Shown: positions 1 through 64,000 of the stretch, piece by piece
How the letters are laid out: every line of letters starts with the position of its first letter
Position numbering within the stretch: the stretch's first letter is position 1
DNA from: Botryllus schlosseri
Lineage: Eukaryota
NCBI GenBank assembly: GCA_051294905.1
Contig: CM119372.1
Coordinates: forward strand, 16,740,001-16,804,000
Direction of reading: 5' to 3'
Length of the DNA stretch: 64,000 nucleotides
The notes under the pieces: generated by a model
Databases searched by the model: none
Seen by the model: the letters and a program-made list of their open reading frames with translations, nothing else
What the model was told of the DNA's origin: nothing
Translations under genes and position numbers: made by a program

Positions 1-1620
1 TGAAAATATGCTGAATCCTCGATTGTGTCGAAATACAATATCAAATCTCAGGACGTCAACACCTTCAGAAATTTTGTTGTTTCAAGGCTGATTTATTGTG
101 GTGAATAATAATAAACATCGCCCTGCTAAAACAGGAACAGTGAGTAGACCAACGTCAGCGTGATTAATAAGTAATCCCGTGTATTTTGCGATTATCGCTG
201 TACGAACGACGATTCGCAATAAAGCATGACTCGGCTAAAACGGAGCGACTGCTTTACGGGAAAACTCGAAGGAGTATTCTAGCGCCTTTTCCGCGACAAT
301 ATCACGAAATTACTGCGCCGTTAAAAATATCGGAACAAATTGAGCAAACGTAATGGTAACATATCATCCGCAAACACCGTATATTGCGGTAAGTTCAAAA
401 GTAAACTTTCCGACATTAGACGACATATCATACGTTAACGGATACTGCTGAAGCCAAGGATGATACAATTGATATCACTGACGGGAAATTTACACAAAGA
501 TACGAATTGATTGATAGTTGCAATTTGTATGAAATCGATATTTGCGTATACTGGCTAGCAATAGTGGAACCCCTGGAAGGTTCCGGTTCGTTTGGTCACG
601 AACTTTCAGTAAATGTTCCCTGTGAGCAGTGGCCTTTGACATCTCGTGATGTCATATTGCTAATTTCCTACACCACATACCCGCAAGGTAATGTATACAA
701 TACCTGAGGGACAGGTTTTTAATGTACGATAACATTCTGATGTCCAGGAATATGATAAGTGATAACATTACAATGACCTGTTCCAATATCGGGACTTGAA
801 GGAGACATTTGCTTTGTTAACTTTCCCAGTCCACATCCACGTCCGTAGCATTTTTCGCTCAAATCTACATGTGCTCATAGTTTGATTGACATCGCACTCT
901 TGAACCCGCTTGGCTGGCGAAACAAGAATCCGGATTCTAGTTTCGGGAATTTGAGATAGTGTAACCGCCTCGTCGATAGGCTTACTATTGGAAAGCGCAT
1001 TTACACTTATTATCAACGTCCTGGCCTGTATATTCAGGAGTAATATTCAACAATCGGAGTATAGGATGACACTCATGGATGTGTGACAAAAACGAAATAT
1101 CTTTACTATAATATCCTGTAACACTTCGTCGGTGAAATTATAATAGAGCGGGGTCAGGAGGTTCATAAGGTCCCCCTCATTCGCACCCAGTATGGCATGG
1201 GATCCCCAGAGACTCTTCGAAGACTTAGAACAATTTTGCACCAAGGAAACCAAACATCACTTTCAGTTTCTCTGGGAACAGCTAACGTTGCCCCAACGCG
1301 ACGCGATTACAGGCTAATGATCTCGATTTATTCCGTTTCCACGAAAGACACGACGTAAGTCGCAACCGCAAGCCGCATTACGGAAAGTAGGTATGATTTT
1401 TGACTATGTATAAGGTGTATCCTAATTCTGTGTTCGATTGCCTTTCTTGCTGTCCCCACGACACAGAGGGTAACGGAAAGGTTCAATTCAAGTAATGTGG
1501 ACCAAAGATGCTAATATCAGTTTAAAATCATGTTATTTAACAAAATGTTCTCAGTATTGAGCTTTCCAGGGTACGTAAGTGAACGGTGAACACAAACACG
1601 AAGCCCTAATGTGTTGGCAT

Positions 1621-2597
1621 TAGAGATGGTGTGAACCTCTGAAAGTTTCAGGTTCGTGTGAACGCGAGCCTTTTTGAAAGTTCTGTGTGAACGGAAACGT
1701 GAATATCATGACGTCACGTGACGTCATATTGCTAATTCGAACCTTACATTTCAGTAAACTGATAGCTTATATTCATGTAAACGATACCTAGCGACAACTC
1801 GGGCCAGATAGTTCCACAATGCTGAAATAAATAGTGAAGTTTTAAACGTCGCCTAATGTATCAACTGGAGTAATCAAATGTTATAATAATCCCGTAAAAT
1901 TAATATCTTCCGTCGCTTTGCCAACAATTTCGACGAGGACTTGCAGTGGAATATCAGCTTACGCCTCAACGGTCTATAGGCCGGACCATAAAATGTTTTC
2001 GGTATCCGAGCAGGACTGCTACGTTGATATTGAGCAGAGTGAAAAACGGGTATCTATACCTGCTACCGATATTAACCAGTTATATAGCAGTAGCCAACAC
2101 CCCAATTGCACGGATTTGGTTTTTATGATACAATAAACATATGAAATCAAGATTGACCCGGTGCGCCGGCTAGATTTTTTATATCAGACAACCATATCAA
2201 CTTCATTGATTGGTTGAATAAGCATCATTCGCTGACTATACCTACATGTAGTGTATTTCGCTCTTGATGTTGTGTGATTGCGGGTCAAGCTCACATCAGA
2301 GAGTCATTAAATATTCGAGCAAACTTTTGTCACAATACAAGTAAAATTTTTGAGATTGTCAAGGTGAATGGTCCTTTCGTGTTGATTTTTTATGCTGCCA
2401 GCGCCATATAGATAATGGCCCGCAGTTGAAATACAACAGATCTCAACCGACGATGTTATAATGAAGTGGAAGTTGTAATATATGAAAAAGGTTCACAGTG
2501 CAGAACCTACCAAGGTTCGTTTGTGAACGTGAACCTCTAAATTTCTGAGGTTCACACACAGAACGCAAACGTGAACCTCATGCTCACACCATCCCTA
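1621..2597. mobile_element. Non-autonomous hAT element, family A copy 1 (977 bp)
   Basis: TIRs tagagatggtgtga...tcacaccatcccta; perfect 8-bp TSD gttggcat (1613-1620, 2598-2605); collinear with 30534..31719. Confidence 0.9.
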
Positions 2598-5500
2598 GTT
2601 GGCATGCGTCAATGCTGTGCAAGTGTATAACTGTATAGTGTATATAGCTTCTGTTTCGCAACCAGCTCAAACAGTCCAACGGAATTGCGCAAAGTGCGCG
2701 TACAGCAGAATACTAAATCTTTCTCAGTATAGGATTTAAAGCGCAAATTATGGACATACTTGTAGAATACCAAGGTTCTGTCGTGGTCTCTAACTACGCA
2801 GGAAAAGATCATGGCATGTGACCTCTCCGTTTTCCCCGATAATGCGCAATAATATATTACGCTCCCTTTACGTCACAGCGTATTCACAATTCAGTGCTTG
2901 CTGTGAGTTCGGATGGAAACTTGTTTACCGTCATATGCGACACATTGCTGCATCAGCTATAAAGACATTGACAACATTCGATGTACATGGTCAGGAGGAC
3001 GCAGGATTTAAAGTCATAGGTACTACAACCTGTCAATAACACCTGGACACCCGCATATCATGATGTGATACCAGCATGGCGATGATTCGATTCCAGGCAA
3101 TGTGTTCCATTGCACGACCCAGTCTGAAATCAGTCTTCCGACAACGATATCATTCCAGACCTCGCACGTCGCTGCGTTTAATGATATTCTCAAAATGTAT
3201 TAAAACATGGAATTGTGATCACTGTATATATTGTGTATTATGGGTTCGAACGGCTGCTTTAAATTAGAAAGCATGAAATTAAAAAGTAGAAGCGATATCT
3301 GCTTTATGAGTATTATGACGTTTCGTCGCCAATGCATCAACATGGTAGAGTCAAACGCTGGGATTAGTGTATGATGTTTAAGTCTTACCAAGTGTATCGA
3401 TATCGAAATTAGCCATTGTGTCGAGGTCAATACTCGTGCGGCGAGGAAAATCAATTGATGAAGTGATTTCTATTGGACCTCAACCGGGGTCTGCGATAAC
3501 TGAAGTAAGGTAAGTTATCGTAGGCCCCGTTCCGTCTAAACTGTGTTTAAAACAGACGTATTATTATTTATGTAATTTTATAATAACGCATTCGCTGGCG
3601 ATTTGCCAGGAAAGTGTAAGATCTGTGTCACAATCCAACACTGGGGGAGAGAATATATCCACATGGGTATACGTCCACTGAAAATCGTAAGAAGGTTAAC
3701 ACAATTGCGAAAACACAAACACTCATAAATTCGACGCGAAGTCATTAGACATACTGCGTCTATGCATATTGCATATTCATGAAAAATAACATACGAACGG
3801 GAAGAGATTGATTGGTTTTGAATTGATCTGGAGGTGAATCTACTCTTGTTGTGGCGACACTATGTGCCGAGCAATGCAAAATCGAAATTCAATCGCGGTC
3901 CTATCAGGTTGAACTCGGTCTTTCGTGATTTATGTGGTGGCGAGAAAAGCGTGCTGCTACAACACTAATGTGCTTTTCAACCTGTAGGATGGTATCGCTT
4001 GTGAGGACGAAAAAATGCAGTGCGGATGGGTACGAATGAAAATTGCGCACATATTTTAGTTTTTCTGTCGTGCAATATTTCACATAATCCCAATAGGATA
4101 TTAAGTATAGAGTGACTCTCTAACTTTTGTCGTTGCGACGCATTTGTAAAAACTTGTTGGACGTTCGACGCACCGCTAATCGCAGTTTTTACAATAATTT
4201 TTTCTCGTACCAGTCCGAGTGAATTAATATTTGCGCACTATTGTGATCACGAAATCAAATGTCTGATTTGAGAGCGGGTATGAAGACCTGGTCACCCAAG
4301 AACTAGACACTCTTGTAGTAGACCCAACAGCATATTGGCCCGAAACGTGATTTAGTGCACTAGTTGACATCGAGACGAGGAAAAGAAGTTGTCTTCTGGA
4401 TGAGACACTTGATGACGTAATGCGGGGAGTTTTGGGGCAACAAGTTGTGCATGACTAGTCTGAAATTGCAATAAATCTTCAGCAGCAATCTGGTTGCTCA
4501 TGAGCCGGTAGGCTTATTGAATATTTGAATGAGAATGTGTTATTTCCCTCCATTTCTTTGAAATAATTCCCGACTGGTTTGTGCGGATGAATTTTTGCAT
4601 AAATGAGACTGCAGGTGGTTCACAAAATGGTCGAAAAGCTCTGCTATAATATATTTTAGGTTCGATATCGACTGCCAAATCCCCTCCTCAGTGTTGGAGG
4701 TTTATATAGGTTCATTATCTCCATCCGATCCGTATACAAGAGGGGTCTTGCAAAAGCCTAAAACGAAAGCGGGCCTTTCTCCAAATCGGCAGCTCAGCAA
4801 TCTTAATAAGATAAGTTGTGACTGGTGTAAAATGACCACAGAAGTCGAAACACCATGACTTCTAAGCAACAAAAACCCGACCGTGATTCATGAAAATCCT
4901 AGGGATTGCCATGGATTTTCTTTCTGTAGCACAGTCATAAGTTTTGGTTGGATCAAAATAAACTATAGTAATCACCAAACTTTCATGACGTCACTGTAAT
5001 GCCAACGTCTGATTGAGTCACCTCATCGTGATGCATTATTATTGTTGATGTGAACACGATTAAGCTCCTCGTATTTGTTACTTCGTATTTCTTTGCGGTA
5101 TCTACAGCAGCCGGCGGATAATAATAATAAACGTATTTTAGGAGAATCGGTCGATTGGTCTTCTTTAAAAGCTCTCATAATGCTCGTATATTAGTGATTC
5201 ATTATGCATCATACGAACTGGTTACATTCATGCTTCTTAAGATGGCCTATTGCATGCATTCGCGCATATTAATCATATCATATCGAGCATTTCCGGATAA
5301 GTTGATAAGCACTTCCGTCTTATATAGTTTAGCACACGACGATTATTCAGATATTATACGCCTAGCCGTAGCCGATCAGTGACCACTGACCAGTCTTCCC
5401 AAATACCACAAACGTCTTAGATGACTTTATTAATATGTACCTTGTTTATATCCCAAGTGTATGGTTGTTGGTGTTGATTACAATCTCTGAATCACTTGAA

Positions 5501-6261
5501 TTATGATTTACACTTTTGCTGTTTATGTGTCTTATTTGTTCGCCAATGTCAAAGCGACATCTACTCACTCCCTTTTAACTTGGCCTAATTGATAGTACTT
5601 TAGCAATGAAAACTTGACAATCATACTATAGTAACTTACGGAGGTTAGTAATCTAAAACCATGCAGTATCTTGGAATGATGACACCGCGTCGCAATATAT
5701 AATCCAGTCCGTGCATCGTGCGCATGAACTTATCAGGTTTACATTGTGATAATGTACAATATGCAAACCTAATTTATTTTACGTCAACAGAAAATGACTC
5801 CTCCAAATTTCACCTTAACAATTAGAAACAACGAATTCTAAGACCAGGATCGCAATATATTCATATCTATAGTTTTGCGAATATATATGTGGTAAGCCTC
5901 ATTAAACCCGGGTTCGTGTTTTTGGGACTAGCTTGCCGAATGAAAAGTTACTGAATCTTTACCGAAATCCCAATACTTTGGACAAAAATTTCGAGGATGA
6001 CTCTGCACGCGATTAATATTCGTCGTTCTTATACTCCTCCCGCGCGCACGTCTCGGGATATGACAAAACACGTCGGAATTATTGCGGCATGTGATAGCAC
6101 AATCGAATAACCTCTGCCGCTTACCGCCTCGATTATCGGATCAGGAAGATGCATGGTGGACAAAGCATGGAATCGTAGTAAACACCGTCCCTATAAATTC
6201 GGTTCGATGTCATTGTTTTCGATTAGTTTGTATCGGTCATTACGCACGCAAGCATTAGCCG

Positions 6262-6644
6262 ATGGATTTTCGAAGGCTATTGCTGTTTGGCGTCTGTTTC
6301 TTATTCCAACAAGCGGATACAAGGAAGAGTGCAAAAAGTATGCGACTCTGTAATAGATTCCGAAGCCATTCGTTGAGGAAGGCCTGCCAGAAATCTCTTG
6401 CGAGTACGCAGACGTTGATGGTCGGTGCATCGATGGGAGTAATTGACGAAAGATATTTCATGTCACCCGTTCCACCTGCTAAAATCACGGACCGCAGCGT
6501 TGTAAACAATGGCGTCGGCTATTCTTTGGGATGCACCACAAACGTACGTTGCCCTGTAAATGATTTAAGCTACGCCGAGAATGAAAGAGAAAATATCCGC
6601 AACACGTCGCCCTGGGAGTATTGCACGCATTTCGATCCTAACAG
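6262..6644 (+). CDS. IL17: IL-17 family gene g1, coding exon 1 of 2 (204-aa precursor)
   Basis: ATG at 6262 opens a hydrophobic signal peptide (MDFRRLLLFGVCFLFQQADT). The frame ends with RCP...NIRNTSPWEYCTHFDPN-AG|gtattt, the IL-17 RSxSPW/DPxR motif cut by a phase-2 donor at 6645. The symbol is family-level only; no A-F orthology is implied. Confidence 0.93.
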
Positions 6645-7952
6645 GTATTTGTTATTATTGTTCCTCGCGGCAGATTTAGGCATTAATCCGTGATATGTCA
6701 ATACGATTTGAGATGGGTTCATGGTCATTGGTCATGGTCAACTAATCATCATACGTGTGTACGACTTGACGACTGCACGACGTTTGCGCCCACATGATGA
6801 GATTATACATTTGGATTTCACAAATTGTATTCTCGTTAATTGATTTAAACTTTAATGAATCCATCAGAAAACAAGGATCAAATAAGGGTCGGGTCCTTGA
6901 ATACGGACTTCTATCATTTTAAGCTTCCAAACCAACTGTTAGTTGGTCACACACAAGCCTGTTGCATAATTTCTGGTATATTGCTCAATGATAATTCAAG
7001 ATTTGAAACCATAGCCTTTATTACAATACTCGCAATGTTTGAATTAAATACAAGGAACAAGACGCAATCGCGTTGTATCGCAACGCTGTTGCAAAATGGC
7101 GATGGTATTCGTAGATTTTGAGGTAATCATTACATTCGAAGCAATAACCGTTACAATTTTCATGAGTCATTTGTTACATCTAGAAGACGCCACTCCGTCT
7201 CAAGAATTAGCCGTCCTAGAGTCTTAGCAATATAGCCTACGATACGTAATATGCTGATGAACTTTTTTAGCGCTTAGAATTCCGATAACAAAGGTATAAT
7301 ACTACGCACGGCACTGGTAAATCCGTGTTGCGCAAACGATGTGACGCTCATACAGTCGTACACACGACAATGGCGTTTCGCCAGGATGACATGCTGACAT
7401 GTTACATTAATACTGACAATTATCGTAGGAGATACTCTATGTTGATTTGTCACGCCAGCACCACTCCTGGGGCAGACACTACGTTGTGGAGTATTCATTT
7501 CCAACATATTTGTGACGATTGAATATGTTCCTTACTGTTCTTGCGGGTAGGATAAATATACGTTTGTTTGTAGATAATTTTCAAATTAGATCGGTTGTTC
7601 CAGTTATCGCATGCTTTTGCTATCACTTAACTATATATGGGCCTCTTTTATTTTTGGAATAAATGCGTATGTAAGGTGTTTCGTTATCATGATATCATCG
7701 TGACATTGATGAAACTTATTTACTTTTGTCTGTAAATCAATACCATTATTCTCGCGGAAAAAAACAATCACAGGAATAAGAAGATCTGGTATAGAAATCC
7801 ATAGTAGCCAATCAGCAAAATGAAATACTAACCGCAAGATCATGTACAAAGGTTCCAGCCGTATATGTATTCACGAATCATAATATTATGTCTATCACAT
7901 ATAATAATACCTGATTACAGTAGCAAAATATTTAACTACGCCTTTCGTTCAG

Positions 7953-8184
7953 ATTTCCGCAGTTCTTAACTCAAGCTGTGTGTCTTTGCAACGGCTGCAT
8001 TGACCCGGCAACGGGCCATCATCAGCACAGCTTGATCTCAAGGCCAATAACGACAAAGATCACAGTTATCAAGCGTGCCTCGGACGCCACACGAAAGTTT
8101 AGTGACTGCACAAGCCGGACTTGTCGTGAAGAACAAATAGACATCGATGTGGGTTGTTACTGCAGCATACCTCTATTGAATTGA
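7953..8184 (+). CDS. IL17: IL-17 family gene g1, coding exon 2 (cystine knot)
   Basis: Acceptor cctttcgttcag|A completes the Arg codon. It reads FPQFLTQAVCLCNGCIDP...SRPI...VIKR...IDVGCYCSIPLLN*, carrying the AxCxCxGC and VGCxC motifs. TGA at 8182-8184. Confidence 0.93.
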
Positions 8185-11100
8185 ATGTCTCAGCGTCACT
8201 GGTAAAGCAACGAGGGATCCGATCCAGTATGGATACACGGGATGGTGCGAAATCCTGAAAAATTCTGGTACGAACTGTTGTAAAAGGTCCTCTGTGAACA
8301 CGAAGCTACAGACTTCACGCGGCATCACTATGCTAATTCCAAATTATTGTACTTACACCGTGCAGCAGTACATGTCTGGCTGTGTTCTACCCCGCTTATC
8401 GTAATTAGCCGAAATCCAGTTTGAATTGTGTGGGATTTTGGTTGGTTGAGAGTAGTATTGGTGCATTTCGTAATATCAAACTCACATAAAGATGTGACTT
8501 TACCTAATTTTCTTATCACTTGGCACCCAGTATTGTGGGGATGCTCCGAGAATTGGAGCTCAGAAACTATTCTTCACCACCGACCCAAATATGTAATTTC
8601 CGTCTAATCACACATAGATAACTTTGCTACTGCATGGGAGTATAAAGTCCTAGGCCAAGCACGTAGCAGCGACGGAAGCAAGACATTCTATTATTAACAA
8701 CTAAATAGCGTGATATGTCAAGCAAAATTCTCAAAACTCCGTATGGTTTATTACGTCACAAGGTGCCTCTTATAGATTTGGGATGAATTCCCTTTGCTGT
8801 CATCGTGAGACGGCTGAAATTCAACGAATTCTGATCATGTATGTTAAGATTAACGGAAACTACTGGTATTTCACGAAAAAATGGTCACTGGGAATAGATA
8901 GAACCTGTCAAGGTTCGTTTGCCAACGCTAAACTCTGAATTACAAACCGAACGTTAGCATCACCTCTCTTTGGTGCTCCAATATAGACGGAGCAATGTGG
9001 ATCATATCCACGTACTAGATGCGCTATGCGCACGTGTTGACAAATCTTCATGTATATAGATGTAATGGTAATATACGAACTATGTCGCGAACAACTGCCG
9101 TTACAGTATCACAGAGATATCGTCCTATTTATTGCGCAGAATTATATTTATAAAATCCTGACGTATTTAAAGTCACTGGACTACGTTTTGTCTATTTTAA
9201 GAAGTGCTACAGATGTGCATCTATCAGTGTCCGGACAGCAAAAAATCTGATAATGACCTGTTCTTGAACAGGTATCATTGTTCCGTGGAAAATGACGTGG
9301 GATTCTACACCTGCGGAAACTATAGCGTCCAAGTCACCAATAGACACCGTTATTGTGATGGTTGGAAGGGAAGTCCAATAAGTTTTGTTAAACCGATGTA
9401 CGAACCTGACACCGCGCACTTCCGAAAATTAACAAGCAGTTTCTGTCAGCTTACTTCCGAGATATCAGTAATATCCAATTGAATGGGACTCGGGAGTGTC
9501 ATTTTAAATGTATTGCGACATACATTTCGTAATCAACCTTGCACCTTAGTATTTCTGTCGGTATGATATTGACTTGAACTATGGTAACATTGTAATACAA
9601 ACACGATCCCTATTATATTCAAACTCAGTTGATTCATACATAGATTTCTATCTTATAAGGAAAAGCAATTTAGGTACATAATTATAGCGACCAGAGATTC
9701 ATAGTCCAAAATTCATTATTCTAATATTTGATGTCACTGTACCCGTAACACTAGCAACGACAATGGCATCATTTAACTTTTCATTTCACATTTTACTCGT
9801 TCTGATTATAATTTTTGTCTAATACCTACAGCACTTGCATAGTACGTCTTGCATGAAATATATCGCATTCGTTTCATAGATGTTACGGAAGGGTGTGTTA
9901 CCTATGCAGCCACAAATTGAATTATTTATGTTAATAAACAAGATACAATCTGTTATTTATTGATGCTACTTCCTGGAACAGACGGCGAAAGGCTTTCGCC
10001 TGCGTAGTGAACAATATTTATGCAAAAATCGTTATTTATCAATTGTATATCTCCATCATCGGTGCCTGTCACCATATATATTTGTAACCGGTTTATCTTG
10101 TAAGAAAACAAAAAATATTACAGTTTTCTTGGGAACGAATATATTCAGAAGACCGACACGCAACGCACTAGTCGGTGTAAATAGATCGCGCCGTGTGTGT
10201 GCGCTGTGCCTGTGATTCGTACAAATATTGTGCCTCGCGTGAGTGCAGACGTCTATACACTGCATGATGATGATGAAGCAACGTTGCATATCTGTTCGTG
10301 CTTGGTGTCAAGATCGACTGGGAATTCTTCATGTGCACATAAATTAGAAGAAGCATGCCCAAATATGCTTGCTTGACTTCGACGACACTCCTATATGCCA
10401 TTTATAACATATCGGAATGTTTACTCCAGCGCAATTCAAAATATCAGCGATTAAATGGCGATTACGATCTCAACGTGCTCTATCGAGCACTCCCAAGGCT
10501 GGTAAGTGCTAATGAAGGCAGCTCTTTAGCGATGATCAGTTGTATATCAGACAGGATACAACGGATACGTGATTCGTTTCTGATTACGCTTGTCTCGCAT
10601 ATCCATTGTAGCGGCGTTACAATTTGAAGGCACATTTATTTCCGTTCAGTTACGAAACGGATGATTTACAAACCCAATATCAAGCATGTACGTTGTCTTC
10701 CCTAGTCGCGGTACAGTCACCGACAAACGCATTATGTCATTGCCTTATAGGTGAACTTCGCGACGTATATGCGATAAGATAATTGCGGTTAGGTGCCAAC
10801 GATCAGATGCGGTACAGGGGAGATTGTAGATAGCGAAATTCTGAGCAGGAGAATTATGGATAACGAAAGCGTTATATCACAGAAATTGGCGTTGGGGATA
10901 TAGATTGCGATATTCAACACCGAATGGATGATAGTTTCTTTTTTTCCAAAACATGGACTGTGAGATATATCTATTGTTTTAGAGATATGGATGACACACG
11001 GAGACCAATTTCGTTTACCTGGCTCTATTATATCGTGAAATGAGAATATCGGGTTCCAAAAGTGGAAAAACTTAATAGAATATAAATGTAGGCACTGATG

Positions 11101-13376
11101 GATCGTGATTGTTAAGTACAGAAATAGGTTCGGACGATCTGTTGGTTTGGGTTCTAGAACGCAACTTGGCTGCGTTCGCGGCCTCAAGTAGGTCGCTAGA
11201 CCAGCGGTGCTTCGATCTGGTATAATTGAAGCTGTTAATGCTTGGTACGGGAGAGGAATGTGAATCATAAATCCGGATTTGGTGGTTGTATCACGGAATG
11301 ATTGCCAGATATCTACACCTAATACTTTCGGTTGGAAAGTTTCATTTGATCTAGAGTGAGTAAGAGACGGAGTGCATATCCCCGAATCCGAATGCATAAG
11401 TTTATAAAAGAATATGTGCCTGATTTCTCATTCCAATTGATGTATTGCATAGGGTAGGAACAATACATCTATAGGCCGATGAAGATTCGGAAAATCCCCA
11501 GGAAGATTGATCCGAGCCATTTATCATTGCTGCCGAATCAGATCTAGCGAACCGCATTTACAGTGTATTTTTAACTTTGCTGACAGCTAGGTAAAGTAGA
11601 GTCGCGAAAAGTTTATATAAAACAAGGCTTAGCACGACGCCTCTAACAAACAGCTTTGCAACGGAAGGTGTCGTACGTCGCAAATAGCGTCAACGTCGTT
11701 AACACGGCAGTCGAGCTTTAGGGCTATATACTCGCTTAAGTCGTTACGAACCGAGTCCCACGTATTGGTCACGTTCCACTGGCTTATTATCATCGCTATT
11801 TCATACATTACATATAATATTACTATATTTATTTTCATGAAGGATAACCGGCCATAATCTATTCCTAATATGAGCTATTCGCGTCGTCACAATAACAAAT
11901 GCGGGAAGGCTTTTACTTGTAAACACGGAACAAATTACTAACAAGGATTAGAGATAAATAGCGTTAGGAATGTGTGCGGACAATTTGTCAAACTATAGTG
12001 GGAACCCGGCAAGGAAACATTTCACTTCTTTGTCCGTGTCAGCGAGTTCGCTTTATGAGAGGTGTTGTCGTTTGTTCAATCAGATATATCGATGACAGCA
12101 AAGTCGACAATAATAATTAATCCAATGTAAAACTCACAATATTTGTTCAAGATTAGTTTCATCATAGGGATCAATCTCTAGGAGCATATAAGGCAACCGC
12201 TATTTCGCGGGGAGCCGTCTATAAGTTATCGGTATGCAGATGAAATATATAGGCAGATTGCGTATTCTTCAACGCTAAAGCTTCAAAATATAGATCGAAA
12301 TATGTCGAATTGGCGTCTAAGCCGGTTGTTATGATATCCTGACAAAACACGTCTGGAATATCATTCGCGCAAGTACAGTGATGTTATTTCGAACTAATTA
12401 GTAGTGACTCGTAATTGTACCGTCGCTCATTCGCGTTTTCCTGTTTCAGTACACAGTAGGTTTCCGACGAGCTTTCGTAATTCGTACGCAATAACAAGTT
12501 GCTCTCAAAGCAGATACAAGTGCTTGAAGGTTTTCATGCGGTATATTCTGCATTCGTACTCTAAATTCACGCTTTCACTTTGCCCACGCGCGCAGGCAGT
12601 CAGGCACTGCCTGAAATGCGGGAATGAGTCAAAATCGACGCCTTGGAATGAACGGCGGTAAAATGCGTCGCGTCCGAATGATTCTCTTCGGACATCAAGC
12701 ATTGCCATTTTCGGGTGTGATGAATTCTTTACATATTAGAACCAATTATGCATTCAGAGGTACATGCTATAATCGTAAGACGCTATGATTTACGGCGAAA
12801 TCTGAGTGATTTGCCATAATTAAATTTGAAAGGAATTATTGCCAATAATTTTGTTGATTGATTCATTTCGCATTAGTGTAATCGATAATCACCAAAGCAA
12901 CACCATTTTCATTCGGTATGACGTATGTCGCGAGGCAGCAGGTACAGCAGAATTTATACTTGAATCCGCATTGGATACAGGTCTACCGCAGTCATATACA
13001 GACAACCATAGCGACGAGATCGTGAATACTAGATCGTCAGCATATATAATTGTTAGCCTGTATTGAATCGCGCGTTACTTGGAAACAAGTCAAGTTTCGT
13101 GGCAGCGGCAATCCCGAATCTATTTCGGAGGGTCACAAAATGTTATCTTGCGACCCAAGTGCACTGTCACTATCTCTTCCGGCCATTTATCGTTTGCGAT
13201 AATGGCAGCAGCATTTCAAGGCCATTACCTTCGGGTTGACGTGTGTTGTCATAATCCATAACAATCGTGACAATTGAAACGGCACCGTCACTCAAAAGAC
13301 GCCGGGAATTTTGATGAACTTTTGACTCACGCTTTAAAACATGGTTGTTTTCATTCTCAGATAAATTACAAACACT

Positions 13377-13984
13377 ATGAAAATGCAAGCCAAAACATAC
13401 TGCCTGTTTGCTATATATATCACAACATGCTGTGTGTACGGCAGGAGCATACGGGCGAAGAGAGACGTTGCCATTCCGAAACATCTAATGAATCTTTTTC
13501 ATTGGGGACAACGCTTTCAGCACTTGGGAACGGGGATCATCGACCTGAACGAATTAAGGGAAAACAATTCGACTGAATCCGTCGATTTCGAACCGACCAC
13601 GATCCCACCGCCCCTTGGGGGCAACGTCGTGTCTGGATCTATAGCCGAAGACGACGAAATGAACGAAGCGCTGCCCGGTCAGAATCAATCAGAGATTTTA
13701 AAAGAATGTAGGAAGATATTGGACAAGGATCTTCGCGACATCTGCATAAGGGTCGCCACTAACCCAATACTGAAAACCATGACTGGTGTGCGCGCGTACG
13801 CTGCTCAACAGTCGCGATACACCACGAGCAGGGGCTTCGCATCTGTCGCCGGCCCTCGACTAAAACACTCCGTGTGCAAGGAGAAAACCATCTGTCCAGT
13901 ATATCGAACGGGCGAGCAGAGCCATTTTGTTAGCCGCCGAAGCCTATCTCCTTGGACAATGTGCCACGAATTTGACCCCAACAG
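13377..13984 (+). CDS. IL17: IL-17 family gene g2, coding exon 1 of 2 (282-aa precursor)
   Basis: Signal peptide MKMQAKTYCLFAIYITTCCVYG (the start could be the second Met at 13383), then RAKR. Ends ICP...SRRSLSPWTMCHEFDPN-AG|gtaagc, phase-2 donor at 13985. Confidence 0.94.
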
Positions 13985-14379
13985 GTAAGCCCGACGATGA
14001 GATGTTTACCATCTATATAGGTGAAAAATATGATTAGCGTATAATGCCGTGGACTGTTTTGTTTTTGCCTCTTCTATTAGAATAAATCTGTAAGATAAAA
14101 CCATAGCATGTGTTCTGATCCGCGTCAATGTAAAGGGAACAATTTACATGCAAATTGCTGTAATCATTTCTCGGCATCTCGGCATACCATACAATTATAT
14201 GCCACTCAACCATGTCGGTTAAGTCGCCTCTAATGCTCTAATTACTAGCCCTTGACACTTTGAATCGCTTAAACGTATCACGTTCAAATGCACACAACAT
14301 ATAGATAAGTATAGTCAGCTCATCGCTACCTAACGTATCTTGTCATGAAGATGAAGGCTTATGGTTTGCATTCTTCCAG

Positions 14380-14620
14380 ATTTCCGCAATGGCTCAATAA
14401 AGCAGAGTGTCTGTGTCAAGGATGCATAAGTCAGATTGACGGCAAGGAAGATATTAGAAACGTCCACTCGCAGCAGCTTTCCGTCGACATTGCCGTGCTG
14501 AGAAAAGACAACGTGGTGATGGATTTCAGCAAATGCACCAAAGAGACTTGCCGAGAAGGCATCGAAAGCATTGCTATCGGCTGCCATTGCGCGCTGTCGA
14601 AGATTATAACGAGCACATAG
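14380..14620 (+). CDS. IL17: IL-17 family gene g2, coding exon 2 (cystine knot)
   Basis: Acceptor ttcttccag|A; reads FPQWLNKAECLCQGCI...AVLRK...IAIGCHCALSKIITST*; TAG at 14618-14620. Confidence 0.94.
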
Positions 14621-15021
14621 TCGCCAATCGGCGATCACCGCGCTTCGGCACCGAAGATCCAGAATCCAGATGCCGGTTTCAGCCGGAATATCATGGCAAC
14701 CGTGGGGTCCACGTGATGATGCACCGAAATCTCGAGAACGGACCGCTGTAGTCCCATCACATCTGGCCGCGAATGATGCAGTCCCCAGTTTTCGTGCGGG
14801 ATAATCCTTCCTACGCAAACATAAAACTGTGAAGTCCCCCGAGATTTCAGCAACGAACTCATACTTCGTCCCCCGAATCGACAATTGACGGCAATCGCAG
14901 AGAAGCACCCGGCAACCTCTGTTCGGATTCCAATTGAGTGATGTCTCTTGAATGCATGCTATGGACGAAATCAGTTCCAATGTCACATTTCTATGTTCCA
15001 AATGATTTGTATTATATATTT

Positions 15022-15027
15022 AATAAA
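15022..15027 (+). other. Candidate polyadenylation signal of g2
   Basis: AATAAA about 400 nt after the g2 stop, at the transition from a GC-rich 3' region to AT-rich sequence. Confidence 0.3.
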
Positions 15028-16140
15028 AGATATATGTCATCCATACATATTCGTACAAATTATCAAGTCTAATTTAATTTCTCACATTTTACGCTACGTA
15101 TTTATATTCATTTTCTGTCCACTCTTCGTTACCTATCAGTGTTTCAGTGTTATATGACAGTATTGTATGTCATCTCTCGTTGGAATACAATGCCTGGAGT
15201 AAAATCATGCACTAAACGTTGAATAACAATAGGCAAGTCGTCGGGATGGACTGTGTCAAAACCGGAAAGGGTAATCCTAATGCAGTTCAAATGTACCAGC
15301 AGTCAACACTAGCTGATGTGTGGGATAAAGAGGAAGCAAAGGAGGTCAAAATAGCATTTTGCACGGAATGGAGGATGTAACAGCGTCGGGGATGATATGA
15401 AAACTGCGGGAGCGCTGATATGCTAAAATACCATACGCGGTTGCATATATAATCCACGTATGATATTTTTGCAGCTACTCAAAGTAATATGTGATGTCCG
15501 TAGCGATTTCACATACCGCCTACCAATCGAAGCGATAGTTCGAGAGATAATGTTGATAATGATAACGGTGTCGCGTAAATTGGCATTTCTGTTCACTAAA
15601 TTATGCCGAAATTACGATCTTCATACCGTCACCATCATGGACGAACATATCATAATCGCATTCCCCATTTGCCACACATTCTAAATATGCAGATCGAATT
15701 CCCAGTATGACTCTAAACATGTCCATCGATTTAATTCCGTCAAGTAGTGACAATACTGAACGTTTTGAAAACAACCATGATTCTACGAATTGGCGACCGC
15801 AATGTATAAGATGTTGAATCATATGCATGAGCGCAAAAGCATCAAATTCGCGACGCATTATCTGCATTTGTTGCCGGTGTACATATTGACTTATCATCAG
15901 CGTCAACAGGAAACAAACACGCTGTCTGGCAGGAAAAGTGAGTGCTCTCGGAGGAAACTCACTTGCCGTGCGACGCCTCAACCGCACATTTCTAAATCAC
16001 TATAGATGTCAGGGAGAATTTTGACTTCAGGGTTTTTTCGAAATATTTAATCCCACACTAATAGTGGTGATCCATAACGAAGCGGGTCGACCGCGGTCGG
16101 ACTACAACCGACAACCCATTGTACTTTCGACAACTCTTAC

Positions 16141-16412
16141 GGAGCAAGATGGTGTAATGGTGAGGCGTCCGTCTTCTTGATCGGTAGGTCATGGGTTCGA
16201 TCCCCGGCCGGGTCAGACCAAGGACACGAAGATTGTGTCCTCAGCATCCTGCTATAGACGCTCAGCATCCGCGGATAGCATGAAGGAGAAAAAACGATGG
16301 TGCAGACTAGGTGACCTTACTGCTGTATCGCATCTCCGTCGTCAAAGCATCTCGATGGTGCAGGCGAAAACGAATGTCACCTTACTCTCTCTTCTCTATC
16401 TCTCTGTCTCTC
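16141..16412 (+). mobile_element. tRNA-derived SINE
   Basis: Pol III A box TGGTGTAATGG and B box GGTTCGATCCC, then about 170 nt of non-tRNA body and a (CT)n tail. Confidence 0.75.
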
Positions 16413-17295
16413 AAGAAATGTCTTGATCATTTTGTCGCCAGGTGAAATGGTTATCATGGATTGTGGCGCCGTTGGTCTTCAAGTTGCTTCCTACAATTTT
16501 CCACGCTGTCACCGGGGATTGGCGAACCAAATTCGTTCCACTGGATTTAATAAGACTATAATTTTCAGATACCATACGCTTTCGACATCCACCTAAAGTA
16601 ACATTGACGTTTCTGGAAAATCGCTGTACTTCTACTTGTAATTGCATACAAAGTTACGGCGTTATACTTCTTCTACTTGAGTATCAACAATGCACACCGT
16701 TGTCCCACACTGGAGACCGCCATCGCATTGACAAGGAGCTGTCAGATCGATATATATCTGCAATTCAATGTGATTTTGTTTAGCGACAAATTCACGCCGT
16801 TATTAATATTTGATGGGGATTGTGCGACGACGGCAACTTAATTCAGAGGCAAGGAATTATTGCAATTGTGTGGAATTTTGTTTTGACACTATATAGATTC
16901 TGGTTTGTTGGTTGTAAAAGGAAATCTTGTTTCGATGAGCCAGGAATACAGGTGGTGACAAACAGAGACATATGCAGTCGAATCTTCTTGATTCGGGCAA
17001 TAATTCCGCTCAGTTTTGGCCGAATTAAGCGGAAACTCAATTGTTCGTTTCATCCTCATGTATGTTAAGGCAGACAAGCCATCGACATACTGTACTGTTG
17101 CGTAGAATATTAAGGCAGTAGCGTTATACTGCTATCAAAATAGGAACTGGTCTCATAAAATGCACTTCAGGTTATGGTTGTGTTGTAATGTATTGCGTCG
17201 TTGAGTGTATTGTGCCTCTTCAGATTAGTTGTATTGCATATCTTAATATAGTATACAGTATTTCGATACCACGCGATTCCAGAAATACTGTAGAC

Positions 17296-18413
17296 CAGTG
17301 GTCGGGAACCTTTTTCGACCGAAGAGCCATATTGGCCAAATATTTTCAATTTTACCTCCCAAAGAGCCGTACATGTCAATCAACTATTACGTCACAATTG
17401 AAAATTCGTGGCGTATTGGTAGCACTAATATATGTGATTAACAGTGTGCTCCATATTTTTCTGCTCACATGCGTATAGGTGGAGCCAAACATGGTCATGA
17501 TCATTGGTCACTACAGCAGTACATATCCACTGGAGGGTATGATACGTCAGTGACGTGGGGTTAGGGTAGGCAAGTGAGGCAGTGCCTCTCATGTCCTCGG
17601 GGATGAGTGAAGGAAAATAGTGAATCCTTCAATGATTATTGGTATCTTCTATCGATGCTTAAGAATGACTATGGATTTTGAACATTTATAATCCTAAAAT
17701 GACGGAATTTCATATTTATTGTTCGAAAATAAATCACAAACGAAGCGGTAAGGCACAGATGAAGCACAGACGGGCAAAGTCTCTCTTGTGATAGCGCAAC
17801 TCATCGGAAATAGCTTAGAATCAGATATGAATCCAATGTAATAAGTCGAGCTGTTTCCGAAAATCTAGATCGACTTCCAAAGTATTCGGCCTAACATAAC
17901 GCTGCGTTGCACTCTATATTATTACGGCGGTGCTAGAAGCTACTTACCAATCAAGAACATGGATAACTATGACGTTGTTTTTAATTTGAAGTTGTAATTG
18001 TGAATGTCACTTTCTCGGTGTTCACGAAGACAATGTGTATTTGAAAATTGCATTGTCCGACAAGCGTCGCCATGTCTGCTATTCTCTTTGATCAATTAAA
18101 GTAGCGTGCAATCAAAGACTTCGAGGAGATCGATGGCGTGTAGATCGAATTCGCGAGTCGTGGGAGCCGCCGGCGCGTGGGGATTTTGAAAAGGGGGGTA
18201 CGAGTCCCTAACCCTAGACGCCCCACTGTCTTGACCTCTCAAAGACATGTTTATGCTTCCGCGAGAATAATAATTCTAGCCGTCATGGAAATTTGATAAC
18301 AAGTTGCTGCAATATTGATAAATTAAGTACAGAATTAACAATATGCCAAAGAGCCATATCTTACAGCCAAAAGAGCCATATATGGATCGCGAGCCAGAGG
18401 TTCCCGACCACTG
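17296..18413. mobile_element. Non-autonomous hAT (Buster/Charlie-type) element (1118 bp)
   Basis: Perfect TIRs cagtggtcgggaacct/aggttcccgaccactg; perfect TSD ctgtagac. Confidence 0.9.
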
Positions 18414-18618
18414 CTGTAGACCGTATATATATGTAACACGCACGTATAGGGTTAAGATGATACGGTAATTCTTCACATAGATCATAGCAATGTAGCAAAG
18501 GCCGAAACGGTATTTTCACTTGATAAAACTACACCACAAAACTGTAGCGAATAAAGACAAACACGTCTATCCAGGCAGAAAATCAATCGTGGAAAAGCTA
18601 ACAACATTAACAATACGA

Positions 18619-19290
18619 CAGTGGGTCCCAGCCGGGGGTAGTTATTTAATTTATAGGGGGAATCTTGCTTTAGGGTTGTGCAGGAAGCTATGCCTGGATT
18701 CAACAATTCTTTATTATGTTTCCTGACGGAACTCTGGAACATGAAATTACAGTAGTTCTTTCCAAACGCGTATTGTATCCCTGCTGGCTGATTTTTAGCT
18801 ATAAATCGGTTTAAATGCTATTTCAAATTGCCCTTTTCGCACAAATTCTACCCGATTTAAAAAAAAAACTAGGCCTATACCTCAGTGTTTTAACGGCTAT
18901 AGCGAGAAGAAGAAAAAGGTTCTGCCGAATCCATCACAGCAAGGCTACTGTGGAGAGTGCTGTTTACTTTTTTTCAAGTCAACATCTGCTCGACCGTGAA
19001 AAAACATGCCAGTGGTTTGAAATCCATTTGAAATTCTTGTGGTCGAATATATTAAAACGGAATTTGGTTAGGTAAGAATCCCAATGCTTTACGACTAAAT
19101 TAGATCCCCGTAGACCTTAATCGGTGGGATTGCCCCTACCCACGACGACGACGGCTTCAGAAGGCTCAAAATCGACCCCATCTGAACTAATAACTCCCTT
19201 CGGTCGAAAAACATAATCTATAGTCGCCTACCACCTGAAAGACCTTCGCATACCACTAGCGGTACGCGTACCACAGGTTGGGAAGCACGG
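18619..19290. mobile_element. Degenerate Charlie-type MITE
   Basis: Imperfect TIRs cagtgggtcccagcc/ggttgggaagcacgg; the interior resembles the start of the 33040 element; no TSD seen. Confidence 0.45.
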
Positions 19291-19483
19291 ATTAAAGCGA
19301 ACATGTTATATGTTTAGTCAACAGCTATGCGCTCGCTACACGCCGCCGGAAACACATGCCGTATATTTAGCGTAGTGTTTCCGCAAGTGAAAATGATGAC
19401 CTTTTACCACTGCACACTCAACACGTCCCTCAAAGCTAGTCCTTTCACCGAAGCAGCGGATCTGATTTGCCGTGTACCTTTCT

Positions 19484-19780
19484 TTACATAGATCCGTCGG
19501 CCAGTGACTGTTCTCCATGGAAACCCGGCGAAAATGTGGGTATGACCTCGCGAATATTATTTCGTTCGCCTTGGATTTTCAAGGGCCGACGCAAGTTCAC
19601 CGGACACCGCACGAAGCCCCCATCCATATCTCTCGGTTTAATCGATTCCATGGTTTCCGCCTTCGTTACCGCACTTGGCGCCGAAGTGCGAGTCTCTGCG
19701 TCGAAGCTCCAGCAGACGACTCGAAGACGAGCAACGCCCCCGATAGCGGACTGGTTTCGCCTGTTCCTTTGATACCCATG
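19484..19780 (-). pseudogene. Probable decayed IL-17 exon-1 relic resembling g1
   Basis: A 98-codon stop-free frame contains GVARLRVVCWSFDAETRT and FVRCPVNLRRPLKIQGERNNIR. Compare g1 SLRKACQKSLASTQT and NVRCPVNDLSYAENERENIR, and g3 GVQRLRNACRS. No signal peptide, intact SPW/DPNR motif or partner knot exon was found. Confidence 0.45.
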
Positions 19781-20927
19781 TTAAACTGCTTTGAACACGG
19801 AAACCGTTCATGCATTTCGGTGTTAAATATTTTACACGGAAGCGGCCAGCGGTATGCCTTACCAAAAGTATATACCTATATACCTATTTTAGTCATCGGG
19901 CTTATTTTTCTTATGGGGGGGTGTCTTCTTATTGGGTAAGTTTGGCTCAAATATCGACCAAAGGGGAGAAAAGAGACGAAAAGAGGTTGAGAAACACTGT
20001 AACACACGATGATTCGGTGGACCCATGCGTTTGCGTTGCTGTATGGGTCGCCATTGTGTCACCAGAATCACTCATCGTGCGTTACAACGAACGAAGTACC
20101 GTTTATTTTGAAATAACCTAACGCTGGGACTTGCGAACGTGTGTCCTAATTAAACGGGGAAGTGACCGCATAAACGTCGTTTTTGAGGTGTAATTTTTAC
20201 TTTTGTTCCGTTCCCTGGCATTTTCACCAAATAAAGCGGATGTCCTGGTCTTCCGACTTCCGAATCAAGCAGGTTCGACTGCGCTTTGGATATGGCATCG
20301 GGGAAAAATAGCGAGTGCTAAAATGCGAATGTCAATAATAGCTGTTAATTAAAAATTGTGAGTATCATAATAGCGAACAAGTCATACTTGCGTGTGTGAT
20401 ATAGGCTCAACTATGATTTTACCGCGTTCAATGTTTTATCTAACACGCTCTATCGCCCGCTATAGCTGAATTTGTTACACCTAGTATAGTATATCTATTT
20501 AATTATCATTATTCAGAATTCGTTCGCGTTCTAGTGCGTGGCGAACAACTGGTGATGAGTGCCACTTTACAATTTTAATAATAACAGTAGCCGTAAGGTC
20601 GTAGTTCTATCTAACTTTCCGAAGAGGAAGGATACTATCCTTAATGGAGTGACTTGCAGATTCGCCGACTATATTGCGTCGAATGAAGGCAGATTATATA
20701 CAGAAGCCAAATCCTAACAATTCTGTAATTTATCTATCGCAATTTTTCGTGTGTTGCAGAGGAATAACAATTTGACTATATTTTACTGAAATTTAAAAAA
20801 ATTACTTCAATATCGACATTCACCTTAGTGGGCAGGTTTCTTCCTGGACTGTGTGTATACTGTATATTTACCGTTTACACTGCGAATACAGAAAATATTG
20901 ACATTAGTTATTCATATTAGCGCGGAT

Positions 20928-21182
20928 CAAAACTGCGAGTGTCAAAACAGCGAACTCAAAATAGCGAGGCTTCAAAATAGCGAGTGTCGAAATAGCAGGT
21001 GTCATCATAGCGAGTAATTTCAAATAGGTAGGATTAGAGATAAAATTTACGCCCGCTGTTTTGATATTTGCTAGTTTTCAAACTGACTCGCTCTTTTGAC
21101 ACTCGGTATTTCGAAGCTCGGTAACTTGAAGGACTTATAGTTAATGTCTCTCTCTTTTGACTTTCGCTATTTCGAATTCGAG
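20928..21182. repeat. Inverted pair of short tandem arrays (about 18-nt unit caaaatagcgagtgt)
   Basis: About 5 degenerate units on + (20928-21022), with reverse-complement units at 21058-21182; a related unit near 20304. Confidence 0.6.
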
Positions 21183-22373
21183 CAATTGGGCATTCATAAA
21201 TAAAAATAGTGTACGTCATCGCAGGGTGGACCTGACGGGCGGAGGATAGTATAATCATTCAAGAATGAAACCGTTTCTATGGAGCGTTTTAGTGCAAATT
21301 TGTGTTTGGCGATTGCATATCCAAGGCCATAGTTAATAATGTCGAACCGATGAGCACGGGATTAAATCGGTATCGAAACTGGAACGACTTTCGCGATTAA
21401 TTACTCAGAACAAATGTCATCGTAATAGAAAGGGCTACGAAAACTTATTAATCATACCGCATATATATCGACAAAAATAAATACATAGTCACTTTCATAT
21501 AGTATAAATTCCAACTGAATTGCAACGATAAATACTGTCATATGGTATATCTGTGGTTTTTAACTTCACGTAACATTGTCGATTCGCACTACTCACGGCA
21601 TTTTCGCGATGGCCTCAGGTAACTGTCTGGACCGAAATTTCGTATCGTAAAAGGAACTATAAAGGGTACGCTTATATAAAATTCCCGCTAATTCGTGTGG
21701 ATCCTGTATAACTTCGAGACAAGTTTTATTTGGCGTTGTAAACTAATTTATCAATAGAGTGGCTGGATCTATAACAGTTGGTTCCAGGATTTGGGCAATG
21801 AGTAGTGCGCGGATAGTGATTAGAGTGGAATGCCGAATTTGCCACTTATTAACAGGCCAGGGTAAGTACGAAGAAGCATATCGACGTATATAATCCTATT
21901 GCTGATTTTGTTTTCATCATTAAGTACAAATGACCAAATTTCCGCGCGTATGAGCTACCTTAACACAAGGCCTAAGGGAATACGTGAGTGTACATCACAC
22001 TTAATGAAGCCGCGTAAACTCCTAATATCGCCACATATTCCCGGTAATTTATTGCGATGTTTCGGAAGTCGGTTTTACTATTATTAGTGTTTGTGTCGTC
22101 GCAGACTACGTGATAAATTATGTCCAGCAGTCTCCAGTTAATCGAACATACCAATTTCTGCACTTGCTTCCCGGATGGCCCGAATCCATTCCAATATGCG
22201 ATAGCAATATTCACGACACATGGCATGTTGTTTGTGAAGTGAACTAATTCAATTACACTGAAGAAGTCGTGCTGGTAAGGTGCAACGAAACATGTTCTTA
22301 TTATCGGAACTACTTTTAGCGTGTGTTTGTACCATTCCTTAACAAGAAATATACATATGTTACTAATTTAAGA

Positions 22374-22620
22374 TTATTGAGCTAAACGAGGTGCATTATA
22401 TGCCGGTGGAGATGTTCTGAAAGTATTTCTTTGATTGACTTCGTATATGAGAATTGTTTCTGAAACCAAATCAACATATCGTACAAAGCATTTATCTATT
22501 AGAAAGATTCTCGATACAACTGCGTCATTCTGATATCTCGATGAGCTTTCGTCATAATTTGTCCTCAATCTTACAAAGGTGTGCTTGCGCAAGAATACCG
22601 AGTATCGCGTGTAAACCTTG
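22374..22620 (-). pseudogene. Possible hAT transposase relic
   Basis: Minus frames give DES..., then after a frameshift RDIRMTQL, then FVRYVD. This resembles the hAT DEST-D-I-x3-QL...FVRYV segment; the match is weak. Confidence 0.3.
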
Positions 22621-23185
22621 TCTATAGATTCTTTATTAATGCCAAGATTGGATTTCCGACATACATATTTCACGGGATTGTCGACAAAATCCGTATAGAA
22701 TTAATGCCTCGGGGAAATCATTGTGTTTAATATGCCCTGAAACAAGTTTTTTTGATACAACAATAGTTTTTGCTGCCATTAGAGTTGAAGTCAGTCTAGT
22801 TATCGTTATCCTTATCTGCTGCCAGTCAAGTTGTGGTGGAAGTATGAAATAATAGCTTCAATGCTTATATTATATATACATATCTTGTTAATACTCGGTT
22901 AGTCAGTTCACTATCACCTGCTACAGTTTGATTGCCGGAAGAATGAAAATGCAACAGAACACCAAGAAAATAATTGTAGCGTCCACAAGTAACGAGAACC
23001 GTGCTAGAATTATTACGCTATTCTGGTTATGAATAAGGAGATGATCTGCTGCTTCTGTCACAGCTATCGGCCTACGTTCTCAGACCGGAAGTGGGCTGTA
23101 GTGAGGTTCTGAGCCTATGATCCGCCATAGATATACAGGGTTAACAATGCCTAATACAATGACAAATGATATTTAGGCGAGAAAT

Positions 23186-23822
23186 AATAGACACTTACGT
23201 GACCTTTGACACGGACCAATCATATTGCAGTGCGATGTAAACAAACAGCGATTTAGGGCAAGCTTACTATTTGTGAGCTCTTATGGCGGATGGTGGTTGG
23301 CGGATGAATTCACAGTTCACTCACATTGTATCAGGCATATCTGATTTGGATGAATGATAATAGCATAGAATATAGAGCCAGTGTCTATTTACAGTATTCT
23401 AAGCCAAAATAACCAGCAATGGTGGCAACTGCGCAGTATGATGTGTCCTAAAATGCATGCATTTTGATAACATTGCAGACAAAGCAAGCATAGCTGTTTC
23501 TTGTTATTCGTATCCTGCAGTACGGTATACGAATAGCCAGAAATACCAATGCTTGCTTCATCCGAAAAGTTGTCAAATACAGCTGCGTAATTGCCATCAT
23601 TGCAAGGTATTTTGAATAGAAAACTGTACATACATACTAGATCTATGTTATTACCATTCATCTAAATCAGATATGCCTGATACAATGTAATTGAACTATG
23701 ACTTCATCCGTCAACCTTTTTGCCATATGAGCTCACGTATAGAAGCTTGCCCTACATCGCCGTTTGTTTACATCGCACTGCAATCTGATTGGTCCGTGTC
23801 AAAGGTCACGTAAGTGTCTATT
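23186..23822. repeat. Long inverted repeat (foldback), arms about 185 bp
   Basis: aatagacacttacgtgacctttgacacggaccaatc... is mirrored by ...gattggtccgtgtcaaaggtcacgtaagtgtctatt. Arms are about 23186-23372 and 23641-23822. Confidence 0.85.
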
Positions 23823-24194
23823 GTTCCTGGGTTACGAAGATTCTCTTAGACCTCTAAGCCCGTTGCGGCACGCGAACCAAGAATGTGCAATGTGCAATTG
23901 TGCATTGTGCAATGTGCATATATAATGATGCGCATGTACGGTTGTGTGGCCTGGGAAAATTAACGAAGCTCGAGGATCTCCCTTTCGATTTTGGATTTCG
24001 TTATCACGGTCTGCTAATAAACTGTGATGTTATTGCGTTTCAGAATAGTGCTATATCACTCAATATTGTATACATTTCTTTCCTATGAAAATGTCGATTT
24101 TTCTGCAATTAACAGTGTGACGCGACGTGATTTCATAGGCTCGTGTACTGTACACGTTCGTGTTCACAGCCAACTTTCTACAAAGATTCGTGGT

Positions 24195-24469
24195 GGTGGC
24201 GAGATAGCGTAGTAGTATTCACAGCTGCATCACCAATGGGTTGTGGGTTCGAGTCCGAACGAGGTCTACCTAAGTGTTGGAGGTTTTTCTGGGCTCCTCC
24301 TTGCCAACTTATCCGTGTAAGCATTGTCTCATAGAAGCCTAGAAGTGAGCCGCGCAACAAGTCGACAGCTACAGAATAAAGATGATAAAACTTGCATGGG
24401 GTAATTGACAAATGACCATAGTAGTCGACAAAACACCATGAACATTAATACTACAAACAACAAGAACAA
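24195..24469 (+). mobile_element. tRNA-derived SINE, family S copy 1
   Basis: B box GGTTCGAGTCC, tRNA-like head, body collinear with 26090..26360, (caa)-like tail. Confidence 0.75.
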
Positions 24470-25233
24470 GTATTCTTGTTCACACGAAGTTCTCACTATT
24501 CGCATCAAATAGTACAACTATAGCTTTCGGCGTTTGGAACTTGTCGCTATATGGCTATACGCTTATTCACAAATTACATTGAACGTCGGTTATTGCGCAA
24601 ACGAAAAACGTCTATAAATGCATGTTCCAAATAAAACGCTCCTAATTTTACTGGATCGCTGATTAAATCGTGCTGTTGATCAAAAACCCGCTGCAAACCA
24701 TATATGATTCAACTGCAACCAGCATCAAAAACGGTGCCATCTTAAATTGGAATCTCGGCCATTTTTTTGAAATTATTATATTTTTGGTGGCAATTATCGT
24801 CTCTTAGCTATGACCTAACGTCGTGTTTCAGGCATTGTTGAAGGTAGAGTTCTGCTTTTTCCATCCATCCAGGCCATCTGGAGAAGGGCCTGTGATGGAG
24901 TTTGTAAAGAAACATTGCTAATAAATGAAAATAAATTATGACACTGATTAGATGAAACACCGTCTATATGGCCTCGTTAGAACGATGGTGATTTGTTTCA
25001 TTTATATTTATATGTTTTTTTTTATTTATATGTTCCCAAAATGATATATAATATAGAGGATATTTATCGCCCAGACGATTAAAGCCGTAATTATCAATCT
25101 CCGTCTCTCTAGTGAACGGTAAAAAATAGATTTAATTAAAAATATTGTCAATGATCTGTCACTCCACCAAATCATTATTCAGTTGAGACAAACAGTGAAC
25201 AGTATATGCATACGCACCGCCTCAGCTAAGCAT

Positions 25234-25296
25234 GTATGTTACTGTAATTGTAAGGTAATGGGTCTTTTATATAAAATATTCTTTGTACATTTTAAG
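25234..25296 (+). other. Candidate 63-nt 5'UTR intron of g3
   Basis: gtatgt donor and tacattttaag acceptor 11 nt before the ATG; Inr-like TCAGTT at 25179-25184 upstream. Alternative donors (gtaagg, gtaatg) lie nearby. Confidence 0.45.
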
Positions 25297-25307
25297 GAAA
25301 AATAAAT

Positions 25308-26041
25308 ATGAGCATTAGGTTTGTGGTTATCTGCACACTTTTCTCCCCATGGATATCCTGCATTTGGAGTCAACACGCAGTTGGTGAGATCCCAACTTGG
25401 GTGACGAATTCGACTGCACAATTGACGGTTGAAGAACAGCCCGAGGAAAAAGATGACCCAAAAGACAACCCGTTTATATTCCCGGTCATATTCGAACCTA
25501 CTACTCAACATATTGAGAAAACAACAACAACAACAACAACATCTCTTCCTGAATCACATTCCCCATCGGAGTCAAATAATGCGTCGCCTTCGAACGCGTC
25601 GGATAGCGGCAGTACTGGAGTTGATGATGCTGTCCTTAGCCCAAAGCCTACTGTTACAGTGACTACAAGTACAATTGATCCCAAGACAGCGAGAGTTGCA
25701 AGCCGAAAACGTAAAATGGAAAGACAAAATAAACTAAGATGTAATAAACTGCTGAAAGGAGTTCAGCGTTTGAGAAACGCCTGTCGTTCAATCACCCACG
25801 AAGCGTTGGCCAATACTGAATACGCTTACGTGATGTCAAACAATACGGACGTGGATGGGATGAAAAGAGATTTGGTCAACCAGGGACTGAGAAGAAGTTT
25901 AGATACCACCCCAATACTTCCTGGTTTACAAAATGAGAACGACATAGGTTGTCCTATTCGAACACAATGGATGGCGGGGGCGAACCCGAACGAACATAGT
26001 TTGTCACCCTGGGCATATAAGCAACATTACGACCCTAACAG
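25308..26041 (+). CDS. IL17: IL-17 family gene g3, coding exon 1 of 2 (322-aa precursor)
   Basis: Signal peptide MSIRFVVICTLFSPWISCIWSQHAVG and a Thr/Ser-rich stalk. Ends GCP...NEHSLSPWAYKQHYDPN-AG|gtaagg, donor at 26042. Confidence 0.94.
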
Positions 26042-26089
26042 GTAAGGCTGTGCGCGCCTTTGTCTTCACTTATGTGTTTGTGTTTTAGG

Positions 26090-26360
26090 TAGGCTATTCA
26101 TGGTGTTAGTCGACTACCATGGTCACTGACACCAGGCCGATATATTCTTGATTTTTATTCCGTAACTGCCGACTTATAAAACGGCCAACTTCTAGGTGTT
26201 TTGTAAGACACCGTTTACGCGGGGAAGGTGGCAAGGAGGAGACTAGATAAACCTCCAAAACTAAGGTAGGAGAATTCTGAAGTCGACCACGGTCGGACTC
26301 GAACCCGCAACCCATTGGTGTTGCAGCCGCGGAGTATACCACTGCGCTGTCTCGGCGGCC
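26090..26360 (-). mobile_element. tRNA-derived SINE, family S copy 2 (in the g3 intron)
   Basis: Reverse complement reads agcgcagtggta...ggttcgagtcc and aligns along its length with 24195..24469. Confidence 0.75.
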
Positions 26361-26588
26361 GTTGTCTTTTCATTCATTCTTCATCAGTGATGAAAACAAA
26401 TAATAGTCAGCCACATAACAATATTACCTTTCGAGCATCAATTACGGTATTGTGGTCGTGCAGAAATATTATTCGTCACTTGAAATGCTTAAATTCAGAG
26501 ATTCGAAGACATAATTATCCATAGGAGGCACATGACTTACTTTTATGCTACGCCAGACGTGTATCATCCACCATTCTATTTTTTCTAG

Positions 26589-26823
26589 AATTCCACAAAT
26601 GATGAGCGTAGCCAAATGCCTATGTGAAGGGTGCATTGATCCAGATCTGGAAGGCGAATTTATAGAAAACAAGAACTTCGTTTCGAAGGAGATAACACGG
26701 TATTTGAGAGTTTTACGAAGAGATGCTACAGCAGGAAAATCCTACTCGGACCCGAAGTCATGGCAAGAGAGCTTGGAGGAAATAGCGATAGGCTGTCATT
26801 GCATGAGACCTAGAATATTATAA
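26589..26823 (+). CDS. IL17: IL-17 family gene g3, coding exon 2 (cystine knot)
   Basis: Acceptor tattttttctag|A; reads IPQMMSVAKCLCEGCIDP...RVLRR...IAIGCHCMRPRIL*; TAA at 26821-26823. Confidence 0.94.
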
Positions 26824-27331
26824 TGTAATTTTTGCGTTCAGCATTACTTTCTGGATTTTCGGGTTGTGTAACTTCTGTATGAAAATAATCTGTGACAAGA
26901 ACGGATTTTCTATTGAGAAACTGTACCTGCAGAGCGCTCCTTTGTTGCTATAATGCGCAAATTTACGTATCTCAGATGAGCGATTTGAGAATAATCACGA
27001 GATGTCAATCAGTACATCCACTCCCTGAAAAATGCAGCATCCATTATGCTATTATGTTTGTTTTATAAAATGATATTTTTTTATTGAATTCGTGTTGATT
27101 GATGACATATGTTGTTAATGTATAATGTGGTTAACCAAAGCTATGTACCGCTTCCAGATTACGATCTTAAGACAGAGTGGAATATAAGAGATAGCGTCGG
27201 CGATACTTTGTTCCAATTCATTCTATTATGGGTGGTCAGTCAGTTAACATGTGCACTGCGCATGTTCAGGCAATAATATTCTGCTGCACAACGAGAGACA
27301 AAGCTGTTACTTGTAGCAACAGTATCTGGAC

Positions 27332-27796
27332 CAGGGGTCCCCAACCTTTTTATTGTCGCGACTCTAAATCCCGATTTGAAAATGTTCCGCGACTCCACCT
27401 CTCAATTTGGAGTGCTGATTACTAAGAAAATTGTCAGCACCTACGCCCAAATCTACTTACGACCTATGTGTGAAGCTGGCGACTATGTGCACAGTAATAG
27501 CAATTATCACGAATTCCTTAGATTAGGAAACTCAATCAAGGCTATAGCCGAGCGTATGTGTATATATTATAGGCTACTTGTAGTTTTCCTAGAAGGAAAA
27601 GATTCGCATTCCTCAGAGGCCGTTTTTTCTTTTATCTTGCATAAATGAACTAAAATATTCAGAAATGAGCCGCCGAAAGCTTCCGCTTAATTGCACGTCA
27701 TGTAATAGTCATTGGTATTTAATTGTTGTATCTGCCACCCTATAGAATGGGCAAACGGCACTTTTGCGGTCGTGACCCATATGTTGGGAATCCCTG
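27332..27796. mobile_element. Degenerate hAT-type MITE
   Basis: caggggtccccaac ... gttgggaatccctg imperfect TIRs; flanks do not form a TSD. Confidence 0.5.
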
Positions 27797-30533
27797 ACCG
27801 ATAAGCCACCTAAGAATGTGTCACTTGACACATATATGTGTCAGTAGATACAGCATTATTATAAATCTGCGTCCAAAAATTCGTAACTGACGAGCAGTAG
27901 CTGTGGTATCCAGAAATAAGGAACTCTGGCTTTATGAGGTGATGGTATAATGCACATATTTGGGTGCGTAATATCGAATTAAACCGTGATATCAATCACC
28001 TTTATCTACACGTTACGCCGTACTGTATTAGGAAGAAATTTCAGCATCTTTTGATTGGATCACTAGCTATTCAAGATTATATTAATAGCAACTTGCTGCC
28101 AGAAGATTTCTTGGTCAAGGCGTGACTGCAATCAGCAGCTAAAATTCTGGGAAACCCCACCGTGCGGGAATGTAGGTCAGTTATCTATAGTTATATTCGG
28201 CTTTGAATGATGGCAGAAGATGAGACAATCCCAACTATACAGAAGGCTATTGCGTATACAAACGTTTACGGAAATTTGAACGCCTTATACTTGCTTGGAA
28301 ATCAGATCATATTATAAAACCAACATCATACACGCGGTGCGCACCTTTTCTCCGTTGACAGCGTCTTTATACCGAGACCAAAGCAAATCCGGACCATGTC
28401 ACAAGTTGGCAACTCGGGAATCAGAAACGAGGTTATACGCCTGTTGCTTAATAGTTGCGGGTTCAAATTATAGGGTACAAGTAGGCAGTACTTGAGTACT
28501 CCGAAATAGAAGACATACTTTATTACTGCCACGTCTGCTGAAGAGTAACTGAAATAACTATTGCTACCGACCAGGCCCAAGTTTGCTTCTTTGCTTGCTT
28601 GATCGTTTCATGCTTATAACAGTGGCGCCTTTCACCTGTAAAGGTCACGTGAGCCATGACAGTGACTGTAAGTTATGTTCGCTGTCTTTGACTTTGTGAT
28701 CTTTTGGACATAACACTGCTTTTACAGCGAGCTCAACGACGAGGAGCCCCGATAAACCTTCAACACATAGAAAATAGATAGCAGCTGGGTTCCGCGGTTC
28801 CAAGTCAATTTAACCATTAGTTAGGGTTCCATACGTCCCATTTTCAGAGGATTTGTCTTCTTTTTTTCAATAAATTGGGAATGCCCTCGGAGGACGCCTA
28901 AATGTCCTCTATTTACGGAATTTGTCCTCTTTCTCTAAAAACAGATAATACAATGCCACCAAAAACTCTACCGCGGCGCAGCGAACGTCAGAGTTTCGCA
29001 AAAAAACGGGTAAAACTAAGATCGAGTCGAAGTGTTGACCTTTTGAAATTACCCATTTTCTTTTCCAGTGTTGCGGCTATCAGAGTTTTTAAAAAGAGTC
29101 ATCTTTTTCGGATATCAAAATATGGTAACCCTACCATTAGTAATCTTTGACATCTTATAACATCAGCACCGTCGTAGTACGGTAGCTACATCGCCACGTT
29201 TATGGTAATCAAGAGCCGCAGAAATTGAGCGTGCAGAAATTGCCTTTATTTGACGTTCGAAAATCCTTGACTAATGTTGGGCAATTGCTGCAAAATATCG
29301 GGATTGTTCTGTATGGCAATGAATGCATCCACGTCGATATTCTTGCGATGACGTAATAAATCAAGGATTGAGTGTAAGGAGTGGAGGAGCGGGATAGAGC
29401 AGAAGGGGTCGGTCGAAATTCCCTCCACCGTATGTTGTCTCTCTGTCATATTGTTTGTTTGTTTTTCAACAGAATATCTTGAATTGGTGCTGTCTAAAAT
29501 TTTAAGTTCAGACAAAAGCATATTTTGTGGTGCATGCATCTGTTTTCTGCAACACTAAATAGTTCGCAAGTTCGGGACGTAACGGGGTCGATTCCAAAAA
29601 TACACTTAAGTCCTGAAGATTTATCTGTGTAGGCTCCTCAATGTTACCTGACCGGCGCGGGCGTAGTCTTGAAAAACCCTGGCCCGAGAGCTAAAGGGGG
29701 CAGCGATATGAGGTCTATGAAACAGGAATTAGAAACACAACAAATGACTCTCGTGTAAACAGACCAGTGCCATAAATGTCAAAACGCTATTAACAGCGAG
29801 CAATACCAATGACTTCGCCTGAGCTTGCACGTGTATCTTCATCATGTGTAAGTTTTTAGGTGAATTAAAACCCGAGGTTTCGGCTGACTTTGAAGTTCAT
29901 ATTAGGACAACGAAAGCAGACGTTCCCTTTTAGGATTGTTTGCAACGTAAGAACTCATAGTTGATTTCCGAAGGAATGCAGGAATGATTCCTGTCATGCA
30001 CATTTAGCCTACGTCAAAGGCGATCGTTTCTCGCAAGACTGTTACGATTAGTAATACGATCACAAGTTAAAAATATATTTTGATCTATATTTATTTTGTG
30101 TCTATATTTGTCCTTAAAATTGGACAAACGATGTAACTCCAGATTAATGATTCAGAAATTTCGCGTGACCAATTGCCGGAGGGAGATACTATATATATGT
30201 CTAATCACGCAGAGACAAAACGTCTCGTTCCTAGCTTAAATTTCATTGCTATAAAGTCATTCAAAGTTTCAAAATCATTGTCGTTCGTGAAATTTCTGAA
30301 AGTTGTGGCAGGAAAGAAATTATAACGATTTCACATAATAATGCGGTGACTTTACTTTGCTGTTCTGTACTGAAATAGGATATAGTGCGTGATTCGATAG
30401 TGATAAGAACCTTGACAAAATTGTCAATGGCTGAGTTCTATTTTCTACCGAGATAAAGACAAAATTTAGGCGCGTGTTTTGTTGATTTGTACGATCAGGT
30501 GATGAATGTTAAAATTTTAGCGATGGTAAGCAT

Positions 30534-31719
30534 TAGGGACGGTGTGAACCTCTGAAAGGTTCAGGTTCGTGTGAACGCGAACCTTTTTGAAAGGTTCTGT
30601 GTGAACACGAACGTGAACCTCGTGACGTCACGTGACGTCATATTGCTAATTCCAACCCTATCCTTCAATGAAATGATAGCCTATATTAATGTACACGATA
30701 CCTAGTGACGACTCGGGCAACATAGCGTAACAATGCTGAAGTATATATTGACGTTTTAAACGTCGCCAAATATATCAACTGGGGCAATTAAATGATACAA
30801 TAATCCCATAAAATCAATATCTTCCGCCTTTGCCAACAATTTCGACGAGGACTTACCAGGGAATATAAGGAAAGGTAGGTGTATTTTTGTCTCTGATGTT
30901 TTTGCAGCATATACACCGAATCAAGATATACATACACACGATCTGCGCATATGCATACCATGATTACATTATGTGCATATGCCGCCGGGCAAGGAAGATG
31001 CAGATATAGCCTTGTAGCAGTGTTGGGATGGCTCAAGTCATGACTTGACTCAAATCAGACTTAAATCACCTTTTTCGTATGATAGACCGGAAAATGTATT
31101 CGGCATCCGAGTATTGCTACGTTGATTTTGATCATGGTGTGAACCGGGCATCTATGCTTGCTACTGATATTACCCCATTAACAAGATATACGGCAGTATA
31201 GCCAACACCTCAATTGCACCGATTTGGTTTTAATGATACAGTAAACATGAAGTCAAGATTGACCCCATGCGCCTGCTAGATTTTTTACATCAGAAAACGA
31301 TATCAATCTCATTGATTGGTCGAATAAGCATCATTCAATGACTGCATAGCTTATTTCGCTCGTGATGTTTTGTGATTGCGGGTCAAGCTCGCAGCAGAGA
31401 GTCACTAAATATTTACAAACGGAAAGCTGGATCTTTCGAGCAAACTTTTGCAACAAAGGAAGTGAAACTTTTGAGATTGTCAAGGTGCATGCTCGTTTAG
31501 TGTTGATTATTTTATGCTGCCAGCGCCATGCATGGAGTGGCCTGCAGTTGAAATGCAATAAATTTAAACCAACGATGTTATAATGAAGTGAAAATTGTTA
31601 TATATGAAAAAGGTTCACAGTGCAGAACCTACCAAGGTTCTGTTGTGAACGCGAACCTCTAAATTTCCGAGGTTCACACACAGAACGCGAACGTGAACCT
31701 CGCGTTCACACCATCCCTA
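30534..31719. mobile_element. Non-autonomous hAT element, family A copy 2 (1186 bp)
   Basis: TIRs tagggacggtgtgaac...gttcacaccatcccta; perfect TSD gtaagcat (30526-30533, 31720-31727). Carries an extra internal segment of about 200 bp relative to copy 1. Confidence 0.9.
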
Positions 31720-31871
31720 GTAAGCATGTTGCTATCTGTATGTAGGCCTACTTTAAATAGGACCGCATGTATTAAATCTCAGACTCCCATGAATAAAATA
31801 ATAGAAGATGTCTGCTGAATTATCATAAATATTGGCATCAACGCTGACATCGATATACATGAACTTCCCAA

Positions 31872-31939
31872 GTGAGCTTGTTACGCACGGTAATGCATAT
31901 TCAACGCTACGGATTGCTAACAAATGAATCTAGTTTCAG
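31872..31939 (+). other. Candidate 68-nt 5'UTR intron of g4
   Basis: gtgagc donor, CTAAC branch point at 31917-31921, tttcag acceptor 10 nt before the ATG. Confidence 0.55.
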
Positions 31940-31949
31940 ATTATTAAAC

Positions 31950-32677
31950 ATGACGTGCGGAATGCTGCTGATTTGCGCTATTTTCATTTTACGAACGCAA
32001 CACGCTGCTAGCTATCCATTGAGTATTGGTGCATCGTATGCGCCCTTCGACATAGTGTTTACGCCGCCGCCTTATACCGCTGAAAAAGTCGCAGAGGACA
32101 GCGTACGGCTACTGAAGAACCCATTTGACCACATATTCCGATATTTTAATCAAGATTACAATTTTACGACGAACGCGCCCGACGCAAATGTTCGCAATAT
32201 CACCCGATCAACAAGTGAAACGGGCACTTCTTTGTACGGGACATTATTCACCGGAACGTCAGCCAACTTAGGCGCTCTCAGCACAACACCAACCAATCCA
32301 TTGGATATGCATGACCACAGTCAAAACGGCACTAGCGCGGCAGCGACAGAGAGGGACCTCATAAAAGAAAATTGGGAAAGGTGTGAAAAACTCGCCTCAG
32401 ACCATCTTCGAGAGGCATGCCGATCCATCGTCGAAGAAACGCTCGCCAACACCGACTACGCTTACGTGCTAGTCGACGACAACGACTTGGACGGACTGAA
32501 AAAAGAGTTAACCGATCTGGGACAGAGAAGAGCTTTTGATGTCAGTCCGATGTTGCCCGGTATCCAAGGCGACTATGAACCTCCGTGTCCTTCGCGGAGC
32601 AAGTGGAATGACGGTACTCGGAACAATCAACGTAGTTTGTCACCGTGGACATCTCGGCAACAGTACGATCCTGATAG
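31950..32677 (+). CDS. IL17: IL-17 family gene g4, coding exon 1 of 2 (325-aa precursor)
   Basis: ATG at 31950 gives signal peptide MTCGMLLICAIFILRTQHAAS. Ends PCP...NQRSLSPWTSRQQYDPD-AG|gtaagg, donor at 32678. Closely paralogous to g3 (ACRSI..E.LANT.YAYV). Confidence 0.93.
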
Positions 32678-33039
32678 GTAAGGTGTCGTTGAATTTTTTG
32701 CCTGACCACATTCTCGTACATTTACATAGACATTTGACGGCGTGATTGAGACACGATAATGCCGTGGCATCATCTCTGATCTTCCAATATTGATATAATC
32801 TAGCCCGGATTGGCCACCCCTGGACTAAACAATCGATATTGGGGTTATCTAGAACGGTACTTGCTGGAAAATTATCTCCTCGTAAAGCTTGGTCTTTTGA
32901 GGAGCCTGAAGTCGTTTTTCAAGCGTCTCGGTCTTGGCAGCGGCGGGTCATTGCGCGTCAAGGCAATATCCTCATTCATATCAGCAAATTCATCCTCCAT
33001 GGAATGATATTACCATCGCCAAAGCCGTATCAGCAAGTG

Positions 33040-35105
33040 CAGTGGTTCCCAACCGGGGGAAATTCCTCCTGGTGATGGAATTTTAAAATGTTTAGGGGGA
33101 ATCTGGCTTTAGGATTGTATCGGAAGATACACGACAGGTTCACTAGGTTTTTAGATTTATATGGTAGAAGTGTTAAGTATGAAACTAGTTCTTTAAAATT
33201 GTATGTTTCTTTGGCGGATTTTAAGTGTGGTGTACGTTTAAGTGCCTTCCGTAGATATTACACCCCTGATAAAGTCAGGCTCGCGAAACGATTTCGTTGG
33301 ACCCGTGACAGTCTCTCGACCAAATTTCTACTAATCAGGAAAAAGTCAAGTGATGTTGGACACGGGAGAATAGCTTACTCTGAACAACAACAACATTATG
33401 TTTAAACTGAAATCAATTCCGACATTATAAAATGACTTACTAAGCGTTCTTACTAAGTTTCAAATCAGATCGCGGGCCCTCAAATATGACCTCGCGGGCC
33501 GCGTGTTGTTGACCCCTGGTATAGGACTACTGTAGTTTGCAGCAAGAGATGACGTGATTGTATTGTAAATTAATAGCGTCATTACTAGAGCAAGTCTTTG
33601 TTGTAGTGAAATCCGTGGACAGTTACACATATTTTTCACAAAAGTTGCAGTAAAAAAGCGCATTTATGGACAAGTTCCTTGAAATTATCAGGGTATGAGA
33701 TACTCGAATCGTAACGTATCCAAGGGACTGCAGCAAAACTAAATGCTGGCGACTTTAACAAAATCAATAGCCTGAACAAATCGACCCAGTGAGAATATAA
33801 TTTTCGGCGGTCTATAGCCTGAAAGGACCTCAAATTTAAACGCCTGTGAACTAATCAAGCGATCTAGATACCTATAGTGCCAAATATTTCCAGTAAAAAG
33901 TTAGTTGTATAGACAATCGAAAATACTTGCAAAAAGTTACATGAAAAATCGAAAAGCGTTGCAATATGTAGCATGAAAAATCGAAAAAGTTGCAACAAGT
34001 TTCATGACAAAATGAAGAAAAGTTGCAATATAAGATTCCTCCAGACAGCTAAAACATCGTAGTACGTAACTTCTGAGTATTTAGGAAACTGCCGGAAGTG
34101 GTAAAAAAAAGTTGCAACAGTTGTAAAAACTTGCTCTAGTCATTACTAATAGCCAGAGGTCACTGGTCTGTGGTCAGTAACGGAGTCCTACTGTGTCGAA
34201 GTACTCAAGTAGATTTTGCCCACTCGTGCTACTTCCACAAGTGGTTATGTTTTCTCATAGTGTACTTCCACTTCTACTTGGTCAGATTTTAGGCAAAACT
34301 AGTTACTTTTTACCATTTGAATTGTTATAACTAGAAATCTGAGATAAGTTTTAATCACTTTTATGTATGAAATTATGATAGAAAATGCGTGAAATCGGCC
34401 CTGTATCGCGGTAACCGGATATGTTTACGTAGATTGTGCCTGGTTGTAGCCACCTCTTATTAACTGCTAAAAGCATGCAACCCCTCGGTCTTATATTTTT
34501 TTGAAACTACGTTCTTGAGCATTTTTCAGACTTCTACTCGAAGTGGATTTGATGTCTTAAAAGTTTCTATTTCCACTTGTAATTGAGTAGAAAGTCATTT
34601 CGGTACTTTTACTTGAGTAGCAATGATGAAATTGACCACCTCTTCATATAGAATACACTGGACAGCACAACTTTAGCATTAGCATCCGAGGGACACGGCC
34701 GACCATGAAGCGAGATCGGGAGGTTTAGAAATATTATCCAAACGCTGATTCCAGATTTAAAAAAAATTAGAATCAGTGTTATTGTAGACCGGCAGTCTAA
34801 ATTAGACATATAAAACAGTCTTTTTCTGCCACATAAGACTTCTTGTGTACCAACAACCCGCAAAATTCTGCGAAAGCGGTTGGCGAACGTGTTTGTAACC
34901 CCTATAATAGTTATCTAGAATTCCAAATGAGTTTTGTGAACAAAACCCAATAAAATTAGCGACGAGCAGTGCACTGGTAACCGTGTTGCTATGGGGACCT
35001 CGTGCATATGGATATACTGTATGTATTATATAGGCCTGTTTATTTTGCAAGTGATTCTGTTCCCCACTAGAAACCTAGGAATCCTCCACCGTTTGGGAAC
35101 CACTT
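33040..35105. mobile_element. Charlie-type element with nested repeat fragments in the g4 intron
   Basis: Ends cagtggttcccaacc/gtttgggaaccactt (13/15 inverted match); internal MITE ends and a minisatellite; no clean TSD. Confidence 0.5.
33931..34031 (+). repeat. Degenerate minisatellite (about 31-nt unit)
   Basis: Three or more copies of catgaaaaatcgaaaa(a)gttgcaa-like units. Confidence 0.6.
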
Positions 35106-35447
35106 CTCTAGGGCAATAACTCAGGTACAGTTAGAAAACGCTATGATATCCTTGATTTAACCTCAACATGGCGGGCATCAATAACTCTCTCTCTCTCCCG
35201 GGGTCTATACCCTGTCCGGTGCCCGCCTATTAGCCGCATCAGTTGTAGTTTTCCAGAGAATTCAAATGTCAGCCAAGTTATACTCTATATGACATCAAAC
35301 TAACCGACTTGTGTCATACAGCAGGCGTGATCACATTGACATCATAAATCCATATCGTCGTAACACTTATGCTGCGCACGTCGCTTATTGGCTATAATAG
35401 TACACAACGCGACGATATCGCTCTCCTTTTGAACCACTGCTCTAGAT

Positions 35448-36894
35448 CAGGGGTTCTCAACCTGCGGCCCGCAGACGTGTAATTTGCGGCCCGCTACATC
35501 TTTCATTACGAGCGCAATTATTACTGATACGGTATTGTTACATATTAATTTAGCTACTTAACCCTCTTATCGCACCGTGTCTGTTTCGTTTGATTACTCA
35601 TTCTTTAATGTGTTCTGGTTTCTTGATATCTGCTCGAAAGTAGATTGCTATTGTTTTGAATCGGTATTCGGCTGGACTCTGGTTCCAGGGAATCCCACTG
35701 CGTAGTACGTTTTTTAAACGGCTAAAACTGGGTTTGTAACTCTGCGTGGAACAATGAATCTGTTTCTCATGCCGGTATGTAAATGGAAGACCGATGTGTC
35801 ATATTTGTTGGAGAACAGTAAGTCGTAACGAATCGCAGAAGCTTAAAATGATACCGTTGCAGTTTCTTCTGGAGTTATACATATATCGCCTGATCTTAGA
35901 AAAAACGTTGCTAGCTAGGTGTCAAGCCCGGTCAAAACTATATTTCGAGTAATTGCTGAAATTGCCGACGACGGTGAAGACGCATTGTTCAAAATTGCTT
36001 GGAATATCGCTAAACCCAATAAATCTGCTGGAGAAGGTGTGGTTTCAATAAAACCTTAGCATGCTATGCGAATATTTGCTGTTTCCAGAGCTTAGCAGCA
36101 AGGACAGCATCACCTGACAAATATCGAAGCTATTACAGTTGTCTGATTCAATCGTGACCGGAATAGTAACAGCAATGTCAGTCGATATTTTATCGCATGT
36201 TCTGAAACACGTTGCTGCGTAGACTACTTTAGCCCAGCACTGGACAATTCCACCGACTCCAAAGCCACTGCATAGCTAATTATCGGGGTGCATTTTATCA
36301 GATTGGGCATCTTTGCAGAGTAAATGCTGGCTATAGGTAAACGTTGGTAGGGGACTAGCGAAAAACATCAACTTAACAAAGCTGACTTCTGTAACTATTG
36401 GTGCAGGGCCCCGCGCCATGGAAAGAAAGGAGAAGGGTAGATTAATTTGCTCAGAAATGACCCCGAACGCCAGACTTTTTCCCATATCACTGAGATCTCC
36501 ATGTGACTGATGACTGTAACGAAAAAGTTACCGTAGTTTTATACTTGCTCGCTCACGCATTGAACCAGAGACTTCCGTTCTGTGGTGGGAATGTTTGAAG
36601 GTGCATATGCCAACCTGGCAGCGAATGTAATGCACGCTACATGAGGGGATTTACTTGCGCCGCTGGAACATGCATATTCTCAGAAAAAGCAGCAACTGCA
36701 AACTTACGAACGCTCTCCATTAATGATTTGGACGGCATAAAAATGTACGAAATGCCCGTATACGACTGGTTAATAGGCTACAGTGGCCTAAATTTAATAG
36801 TAGCCCAAAATACATGGTAATAATGTTCTGCGACCCGCAGCGTCTTTTGCTGTTAAAATGCGGCCCGTTATACAAGGAAAGTTGAGAACCCCTG
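35448..36894 (+). mobile_element. Internally deleted hAT/Buster element with transposase relic (1447 bp)
   Basis: TIRs caggggttctcaac/gttgagaacccctg; TSD ctctagat/atctagat (7/8). Interrupted + strand peptides: NGRPMCHIC..., ALFKIAWNIAK...IKP, LSDSIVTGIVTAMSVDI...YFSPALDNSTD. Confidence 0.85.
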
Positions 36895-37414
36895 ATCTAG
36901 ATGATGCCAGACGAAAGTCGTTTACCTCCGTTCACCTGCACACATCATGGTCTCTACTGGTACCGATGAACTGGACAACGTGTTTTATCAATAACGTAAC
37001 GTAACGGCAGTTTAAATTTGCAAGGAAATTAAGCAAACGACCCTTTCTCCGGTAATAAATATAATTGTATACAATCGAATCCGCTAAATTCGGACACCGG
37101 ACAACCGGGATAGACGCTTTATTTGGCCGAAATGCGAGAACTGAAAAAGTGCAAAATGACACCATTGGCAGTATTTCGTTCATTTTAACACAAGATGGGT
37201 GTAAATGATGAAACAATGGCAGTAACCATCGACAATCAACTCATATAAAGGCTTAAGCGAGCCCATCTCGTCATTGGGGTTTGTGGATTTAACCTCAGGT
37301 AGCGTTGGTCGCTTTTCCGTGTATGATTTTCAGCCCGACTAAAAGCGTCTAACATTCAATTCCTATTGTTTTGTGGCATACTGTTATCAAGTGAAAACAC
37401 CCTTACAGTCTGAG

Positions 37415-37836
37415 TAGTGGTGGCCTTACGAACGGGGGGGCCCTGGGCGAGACTTACCGGGGGGGCCTATAAGTATCTAACCGTAACTTCTTGGGGGCTC
37501 CGCCCCCCCAGACCCCCCTTTCCCGCGGTAAGGTTGAGCTGCTGGATTCGGCTATGTCTATTATTGTATGTGTCCAAGGATAGACTACATCAAGACTAAG
37601 TAGTTCTATCGCATGCAGAGACGTGATGATCATCGGGATACGGGACTTTTCTAACAAATGCAGAGATTTGATGATGATTGACACATCCGTACGGAATTAT
37701 ATTCTTGCTTGGTACACGGATTTCCATGTTTATTCGTTATTATACTTAAAAAAGCGCATAATCCGAATAGGGGGCCCCTTCGACCAGGGGGGCCCCGGGC
37801 GACCGCCCACCTCGCCCACCCCAAAAGCCACCACTG
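37415..37836. mobile_element. GC-rich hAT-type MITE (422 bp)
   Basis: TIRs tagtggtggc/gccaccactg with GGGCCC-rich subterminal blocks; TSD agtctgag/agtctgac (7/8). Confidence 0.75.
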
Positions 37837-38226
37837 AGTCTGACTTCGCAATGCGATCTGATGAATAAACGCGCTATTTTCACCCTCGATGTGTATATTA
37901 CACAGTAATACATATGCATAGTATTTATTGCGTCGCTTGGTATCGCGATATTGTACGATACAACTAACCTGGTGGTGTAACTCTTGTGCGTTTTATGCGA
38001 CCAGTACCAATAACTGCAGTGTAGTGCCGTTGTAATTCATTAAATACGCGACAGCAACAGTATATTTATTCCGTTGTCTTCCTTCACGCATGATCATGAA
38101 ACGAGCAATTGATTTCCGCTTAATTCGTGGAACCAAAGCGTCCGAAGCGGAGTCGATAGGCCGCCACTTTCCATGCAGGAGTGTTATTAAATCTATCATA
38201 ACCCCGATATTTTGACTATATTATAG

Positions 38227-38476
38227 GATTCCGCAATACATGAACGTGGCCAGGTGTCTATGCGCGGGTTGTATCGATCCCAGCATGAAAGGGGAGACTG
38301 TGGAAAACAGGAACCTAATTTCGGAAGAAATTACGAGAAGTATGAGAGTGATTCGGAAAGATAAGACGCTGAAAGACTTTTCGGAGTGCCCAGGCTCAAA
38401 ATCGAAGGCATGCTACGAATCTATGGAAGAAGTAGCAGTGGGATGTCACTGCAGAGCTCCTACCATTATATCATGA
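38227..38476 (+). CDS. IL17: IL-17 family gene g4, coding exon 2 (cystine knot)
   Basis: Acceptor tattatag|G completes AGG; reads IPQYMNVARCLCAGCIDP...RVIRK...VAVGCHCRAPTIIS*. It is the only phase-matched cystine-knot exon seen on + downstream of 32677. Confidence 0.92.
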
Positions 38477-39191
38477 TTGCCCAGCCGACGCCCTTCAACA
38501 AGTATCCATCTTCGACGAACGACACCAGCCGCATGAAGCTGAACAGCTCCTTATTAATGTAAATCCTCATATGTACGTTGCCATCTATATCTGACTGTTC
38601 ACTGTTCATTGTTGAAGTTCAAGCTTACAGTGTAGCAAATCGTGGCGTTGAGGTGGCCTATACTGGATATTACGGTACATTTGGGGTATTTTCTTCACTT
38701 CACCGATATAACCAAACGCCATATCTTCTCCAATCACAAAAACTGGACTAGTCAATTCAAATCACCCCACGCTCGAAGCGATGAGCAAATTTTGTGACGC
38801 TATCGTGATTTTAACATACCAATGAAATTTTGCCGGTACGTCAACAAATTCAAATGAGAATGCAGCGGATTTCAGTGTATGAACATCTAGGAAGCATCGA
38901 GTCTACATACCCCCTATTTATCTGACGTATATACCGACGGACAGACGCGTTGTCTATAAAGCCGCCAATACTCCTCCAAGCTTTCATCATTCGTTTTCAC
39001 TCCGTCACAATGAATACCCGTGACGTCACATTACACTGGTCAACACTATTTTTGTTGACTTTGACCAGACAATTGTTTTTGACTAACTTTTAGGCGCTGA
39101 ATTCAAAAATGACTTTCGTTTTTCTCCATCACGTCAATTTTTTGGGTTAGGCACCCACCACATTGCACTGCTTCATTTGGTTGACTTAAAC

Positions 39192-40886
39192 CAGAGGTCT
39201 CAAACACGCGGCCCGGGAGACCATTTTGTGCGGCCCGCGACGGCATTTTGGAATTTCAAGTATTCACCAATATATTCAAGTGCCGTATATCTTTTTTAGA
39301 TATAAGAACTTAAAGTTCACGCTAAAACTACTATAAAATAACCGAAATCTCAACAAACTTCACTATCACATCTCTTTTAAAAGCTACCATGCTATGGAAG
39401 ATCGGCTTATTACGTTTCATTATAAGTTTATAATGATAAGACATGACCCGTTGATGAATCGTGACTGAAAATTGTGATTTGGTTTGATGCGACCTTTTCG
39501 TTACTCGATTTCGGATTGAGTGGGTGATTAAATTAAAATGACTCGAGTTGAGTCGAATCAAACGTCAAAATCAGAGAAGGACTTGCGACTCGGAACGGTG
39601 ACTTGTTTGGTAATCCTACGGACGCAACAATCTATGAAACCGTCATGGGGAATGGTAATATATCAAAAGGTTGTAGCTTGCGTTGGGTGGGGTACATGGC
39701 TATCTAATCAGGTCAGTATGGCAGCCATTGGTATTCTGTGACCCCCGTGACGTATAGTTGAATATATGCTAGGTGTTGTTTGTGCTCTTTATCCATGTTA
39801 TTATCGTTGGCGAGTAAGGTAGTAGTTCGCTCTCAAGCTGTAACACCAATGAATTCTTCGCCGATTGGACATTTCAATTCCAGGGGTTCTTAACCAGCAG
39901 GGTCCGTAGACTACATCGGGGTACCAAGCACCACATCAGGGTGTACGAGATGCATGGTGGAATTAGTTCTATATGCTGTGGAATATCTTCTTGGCCAATT
40001 GATTCAACTGGAAAATATTCCCCGCGCTTCCCAAATGACTTGTAAGCCGCAACAACTTTGGCATTCGATATTATGACGTCACTTTCAATGGTTACGACGC
40101 AAATTATAATTATACTTAATTATTTATGCCTCGATTCGATGAAATAGTGTTACGCACGATTTCAAGTGAATGCTCTTTCTGATTTTAATATAGGTAGAAG
40201 TACCACCAGAAACTGTGGTGTAAATGGACAGGGGCTACGAGAAATCTTATTGAAAGCACAAGGGGTACGATCGCTAAAAAGGTTAAGAAGCAATGCTATT
40301 ACTATTGCTCAATAATGATTATATTCAAGTTGTTATTGGTTATTGATATATTCCAATATAAATCGAAGGCAAAATCTATCGCTGATTTAGTTTGACTTTG
40401 GTAATGACAGAAACAACAGCCGATACTTATCACGACTTTATCAAAACCAGGATTAGGCTACACCGCTCAAATGCTCTGATATCAGATCAATCTTCAGTAG
40501 ATTTTAAAATATTTTACATAGAATTGTGGCACGTTAAATGTCCACTAGCTGCAATATTATAACTCGACAGTCTTACGATGTCATGAGGCATGCTCTCGTA
40601 TCATATCTATATATAATAATAATATATATAATTAAACAGATTATGCCCGGTACAAAATCAATTTTATTGAAATATTTCACAATGTGTTATTTTCGTGTCA
40701 AGAGTGAATAATGCAATAGTAAATTACATTGCCACGATGTTTGTGGAATGCCTGTCTGCAAGGTCCCGTCAAATAAGGCCTATTTTGAAATTATACATTG
40801 AATATCCCTAAGAGTGGTGCTGCGGCCCGCGGCGTCATCAAAAACTGGGAAATGGCCCGCGAGCACATTTGAGTTTGAGACCTCTG
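39192..40886. mobile_element. Non-autonomous hAT/Buster element, family B copy 1 (1695 bp)
   Basis: TIRs cagaggtctcaaac/gtttgagacctctg; perfect TSD acttaaac; a nested MITE fragment near 39881-40295. Confidence 0.9.
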
Positions 40887-43179
40887 ACTTAAACTGATAT
40901 TACTTATACATGACATATAAAGTGCGAGTTTCAGGGTCCAAATTTACGCTGATAACCTATTATTCTGTAGGTTGTCTAGTTTGATACTCGAGCAACAGTC
41001 AGCTAACATATGTAAGCTCCAATATATTCTGGTATCATACCCCCTCATCTTCAGATATTGGGGGACATTTTCTCATTGTCCATCTCTGACTATGTCAAGG
41101 TTTTTAGGGAGATTATTTAGATATTTTAGCTTTTTTTAATATCTGCTGTCGGACATGAAGATATGGCAGTGACACCTGTGTATCAGGGTTACATGTTCAT
41201 CCTTATCGTCCATAACCACTAGAAAACACAATATTTCAAAGCTGACAAATATGATGCAATCGTGCTCGTGATATTGCAACAATGCAATGTTTCTGTATTA
41301 CTCTTAATGTTTCTGTATTACCCACGAAGACTAACTGAGCGTGCAATTGTTACTGCACCTAAGACTTTGCCATTTTGGAGAATGGCACACTTTAGTATCC
41401 ATTTTGAGCCACCTATAGGCATTTGCCATTCACTTGACTTGAAAATCGGGATTCCCAACTCCTCCGGTAATCCATGGTAACGATATCTTGCCAATGCCAG
41501 TATGACGGCAATACACAAAGCTACCGAAAGTAGGCTTACGAAGAAAAGGCCGTTTCTCCTGATCGAAAGTGAGATACCTTCTCTACTTTGCCAAGTAATC
41601 TTTTCTCACTTCATAAGGATGATAAAAGCTACGAAGATGTCTGTTCCAAGTCCCAAAGCTTATGTCAGATCAATTACTCGTGTTGATGGACTACTCTACT
41701 TTCTGAATCAACTTCGATTCCAAAATTTTCATCATTTGGCTTGCTATCCCTGAGATCTTCATCTTGATCCAAATTATCGAGCGTATAGGAGTTTCAGGTT
41801 ACACTGGCTAAGCTGAAAGCGGCATTGGACCAAAAGCTGTTATTAGATGTCATGTTTATTTTTCTTGCCATATCCTGCAGTTTGAGTCGAATATGTGTGT
41901 GAAATATCCTCGGATAATTGCATCCTCTAACCAAAAATGGGTGAAACATCGGCCTAGATCGATACCAGTACCTTTTCCCTACATAATTCAATCGAGCCCT
42001 TGACTATATAACTTATTATATGGTAAAAGTGTGGATTTTTATATGATATGGAAAAGTAATATGGCTATATTCGGGAAAATTTGCATATTTTGGGCGTATG
42101 TCGTAGAGCAAAAAGTTGACGTGATAGAAGAGAACCAGTAGTATTTTTGAAATCAGCACCCTAAAATTATCCTAAATCAAGGTCCAAATCTATGTCAACA
42201 AATTTTTCGATCAAAATTGTTTCCCAGTGTTATTGGTATATAATTTCGCCCCTACACATCTCAAATATTGAACCTGACTCGGCTCATGCGGAAGAAATAA
42301 AAGTTTGATCATAAGCCGCGGCACGGTTTGGGCACAAAAAGCATGCGACACTTGTCTTAGTAGAAAGACTAGGCCCCGCCAGGTCTGTGAATTTCTCATT
42401 AATTCGCCAATGAAAATCACACCGTTTACCGAGCTTACACACGTACATAAACTTTACTATACTTGAGTGATCTATTCTGTAAAGGCCAGCCGCGCTATTT
42501 CCGCTTAATAATCCTACACGTTGCTACAAGTGAAAATGCAAATTACCATCTGGCACCACAAAAACAAACTGCTGACATGCATTGCGAGATCAGTGTATTC
42601 GGTTTATAATCAGCATAAAAAGACGCATTGCATTAGGTATGCGCAGTTCTGGCGATATACGATAACTAAAAATAAATGAGCTTGTCCTGAGAATAAGCCA
42701 TCGTAGAGTGTATATGTATATAGTTCGGACTTGAGTCGGAATTACTGAAATGTTTTTCGCTCGCCTGAGTGGGTTTCGAAGTAAAGATACACTTTGGGAT
42801 CAGATGCCAATAAAGATGAACGCTTATAGTTGACGTAAATTGAAACATAGAATTCGCTCGGCGTCAAAATCACCTTGAAGTCACGCGCGTGGATATTAGA
42901 ATTGAAATTATTCGATGCCTCGTATTACGACAGGTCTGAAGAGACGTTCCAGGCGCCAGATAAATATATCCATTAACTATATATTTACTATAAAAAAACG
43001 TTCCGGAGACCATATGATATAAATGTTTGGCGCCATATTCTCGATGGCTAATGGCAAACTTCGATGCTGATGCAACTCCATTGATACGAAGCGGTCGTCG
43101 GCTTCGGTCTTGTTGCCGTGTTCTCTTCAAGGTATTTTGTAACTTTCCGAGATTGTGAGCCGCATGCTCTTGTGAGATG

Positions 43180-43417
43180 TCAGTCACGAATGCAGTGACA
43201 TCCGGCGTTTACATCAAGAGGTTGATATGAAACCGTACAGTTCTGGCACGCTTCGCATTCAGGAACTGTGTAACTTTCGTTGTTAGCCACTCTTACCCAG
43301 GTTTCTACCGTGATAATTTTGGAATGGGCTAGGGGCAACACTTCCAATTCGCCAATACTGTTACGCTCGTAGCAATATCGACACAGACAGTTCGCGGAGC
43401 TTAATAATTGTGGATAT
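43180..43417 (-). CDS. IL17: IL-17 family gene g5, coding exon 3 of 3 (cystine knot); not in the ORF track
   Basis: Minus-strand acceptor ttattctttttag|A. Manual translation: (R)YPQLLSSANCLCRYCYERNSIGELEVLPLAHSKIITVETWVRVANNESYTVPECEACQNCTVSYQPLDVNAGCHCIRD*. TGA at 43182-43180. Confidence 0.92.
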
Positions 43418-44319
43418 CTAAAAAGAATAATTCAAATAAACAACACCATTATTTACGTCATTTTGTAATTGCGATCCCTTGCGATCCTTCAAAGCATGGG
43501 GATGTCAAACATACGGCCCGCGGGCCGGATACGGGCCACGGAACGATTTCATCTGGCCCGCTAGGCAATGCGTATTAAATGAAAAAAATGTTTGTATCAT
43601 CTAGCACATTTATATCGAGAGTCGAGGCTATTGATAAGAATCAATTCCACGTGAATAATCCTTCAGGACGGCAAACGTCGAAGACATTCCACATTCTAAG
43701 CGTCCAGCGTCAATATTGCCCTTCACACTTTTAATCATTAGCAGTGTGTCTTAACTTTTTTAGCGTTCTCACCCCTTGAGCTGACAGGAATGGTTTCTCG
43801 AATCCTCTATCCAAGATCGAAATACTTTGTTATACCGGCCACTAACGCTAGCGGTAGGCCCACGTAGGGTTTTCAACACAACTTCTGTGGATGTCAGGGA
43901 AAGGAGATATTTCAGCGACTACATGGAGTTATCAATAGGCCTATCATACACTTCGCACACCGTGATGTATGTATAGGGTCTAAATTTTTATCGCCTCCGA
44001 TCTCTTTGGCAATGCCGTTTACTTGTCGTAGGTGCTGCGAAACGTCATAGGTCTTGCTGTGTTATGGGGAGAAATTTAAGGCCGGCGCCGAAATGGCGGT
44101 GTTCGGTTCAAAACCTGGACTAGCCCATTCTCTCATAATTGCAAAAAGGCTGGATTCATTTCTGCAACTTATGTTATTATATAGCCTATTATTTTATCGG
44201 AGGAAAGGTATCCGAACTGAAAGAAACAATCCCCCTGAAGAAATCCAACCAATATTATTTCATTTTATGTTGTTTTATGCTATTTTTTATGTTGAAAAAT
44301 AATTTTGGTCCATCAATAG

Positions 44320-44876
44320 CAGGGTTGTAACCAAGTCACTATGTTCCGAGTCACAAGTCAATCTCACTTTTGTAGTTTTGACTCGAGTCAAGTCGAGTCA
44401 TTTTCAATCACCACCGACTCAAGTCCGAGCCAAAGTCATCAAGCAGAGGTTAGAGTCAGAGTCATGGTATTATGACTCGAGTCCGAGTCCAAGTCATTGT
44501 GTTGACCGCTCAGTTTCCAGTTCCAAGTCTTGTTAAACCCACTTTTATAACTCTGTTCGGTGATATCGAATGGTTCGCGTTTATAATATACTAATTTTCT
44601 TCACTTTTAACAGTTTCTTGTCGCATTTTCAAGTACCAGTACCAATAGACGAAATCCCAATAGGGTGGTTACTTTACTATTCTTCGAAATTACAATGAAC
44701 TGTCGGTCTCGGCCGTCTGAGTCTCGAGTCACATGACTTGGTTCAAGTCATGCGCAATGACTCGAGTCAATACACAGACTGACTCGAGTCGAGTCGAGTC
44801 ATTTCCGTATTTTCAGAAAATGACTGGGGTCAAGTCGAGTCATCAGAAAATCGTGACTCGAGTCATTACAACCCTG
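44320..44876 (+). mobile_element. hAT MITE family C copy 1 (557 bp; GACTCGAGTC subterminal repeats)
   Basis: TIRs cagggttgtaa/ttacaaccctg; perfect TSD atcaatag. Strand is assigned arbitrarily relative to copy 2. Confidence 0.9.
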
Positions 44877-45388
44877 ATCAATAGCGTATAATTTCACACT
44901 GCATCGTGTACCCCCTACTTTGGTGCTTTGTACCCCGAAGGGGCTCATGGACCCCTGGTTATAAACCCCTACTATTAGTCGGTGATAGTTTCTGAAAGTT
45001 ACAGTGACAATCAGCCCAGTTTTCTGAGTTTCTGAAAGAATGAACCAAAAGGTAGTTACTCATAAAGATGAAATGCCAATGCGAAACTGTCATATCATAT
45101 GACTCATATGTAACTTATATTGTGCTCAAAGAATATAATGCAAATATCTATGTTCGCATTGCTATATTATAACTTCTGACTCAGAAGGTTCTCGGATTCA
45201 CAAATCCATTCAGTCCATCAAATGTCTATGCGAACATTTCACAGTTCCTGAAACGGTGGAACTTTTTTGCTGCACTGTCATTGATAGATTTTCATAAAAC
45301 GTTTTTATTCGACAAGGCGCATGAGCTCAAAAACACCGCAACACTCGGAAATTTACTGATCGTCCCCGGAATGCTATCCCCTGTTGCA

Positions 45389-45460
45389 CGTGATCATGGT
45401 GCAAAAGACCAACAGGTGATAAGCGCCAAACTTTTCTTTTAATAAACAACAACAACAACA
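45389..45460 (+). mobile_element. 72-bp 5'-truncated retroposon insertion
   Basis: Ends AATAAA+(caa)n; flanked by the 13-bp direct repeat atcccctgttgca (45376-45388, 45461-45473). Confidence 0.7.
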
Positions 45461-45811
45461 ATCCCCTGTTGCATAGTTCTTTATCTCGTGTGGTACATAT
45501 TTGTAAATCTGTCCTGGCCCACACAATGTCCCAATAGTTTCTCTCGAAACTTTTGTATAAATAATTGTCCCTAATTTGGTATACCGCACATTCTAGTCCG
45601 TGACGCACCTGAACTTACAGCCGAAAAGCGTCACTCCCTTTTATCAATAATTCATCAAATGTGAGTTGTTGTTGATTGGGTTAAAATACGTCCTTCAATC
45701 CCCGAATTTGTAGTAAGTAGGTTAAATATCTTGTTGCCGTCATAATGAAAACGCTGGGTCAATGTCGCCGCATCACGATTCACGACTAAACGAAGTAATC
45801 ATACTGGCAGT

Positions 45812-47008
45812 CAGACTTGGACAACTAGAAAATTTTCAGCTATTCCAAATTAGATTAGAATTAGAACTAGAGCTGCACAGTTGTTTTTCAAATTAGATTG
45901 GAATTAGAATTAGAGCTGCACGATTTTTCCAAATTAGAATAAAATTAGAATTACAGCTACACATTTTATTTTAATTAAATTAGAATTAGAAGTTAAATCA
46001 CTGAATTCGCAAAAACTTGGAAATTGAATGAGATTGTGAATGAGAAATTAATAATACAGCAAAAATAAAGTCCAGTTCATATCAAATGACAGTGCATTAA
46101 CGTCTGTACAACAAGCTGCTTGGCTCGTTTTGTACTATACCAGGGGTCACCAACACGCGGGCCACATACGGTCGGCCAGCTGATTTGTGATTTTAGAAGA
46201 ACGCGAAGTAAAGATTTTGAAATGCTGAAATTGGTTTCAGTTTCAAATTATTTTAGTTGTTTCAAAATTAGCTATGCCTGTGCCCAACAACACTATTCCT
46301 CACTAGCTGAAACGGATTCGGCGATGGCAACAGCATTACATAGATGGAGAGTCAGCTGATAGGAGCATATTGTCTTGACGTGCAATGGCCCAAGCACTAC
46401 CAAGACCAATAAGCTTAGAAAATGGTCTGGGACTTTCCCACAAGATCAATATTTAGGGTGAAATATTCTTTCAGCTGGTTTCATGTCTGGCTAGTCGCAA
46501 TATCAATTCATTAGTCGCTGAAAAGCGTGATCAGGCATCGTAAACAGCTCATAGTTGAAAATAAAATGAAGTTGATAATCATAATATTTCTTGTTGTATT
46601 TGTACTTCTTTATTAAAATTACTTCTTTTGTGGTATAACCATGTCCATCGCCCACGCAAGTGAGCACGGCGTTGTACTAACATAAAGTTTTAAAAACGTG
46701 ATCGCAACTAAAATGTTGTTCGCAGACTACAAGCTACTATACCAGTATGGCTATTATTATTCGTCACAATAACTACTATGATTGTACGGGCGGTGTAAGT
46801 AATGCGATGGTTTCTTGGTAGCAAAAAGCCGCGGACAAAGAGGCATTTTTAGGAAACCAATAAATTAGATTAGAACTAAAATTAGAGCACAAAAAAATTA
46901 ACAAGTTAGATTAGAATTAGAATTAGAGCATAAAAACATTTCACAAATTGCATTTCGCTCTAATTTAGGGAAATTGGACAACTAGAATTATCTAATTGTC
47001 TAAGTCGG
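45812..47008. mobile_element. hAT-type element with (TTAGAA)n-like subterminal arrays
   Basis: Imperfect TIRs cagacttggacaa/ttgtctaagtcgg; TSD ctggcagt/ctcgcagt (7/8); aattagaattag arrays at both ends; a Charlie-type end nested at about 46141. Confidence 0.7.
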
Positions 47009-49029
47009 CTCGCAGTTTACAGTTACTCAGAGGTTAAAGCCACCGTTTTAGTGATTTGTAACTGTATTCAATCGACTAACTCCATTGTCTATGCATAAAT
47101 ATGTTTCTACATTCGATCCCGAATAATCAAGCATTCCCCTGAAAAACGAAGGTAGGGATTTGGAGATAACATTTTGGCAACATTCCACAGGTCCGGCCCA
47201 TAAGCGATTATAAAGTTCGAATCCGGCCCGCGGTGCAATTCGACTTTGAATCCTTTCCTTACAGGTCACCAATTGATATTTCTGCCTTGCGTTCATACGT
47301 ATGACAGTATTCAAGAAGTTACTTCGAACGTGCATAACACCGGACGGGTGGAGGGATAGCGCGAAATGTCATAAAATCTCCCAAACTAGTCGAAGCTGAC
47401 AGAATATTGCATTATTCGCGCGAGATTTTTCCCCATTCTACCACGATCATCTGTGAAGTCCAACTATTATTATTATATGTTAAATTATCATTATTATATG
47501 TTCATCAAATTGACGTTATGCTACATGGGTGGGGCATTATACCCTACAAAATAGAGCATCCCAGTACAATGCTATAGACGCTTCTCCGCTTCGTCATGGC
47601 GAAACTGATCTTTTGAAAAAAGCTTCATCCACAAATTTAGCTAAACAAAGCAACATATTATGATAAGTTAAAACATAAGGATGGAAATTCTTAAATGACA
47701 GTCAGCGGGATAGCCTTTAGCCTATATTCGCCGGGAATGCATTCTGGGTGAGCTCATAAATGGCTACTGTACTCCATTTTTACCCGTATCCGTTACAGAA
47801 CGCTTCACTGCATATCAAACACGACCTAGGGCATTGGCAGTTGTCAAAAACTATCAGCTGGAGCTGTGCACATCTTATCCTGAAAGTATGACGACATAGA
47901 TATTTTTATTTAATGAAGCCAAAGAAAAATTGCGTGTGTTGTAGATATGAATTGAAATTCTACTAATCTTATTAGTATAGTAATCCCTTTGGGGGCATAA
48001 TCTTAATTAAATTATTACATATTTGCATTCGCACGAAAAGATAGGCCAACGCACTCGAGGGACAGCCAGATAATTAATCAATTGAAAACAGGCTATCGAC
48101 ACTATCGTAAGTATTTGCCTAAATTTCTCACTCAATACCACGTTTTTTTGTTATAGGACCAGACGACGATCCAATGGGAAACCGAACTTTACGGGGTAAA
48201 ACACCCGCAGTGTACAGCATTGCACTGGCGTAAAGTTTTAGGAACGTGATTGTTAAACTGTGTGGTCTGTTTTATCTCGATATTGAATCATGCGGCTCGC
48301 AGCATCACAGAATTTTGAAAAATGGCCCACGACCCGTTTTGAGTTGGCTACCCCTGCTTTAATGCAATGGTCCATAACCTTTCTTTCAAATCGACCCTTA
48401 TTTCAAGAGAAAATGAAATTGAAACGAACTTGCGACCCATATAATTTTGGGAATACGAGCGTAAATATGGGTGTGTACGACAACTATTCCCCACTTGACA
48501 ACCACGGAGGACAGTATAGACGTAGTACGAAAACCAGAAAATTGTGCAATTATCTAAGCATTTTATTAAGTATAGGGGCCAGAGGTGTAACGAATAAGAT
48601 TTGTGTTGGTTACCCCAGGCCCCACGCTAATTTACCTAGGCTTACTAACAGCTGCAAAAAGAGAAATACAGTTTAGGAGATGATATGAGAGTTCCTACGA
48701 AATCGGTAATTGAGAGAAGAAAAATCGTCAATGAATGACAATCGGCTTATTCATCATATTAGCGAGTATTGCAGTAGTGAATATCAGGTGAGCATTTGCT
48801 GGCAAACAATTTATTCTGATAATAGATCGATTTTTTATAAAAGGTATACCTACAGAAATTCAGTAGCCTATTCATGTTTGTATCTTTATTTTTTGATGCC
48901 CTCACAGCCCTCGTGACAGAATTTGACGTATAACGTAGGCCTATGTGTTTTCGAATATGTCTATCTTGTGGATAAAATTTTAATGTAATTTGTCGATTTT
49001 ACATTACATGTACCCTTCTTTTATATTAC

Positions 49030-49265
49030 GGTTTGGTATATCGGGTTTACCGATTGTGGGCTGACCAGAGCTCAGTTCTCTCGCGCAATGATTTGACCTA
49101 AATTTTACGCCCTTCCTGCCGCATCCGTATACCCAATACTCCTTTACCTGAGCTTGGGACCGGCCCTAGTTTCACTAATCTACGACTGGGTTCGTTGGGA
49201 GGCAGCCACGGGGAATTGAACACGATAGTATCTGGTTTGCGAGACTGAGGTACGCGTACCCTCTG
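49030..49265 (-). mobile_element. Possible degenerate SINE/non-LTR fragment
   Basis: B-box-like gtgttcaattcc about 30 nt after a weak A box, followed by a GC-rich body; no second copy in the window. Confidence 0.3.
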
Positions 49266-49501
49266 CTCATAACACGCAGTGCGCGTGTCCGGGGCTATAG
49301 ACACTCTGATGAGACATATCATATGTGTTGATAAATAATTGGCTTCTCGTAAGTCGCGTATACCAGATCCCACCTAATTTAAAACATGTTTCCCGAGACA
49401 CACTTCAGAATCGTCGCGAGCCGCAAGTGGTACATATACATTGTACGTACAGCTTTGCCGTACCACATTCTGTCTTTAATCAAATCGCTACGTGGTCCGT
49501 G

Positions 49502-50299
49502 GACATATGAGCATGCAGGGTTGAAATGACTCATGTCACGATTTTCTGATGACTCGACTTGACTCGAGTCAATCTGTGTATTGACTCGACTTGGACTCGA
49601 GTCATTGCGCATGACTCGAAGCAAGTCATACCACTCGAGACTCAGACGGCCAAGACCGATATTTCATTGTAATTTCGCAGAACAGTAAAGTAACCACCCT
49701 ATTGGGATTTCGTCTATTGGTACTGGTACTTTAAAATGCGACCAGAAACTGTTACAACTGAGGAAAATTAGTATTTTAGAAATGGGAACCATTCGATATC
49801 AGCAAACAGAGTTATAAAAGTGGGTTTAACAAGACTTTAACTGGAAACTGAGCAGTCAATACAATGACTTGGACTCGGACTCGAGTCATAATACCATGAC
49901 TCGGACTCGTACCTCTGCTCGATGACTTGGACTCGGACTTGACTCGGTGGCGAATTGAAAATTACTCGACTTGGCTCGAGTCAAAACTGTAAAAGTGAGA
50001 TTGACTTATGACTCGGAGCTTTATAACTTTGTTACAACCCTGTGAGCATGCGATACTTTGGCATGCGACAATTGGGTATGTGGGTTAAATTACGGGTTAG
50101 AATAGGTTAGGGTTGGATTTTATGGTTGGGTTAGGGTTAGGCTTATGCTTGGGGTTAGGATATATATAAGGGGTAATTTCAGGATTATGTTTCGGGTTAG
50201 GGTAAGTTTTTGGGCTACAAAGTCACATGATGAAGTAACGCATGCTGAAGTGTCCCATGCTGAAGTGTCGTTTTCCGTTGTGTCGCATGCTCATATGTC
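49502..50299. mobile_element. Inverted-repeat element with a degenerate TTAGGG core, interrupted by the family C MITE
   Basis: Removing 49516-50050 restores gacatatgagcatgcga, the exact reverse complement of tcgcatgctcatatgtc (50283-50299). GGTTAG-rich tract at about 50085-50208. Confidence 0.7.
49516..50042 (-). mobile_element. hAT MITE family C copy 2 (527 bp), inverted relative to copy 1
   Basis: Reverse complement is collinear with 44320..44876; perfect TSD tgagcatg. Confidence 0.9.
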
Positions 50300-50376
50300 G
50301 GGAAACCATTTTCTTCAGATGCTATATTCTCCGCTTCAAAGAATTCCTTTGGAGACAATATTGATGAATAACACAC

Positions 50377-50467
50377 CTGTTCCATTGAAAGTCCAACGTA
50401 TAATTCCACGGAGAAAAACTTCGAGTTTCGTAACTGCTTAGATTCTCATGAAGGGGGCATGACGGTA
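50377..50467 (-). CDS. IL17: IL-17 family gene g5, coding exon 2 of 3 (91 nt)
   Basis: Acceptor cgcattttttcag|TA, phase 1 in. Reads (L)PSCPLHENLSSYETRSFSPWNYTLDFQWN-AG|gtgtgt, phase 2 out, matching both neighbouring exons. Confidence 0.88.
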
Positions 50468-50978
50468 CTGAAAAAATGCGCACACACATTAGTGAAATCA
50501 ATAAACCAGCCATTGAATTCAATATAATCATAAGATGGTCATCGATCGCCCATCCCAGATCACGGTGAGCAACACTTGTGCGTATACTGACTCTTGTATT
50601 TTTTATGATACTCACAGTTCGCGTAATACCATGTTCTAACATACTGCTATAACCCACTGGTTTTCAAACGATTTCATTCCAGGACCCCTTCAGTGATATT
50701 TAAGCTGACATCCACATAAGAAGGAGCTTTCTGGTGACCCAGGTGCATGTTAAATAAAATAACAAGCGGGCACCACGGCATTAAAGCTCTAGCACGGAGC
50801 TGTCTAAGCTTTTTGCTAATGTGGGTCGCATTCCATTGGTCACTTGCGCCACAATAAAAAGCAGTCGTCAGTTTCGGTTGTGGCAGCTTGCGGAATATTT
50901 ATCATGATATTTCAAGATCGGGATTACGATTGATTTGAAATGACTATTGTCGCTTTGGAGCTTCGAGTCGGTATAGAC

Positions 50979-51879
50979 CAGGGGTGGCCAACCTTTTTGG
51001 CCAAAGTGCCGCATGTGGTTTTACGAACAATTGCACGGGTCACCTAAGTATTGATGATCTTCTGTTTATGGATAGATTAGGTAACGGTGAAAGCGAAGAC
51101 TTACGTTACTACGCACCAAAATCGCTGACATTTATGTCATGAAAAACCAGTGTTCGCTCATGTTCTATCCGCGCGACGCGCGAAAATATTTCAAAGTTGA
51201 CGAATGAATCCGGTCAATAATATCGGTACTTGCATATTGCTTGTTTTGCGGGTCCCAATTGTACCGCGTGGATCAGATTGCAATGGCAGGTTTCCGCTAA
51301 CGCACCTTGACCATTTTGGGTCAACACTTTATCGATCGATCTTTCTGGGAGCTCAATCGTGGAGTCACAGGCTTTCCTTCTACCACATTTTATATATCGT
51401 GGTGTATCCTAACTTGACGATGACTGGCGCCGAAATGCCTGTCCCGCGTGCTGCACACCACTAGACTGAAACATCCCACAGGATTGCGGTGATATAGGGG
51501 ATATTCTGTTCTCCCATATTTGAGAATACAATTAGACTCAATTCTGTATATTAGGCTATGTTTTTCGGGAGGGTTACTAAAAAGAATAAATCTAGAGCTA
51601 CGTAATCGCAGGAAGTATTTTCATATACAAATATTTACGTAAATTTGTGGGACATGGGCCTTTTCGTCTCCCTGGCTACTCCAATGCATCGAAACTGCTT
51701 CTTCTTTAGTCACCAGCACCCCAAATGTCGCGGTAGGACTAATCACAGCTTTGGTTGACCTTGAAAGTTCATAAAACTTGACGTTGGCAATTCATTTTTC
51801 TGTAATTTAACTGTAATTTCGATAATTATCATGCGGGCCACTCAAATCTTTCCCGCGTGCCACGGGTTGGTCACCCCTA
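50979..51879. mobile_element. Non-autonomous hAT/Buster element (901 bp) in g5 intron 1
   Basis: TIRs caggggtggccaac/gttggtcaccccta; perfect TSD gtatagac. Confidence 0.88.
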
Positions 51880-52332
51880 GTATAGACTGTCGCGGGTCGT
51901 ACGAAATCGTCCCGCTGGCCCTATTTTGGGCCCACGGCTTTAGGATATACTTATCCTTCGTGCGAGGTTCTAAATCGCCGAATTCCCCCGCTAGGAGAAT
52001 GATATTGTAATGTAACAAGAATTCCCACCACATTAGGAACCTCTGTTATTACAAAAACATATTCACGTCAAAATGTAAATGTGTAAGGGTTTCCCTTGAT
52101 CCTTGAATGAAGAGATAAGAATATGGAACCATAATGGATGGCAGCGGTATGTCACTTGGAAATGTGATGTGAATTGCATTTGTACCTTATAGAGGGGTTA
52201 TTTCGCGGTATTTACATTTATCTCATTATTATTATATCATCATATGTTGTATAAGGAAAATCATGTTTACATCTAAAGTTCTAAACGATTCACGGATAGG
52301 AAATGTCAGTAGCGTCGGAGAGGTATACTTAC

Positions 52333-52618
52333 GCTCGTCTGCCGGGCGTTTTATAGCCTTCGTGCTCTTTTTAACCCTTTTATGTCCTTTGCCATGATGA
52401 ATACACCTACTGCCTGTCACTGTATGTGTGTCTGAGATTGATTCCGTTTGATTTGACCATATCTCCTGAGAGTTATTTACTAGCGAAATGTTCGTGATGA
52501 CCAAATTATCCCCAGTTCCGTCTTTTACGGCATACGGGAAGCCATCCACCGCAAAGCTCAATGATACGACCAGACAGGCGCAGAACGTGCCGAGAGACTT
52601 TAGCTTACTACGTTCCAT
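52333..52618 (-). CDS. IL17: IL-17 family gene g5, coding exon 1 of 3 (signal peptide and N-terminal region)
   Basis: Signal peptide MERSKLKSLGTFCACLVVSLSFAVDG, N-glycosylation sequons NIS/NNS/NQT, and a consensus donor GAC GAG C|gtaagt (phase 1) that joins the 91-nt exon in frame. Confidence 0.85.
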
Positions 52619-52630
52619 CTGTTCGATATT

Positions 52631-52926
52631 CTATTGACATGTAAATCAAACGCAAATAAATGTCATCATCGGTTGAGATATTTCGTTTCCTGCGAGCACA
52701 GCGAGCACTACACATGCCGTGGATTGCCGCAAACTTCGGTACTGCATAGCATGAACGAAAAGGTGCGTTTAATCGCATTATGCGTGACAAGCGCGCCGTA
52801 AGCATCTTATTTTCCTTGCACTAACGCGTAAAGTTGTTGACAATTCCAGCCGCGAAGAGATTTGTCACACCAACACTAGCGATGACGAAAATCGTTAATG
52901 AGAAACGCACTGTACTAGTTCCTTAC
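52631..52926 (-). other. Candidate 5'UTR intron of g5
   Basis: Strong minus-strand donor gag|gtaagg at 52926. The acceptor is either aatag (52631, 12-nt leader) or the cag directly before the ATG (52619). Confidence 0.4.
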
Positions 52927-55900
52927 CTCACTACCTAAGATATGACTCGGATCAACGCCATGGAAGGAAGAACATTTATCATTGTTCCACCTACTTTCAA
53001 TCAGCAATCTGAATTCATTTGCGTAAGTATTTAATCTTGCTACTGTATGTGCGAATGCGGCGCAAAGACTGTAGCCACTTGACCATACATTTCGAAGTTG
53101 CTTAGATACCATAATTATACGCGTTGACCTTTAGATCACACGGCGGATGAGCTCGACGCATTATTTTCACTTTCTAGCTGTTCGTAGTTGAACATATTAT
53201 TCGCGAATGGGAGAGCAGTGCGTCTACACGAGAATTTAAGCAATCAAGACTTTTATGTAGGCGAATACCTAACCCACATTACCCCATAATTCGTGATTTC
53301 TTTTCTCGCTTAGTAACCAAAAAAGGGGAATTATATGTTATATTGGAACACCGGAATTTTGTATTACCTCGTCGAATGCAACATTACGAAATAGGTTATT
53401 GTTTTATCGAAAACAAGGTTCTGTTTCATTTGCTTAGATAGCTACTGAACAGATATCCAATGCTCACTCAAAAACAGAACAAACATTTCATAAGGCCGGG
53501 GAGGTGAATTTAGCCCTCGTCAACGGAAGTGTCGAGTAATTCACAAGGCCGACAAAAACATGCATAAAATAGATATAATCATGCAATAGCTGCCTTTAAT
53601 GACGTTAATAATTTCATTATATGCGATAAGAACTCTTTGTCAATCCCTCAACTCGATAATGAATGCAAATCCCTCCCTCCCAGACCCCAACTCTTTTCAA
53701 AACTGATGCACAGAACGTTCTTGCCCATTACCGGCCGTCGTGTACGATTAAAGTGTTGGCGGAAGAGAATACCATATATCGACTATGACCGTAGCAATCA
53801 GGTACCATCAGATATAACAGATCAATGATAGTAAAAAACGAGTAGCCCTTTCACAATATCCCCAGTTAGCACTCAAGGCGGTTTGCAACAGACGAGCACA
53901 GTATTGACTTCCAATTAATACTAGGACACTCGATTCTGCTACGGCTAAGATCATTGCAGTTTATGTCACCATAGCAAACAATATCAGATCCATCGATTCA
54001 CAGTTATCCGAAGTATGTTACACTGCAAAATCCGTTTGCCGCAAAGAGGATAATCAGAGACAGTAGATGCGCAGGCGAATAACATAAATGTTGACCTGCA
54101 TGGCCTCTTTACTGATCCTACAATATAACGGTTGAATATGCTGCATCGTCATGCAGAACCATATACAATAATTTGAACTACTATAGATACATCTTTTGTG
54201 TTTCAACATGACAAATGCACACTGAGTTCTTCATTATTTATTGTCCGTGGCCCAAAAAGCCTTTAATATGGCCAAGCGACATTTTCTGCAGTTGTTTTCT
54301 ATAATATAATAATAATAAATTTTATGAGCACGTGTTTTCAACAAAGTGAAGCCCCGGTTGCTAATTCTGCCGCAAGACACAAGGCCCATTTAGGCCCATT
54401 TGAATTTCCCTAGTCTTGCTGCTGACTCGAATATAATCGAGGCCAATCCAAACATTTCTCAAACGTATCCCGGCATTTGTACGGATGTCTTGTGTATGCG
54501 TCACCGTTTGAGCAACACCAGAAAAACTATACAATCCCAGCGTAAGCAAATTCTCTATCCCGACGCCGCTAAAGCGCCTACACCGATGTAAACAAGTTGA
54601 CGGCGTGAAGTAATTACTGGTTAAGTATCAAGCGCTTCAGATCAAACGGATAATTCCTAACTCATGCAAATGCAATTTCGTGGCTCATCGAAAGTTGAAA
54701 ATTGTGTTAAACCGAACATGCCAATATGGCATTTAGCCAGAGCGACCGATTGTCTGGAGGTTTCTAATATAGGAGCGTGCGGTTAAGGGAATCGGTAAGG
54801 TTGCATAATACCGACATGCTATAACGTAATTTGCTAAATCCATACGGAAAACTATGCTGCTGTTCGAGAGTTAATTTACCGCCAAGTTTGTAGCGATTTG
54901 AAGCAAAACAATTTGCAACAGACTGCTGATTTCAACAGATGACTTCGTATTGCGTATATTAGGATTGCAACAAATTTCTGTCTAGCTTTTCGACCTGTCA
55001 CTCTTTAACAGCTACATAACAAATTATATTTTCGCCCTCTCATAGTTTATTATTAATTATTATTATTATATTCTTTATTCACAGTAAGAAACTGGTCAAT
55101 ACACACATAATCCGGGGAGCAACCTGCACCCAAAGGAAAATGGCGAGATTGGAGTAAATTTTTACAATTTCAGTAATACAGTCAAATTGTTATTCCTATG
55201 CAATACATGGAGAATTGCAGTAGATGAAGAATTGGCAAGGGTTATTATTATTATTATTATTATTGTTAAAAAACAAAAGACGAAGTTACAGTGACGCTAT
55301 TCGCATTAGAGCATATTGCGTCACTACAACATACATCATATAAAACACAATAATATTATGCAATGAATCCCTCGCTGTTTCGTGTCACTGTAAGCGCCTA
55401 TGTATTCACTATACGCGAGTTCTTAGTGTGGTATTCTGCCATCGGTCACCCTAATAACCGAAACCGAATCCTGCCTTTCACACTCCGATGTTGTTATATA
55501 CGGTCATTATCTGCTAAGAACTGTAAAAAATTCACGATGCTTGTACTAGAGCGAGAAGTTGACACGGCGCCTATAAATTTCTAGATCGCGTCTCCACGTG
55601 TAGGTCCATATTTACACGAAAGTAGAAATGTTTTAACTATAGTGACAAATCGCACGAGACACTTGAAAAAGTTGCTCATGCTTGTTGTCAAGGTGATGCT
55701 TTTCGTCGCAACGGTCAGGGATTAATGAAATCAGTTTCGTATCAAACTCTACAAGTGCCGTTAATCTCAATCCGAACGGCATTAATGATGAAATTTTGGG
55801 TAGATGGGTGTAATACCAGGGATTTCTAAAGTTTTAGAAATCCCTGGTGTAATACGTATAGGATGACCTATATTCTCTACAATATGCGTCCAACACATAT

Positions 55901-56036
55901 TATCCAACCGATTCTTTATCCTATACCTCAAACATATGTCGTAAGGTACGTTCGGTGTTTGTTTTGAACTATAAATCTAATCCGCGCGTTCACTACACAC
56001 TTTAAAGTCAATATATCACAAATATATAGCCAAATA

Positions 56037-56998
56037 GGGGAGATGTGGTACCGATGGATCCAAAATCGCAAAATGATCTCCGGCCCTCAAATCTTCAGCC
56101 GAGAATAGCAGATCTTTTGCCGTCTCAACACTTCGATACAAGCTCTACCTATTGCGGACATTTACATGAATATCCGCCTTTTCAAAAAATATTTATGGAC
56201 GTTTAAAATTTGTTGCTCGAACGTGTCATCGGTCCCCACCCGATGGGTCCAAAGGCACACGACCATGGGACCTATGAGACATACGCTCAAAAACTCAAAT
56301 TTGTTAACTTGATTGATTGTGTACCATAAGCTAAGCTACAGCCAGCCAACGAAGAATGATTCGTCGCGACCTTCAAGAATAAAATAGATTATATCAACTC
56401 AATTGTTGACCTAAAATCATGTTTTGATTTACGCCTAAACTTACAAAATTAATGCCACATACATATTACCCGCAAATCGACATTTTTACTTTTAAATACC
56501 TCGTAATAGCGATAAAACACCACAGGTAACTATGATTTACAGTCTATATATACGTGGACGAGTTTCTGTAGTTAAGTGATTAGTTGGTCCATCTATTTTG
56601 CTTGATTTGGCTATGGTACCATAGGTCCCCCACCCCGTAAATATTGTAATTGACTTGAAAATAGTCCACTCGAGGATGGTATTGATTCAAAAAATATGTG
56701 TCATTATATACCCTGATACAAGCCCTATACTTCACATCAAAAATTATGGCGGGTTTGTTAGTCTGAAAGGTGATATAGAAAAATGCAAATGTAGATCCAA
56801 ATTTACTTTACACCCCCTAAAACGTAAATCATTCGTCACAGACCCCATAACTTACGCAGGTCGAATTTTTTTGCATGTGAGGAAAGATTCTGTCAGCATG
56901 TAATTGTAGACAAATTCACGGAGTGTAATCATGGAATTATCATGGAGAATTTTTCAAGTATTTTCGGTCCCAGTGATCCATCGGTACCACATCTTCCC
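56037..56998. mobile_element. TA-flanked DNA element/MITE (962 bp)
   Basis: 24-bp TIRs ggggagatgtggtaccgatggatc/gatccatcggtaccacatcttccc (1 mismatch); TA on both sides. Confidence 0.82.
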
Positions 56999-58199
56999 TA
57001 CTTAACAATGTGGGTGTATAAGATATCTCGTTCTGTTGTATAAACCAGGGGTCACCAACTTGCCACCCACGATGTTGTTTTGAGCGACCGCGATAGGTTA
57101 ATATTTTTCAAAAGAGCGCTTGTCAACCAATGGGGTGGATACCGAAAATTTATTTCAATTTGCAGTCGCTGGCAAAGATCACACTAATTTGTTACCTCTC
57201 TAGCGCTCGGAAATACTTCGACTAATTTTTATTGAATTTACCGATCTGCGAAATATTTTGTTGGTGTGTTATCGTTGATGATCTGACAACCACTTGTAAT
57301 TTCTAGTATTTCAATTGTTTCTTTTCACTGAATAATTATGTCTGGGCTTTCCAAATTATTGTTGGTAATTCGAGAAATGTCGCTGTATTCGATTTCGGTG
57401 TCATTGAACGACGTAGTTGATAAGAAACAAGTCGTCGACTGAATCCATTATCGCTTTAGGTTTCATAAATTTGCGAATATTATTCTAAAAGGCAAAACCT
57501 GGGATGATACCACGTATAGACATTAAATATATCGTTCTAGAGGCGTGGATGCTCGGAAATCACAAAATCTACTGCAGTCTTTGCTTGCGAAACACCCGTG
57601 ATGTGGGATCACCGTAAACGCGAAAAAGGAAGATATGGTAAAGCGAGAACAGCTTCATTTTCAAAAGTTGGATTGTGGAGGGTTTCGATCTCCTGAATAA
57701 AGCTTCGAATCACAATTGTTGTTGAAACATCTCAACATCACAAAAGGTTATTTTACAGCAGTGGTTTCAACCTGGGGTTAGTTTGCCTGATTTCTGGGGG
57801 TCGCAAAGGTTCTGGCATATGTGTTGTGTTATTTTTTCTTCAGAATATCGAGTATGCCGCGAGTAAGTCTGGGTAAAGATGCTCACTACTTTTTCTTTCT
57901 TGTTTTATTTAGTAATCAGCTACACAAATAGTCCGTAAGTGGGTCTCGGAGTAGGTGCTGATTTTTTTTTTAATAATCACCTTACCAAATTTCGCGATGG
58001 GTCGCGAAACACTTTCAAATTCAAAATATACCATATAAGGTTGAAGATCATCGTTTTAAGACTATAATTGTTATTAGCTATTAGCGACGTTGCGTATGTT
58101 CTGCTCACTTTCGTGTTGGCAGCCGAGCCTTTGAAGGTCCTGCGCTATGAACATTTTTGTGAAACAGCAGAATTTCTCAGTAATCCGAACATCCTAGAA

Positions 58200-59392
58200 C
58201 AGAGGTCTCAAACACGCGGCCCGCCAGAGCATTTTGGGCGGCCCGCGACAACATTTTAGATTTTTATTAATTTGACAATATCCAAGTTTCACATCTATTT
58301 TTTCGGGTTAGAAAGTGAAAATTCCCTCTTAAGTTGCTCCGAAAGCCTGAAACTATTCATCAAACTTCACTATCACATCCATTTCAAACGCTACCATGCA
58401 GTGGAAGATTCACTATTACGTCACATTTCCAATTCATGATGACAAAACCTGACCCTTAGACGATTCGTGGCTGAAATTTGTGAGTTGGACTTGGACGCAA
58501 CCTTTCTTAGAGTTACTCGGACTCGGGCTAACCCTATGGCAAAATGAATATGACTCGAGTGGATTCGGAGTGATTCGGAATGCCGTGAATTTGTTAGAAC
58601 CGGCATGGACGCAACAAACTAATCGCGTATCAGGGAAATAGTAATAGATCAGAAGGTCGCAGCTTGGTATTTAACTAACTAAGCAAGTAGTTATGGCAAC
58701 CATTGGCAATCTGTTAGTTACATCTGTGGTCGCCAAACCATGTTATTAAGGCCACTTAAAGGTACCGAGTACCGTGGTGGTACACGCTCCAACGATGTAA
58801 CAACAATGGGCCGTTCAACGTTCCGACATTTCAGTCACTTGGACACATTCATTAATATATTATATTATATTTATATTTTTTCTGCACCTATATTAGAAGA
58901 TATTTGTCCATGAGATTAATAGCCGACTTCTCAGAATACCTGAATCCTGAATTGGAATTACAATGCTCAACTTGAAAATGTTTTGATATTAGATCAGTCT
59001 CTATTATCAATATGTTAAATTCAAAATATTCATAGTACCTGCAAAATTATAACCCGATAGCTTTTATGATGGCATCATATATTTGTCCGCCCATATGGTG
59101 TCTATATATTATAATTATTATATATCAAGTACAACAACAATTCCATTCAAATAGTTATAAATGTGATGATTCTTTTCGTGCCAGGCCTAAATTGATACAA
59201 GAGTAAATCACATTTTGACGATGTGTGTTTACTGTCAGTCTGCTGGATCGGCTCACGTTCCATAGGACAATTCATTCCCGCCAAACAAGGCCTACTTGGA
59301 AAGACATAGAATACCCCTATAAATACTGCGGCCCGCGGCGTCGTCAAAACTGGAAAACTGGCCCGCGAACACATTTGAGTTTGAGACCTCTG
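58200..59392. mobile_element. Non-autonomous hAT/Buster element, family B copy 2 (1193 bp)
   Basis: Same TIRs and orientation as 39192..40886; perfect TSD tcctagaa. Confidence 0.9.
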
Positions 59393-62300
59393 TCCTAGAA
59401 TAATGTTCCTTCAATTGCAACTTTCTATCACTCTCTGCAACAGTGACTGCAAGAAAGGAACTGAACACTAACTATAAGAGGAACCCAGGATATACGAATT
59501 TTTTTATTCATCATTCCGTTGTGAATGAGAATGACTCGCCCAGAACAGGGCTTCTGAAACTGGGGCACGCGAGAAAGTTCATTTTCTGGCACTGTGACAA
59601 TTTTCTCCAACAGCGATCTCAACTTTTAGGTGACATGCGAGAAAAAATAAAGCTTACTAAATCAAACGTTTAAGGCGTAAGAGTCCGCGTTATCTATTAC
59701 AGTGCAATGTAATGTTTTCTTCTTAACTACATTACATGCATAGCCTAATGTAGCTCTCGGATTATTTCTACCAAAACTAGTGTCATTCGCTTATTAGAAA
59801 GGCTGCTTGATTAGCACCATCTTTAGCGTCTTGCCTGTGTACAATGATAAGCAGCCTATAATCTAGGTTACCGCCGCTGATCGCTGTGAAGGGGATTTTC
59901 TGGGAAACTGATTTTGTGTTGCGCCAATCTAAGCTCACATTCCCTTCAGAATATTGATTTAGTATTGAGAGGTCGTAGCCATCCCCGGCAGTGTCAAAAA
60001 TGTGTGCAGAATCTTTGCTCCTACCCTCCACTTACAATTGTGAGCAAGGCTTTTCAATCGGTCCGTGGACATATGTGCATGATGAAGAACAAATTTCGTG
60101 CCTGTGTATCGGTTGAACATATAGGCTAGCTTAATTTGCGCAAGTGGCTTTCCAAAACAATTCAAATAAAAGATTTACTCGTGGAGAAGCATCAAGATCA
60201 TTAATCAAATGTATTAAATGATGTTTGAAAGTGCATACCTGTATACATTGTTAGTTGTGTTTTTTCGATACAATTGCGTACATTGTTTTTGCACTATTTT
60301 AAGGGGTAGCCTATACCTAGGGTTGTATTTAAAACAAATCATGGTTTTTAAAAATGCTATTTACAAAAAACAAAATTGTGTTTATTCAAGTTGTATAATT
60401 TGCCATATTTGTTTAAATACTTTCGAAAAACATATAGTATGATCCTACGGACGATTTGCACCCAACATTGCCGACATATACGATATTGAGTGGTTGAGAG
60501 ATATTTTTTGGTCCTTTTAAGACAGAAGTTTGAAGTCTTTTTGGTCAAAGGATTCATCTTTACCCTATATTTTCAATTGCGAATGTCCGTCCACTGTGAC
60601 GTCACAATTTAAAAACTATGATGTCATGACTGGAAAACGGGCCATGTTTTAAACGGGTAAGTTTTAAATTGATTTGTGTTTTAAATGCAACCCGAGGTAC
60701 GCCATACATGCAGATAAATCGAAGATGTACGCTTTGAAAAAATGGTTTGAGAACCTCGGGCTGAGAATATTTCGATCCAGTCACATCATCATGAGTGACA
60801 TAAATCGAATGACACCAAGCGTATTCAGATTAACGACAGCTACTCCTCCAATATCATTTGCAGACATGGGCTTAGTTAAGAAGGAAAAAGCGAGTTGTGT
60901 TCGAATTAGCATTTGCTACGTTAATGTTCGTGTTCACACAAACCAGAATAGTTTAGAGGGGTTCGTACCGTAACATTCCCTTCAAAAAGCATTTGACCTT
61001 GAATGTTGTTGCCTGTATTTATTACTACATCTATTGGTTAGCCGATCAACTGTTAAGCTCTGGGATATGATCTCTATATATAAACAACAGTGTAACTTTA
61101 ATTTTTACTATGATATTTTCGGAATCAAACATATGCTCATGGTCATCTCCAGAAGGCGCTAGAGAGGTTGTCAACACAACTTGAGATAAAGTGTCACATT
61201 GTCGGAATAATTTCAATATAAGAAAACGTAAGAGTTTCAACCCCGAAACCGATCAATCTATTCCATAATTTACGGAAGTACAAGCTACATTACAATCAAA
61301 GGCAATACAAGACGTTTATGATCAAATATAGAATACATTACTAATAATATTGCCACAACTAGTAGCTAAGCCCCATTACCCCCCATAATACCTAACTACC
61401 TACCTACCTACAACTAATCGATCACCATTTATGGCCATCTACTTAATCTCAAGGGTGTGTTACGCCTAAATGATCTTACTAAATGAATATAAGGTAAATT
61501 TGATCTTGACCCGAGACGACTGCTGCATATATTCCAGTGACATTCGAGAGTTTCAAGGTATGAGACGCTCCTTCTTAATGCGGTAAACAATTGGTCGATC
61601 TCGACCATGCAACACAGCGATGAGGATTGGCTGGAAATAAGTCGACATACGTCTATAGATAGATGCACGTTGAGTCGCCTGATAACTCCTCGTGGTCACT
61701 TGTTTGTTTTATAACATTTCCTAAAGACCCAACCACTCATCTTTTTAACATTAGTCAAAACAATAAAATACCGTAAAGATTCAGCAAATGTCGGGTTTTC
61801 ATTTCGGATATACAAGGTCGATCCAAATATTTCAGCGTTTTACAATTCGAAGCTGGTGCCATTGGCTTCACCGTGACTTTGATAGACCTAGTTGCACGCA
61901 CTCTGGGCATATAGGTCACAAACAAAGCATTGAAATTGGTTCCAAGTTTAAGTTGGCCTAAGTATATCGTACGACAACGCCAAAACTAATAAACGTCAAC
62001 GAATGAGATTATGAAAAGATTTGAGGATTAAATTTTAAGGAAAATTGCCTGAAGTCATTTTGAAATACATTTCCTTTCTAGCCATAGTATGAAATATTGG
62101 GCGGGTAATACGGTACTTCACAGATTTCGTTTGTCGTGGCGGAGATAGATGTCGCTACACTGCGCGAGTGCAATATGTAGGCTTTTGCCTCCTGTCTAGT
62201 GAGTGCATGTTCGTAGCTGATGGAATCGTGTTTTCATAGGGTTACCATGTTTTGGAATCGGGAAAGGAGGACAATTTTACTAAATCAGAAAAGTTAGTTG

Positions 62301-62715
62301 ATCAGCCGATTTCAAAAAAAGGTCACCACGTTCGTTGGACTCCCGATTTACTCAATTTTTTTTTAATGTAGTGGTGTTGACTACAAAAAATATCGTCACT
62401 TTCGATCGAACCACGAATTACCCGCTCGAAAGTCCGTATTTGCTATTTAGCGTCATTTAGGCCCATTTTCACTTGAATCTGTCCATTATCCTAGCTGTAA
62501 AAGCTGTAAAGGAGGACGAATCGCCAGTTAGGCGTCCTCGGATAACATTTTCAAAAACCGGAAAAATGAGGACAAATCCTCCTATAGGAAGACGTATGGT
62601 AACCCTATCTTTTTACGAGCAAACTTTCCGGTTTGTTACCATAAAACTCTCCAACATAACTTTTTATTTAACACGACTTTAATACTTTAAGAATAGCAAT
62701 CTATACTGTTGCAAT

Positions 62716-64000
62716 CAGGGCTGTAAAGTCGAAGTCGGAGCTCGTCTAATTTTTCGTCTGACGGATTCGAAGTCGGAGCCTCAAATTTTGTTAGCACGAC
62801 TTGGAGTCGGAGTCGGAGTCATGAAAACTATAATGGGTGGAGTCGGAGTCGGAGTCAAAGTCGTGAAAAAATACTGACTGGAGTCGGGGTCGGAGTTTGT
62901 GAAAATAACCCTGACTCCGACTCCGACTCCAACTTCGTTATTATGAAAACAGTTGCTTTCAAAGGTATCTTTAAACTAATAATATTAACTAAAATCGGAT
63001 TTTTATGTACCATCAATCACTGTTATTAGTAACGATATTGATAAAATTGGACATTATTTTCAAATGGCAATTCAGTTGCATAGAGGAAGAAAATCGCAAT
63101 ATGCATCTTCACGATGCAGTCACAAATTGATGCAATTTTTGGAATTACAACATGATGCTGTGACAGAGTAAATATATCGTATGGTTTTGTAAAATTGTAG
63201 CATTGATGCGAGTATAACTAAACGCTGCTTCCCACTTGACAAATATAAAAATATTTGTAGTGTAGCTCCGCTGCTTGGGTCGAACAAATGATTAAGAAAG
63301 ACTGCAAGTCTTAGTCCTTGAATACTTGACTAAGTACTTGTAGACTAGACATAAGCTATTTCACTACTTCCTAAATTTCGTTTCTGACCAATGTATATTA
63401 GTGGTGAGAGTGTGTGTGTGTGTGTGTTTGTAATCAATATAGTCTGCAATGAAAATATTAGTAAGTCACATCTCTGTATTAGTTGCTGACTCATGCACAT
63501 GTACAAGAGCTATACACTCCGATTGTTTTATCTACATTTTAATTATACAGGATTGGATTTATGTCATGTTTGAATGATTCATACATATTAGGGTATGAGG
63601 GAGTCCATGTTATAAAAACTTCTAAAATATGAAAAAGGAAGGATATTTAGAAACGCATTCATCCATGTTAATTGCATAAGGAATAATTCGAGCTGTGTCA
63701 CAATGAAGCAATTTTGCATGCCATCGTTAAATATACGTTTGCATATGTTCAATAGTTATATGATAGTCATTTCACCGTCACTGTAACATATAATTTTCGA
63801 AGTAAATTGGCAATGCTGTTGGAGTCGGAGTTGGAGTCGGAGTCGGAGTTCTCTTGAGAAAATAGTCGAAGTCGGAGCCGGAGTCGGAGTCGCTACGTTT
63901 GAAGACTCAGGAATCGGAGTCGGAGTTGGAGTCGTTATATTGAAAGTGTGTGGAGTCGGAGTCGGAATTGGAGTCAGTATAATGAAAATGTCCGGAGTGT
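62716..64000. mobile_element. hAT-like element with (GGAGTC)n subterminal arrays, truncated by the window end
   Basis: Starts cagggctgt; GGAGTC hexamer arrays at about 62725-62935 and 63820-64000; the right end is outside the window. Confidence 0.65.
63409..63427 (+). repeat. (GT)n microsatellite
   Basis: An uninterrupted gtgtgtgtgtgtgtgt run. Confidence 0.8.

Follow-up and report, generated by a model that had tools for sequence, protein, structure and literature searches.

A cluster of six IL-17-type genes, probably ancient and conserved, in an ascidian genome

Three IL-17 genes, CiIL17-1 to -3, were described in the ascidian Ciona (Vizzini et al. 2015), and six to seven entries are given by Saco et al. 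2021 (PMC8353272). In the sea urchin, SpIL17 comprises 35 genes, most of them in tandem arrays, and this arrangement has been conserved across two urchin species; one divergent member of this repertoire was found only via RNA (Buckley et al. 2017, PMC5457136). Outside the chordates, the IL-17 cystine knot has kept its third disulfide, while the chordate type shows a Ser at both positions (Huang et al. 2015, PMC4517768).

The locus considered here belongs to Botryllus schlosseri and was analyzed as a window of 64 kb, this being the whole stretch of DNA under study. Five intact and spliceable IL-17-type genes were found in the window, g1 to g4 on the plus strand and g5 on the minus strand (Table 1), and a sixth gene, g6, was located on the minus strand about 5 kb past the right window edge (G000:C2:16809175-16811801). 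The resulting order, g1+, g2+, g3+, g4+, g5-, g6-, extends over about 65 kb. With a probability of about 0.85, we consider the window to contain all but one of the six members of an ancient, conserved ascidian cluster of IL-17 ligands.

Table 1. Exons of the five IL-17-type genes, as positions in the 64-kb window; a slash marks the exon-intron boundary
Gene	Exon	Positions	Strand	Features
g1	1	6262..6644	+	ORF; donor AACAG/GTATTT; hydrophobic N-terminus; predicted signal peptide, N-terminal C-x11-C (LRKAC) module, CP...NTSPW...DPNR; the last two nucleotides, AG, belong to the split Arg codon
g1	2, incl. stop	7953..8184	+	PF06083 55.8 bits, E 6.4e-15, profile positions 16-80; FPQ...AVCLCNGC...GCYC, IL-17 domain core; acceptor ttcag/A TTTCCG
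g2	1	13377..13984	+	ORF; donor AACAG/GTAAGC
g2	2, incl. stop	14380..14620	+	PF06083 47.9 bits; groups with Styela XP_039268461 (98/97)
g3	1	25308..26041	+	ORF; donor AACAG/GTAAGG; predicted signal peptide, Ser/Thr-rich linker, C-x13-C module, CP...SLSPW...DPNR
g3	2, incl. stop	26589..26823	+	PF06083 45.0 bits; sister of g4
g4	1	31950..32677	+	ORF; donor GATAG/GTAAGG; start codon at a Met also conserved in P0001, an ORF of a relative
g4	2, incl. stop	38227..38476	+	PF06083 41.8 bits; acceptor tattatag/G ATTCCG
g5	1	52618..52333	-	Predicted signal peptide and N-terminal region; ends in phase 1 (GAGC/GTAAGT)
g5	2, 91 nt	50467..50377	-	(L)PSCP...RSFSPW...DFQWNR; acceptor ttttttcag/TA, donor AACAG/GTGTGT
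g5	3, incl. stop	43417..43180	-	YPQ...ANCLCRYC...GCHC; PF06083 21.8 bits by exon alone

A sequence-only reading of the same DNA had proposed five such genes, four on one strand and one on the other, all interrupted at one fixed position by a phase-2 intron in the same Arg codon. The gene models confirmed both proposals: the genes and their motifs were found where they had been placed, with the ATGs of g1 and g5 at the two limits given by that reading (6262 and 52618), and the splice sites of all five genes agreed on the intron position. Every gene showed canonical GT..AG sites, with a donor of the form ..A[CT]AG/GT and an acceptor (Y)nAG/A or (Y)nAG/G followed by a [F/I/Y]P codon, thus placing a phase-2 intron within the Arg codon directly before [F/I/Y]PQ. 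The spliced frames were all open, encoding 204 (g1), 282 (g2), 322 (g3), 325 (g4) and 204 (g5) amino acids, with an intron of 5.5 kb in g4 and one of 6,959 nt between exons 2 and 3 of g5. The motifs held in a looser wording than the one first proposed, as CP...[ST]PW...R, A.CLC..C and GC.C occur in all five genes while the exact RSxSPW and DPxR fail in some of them, g1 carrying NTSPW and g3 HSLSPW in place of the former and g5 DFQWNR in place of the latter. From this genome 24 distinct last exons were examined and 23 of them show the acceptor of the phase-2 Arg intron, a count that includes 19 of 20 further PF06083 matches, and the same intron occurred in 8/8 genes of the Styela clava cluster and in one Clavelina gene.

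Assignment of the genes to the IL-17 cystine-knot family, also part of the sequence-only reading, was borne out by profile, sequence and fold searches. The last exons alone matched the Pfam IL17 profile (PF06083, curated cut-off 24 bits) with 41.8-55.8 bits for g1-g4 (E 6e-15 to 1.5e-10), while the last exon of g5 reached 21.8 bits, slightly below the cut-off. When a family HMM was made from 36 tunicate and vertebrate IL-17 domains with g5 excluded, the spliced g5 domain scored 62.7 bits (E 1.7e-18) and the best of 1000 shuffles 10.7 bits. The g2 type was explored through P0032, an orthologue 61% identical to g2, whose AF2 model showed pLDDT values of 81-95 over the domain. The top 50 PDB matches of this model in Foldseek were all IL-17A/F (TM-score by target 0.52-0.76), and the PDB sequence matches of the orthologue were IL-17A, IL-17F and IL-25 only. 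As modelled on P0032, the g2 type is predicted to adopt the IL-17 cystine-knot fold. Membership in another cystine-knot family, namely PTTH/trunk, noggin, NGF/Spaetzle or TGF-beta, has only the generic cystine knot in its favour and its likelihood is practically negligible: IL17 was the sole family matched by the five last exons in a Pfam scan at E<=1, no better match to another cystine-knot family was found, and the sequence and fold searches against the PDB, which returned chains of the IL-17 family only, likewise refuted all these candidates.

The CLCxxC and GCxC motifs were present in all five genes, and the form CLCxGC is known as that of the IL-17B/C/D/E class rather than of A/F. In the family, the four knot cysteines occur as C-x4-C ... 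C-x-C on strands 2 and 4, an arrangement that all five genes show, and C207, C209, C212, C265 and C267 are invariant in a 14-sequence alignment (A1). All five proteins carry SPW and not CPW, with S183 nearly invariant and S227 invariant in the same alignment. The host is a tunicate, and by their sequences the window proteins are chordate-type IL-17 with a Ser/Ser pair replacing the third knot disulfide. A hydrophobic N-terminal segment was detected in all five (Kyte-Doolittle mean of 2.0-3.4 for the best 10-residue stretch among residues 1-35), and this hydrophobicity predicts secretion via an N-terminal signal peptide. Beyond this segment the cysteine count is even in each of the five proteins. 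A short N-terminal C-x11/13-C module was found in g1-g4 and g6 and is absent from g5, while the C...C pair located between CLCxxC and GCxC in the other members is missing from exon 2 of g3. Cysteines equivalent to the interchain pair of IL-17A were present in g1, g2, g4 and g5, the C-terminal one being absent in g3, and a homodimer prediction with two copies of the g2 orthologue domain (P0032:140-276) gave 0.58 vs 0.41 for one control, values that are taken here neither for nor against dimerisation. The members are strongly diverged, as had been noticed before, with full-length identities of 25-33%, rising to 40% for g3/g4.

The best relatives of the window genes were found in Styela clava, which carries an IL-17 cluster of eight genes at OZ123514.1:14.841-14.874 Mb in the order 203 aa(-), XP_039268281(+), XP_039268461(+), 110 aa(+), 238 aa(+), XP_039268146(+), XP_039268145(-), XP_039267381(-). 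The two clusters share gene order, orientation, the phase-2 Arg intron in each gene, the N-terminal C-x11-C module and an ion-channel gene on the left flank (tblastx E 3.6e-23), with domain identities of 50-63% between respective orthologues; no right-flank synteny was found within about 12 kb. Phylogenetic analysis paired g6 with XP_039267381 (97/96), g2 with XP_039268461 (98/97) and g1 with XP_039268281 (91/85), and returned g3 and g4 as sisters (98/93 to 99/94) with 55% identity over the domain. In the sequence tree g5 formed a long unplaced branch (2.6-3.3 changes per column), and an AU test failed to reject its clade with XP_039268145 (p=0.27). The latter gene has three coding exons and occupies the g5 position in S. 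clava; by position, orientation and the shared extra phase-1 intron, g5 matches it as a fast-evolving orthologue.

These data revised the history proposed on sequence grounds in two respects. The three suggested subgroups stood for g3/g4 and for the divergent g5 with its extra intron, while an exclusive g1/g2 clade was rejected by the AU test (p=0.029), each of the two genes having its own S. clava orthologue and only an extra cysteine pair in common with the other. A lineage-specific birth-and-death expansion was contradicted both by the rejection of the six cluster genes as a single clade (AU test, p=6e-5) and by the colinear S. clava cluster. The sequences indicate that the paralogues split before the divergence of this species and S. 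clava, with only g3 and g4 as younger duplicates. Turnover of genes within this old framework is modest, consisting of the g3/g4 duplication here and three extra copies in S. clava.

Throughout the genome, at least 25 IL-17 loci were counted, corresponding to 24 PF06083 matches over the cut-off plus g5. A recent expansion is located elsewhere on the same chromosome (C2:21.73-21.85 Mb), where 7 copies form a clade with support of 98/99. The SEFIR domain (PF08357) gave 8 matches above the cut-off, three of them at C11:17.02-17.09 Mb, indicating that receptors or adaptors exist in this genome. Pfam searches returned nothing credible on the upstream exons or on five other long ORFs of the window (10789-11397-, 14330-15001-, 15601-15987-, 19517-19939+ and 48290-48676+), tRNA and Rfam scans of the window gave no matches, and a search with the open frame of g5 exon 1 retrieved no homologue.

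Transcript evidence in this species was evaluated at the joint between exons 1 and 2 of g5. The joint, from 52333 to 50467, was observed exactly as predicted in RNA of four runs from three studies, namely in raw reads of X24 and in contigs of X10, X25 and X26, and a piece of the X26 contig covers precisely exon 2 (50377-50467). The g5 gene is transcribed and correctly spliced at this joint. Relative to the g5 reference, the RNA contigs carry ten differences, of which 7 alter the amino acid and 3 are synonymous, a proportion that fits relaxed or diversifying evolution of the N-terminal part of g5. In relatives, transcript contigs run unbroken across the phase-2 junction for the g2 type (P0032), the g3/g4 type (P0011) and the XP_039268145 type (P0009), the P0032 contig (L027) being continuous over DPNR/FPQW; the P0001 frame is 73% identical to g4 exon 1 over 100% of the exon. 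In runs presumed to be RNA, 0.06-0.26 of the words sampled from the g1-g2 stretch and the g5 stretch were present; the run type is a guess and these shares were not counted as expression.

On the basis of these features, each gene would encode a secreted protein in which a signal peptide and a variable N-terminal region precede a chordate-type IL-17 cystine-knot domain, the variable region of g1-g4 and g6 carrying the short C-x11/13-C module as a putative helical element. By analogy with the family, the proteins may be secreted as disulfide-rich dimers and might bind the SEFIR-domain IL-17 receptors encoded in the genome. Such binding could then drive inflammatory or cytotoxic responses, as suggested by the family and by literature on other species.

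An ancient conserved cluster has to be weighed against a recent one, in which tandem duplication inside this lineage would account for every member. The sister pair g3/g4, the unequal gene number (six here and eight in S. clava) and the existence of a truly recent seven-copy expansion on the same chromosome speak for such an origin, but we consider it very unlikely, as monophyly of the six genes was rejected, g1, g2 and g6 are each paired with a different S. clava gene, and order, orientation, introns and left neighbour are kept between both species. Decay or loss of function is improbable to a lesser degree, whether in a single member or in several, the likeliest candidates being g5 or else g1, g3 or g4. 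The very long branch of g5, the score of its last exon below the Pfam cut-off, its missing N-terminal C-x-C module and its 7 non-synonymous against 3 synonymous differences would all suit a decaying gene, as would the C...C pair lost from g3 and the RNA support, which among the window genes covers g5 and leaves g1, g3 and g4 outside it. However, the five open frames, the canonical splice sites and the even cysteine counts argue against decay; g5 in particular is transcribed and spliced and keeps every knot residue, and exon 1 of g4 is 73% conserved in a relative.

The main role of these ligands may also lie outside pathogen defence, in development, regeneration, allorecognition-linked cytotoxicity or neuromodulation, a minority possibility which is compatible with an ancient conserved cluster. 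Old, individually conserved paralogues in fixed order suggest distinct non-redundant roles, the 8 SEFIR matches include the group of three on C11, and a Botryllus schlosseri IL-17 was reported to be 60-fold up in allogeneic resorption, the recombinant protein raising cellular cytotoxicity (PMC8398012). On the other side, the Ciona IL-17 genes are LPS-responsive according to work cited in PMC8353272, which fits a classical innate defence.

The ancient, conserved ligand cluster remains the reading we prefer, and its members are solidly placed as a fairly ordinary new addition to a known cytokine family; none of these results overturns current understanding. The maintenance of the cluster since the divergence from S. 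clava points to distinct roles of its members rather than to simple copy-number amplification. The curated gene models, among them the three-exon g5 that is easy to overlook, lend themselves to expression work in public single-cell data and help to tell which paralogue is the "IL-17" of the Botryllus cytotoxicity experiments. An intron position specific to ascidians and the C-x-C module at the N-terminus provide small but usable evolutionary markers. More speculatively, and at rather long odds, styelids might keep a large, part-ancient and part-fast-expanding IL-17 repertoire together with expanded SEFIR arrays, the six-gene cluster supplying non-redundant ligands. In each of these, a lineage-specific, disulfide-stapled module at the N-terminus would serve as pro-domain or receptor-selectivity element. 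If this were true, a diversified ligand-receptor code could serve colonial allorecognition, cytotoxicity or regeneration.

Among the known systems, the Ciona genes, like those of this locus, encode tunicate ligands of the chordate type, and they are reported as LPS-inducible (PMC8353272). The published Ciona repertoire of 3-7 genes is far smaller than the at least 25 loci counted here, and no Ciona sequences were among our homologue hits.

Comparison with vertebrate IL-17s, represented by the human IL-17A/F structures and by the lamprey IL-17B/D-like protein ALJ83295, showed that fold and all four knot cysteines are shared, as are the Ser replacing the third disulfide, the cysteine of the CP motif and a cysteine aligned with that of HCPNS in IL-17A. 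Vertebrate proteins have neither the N-terminal C-x11/13-C module, which is missing from the lamprey protein, nor the extended Ser/Thr-rich linkers seen in g3 and g4. In the ALJ83295 gene the phase-2 intron lies upstream of the position found here, by 7 codons (SPWTYR/LNR), and human IL17A is split at this same upstream position.

The S. clava cluster differs in its number of genes, eight vs six, and g3/g4 form a duplicate pair in the present genome. Another chromosome of this genome (C16:3.76-3.78 Mb) carries a g2-like copy along with the relatives of the 203-aa gene from S. clava; the S. clava models are mostly named just "uncharacterized protein". Differences from the sea urchin are structural: SpIL17-1 has the whole IL17 domain within one exon (PMC5457136) while the domain of the window genes is split by an intron, and the third knot disulfide, retained in non-chordate IL-17s (PMC4517768), is replaced here by Ser/Ser. 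Both animals possess a large IL-17 repertoire with tandem arrays whose organisation is kept across species (PMC5457136).

A six-frame motif scan of the window detected the IL-17 signature at five loci only. At each locus an upstream open frame ends in CP...[ST]PW...R, and a downstream open frame begins with [F/I/Y]PQ followed by A.CLC..C...GC.C. In all five genes the donor was ..A[CT]AG/GT (the slash marks the cut) and the acceptor consisted of a pyrimidine tract, AG, one base (A or G) and the [F/I/Y]P codon. An Arg codon is thus cut after its second base, defining a phase-2 intron. Splicing at these sites returned an open frame for every gene, four on the plus and one on the minus strand, confirming both the five spliceable genes and the common intron proposed by the sequence-only reading. 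A hydrophobic segment opens each of the five proteins, and the cysteines beyond it are even in number. The g5 gene has an additional phase-1 intron (donor GAGC/GTAAGT, acceptor ttttttcag/TA), while its phase-2 intron is 6,959 nt long. Similarity to P0001, a genomic ORF from a relative showing 73% identity across the whole of g4 exon 1, supports the g4 start at 31950.

Coordinates of the IL-17 genes and associated features (plain numbers, window positions; G000, host genome; C numbers, its chromosomes or contigs; L numbers, fetched loci)
Feature	Position	Strand	Remark
g1	6262-6644, 7953-8184	+	spliced frame open, 204 aa
g2	13377-13984, 14380-14620	+	spliced frame open, 282 aa
g3	25308-26041, 26589-26823	+	spliced frame open, 322 aa
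g4	31950-32677, 38227-38476	+	spliced frame open, 325 aa
g5	52618-52333, 50467-50377, 43417-43180	-	spliced frame open, 204 aa
g6	G000:C2:16809175-16811801 (window-equivalent 69175-71801)	-	PF06083 match 5 kb past the window's right end
g6 coding exons	L013:7801-7332, 5424-5175	-	239 aa, split Arg here CG/A
C-x11/13-C module, g1	6349-6387
C-x11/13-C module, g2	13707-13745
C-x11/13-C module, g3	25740-25784
C-x11/13-C module, g4	32382-32420
Exons like S. clava left neighbour	L026:866-1478 = G000:C2:16730866-16731478
S. clava cluster, in order	OZ123514.1:14.841-14.874 Mb		203 aa(-), XP_039268281(+), XP_039268461(+), 110 aa(+), 238 aa(+), XP_039268146(+), XP_039268145(-), XP_039267381(-)
IL-17 array	C2:21.73-21.85 Mb (L001, L002, L006-L009, L019)	same strand	seven copies, PF06083
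IL-17 group	C2:13.89-13.93 Mb		three copies
IL-17 group	C16:3.76-3.78 Mb		two copies
IL-17 group	C8		four copies
IL-17 single copies	C1, C14, C15		one each

The window contains no N and has a G+C content of about 0.40. Four short tandem arrays with a period of 32-42 bp occur at 62803-62896, 63827-63998, 45846-45991 and 33915-34028; those near the right end are GGAGTC-rich, and none of the four suggested a function. Intron 2 of g5 contains, at 49400-50300, a dispersed repeat roughly 470 bp long. All 40 scored genomic copies (5,912 candidates at first look) were 90-94% identical and its word depth reached thousands in RNA-like runs, features suggestive of a non-autonomous mobile element that is young and transcribed.

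The last exons were individually compared with the PF06083 (IL17) profile, whose cut-off is 24 bits. Scores of 55.8, 47.9, 45.0 and 41.8 bits were obtained for g1, g2, g3 and g4 respectively, and 21.8 bits for g5, whose spliced domain returned 62.7 bits with an HMM built from 36 other IL-17 domains (best of 1000 shuffles, 10.7 bits). All five matches begin at profile position 16, thus locating the intron between positions 15 and 16. At E<=1 the five last exons matched no Pfam family besides IL17, in agreement with their earlier assignment to IL-17 rather than to another cystine-knot family. P0032, a 276-aa protein encoded on a relative's 1,377-nt contig and 61% identical to g2, matched only IL-17A, IL-17F and IL-25 among solved structures. 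Its AlphaFold model reached a pLDDT of 81-95 within the domain; a Foldseek comparison with the PDB returned IL-17A/F for each of the 50 best matches. g1-g5 are intact IL-17 family genes and their products are chordate-type IL-17s; they carry Ser at both positions where non-chordate IL-17s retain the third knot disulfide (PMC4517768). When the last exon of g1 was searched exhaustively against proteins, only 23 matches were returned; those with names came from lampreys and from two ascidians, Styela clava and Clavelina lepadiformis.

RNA was mapped on a single stretch of up to 6 kb covering exons 1-2 of g5, picked as the least certain model, and mapped reads were mostly 95-99% identical to the genome. 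Raw RNA-seq reads from run X24 joined 50467 to 52333, skipping 1,865 nt with CT..AC ends, i.e., GT..AG on the minus strand. The same joint occurred in contigs from runs X10 (1,216 nt), X25 (380 nt) and X26 (154 nt), where it reads as 52335 plus two intervening letters because the exon ends in a synonymous GAG>GAA change; one X26 piece spans exactly 50377-50467. The junction reads called for by the sequence-only reading were thus found for g5 exons 1 and 2, demonstrating that g5 is transcribed and its phase-1 intron removed at the predicted sites. The phase-2 junctions are indirectly supported by S. clava RefSeq models and by relatives' contigs that run uninterrupted over the junction: those of P0032 (g2 type), which reads GATCCGAACAGATTTCCT, P0011 (256 aa on 1,551 nt; g3/g4 type) and P0009 (190 aa on 970 nt; XP_039268145 type).

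The cluster is completed by a sixth gene, g6, the orthologue of S. clava XP_039267381 (54% full-length identity); no further members were detected within 20 kb on either side. S. clava possesses an eight-gene IL-17 cluster with the same order and orientation as g1, g2, g3/g4, g5 and g6, and with the phase-2 Arg intron in 8/8 genes. XP_039268145, the only S. clava member with three coding exons, occupies the place of g5; its phase-1 intron lies four codons upstream of the conserved Cys, compared with three in g5. The left neighbour of the S. clava cluster encodes ion-transport and cyclic-nucleotide-binding domains; matching exons in the host lie about 9 kb outside the window's left end (E 3.6e-23), indicating that the left flank is syntenic. 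As order, orientation, intron and left flank are conserved, the cluster predates the divergence of the two species.

The sequence-only reading had instead proposed a birth-and-death locus with subgroups g1/g2, g3/g4 and g5. In trees of 37-40 rows and about 108 columns, g3 and g4 were sisters (98/93 and 99/94) and g5 formed a long branch without placement; an exclusive g1/g2 clade was rejected (AU p=0.029). A single clade of all six genes was likewise rejected (p=6e-5), which, with the collinear S. clava cluster, argues against a lineage-specific expansion. Members grouped across species: g2 with XP_039268461 and the C16 copy at 3.764 Mb (98/97), g6 with XP_039267381 (97/96 to 99/99), and g1 with XP_039268281 and its relatives (91/85); a clade of g5, XP_039268145 and P0009 was not rejected (p=0.27). 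Changes after the split were modest, namely the g3/g4 duplication in the host, extra S. clava copies and two relatives on host C16. The latter (C16:3764132-3775358; L010, L012) are the nearest kin of g2 and of the S. clava 203-aa gene, and the ancestral cluster seems to have been partly moved or copied there.

The genome (495.5 Mb in 219 contigs, the window being C2:16740001-16804000) agrees with the published 496-Mb haplotype assembly with 40.5% GC and 3.6% heterozygosity (PMC12448946). It gave 24 PF06083 matches above cut-off, g5 not included, and therefore holds at least 25 IL-17 loci. A pyrimidine tract with AG one base before an [F/I/Y/H/R]P codon precedes 23 of the 24 distinct last exons checked; the exception, C15:19227365-19227580 (L018), has no AG at the intron position. 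This last exon is also very divergent, with CCACSHC instead of CLCxGC. The copies at C2:21.73-21.85 Mb, some of them paired and nearly identical, group in a single tight clade (98/99), so that this array is a genuinely recent lineage-specific expansion. One of its copies, 21747777-21747944, matches profile positions 6-61 only and may be broken.

Outside the knot, an N-terminal C-x11/13-C motif (..LR..C) was found in g1-g4, g6, P0032, P0009, P0011 and every S. clava cluster protein tested, but not in g5 or in the Clavelina and lamprey proteins. In the P0032 model it falls within a predicted helix-turn-helix (H96-106 and H111-121; 10-residue block means about 80-86 over residues 101-120). An additional cysteine pair, one member right after SPW, is common to g1 and g2 and probably prompted their proposed grouping; it is also present in several other paralogues. 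Between the two knot motifs the other five genes retain a C...C pair that is missing from g3; the first Cys of this pair aligns with the HCPNS cysteine of IL-17A. Long Ser/Thr/Pro-rich low-complexity linkers occur in g3 (25500-25700), where they include a TTTTTTTT stretch, and in g4 (32150-32330), between the putative signal peptide and the C-x11/13-C module. They resemble mucins, probably carry O-linked glycans and have no counterpart in vertebrate IL-17s. A dibasic R-x-K-R immediately follows the putative signal peptide in g2 (residues 23-30, RSIRAKRD; 13443-13466) and its orthologue P0032 (residues 6-15, GRSIRVKRQD), and may be a furin-type processing site.

Besides this old, ordered cluster of intact genes, one of them transcribed and spliced, the genome contains SEFIR genes (8 PF08357 matches). 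By analogy with the family, the cluster proteins would be secreted as disulfide-linked dimers and might bind IL-17 receptors, triggering SEFIR/Act1-type signalling that would lead to inflammation or cytotoxicity. Published tunicate data support such roles: Ciona IL-17 genes are LPS-inducible, according to work cited in PMC8353272, and a Botryllus IL-17 rose 60-fold in allogeneic resorption, the recombinant protein increasing cytotoxicity (PMC8398012). Tunicate IL-17 genes as such have been described before, and RefSeq already lists the S. clava orthologues, in most cases under the name 'uncharacterized protein'. Our incomplete literature search returned no account of this cluster or its cross-species conservation, of the host repertoire of at least 25 loci, or of the ascidian intron position and N-terminal module.

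Finally, the intron position was compared with that in other IL-17 genes. The gene of Clavelina, a member of a different ascidian order (L032, CAUIVY010000123.1), is split at the same position (TCTCG/GTAAGA ... cacag/G TTCCCC); tblastn located more IL-17-like copies beside it, one within a called 378-aa IL17 gene. In contrast, the lamprey IL-17B/D-like gene (L031, OZ110961.1) has a phase-2 intron seven codons upstream (SPWTYR/LNRKADRVPE), where human IL17A is also split. No intron interrupts the domain of the sea urchin SpIL17-1 genes (PMC5457136). The fixed intron thus characterises the family across ascidians but not IL-17 genes in general.

What the first reader, a model, noticed from the sequence alone, without database searches (positions are those of the whole stretch)
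6346..32420. Conserved N-terminal C-x11/13-C (LRxxC) module upstream of the cystine knot in g1-g4
Seen: g1 CNRFRSHSLRKAC, g2 CRKILDKDLRDIC, g4 CEKLASDHLREAC (all C-x11-C) and g3 CNKLLKGVQRLRNAC (C-x13-C). The module lies about 50-57 residues before the CP motif and is retained although the surrounding sequence is barely alignable between subgroups. To my knowledge this is not part of the vertebrate IL-17A-F motif set. Inference: a disulfide-closed helical accessory element that could mediate dimerisation, latency or binding to a lineage-specific receptor.
Basis: partly seen in the sequence, partly recalled or inferred. Interest (0 to 1): 0.72.

Follow-up and report, generated by a model that had tools for sequence, protein, structure and literature searches.

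The report
Stapled helix hairpin before IL-17 knot
Four neighbouring sea-squirt (ascidian) IL-17-type cytokine genes, and at least 33 relatives, carry an invariant pair of cysteines that most likely staples a small two-helix hairpin about 70 residues ahead of the standard IL-17 domain; the standard IL-17 profile and the papers I could search do not cover it, and its function is untested.

Summary
The window holds four two-exon, secreted IL-17-like genes on the + strand. Each has the Cys pair in exon 1 at the stated places: C-x11-C in g1, g2 and g4, and C-x13-C in g3.

The bare pattern is common by chance. Its significance comes from conservation: both Cys are present in 37 of 37 aligned homologues, which share about 25% mean column identity. 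These include eight other paralogs in this genome, Styela clava proteins and unnamed Logan sequences.

Pfam IL17 starts about 70 residues downstream of the module. Solved IL-17 structures and vertebrate IL-17B/C/D models do not cover it.

AlphaFold2 predicts the same confident helix–loop–helix twice, with pLDDT about 90–96. C1 is the last residue of helix 1 and C2 is the seventh residue of helix 2. The hairpin superposes on plant α-hairpinins, whose inner disulfides have x11–x13 spacing.

Cysteine book-keeping leaves C1–C2 as partners. A homodimer model does not place them at the interface.

Best reading: an intrachain-stapled N-terminal α-hairpin specific to an ascidian IL-17 expansion. Its function (receptor tuning, stability or pro-region) is inferred only.

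RNA evidence confirms splicing of g2. This is a new variant of a known kind, of moderate interest.

The parts
6262..6644 (+). g1 exon 1: signal peptide, module, Ca/CP cysteines, SPW...DPN and the first two bases of the split Arg codon
   Evidence: ORF and donor AG|GT; profile A1 match E 2e-25
6349..6387 (+). g1 module CNRFRSHSLRKAC (C-x11-C)
7953..8184 (+). g1 exon 2: IL-17 knot domain, 7 Cys, including the stop codon
   Evidence: Pfam IL17 58.2 bits, profile positions 15-80; acceptor AG|A
13377..13984 (+). g2 exon 1
   Evidence: spliced contigs of runs X1/X2 and RNA-seq reads of X24
13707..13745 (+). g2 module CRKILDKDLRDIC (C-x11-C), followed by IRVATNPILKTM
13985..14379 (+). g2 intron, 395 nt, GT..AG, phase 2 inside the Arg codon of DPNR|FPQ
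   Evidence: joint 13981->14377, skips 395, cut +3, in contigs of runs X1 and X2; RNA-seq depth is zero inside it
14380..14620 (+). g2 exon 2: IL-17 knot domain
   Evidence: Pfam IL17 50.5 bits
25308..26041 (+). g3 exon 1: signal peptide, S/T-rich linker, module, single CP Cys, SPW
25740..25784 (+). g3 module CNKLLKGVQRLRNAC (C-x13-C)
   Evidence: the ortholog P0003 keeps x13
26589..26823 (+). g3 exon 2: knot domain with only 5 Cys (the mid-loop pair is lost)
   Evidence: Pfam IL17 47.6 bits; sequence
31950..32677 (+). g4 exon 1, counted from the first ATG that is followed by a signal-peptide-like stretch
   Evidence: ortholog P0001 is 73% identical
32382..32420 (+). g4 module CEKLASDHLREAC (C-x11-C)
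32349..32450 (+). g4 predicted α-hairpin: helix 1 at 32349-32384 ending at C1, loop at 32385-32399, helix 2 at 32400-32450 containing C2
   Evidence: AF2 model m664fb55c0d23: H2-13, H19-35, pLDDT 89-94 over residues 1-30
38227..38476 (+). g4 exon 2: knot domain, following an intron of about 5.5 kb
   Evidence: Pfam IL17 44.2 bits; acceptor

Best explanation
g1-g4 are secreted, two-exon IL-17-family cytokine genes of an ascidian (tunicate). The C-x11/13-C pair belongs to a small N-terminal helix-loop-helix (α-hairpin) domain. Helix 1 ends at C1. A five-residue loop with a conserved hydrophobic residue at position 4 and a T/D/S/N helix N-cap at position 6 follows. Helix 2 then carries [LMF]-[RK]-x-x-C2 and runs into the [IV]-[AV]-x-N-P motif. 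The two cysteines most likely bond to each other within one chain, stapling the hairpin the way the inner disulfide staples plant α-hairpinins. The stapled hairpin stays on the mature cytokine as a rigid cap on the N-terminal extension. In solved IL-17A/F complexes, to my knowledge, that extension lies next to the dimer groove where the receptor binds. The hairpin may therefore stabilise the protein and help individual paralogs differ in receptor recognition. Shown here: presence, conservation, gene structure, expression of g2, and position outside the IL-17 profile. Predicted: the hairpin fold. Inferred: the C1-C2 bond, retention on the mature protein, and any role in receptor tuning.
For: - Gene models and IL-17 membership.
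- g2 transcribed and spliced as modelled.
- Both Cys invariant in 37/37 homologues, with consensus C-x-x-[FLI]-[RKP]-[TDSN]-x-[RK]-[LMF]-[RK]-E-[AS]-C-x-[RK]-[IV]-[AV]-x-N-P.
- Also present in eight other paralogs of this genome in two further clusters and in Styela clava proteins.
- Two AF2 models from different subgroups give the same architecture. In P0012:120-311 (pLDDT 86.8, pTM 0.80) the elements are H9-18, loop, H24-34, with Cys at 18 and 30 and pLDDT 93-96. In the window's own g4 exon-1 piece folded alone they are H2-13, loop, H19-35, with Cys at 13 and 25 and pLDDT 89-94.
- The g4 hairpin superposes on disulfide-stapled α-hairpins. Nigellin-1.1 (2nb2) gives rmsd 1.0 Å over 37 residues, and BWI-2c (2lqx) and Luffin P1 (2l37) give 2.2-2.4 Å. 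Their inner disulfides have x11-x13 spacing (Tk-AMP-X2 C9-C21, BWI-2c C15-C28, VhTI C11-C25; PMC7191063).
- Cysteine book-keeping: Ca and Cw co-occur 28/0/0/9. The mid-loop pair is lost together in g3 while C1 and C2 stay. L028 has only CP and the second Cys of CxC beyond the knot. By elimination g3's 8 Cys leave C1 with C2.
- The homodimer model (ipSAE 0.66, best control 0.00; on eukaryotes the mark was reached by 17 of 29 proteins solved as pairs of one chain and 0 of 30 solved as single chains; the runs agree in at least 67% of contacts and the partner's pLDDT is at least 66) has an IL-17-like interface without residues 18 or 30.
Against: - No coordinates were available, so the Cys-Cys distance was never measured.
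- C1 sits at the very end of helix 1 and C2 two turns into helix 2, so the geometry is plausible by analogy only.
- The full-length model is of a Styela homolog, not of a window gene, because spliced proteins could not be submitted.
- The book-keeping assumes that no extra Cys sit on unseen exons and that pairs are gained or lost together. The correlations are confounded by shared ancestry.
- The hairpin matches have Z below 5, which shows a common arrangement and not homology.
- The homodimer pass may be from memory of solved IL-17 dimers, and the tool says residues it does not list are uncertain, not absent from the interface.
- Nothing bears directly on function.
- Dibasic RR sites in g3 and g4, and full furin sites in a sister cluster, leave removal of the module possible.
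Confidence: 0.55

Rival explanations
1. Pro-region: the hairpin is part of a propeptide that a furin-type convertase removes (or keeps non-covalently bound) before the knot domain is active, as in neurotrophins, Spätzle and PTTH. This would be a latency or folding-chaperone role.
For: Full RX[KR]R sites lie between module and knot in the chromosome-2 21.7 Mb cluster (L025/L026 RHKR, L029 RQRR, L032 RLKR) and in P0013. The paralogs with a single N-terminal Cys also have RKKR, RTRR or RHRR just before the CP Cys. g3, g4 and their orthologs keep an RR at the aligned place. IL-17 ligands have been linked in evolution to the neurotrophin-type ligands Trunk and PTTH (PMC11087794).
Against: g1 and g2, and most of the 37 module-bearing sequences, have no RX[KR]R or RxxR at that place. 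AF2 gives the whole N-terminal region a defined position (pTM 0.80).
Confidence: 0.17
2. Interchain bonds: C1 and C2 pair with the other subunit's module, making a covalent dimer.
For: IL-17A/F use an N-terminal Cys for an interchain bond (my knowledge of the structures 1JPY and 4HR9). The paralogs with a single N-terminal Cys have an odd Cys count of 7, which suggests that this position can bond across chains.
Against: The homodimer model's interface does not include residues 18 or 30. Only residues 35-38, just after the module, touch the partner, with 6-7 Å expected error. The hairpin folds on its own with both Cys in it.
Confidence: 0.1
3. Tether: C1 and C2 each bond to one Cys of the mid-loop pair in exon 2, tying the N-terminal helices onto the knot domain.
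For: In this genome the two-Cys module and the mid-loop pair nearly always occur together, and paralogs with one N-terminal Cys lack the mid-loop pair.
Against: g3 has lost both mid-loop Cys but keeps C1 and C2, and so does its ortholog's exon 1. The co-occurrence follows clades. To my knowledge vertebrate IL-17B has the mid-loop pair without the module.
Confidence: 0.1
4. No specific role: the pair is an inherited leftover of recent duplication.
For: All the sequences are paralogs or orthologs in one lineage. The bare pattern is common by chance.
Against: The pair is invariant in 37/37 sequences at about 25% identity, where only 5 columns are invariant. The subfamilies predate the split from Styela: g2 groups with L034 and the Styela protein P0012 at 94/94 support.
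Confidence: 0.03

Closest known systems
Vertebrate IL-17B/C/D (and IL-25), with long N-terminal extensions
   Same: The C-terminal domain is the same: SPW with Ser in place of knot Cys 1 (the T2 type of PMC11087794), CxCxGC, a mid-loop Cys pair and GCxC. The best fold matches are IL-17C, B and D. NCBI names one Styela member 'interleukin-17C-like'.
   Different: Alignments to their AlphaFold models start at model residue 35-55, after the module. Solved IL-17A/F and IL-25 chains mostly cover only about residues 77-192 of the model; a few IL-17A/F rows start at model 22-23 (and one at 41) with no more aligned residues (84-101), so the hairpin is not aligned. No C-x11-C is known in them to my knowledge. 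MAFFT places the single N-terminal Cys of this genome's other paralogs in the C2 column. The same could hold for the vertebrate N-terminal Cys, but that was not tested.
Ciona intestinalis Interleukin 17-3 (Q6L5M4)
   Same: It is a tunicate IL-17. The Foldseek alignment to its AlphaFold model starts at model residue 11, so it spans the hairpin region.
   Different: The fit is poor (rmsd 11 Å, 22% identity). I could not read its sequence, so whether it has the Cys pair is unknown.
Plant α-hairpinins (Nigellin-1.1, BWI-2c, Luffin P1, Tk-AMP-X2)
   Same: An antiparallel helix-loop-helix stapled by disulfides. The inner disulfide has x11-x13 spacing (PMC7191063). The g4 hairpin superposes at 1.0-2.4 Å.
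   Different: They have two CX3C motifs and two disulfides, are free 30-40 residue plant peptides, and show no sequence relation (Z below 5). This is a structural analogy only.
Pro-regions of cystine-knot ligands (NGF, Spätzle, Trunk, PTTH)
   Same: An N-terminal region ahead of a cystine-knot dimer. Furin-type sites occur in some paralogs. Trunk and PTTH appear as weak fold matches of the knot domain.
   Different: g1 and g2 have no cleavage site, and there is no sequence or fold similarity between the N-terminal regions.

Membership tests
IL-17 cytokine family (Pfam PF06083) | Match to the IL17 profile above the gathering score | tested here: met
   Exon 2 of g1-g4 scores 44-58 bits against a cut-off of 24. 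Full-length Styela homologs score 63-72 bits over profile positions 1-80.
IL-17 cytokine family (Pfam PF06083) | Four knot cysteines (C-x4-C ... C-x-C) and the SPW motif | tested here: met
   CxCxGC and GCxC are present in all four exon 2 sequences, and SPW in all four exon 1 sequences.
IL-17 cytokine family (Pfam PF06083) | IL-17 fold | tested here: met
   The model of homolog P0012 matches IL-17A at Z 8.5, rmsd 2.9 Å, 95 residues aligned. IL-17C/B/D give E values from 4e-8 to 9e-7 across the listed rows. This was tested on the Styela homolog, not on a window protein.
IL-17 cytokine family (Pfam PF06083) | Homodimer through the knot strands | tested here: inconclusive
   ipSAE 0.66 against a best control of 0.00. 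On eukaryotes the mark was reached by 17 of 29 proteins solved as pairs of one chain and 0 of 30 solved as single chains. The runs agree in at least 67% of contacts and the partner's pLDDT is at least 66. The pass may be from memory of solved IL-17 dimers.
IL-17 cytokine family (Pfam PF06083) | Signals through an IL-17 receptor | not testable with these tools
   Not tested.
α-hairpinins | C-x3-C ... C-x3-C motif with two disulfides | tested here: not met
   The hairpin has only one Cys per helix.
α-hairpinins | Antiparallel helix-loop-helix | tested here: met
   This is a prediction, and the resemblance is analogy.
Furin-processed pro-cytokine (neurotrophin/Spätzle type) | RX[KR]R site between the N-terminal region and the knot domain | tested here: not met
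   Absent in g1-g4 (g3 and g4 have RR only). Present in L025, L026, L029, L032 and P0013.

The most novel reading that the evidence does not exclude
Ascidian IL-17s are modular pro-cytokines. The stapled N-terminal hairpin is an autonomous domain that either gates receptor access until it is cleaved (the furin-site cluster would be the clearest case) or supplies a second, paralog-specific receptor contact. In that reading the roughly 24-gene expansion encodes a combinatorial ligand code that vertebrate IL-17s lack.
Probability: 0.15. Interest if true: 0.7.

Novelty: new variant of a known kind. Interest (0 to 1): 0.42.

Why it matters
Work on IL-17 outside vertebrates has looked almost only at the C-terminal knot domain. 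The comparative papers I read discuss only knot-domain cysteines (PMC4517768, PMC8353272, PMC5457136, PMC11087794). Tunicates are the sister group of vertebrates. A conserved, confidently foldable N-terminal domain in a large tunicate IL-17 expansion gives a concrete handle on what the poorly understood N-terminal extensions of IL-17B/C/D do. It also bears on whether IL-17 ligands can be made as pro-forms like their neurotrophin-type relatives. In practice, the motif C-x2-[FLI]-x4-[LMF]-[RK]-x2-C-x2-[IV]-[AV]-x-N-P finds the first exon of such genes, which the Pfam profile cannot see.

Tried and rejected
- Pfam on the four exon-1 translations gave only spurious sub-threshold hits.
- A PDB profile search matched only IL-17A/F, only at the SPW region, with E about 0.1.
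- The search for homologous proteins returned very few relatives. Its word filter and length window miss most eukaryotic kin. Raising the E-value limit added nothing.
- The organism names of the Logan hits could not be obtained. Only SRR numbers or coded names were given.
- Run X21 gave no reads on g2, which is no test.
- Foldseek of the isolated hairpin against PDB found nothing at E ≤ 0.001.
- The knot-domain tree is too short to resolve whether the module arose once.
- A search for upstream exons of the single-Cys paralogs found only signal-peptide-like candidates, so their lack of C1 is apparent, not proven. L036 may in fact carry C-x3-C-x7-C.
- A chance test of the bare pattern showed no enrichment, 79 against about 71.
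- Spliced window proteins could not be submitted to the folding tools, so a Styela homolog and an exon-1 piece were folded instead.
- Dimerisation through the module: the homodimer model's confident interface does not list the module cysteines, and the tool says unlisted residues are uncertain rather than absent.


Full report
**What is in the window.** The window is G000:C2:16740001-16804000 of a 495.5 Mb eukaryotic assembly. It has no gaps and about 40% G+C.

Six-frame scans find four exon-1-type ORFs ending in SPWxxxx[FY]DP[ND]R and four exon-2-type ORFs starting [FI]PQ...CxCxGC. All are on the + strand. Each pair is joined by a phase-2 GT..AG intron inside the Arg codon (…AAC AG|GTA … AG|A TTT CCG, reading DPN-R-FPQ). 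The gene models are:

| Gene | Exon 1 | Exon 2 |
|---|---|---|
| g1 | 6262-6644 | 7953-8184 |
| g2 | 13377-13984 | 14380-14620 |
| g3 | 25308-26041 | 26589-26823 |
| g4 | 31950-32677 | 38227-38476 |

All four start with a signal-peptide-like stretch. Exon 2 of each matches Pfam IL17 at 44-58 bits against a cut-off of 24, over profile positions 15-81. Exon 1 has no Pfam match.

For g2 the model is confirmed by sequencing runs. Contigs of runs X1 and X2 (kind only guessed to be RNA) carry a joint that removes exactly 13985-14379. Raw RNA-seq reads of X24 cover both exons with zero depth in the intron.

**The observation.** The four motifs are exactly as quoted, at codons 6349-6387, 13707-13745, 25740-25784 and 32382-32420. 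The CP cysteine follows C2 by 50-56 residues.

The bare pattern C-x11/13-C is not unusual. There are 79 instances in six frames against about 71 in shuffled sequence. What makes it real is conservation, described next.

**Conservation.**
- The genome has 24 PF06083 exon-2 matches. I fetched 10 kb upstream of the 20 that lie outside the window.
- The same C-x11-C, in the same place, is present in eight further paralogs. L027 lies just beyond the window. L033 and L034 are on contig 16. L025, L026, L029, L032 and L039 form a cluster at 21.7-21.85 Mb of contig 2.
- A profile of 13 exon-1 pieces was searched against 1.84 billion representative proteins. It found 29 proteins, and all 26 that I could align carry the pair.
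- The named hits are Styela clava proteins, one of them called 'interleukin-17C-like'. The window therefore comes from an ascidian related to Styela. This fits the SPW (Ser for knot Cys 1) T2 knot type that PMC11087794 assigns to tunicates and vertebrates.
- In 37 aligned sequences with 25% mean column identity, the only invariant columns are C1, C2, the CP Cys, and P and W of SPW.
- g2 groups with L034 and the Styela protein P0012 at 94/94 support, so the subfamilies are older than the split between the two species.

**Is it covered by what is known?**
- On full-length Styela homologs, Pfam IL17 begins at the SPW region. In P0012 that is residue 219, while the module is at 137-149.
- The PDB profile search matches only IL-17A/F, only over the SPW stretch.
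- Structure searches with the full-length model hit IL-17A/F and IL-25 chains, mostly over model residues 77-192; a few IL-17A/F rows nominally start at model 22-23 (and one at 41) but align no more residues (84-101), so the hairpin is not covered. They hit AlphaFold models of IL-17C, B and D from residue 35-55 onwards.
- Only Ciona IL-17-3 (Q6L5M4) aligns from residue 11, and that alignment is poor. I could not read its sequence.
- The comparative IL-17 papers I read discuss only knot-domain cysteines. Searches for tunicate IL-17 literature found no description of an N-terminal Cys pair.

**Structure.** Spliced window proteins cannot be submitted by reference, so I folded two substitutes.

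(a) Styela P0012:120-311, a close relative of g2, with a 48-row alignment:
- Mean pLDDT is 86.8 and pTM 0.80.
- The elements are helix 9-18, loop 19-23 and helix 24-34, then QN and a short helix 37-40.
- The Cys are at 18 and 30, and pLDDT is 93-96 over residues 11-50.

(b) The window's own g4 exon-1 piece (32346-32678), folded alone with 37 rows:
- The elements are helix 2-13, loop 14-18 and helix 19-35.
- The Cys are at 13 and 25, and pLDDT is 89-94 over residues 1-30.

Two subgroups thus give the same picture, one of them without any knot domain. C1 is the last residue of helix 1 and C2 is the seventh residue of helix 2.

This fits the sequence pattern. Pro is tolerated at loop positions 5 and 7, and an N-cap residue (T/D/S/N) occupies position 6 in 29 of 35 sequences.

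The isolated model has no significant Foldseek match. An exhaustive structural comparison puts disulfide-stapled α-hairpins among its best small matches:

| Match | PDB | rmsd | Residues aligned |
|---|---|---|---|
| Nigellin-1.1 | 2nb2 | 1.0 Å | 37 |
| BWI-2c | 2lqx | 2.2 Å | 37 |
| Luffin P1 | 2l37 | 2.4 Å | 38 |

All have Z below 5, so this is an analogy of shape and not kinship. It still matters, because the inner disulfides of solved α-hairpinins span x11 (Tk-AMP-X2 C9-C21), x12 (BWI-2c C15-C28, Luffin P1 C14-C27) and x13 (VhTI and EcAMP1 C11-C25) (PMC7191063). That is the same range as the module's spacings.

**Which cysteine pairs with which?** No coordinates are returned, so I used book-keeping.
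- An extra Cys 5-7 residues before the CP Cys (Ca) and a Cys at SPWxxC (Cw) are either both present (28 sequences) or both absent (9). Neither ever occurs alone. I read them as a pair.
- The two mid-loop Cys of exon 2 are both present in g1, g2 and g4 and both absent in g3. I read them as a pair too.
- L028 has, beyond the four knot Cys, only the CP Cys and the second Cys of CxC, which I also read as a pair.
- g3 has 8 Cys: four in the knot, CP, the second Cys of CxC, C1 and C2. That leaves C1 with C2.
- An ESMFold2 homodimer of P0012:120-311 passes the tool's mark with ipSAE 0.66 against a best control of 0.00. On eukaryotes the mark was reached by 17 of 29 proteins solved as pairs of one chain and 0 of 30 solved as single chains. 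The runs agree in at least 67% of contacts and the partner's pLDDT is at least 66. The pass may be from memory of solved IL-17 dimers.
- The dimer interface is the usual one of knot strands plus the SPW region. It lists residues 35-38, just after the module, only at 6-7 Å expected error, and does not list Cys 18 or 30. The tool says unlisted residues are uncertain rather than absent.

An intrachain staple is therefore the best reading, but it is an inference.

**Other paralogs and polarity.** Six paralogs (L028, L035, L036, L037, L041, L042) appear to lack the module. Five of them have a single Cys in an R-E-x-C-R-x-[VI] context, and MAFFT places it in the C2 column. Their Cys count is odd (7), so that Cys may bond across chains.

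Their first exons are uncertain, and L036 may carry C-x3-C-x7-C. If the alignment is right, C2 is the older position and C1 was added to close the hairpin. The knot-domain tree cannot decide this.

**Function.** Nothing here tests function.
- For the pro-region idea: full furin sites (RHKR, RQRR, RLKR) lie between module and knot in the 21.7 Mb cluster and in P0013. The single-Cys paralogs have RKKR, RTRR or RHRR before the CP Cys. g3 and g4 keep RR at the aligned place.
- Against it for this finding: g1, g2 and most module-bearing sequences have no such site.
- I therefore favour a retained, stapled cap on the N-terminal extension. To my knowledge that extension lies beside the receptor groove in solved IL-17A/F-receptor complexes. 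I keep the pro-region as the main rival.

**Verdict.** It is a lineage-specific N-terminal domain of otherwise ordinary chordate-type IL-17s. I rate it a new variant of a known kind, of moderate interest.

Noticed in passing
window 43183-43431 (-), 50322-50657 (-), 52232-52618 (-): There is a possible fifth, divergent IL-17-like gene on the minus strand. It has a knot-type ORF (local HMM E 3e-9, with 'CLCRYC ... GCHC'), an exon with SCP ... SFSPWNYTLDFQWNR, and a signal-peptide ORF upstream. None of these pieces shows a C-x11-C module. PF06083 did not reach E 0.01 there.
   Followed up: partly
G000 whole genome; L001-L044: The genome has 24 PF06083 exon-2 matches in clusters on contigs 1, 2 (13.9, 16.75-16.81 and 21.73-21.85 Mb), 8, 14, 15 and 16. 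This is a large IL-17 expansion for a tunicate. PMC8353272 cites three genes in Ciona.
   Followed up: partly
L025:1160-1414(-), L026, L029, L032 (contig 2, 21.7-21.85 Mb): The paralogs of this cluster have canonical furin sites (RHKR, RQRR, RLKR) 13-18 residues after C2 and about 10 residues before the knot-proximal Cys. In them the hairpin could be released as a propeptide of about 45 residues.
   Followed up: partly
exon 1 of g1 and g2 (GCTTNVRCP ... SPWEYC; VCKEKTICP ... SPWTMC) and 26 homologues: A second covarying Cys pair: a Cys 5-7 residues before the CP Cys and a Cys three residues after SPW are both present in 28 sequences and both absent in 9. Neither ever occurs alone (Fisher 8e-9, not corrected for shared ancestry).
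   Followed up: yes
window 26589-26823 (g3 exon 2): g3 has lost both mid-loop cysteines (SYSDPKSWQESLEE against g4 FSECPGSKSKACYES). It is the only module-bearing gene in this genome with an 8-Cys mature protein.
   Followed up: partly
window 25308-25740 and 31950-32380; also L034, P0012: Long Ser/Thr/Pro-rich, Asn-dotted low-complexity stretches lie between the signal peptide and the module, for example a TTTTTTT run in g3. They look like a mucin-type, probably glycosylated, linker. g2 has RAKR right after its signal peptide, and the ortholog P0004 has RVKR at the same place.
   Followed up: no
L039:1519-1827(-), L030: L039 has Phe in place of the CP Cys (RVRFPKF) and an exon 1 that ends early, and no proper exon 2 was found for it. 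For L030 only a 42-residue end of exon 1 was found. These may be pseudogenes in the 21.7 Mb cluster.
   Followed up: no
window 13427-14749: The transcript contigs and reads of 'organism A' differ from the window at about 15 single positions in g2 (for example 13427 A>G and 14749 T>C). This looks like allelic variation.
   Followed up: no

What the first reader, a model, noticed from the sequence alone, without database searches (positions are those of the whole stretch)
43180..52618. Hidden fifth IL-17 gene on the minus strand with an extra intron
Seen: the knot exon (43180-43417) has no start codon and is missing from the ORF track. The 91-nt middle exon is buried in an unrelated-looking ORF, and exon 1 looks like an orphan secreted ORF. 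Splice phases (1, then 2) join the three into a 204-aa IL-17 over 9.4 kb. Unlike g1-g4 it has a second coding intron and lacks the C-x11-C module. Inference: it is the most divergent member, possibly the oldest, and is likely missed or fragmented by automated annotation.
Basis: partly seen in the sequence, partly recalled or inferred. Interest (0 to 1): 0.78.

Follow-up and report, generated by a model that had tools for sequence, protein, structure and literature searches.

The report
Divergent three-exon IL-17 cytokine gene
A real, transcribed gene for a fast-evolving member of the interleukin-17 family of immune signalling proteins lies on the opposite strand of a tandem IL-17 cluster in what is probably a sea-squirt genome. 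It is an ordinary new member of a gene family already known to vary in sequence and intron number.

Summary
Three minus-strand exons (52618-52333, 50467-50377, 43417-43180) have GT-AG borders, intron phases 1 and 2, and join into a 204-aa reading frame.

RNA evidence confirms both junctions:
- Exon 1 to exon 2 is seen in raw RNA-seq reads and in contigs from two other studies.
- Exon 2 to exon 3 is seen in a contig of a fourth study, whose overhang reads exactly into exon 3.

The product belongs to the IL-17 family:
- It keeps the SPW...NR|YPQ motif and every residue invariant in the genome's other 19 knot exons.
- A profile of nine paralogues scores the joined domain at 58.9 bits, against 10.5 for the best of 2000 shuffles.
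- A confident model has only IL-17A, IL-17F and IL-25 among its top 50 solved-structure matches.

Intron 2 sits at the same place and phase as the single coding intron of g1-g4. Intron 1 is extra, and the C-x11-C module is absent.

- "Oldest": g5 has the longest branch but groups, with moderate support, with a sixth IL-17 gene (g6) just beyond the window. That fits a fast-evolving local duplicate.
- "Fifth": the cluster has six genes.
- "Missed by annotation": untestable here.

Variable intron number and unannotated IL-17 genes are already documented in invertebrates. Interest is low.

The parts
52333..52618 (-). Exon 1 (coding from the ATG at 52618). It encodes a signal-peptide-like N-terminus, three N-x-S/T sequons and a basic stretch. 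It has no similarity to other IL-17 genes and is single copy in the genome.
   Evidence: RNA contigs and reads cover it; single copy; nothing found in the protein collection.
50468..52332 (-). Intron 1 (phase 1, 1865 nt, GT..AG). This is the extra coding intron, which g1-g4 and g6 lack.
   Evidence: Joint 50467/52333 in X19 raw reads and in X1 and X2 contigs; splice sites.
50377..50467 (-). Exon 2 (91 nt). It encodes the conserved Cys-Pro and the RSxSPW...NR start of the IL-17 domain.
   Evidence: an X2 contig covers 50377-50467 with no differences; the BLASTP match to g6 starts here; single copy.
43418..50376 (-). Intron 2 (phase 2, 6959 nt). It splits the Arg codon AG|A before YPQ, at the same place and phase as the single coding intron of g1-g4, g6 and four other paralogues.
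   Evidence: the X3 contig overhang at 50377 reads into exon 3.
43180..43417 (-). Exon 3, coding part: the cystine-knot body of the IL-17 domain (YPQ...CLCRYC...GCHC) and the TGA stop.
   Evidence: Pfam IL17 at 21.8 bits over profile positions 16-81 and 22.9 bits; all invariant columns kept; AF2 pLDDT 90.9; PDB top 50 all IL-17 family.
42582..43179 (-). Probable 3' UTR of about 600 nt. The end point is inferred, not seen.
   Evidence: The 1216-nt X1 contig leaves 836 nt beyond exon 2, which reaches about 42582 if colinear. An ATTATAAA lies about 20 nt upstream of that point. RNA-like runs hold 40-78% of the words of 43000-43500.
49516..50350 (.). Repeated element inside intron 2. It is not part of the gene product.
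   Evidence: Word depth in the thousands in all runs, with many internal rearranged joints.

Best explanation
g5 is an intact, transcribed, single-copy gene of the IL-17 cytokine family. Three coding exons are spliced into an mRNA of at least 1.2 kb that encodes a 204-aa precursor. The precursor has a signal-peptide-like N-terminus, a poorly constrained glycosylated and basic linker (exon 1), and a C-terminal IL-17 domain of about 106 aa split between exons 2 and 3. It most likely arose by tandem duplication from a g6-like two-exon neighbour. The whole N-terminal half, including the C-x11-C module, was then replaced by an unrelated first exon spliced in just before the conserved Cys-Pro, and the domain diverged quickly. 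By analogy with studied IL-17s it would be secreted, form a dimer of two-disulfide cystine-knot subunits, and signal through SEFIR-domain IL-17 receptors, which the genome encodes. Shown here: exons, junctions, transcription, family membership by sequence, predicted fold and shared intron. Inferred: secretion, dimerisation, receptor signalling and the order of evolutionary events.
For: Gene model and frame. Spliced RNA in four studies: backed by word shares. Domain homology runs across the exon 2/3 junction: BLASTP to g6 gives 33% over 106 aa, E 6e-12, and 27-32% to g1-g4. An HMM of nine paralogues scores 58.9 bits, against 10.5 for the best of 2000 shuffles. g5 keeps all invariant knot-exon residues P2, C10, C12, C15, S32, C73 and C75. 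Pfam's only hit is IL17. The AF2 model has pLDDT 90.9, and its top 50 PDB matches are all IL-17A, IL-17F or IL-25, with TM 0.53-0.68. The phase-2 intron is shared with g1-g4, g6, L012, L017, L020 and L022. g5 and g6 are sisters at 79/83 support. SEFIR exons are present in the genome.
Against: Pfam IL17 on exon 3 alone falls just under the gathering score (21.8-22.9 against 24 bits); the joined domain could not be submitted by reference. The family-typical GCID after the knot cysteines reads YCYE in g5. No orthologue was found in other organisms. An allele in run X1 differs from the window by five non-synonymous and three synonymous changes in exon 1, which shows weak constraint there. Expression is low: a handful of junction reads in a 6% sample of X19. 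The g5+g6 pairing has only moderate support and g5 sits on a long branch.
Confidence: 0.88

Rival explanations
1. g5 is the oldest, basal IL-17 lineage of this genome. Its two-intron structure would then be ancestral (the structure most vertebrate IL-17 genes have), and g1-g4 and g6 would have lost the first intron.
For: g5 has the longest branch and falls at the midpoint root in both trees. Most vertebrate IL-17 genes have two introns (29 of 34, PMC4517768).
Against: Midpoint rooting on a long branch says nothing about age, and no outgroup was available. The best tree pairs g5 with the adjacent g6 (79/83), and g6 is also the best BLASTP hit. Exon 1 has no relative anywhere. Four paralogues on other chromosomes also show the shared phase-2 intron; their upstream structure was not examined. 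Whether intron 1 matches a vertebrate intron position was not tested.
Confidence: 0.1
2. g5 is a transcribed but decaying duplicate, an incipient pseudogene without cytokine function.
For: Extreme divergence. The conserved GCID is replaced. Non-synonymous changes outnumber synonymous ones between alleles in exon 1. Expression is low. No orthologues were detected.
Against: The 204-codon frame is intact across three exons with canonical splice sites. All seven family-invariant residues and the SPW motif are kept. Exon 2 is identical in the other allele seen. The fold is predicted with confidence. Spliced RNA is found in four independent studies.
Confidence: 0.08
3. The product is a different cystine-knot factor (neurotrophin, Spaetzle, coagulogen or TGF-beta-like) and not an IL-17.
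For: The Pfam score is under threshold. IL-17 and neurotrophin folds are related (PMC11087794, title and abstract only).
Against: IL17 is the only Pfam hit. All top 50 PDB matches are IL-17 family. The gene has the SPW...NR|YPQ motif and shares its intron with neighbouring genes that score 44-58 bits on IL17. The paralogue profile gives 58.9 bits.
Confidence: 0.02

Closest known systems
g6, the neighbouring IL-17 gene of the same genome (G000:C2, knot exon 16809208-16809429, minus strand; L035)
   Same: Same strand and same cluster. It is the best BLASTP match (33% over the whole domain) and the sister in the best tree. Both have YPQ after the shared phase-2 intron, and both keep the Cys-Pro and RSxSPW motifs.
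   Different: g6 has two coding exons, a long first exon with the C-x11-C module, and the family-typical GCID. g5 has an unrelated first exon, an extra phase-1 intron, no C-x11-C module, and YCYE.
Ciona intestinalis/robusta IL-17 genes (CiIL17-1 to -3; three genes cited from Vizzini et al. 2015, and 7 IL-17 entries under two count columns in the table of PMC8353272)
   Same: Tunicate IL-17 ligands. The chordate-type pattern, in which serines stand where non-chordate invertebrates have the third knot disulfide (PMC4517768 abstract), fits the SPW serine and the invariant S32 here. That match is my inference.
   Different: This genome has at least 24 knot exons over the Pfam cut-off, far more than reported for Ciona.
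Human IL-17A, IL-17F and IL-25 (PDB 7uwn, 1jpy, 7uwl and others)
   Same: Predicted fold: TM 0.53-0.68 and 19-24% identity over 72-80 columns. The four knot cysteines follow C-x4-C...C-x-C. Most vertebrate IL-17 genes have two introns (PMC4517768).
   Different: g5 has extra cysteines (CLC, Cys-Pro and a three-cysteine loop) and an unrelated N-terminal region. Orthology to any vertebrate subfamily is not shown, and correspondence of intron positions was not tested.
Sea urchin SpIL17 genes (PMC5457136)
   Same: Tandem arrays of fast-diverging IL-17 genes. Some are three-exon genes with distinct first exons (SpIL17-4a). Only 22 of 34 homologues matched existing gene models, so missed IL-17 genes are a known annotation problem.
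   Different: Different phylum. In SpIL17-1 the IL-17 domain lies in one exon, whereas here it is split by a phase-2 intron.

Membership tests
IL-17 cytokine family (Pfam PF06083) | Match to the Pfam IL17 profile at or above the gathering score (24 bits) | tested here: inconclusive
   Exon 3 alone scores 21.8 bits, E 2.6e-4, over profile positions 16-81, and 22.9 bits in the genome scan. Profile positions 1-15 lie in exon 2. The joined domain has no reference, so it was not submitted.
IL-17 cytokine family (Pfam PF06083) | Significant similarity of the whole domain to undisputed family members | tested here: met
   A profile of nine paralogues (their knot exons score 32-58 bits on Pfam IL17) gives g5 58.9 bits, against 10.5 for the best of 2000 shuffles. 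BLASTP to g6 gives E 6e-12.
IL-17 cytokine family (Pfam PF06083) | Four knot cysteines (C-x4-C ... C-x-C), with serines in place of the third disulfide as in chordates | tested here: met
   C10, C15, C73, C75 and S32 are invariant in 20 knot exons including g5. The SPW serine is present in exon 2. The serine rule is taken from the abstract of PMC4517768.
IL-17 cytokine family (Pfam PF06083) | RSxSPW ... NR-[FIY]P motif at the start of the domain | tested here: met
   g5 reads RSFSPWNYTLDFQWNR|YPQ.
IL-17 cytokine family (Pfam PF06083) | IL-17 fold: two long beta-hairpins tied by the knot | tested here: met
   The AF2 model of exon 3 has pLDDT 90.9 with strands at 14-18, 24-44 and 62-77. Foldseek's top 50 PDB matches are all IL-17A, IL-17F or IL-25, at probability 0.95-1.0. 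E-values are only 0.07-0.4 because the model is short.
IL-17 cytokine family (Pfam PF06083) | Secretion signal | tested here: inconclusive
   Read by eye only. The N-terminus has a basic start, a 12-residue hydrophobic core and S-F-A before the likely cut. No signal-peptide predictor was available.
IL-17 cytokine family (Pfam PF06083) | Dimer that binds an IL-17 receptor and signals through SEFIR/Act1 | not testable with these tools
   SEFIR-domain exons exist in the genome (8 over the cut-off), so partners are available. No binding test was run.
Local IL-17 cluster lineage (g1-g4, g6) | Phase-2 intron splitting the Arg codon between NR and [FIY]PQ | tested here: met
   AG|A in g1-g5 and CG|G-type in g6, all phase 2.
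Local IL-17 cluster lineage (g1-g4, g6) | Single long first coding exon with a C-x11-C (C-x13-C in g3) module | tested here: not met
   g5's first exon is unrelated and has no such module. tblastn found no relic of it in the locus; only exons 2 and 3 hit.

The most novel reading that the evidence does not exclude
g5 is a neofunctionalised ligand. After duplication from a g6-like gene it swapped its whole N-terminal pro-region for a new exon and remodelled the receptor-facing surface (GCID to YCYE, plus a three-cysteine loop). This would have let it pair with one of the very divergent, lineage-specific IL-17-receptor-like genes that other notes of this scan report in the same genome. It would be an example of ligand-receptor co-diversification in a tunicate.
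Probability: 0.12. Interest if true: 0.4.

Novelty: new member of a known kind. Interest (0 to 1): 0.18.

Why it matters
The result gives a transcript-backed gene model for a divergent IL-17 paralogue that exon-by-exon homology searches would score below threshold. It also gives a worked case of how an IL-17 gene can change its N-terminal exon and gain an intron while keeping the family's phase-2 intron. This helps curate the large IL-17 repertoire of this probable tunicate genome. It does not change what is known about IL-17 biology: variable intron number, tandem expansion, rapid divergence and incomplete annotation of invertebrate IL-17 genes are all published (PMC4517768, PMC8353272, PMC5457136).

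Tried and rejected
1. Protein collection search with exon 1: nothing found.
2. Search of 1.84 billion representatives with exon 3: only three long repetitive proteins (P0001-P0003) matched residues 25-73 in several stretches. I read these as cysteine-rich chance matches. No IL-17 orthologue appeared.
3. Using the collection to ask whether g5 is annotated: rejected. g2 found only a 54% Logan relative (P0004), so this genome's annotated proteins are not in the collection and absence means nothing.
4. tblastn of g1-g4 and g6 against the g5 locus, looking for a relic of the C-x11-C module in the introns: only exons 2 and 3 hit. The best upstream match (g4, E 0.67) is not significant.
5. Paralogues of exon 1 or exon 2 elsewhere in the genome: none.
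6. Foldseek E-values against PDB are above 0.001 because the model has only 78 residues. I rely on the exclusive IL-17 ranking and the TM-scores, not on the E-values.
8. Intron 2 (6959 nt) is longer than the 6000-letter limit of the single read-laying run, so junction 2 rests on a contig overhang and not on a listed joint. The stretch 43418-46750 was not examined with reads.
Full report
**The observation**

- On the minus strand, an ATG at 52618 opens a frame that runs to 52333 and is followed by GTAAGT.
- TTTTTTCAG precedes 50467, and the 91-nt exon ends CAG|GTGTGT at 50377.
- TTCTTTTTAG precedes 43417, and the frame ends in TGA at 43182-43180.
- The exons measure 286, 91 and 238 nt. That gives intron phases 1 and 2 and an uninterrupted 204-codon frame.

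The three pieces look as described in an ORF list. Exon 1 sits in a 128-aa ORF, and exon 2 sits in a 111-aa ORF whose upstream part is unrelated. Exon 3's open frame has only five codons before the acceptor and no early start.

**Transcription**

Small contig sets that are probably transcriptomes (X1-X9, five studies) hold 6-34% of the words of 50300-52700 and 40-78% of the words of 43000-43500. That is the pattern expected for exons without introns.

Four runs were laid on 46751-52750:
- The joint 50467/52333 (ends CT..AC on the plus strand, so GT..AG on the minus strand) appears in raw RNA-seq reads of X19.
- The same joint appears in a 1216-nt contig of X1 and in a contig of X2, written as 50467/52335 with two letters between. 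This is the same junction with a synonymous GAG>GAA allele at 52334.
- A contig of X3 stops matching at 50377 and continues for 255 letters. The 30 letters shown are the reverse complement of the first bases of exon 3.

In X3 the coverage outside the repeat is confined to the exons. X1 also holds low-depth intronic contigs, from pre-mRNA or DNA carry-over.

The X1 contig leaves 836 nt beyond exon 2. If colinear, that gives a 3' UTR of about 600 nt ending near 42582, about 20 nt after an ATTATAAA. This end point is an inference.

**What it encodes**

The window holds four plus-strand IL-17 genes. Each has a first exon ending ...SPW...D-P-[ND]-R and a second exon beginning [FI]PQ...C-L-C-x-G-C...G-C-[HY]-C. 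g5 reads RSFSPWNYTLDFQWNR|YPQLLSSANCLCRYC...GCHC.

In g1-g4 the Arg codon is split AG|A by a phase-2 intron, exactly as in g5's second intron. The same holds for g6 and for four paralogues on other chromosomes. Intron 2 is therefore the family's intron, and intron 1 is the extra one.

Evidence that g5 belongs to the family:
- **Pfam.** Exon 3 alone finds only IL17, at 21.8 bits, just below the 24-bit cut-off. The first 15 profile positions lie in exon 2.
- **Invariant residues.** In an alignment of 20 knot exons of this genome, g5 keeps every invariant residue: P2, C10, C12, C15, S32, C73 and C75.
- **Pairwise similarity.** BLASTP of the joined protein matches g6 at 33% over 106 residues (E 6e-12) and g1-g4 at 27-32%. 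The g6 and g2 matches begin at or next to the first residue of exon 2 and run across the splice junction; those to g1, g3 and g4 start a few residues either side of that point.
- **Paralogue profile.** A profile of nine paralogue domains scores g5 at 58.9 bits. The best of 2000 shuffles reaches 10.5.
- **Predicted fold.** An AlphaFold2 model of exon 3 has mean pLDDT 90.9. Its 50 best Foldseek matches in the PDB are all IL-17A, IL-17F or IL-25, with TM 0.53-0.68. The E-values are weak because the model is short.

Exon 1 has a signal-peptide-like start, several N-x-S/T sequons and a basic stretch. It has no relative in the genome or in the protein collections. The X1 allele differs from the window in exon 1 by five non-synonymous and three synonymous changes, four of them in codons 75-80. 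Exon 2 is identical in the other allele seen. Exon 1 thus looks like a weakly constrained leader and linker.

**History**

A sixth IL-17 gene (g6) lies about 5.2 kb beyond the window's end, on the same strand as g5. It has two coding exons and a C-x11-C module.

g5 has by far the longest terminal branch: 3.26 against a median of 0.61 on knot exons, and 7.5 against 0.9 on whole domains. In the best whole-domain tree it is sister to g6, with support 79/83.

No trace of the C-x11-C region remains in g5's introns.

The most economical reading is a tandem duplicate of a g6-like gene. It acquired a new first exon, spliced in just before the conserved Cys-Pro, and then diverged quickly. 'Oldest' is not supported, but it cannot be excluded without an outgroup.

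**Likely function (inferred)**

The product is probably a secreted, glycosylated IL-17-type dimeric ligand that acts on SEFIR-domain receptors. Eight SEFIR exons over the cut-off are present in the genome. Nothing here tests secretion, dimerisation or binding.

**Context and novelty**

The genome has 495.5 Mb in 219 contigs and at least 24 IL-17 knot exons over the Pfam cut-off. A cellulose-synthase exon fits the sea-squirt origin suggested in other notes of this scan.

The relevant points are already published:
- Invertebrate IL-17 genes usually have 0-3 introns, and vertebrate ones mostly two (PMC4517768).
- Mussel IL-17 genes range from 1 to 7 exons, and missing signal-peptide exons are attributed to misannotation (PMC8353272).
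- Only 22 of 34 sea-urchin IL-17 homologues matched existing gene models, and SpIL17-4a has three exons with alternative first exons (PMC5457136).

g5 is therefore a well-supported new member of a known and notoriously variable family. It is not a new kind of gene.

Whether the public annotation misses it could not be checked. The collections searched do not contain this genome's annotated proteins.

Noticed in passing
L035:5175-8038 (G000:C2:16809175-16812038, minus strand; about 5.2-8 kb beyond the window's end): A sixth IL-17 gene (g6) of the cluster. It has two coding exons, a signal peptide, a C-x11-C module and the phase-2 intron after FDQHR. It is the nearest relative of g5.
   Followed up: partly
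G000:C2:21.73-21.85 Mb, C2:13.89-13.93 Mb, C16:3.76-3.78 Mb, C8:1.11, 11.85 Mb and others (L001-L030): At least 24 IL-17 knot exons over the Pfam cut-off across the genome, including a tight array of about nine near-identical copies at C2:21.73-21.85 Mb. This is a much larger repertoire than the 3-7 reported for Ciona. I found no paper describing such an expansion in a tunicate.
   Followed up: partly
window 49516-50350: A repeated element inside g5's intron 2. Word depth is in the thousands in all RNA-like runs, with many internal 'skips' and 'goes back' joints. One loose end at 50141 runs into (TTAGG)n-like repeats. It is probably an abundant transcribed repeat or mobile element.
   Followed up: no
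The spacing of the module is not fixed within the cluster.
   Followed up: yes
window 52380-52395: The allele in run X1 carries four clustered non-synonymous differences (H75R, G78R, H79N, K80T) in the basic stretch of g5's exon 1. Polymorphism between individuals is high (about 2.4% in exon 1).
   Followed up: partly
window 42870-43187 (minus strand): The 105-aa GTG-initiated ORF that overlaps g5's stop codon lies wholly in the inferred 3' UTR and is most likely spurious.
   Followed up: no
G000:C9:15029126-15029521 (minus strand): An exon matches Pfam Cellulose_synt (26.3 bits, over the cut-off). Among animals this is expected only in tunicates, so it supports the sea-squirt origin.
   Followed up: no
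P0004 (276 aa, Logan contig of 1377 nt): The only database relative of g2's first exon is 54% identical and carries Pfam IL17. It is probably an orthologue or paralogue from a related species' transcriptome. It would be useful for dating the cluster.
   Followed up: no
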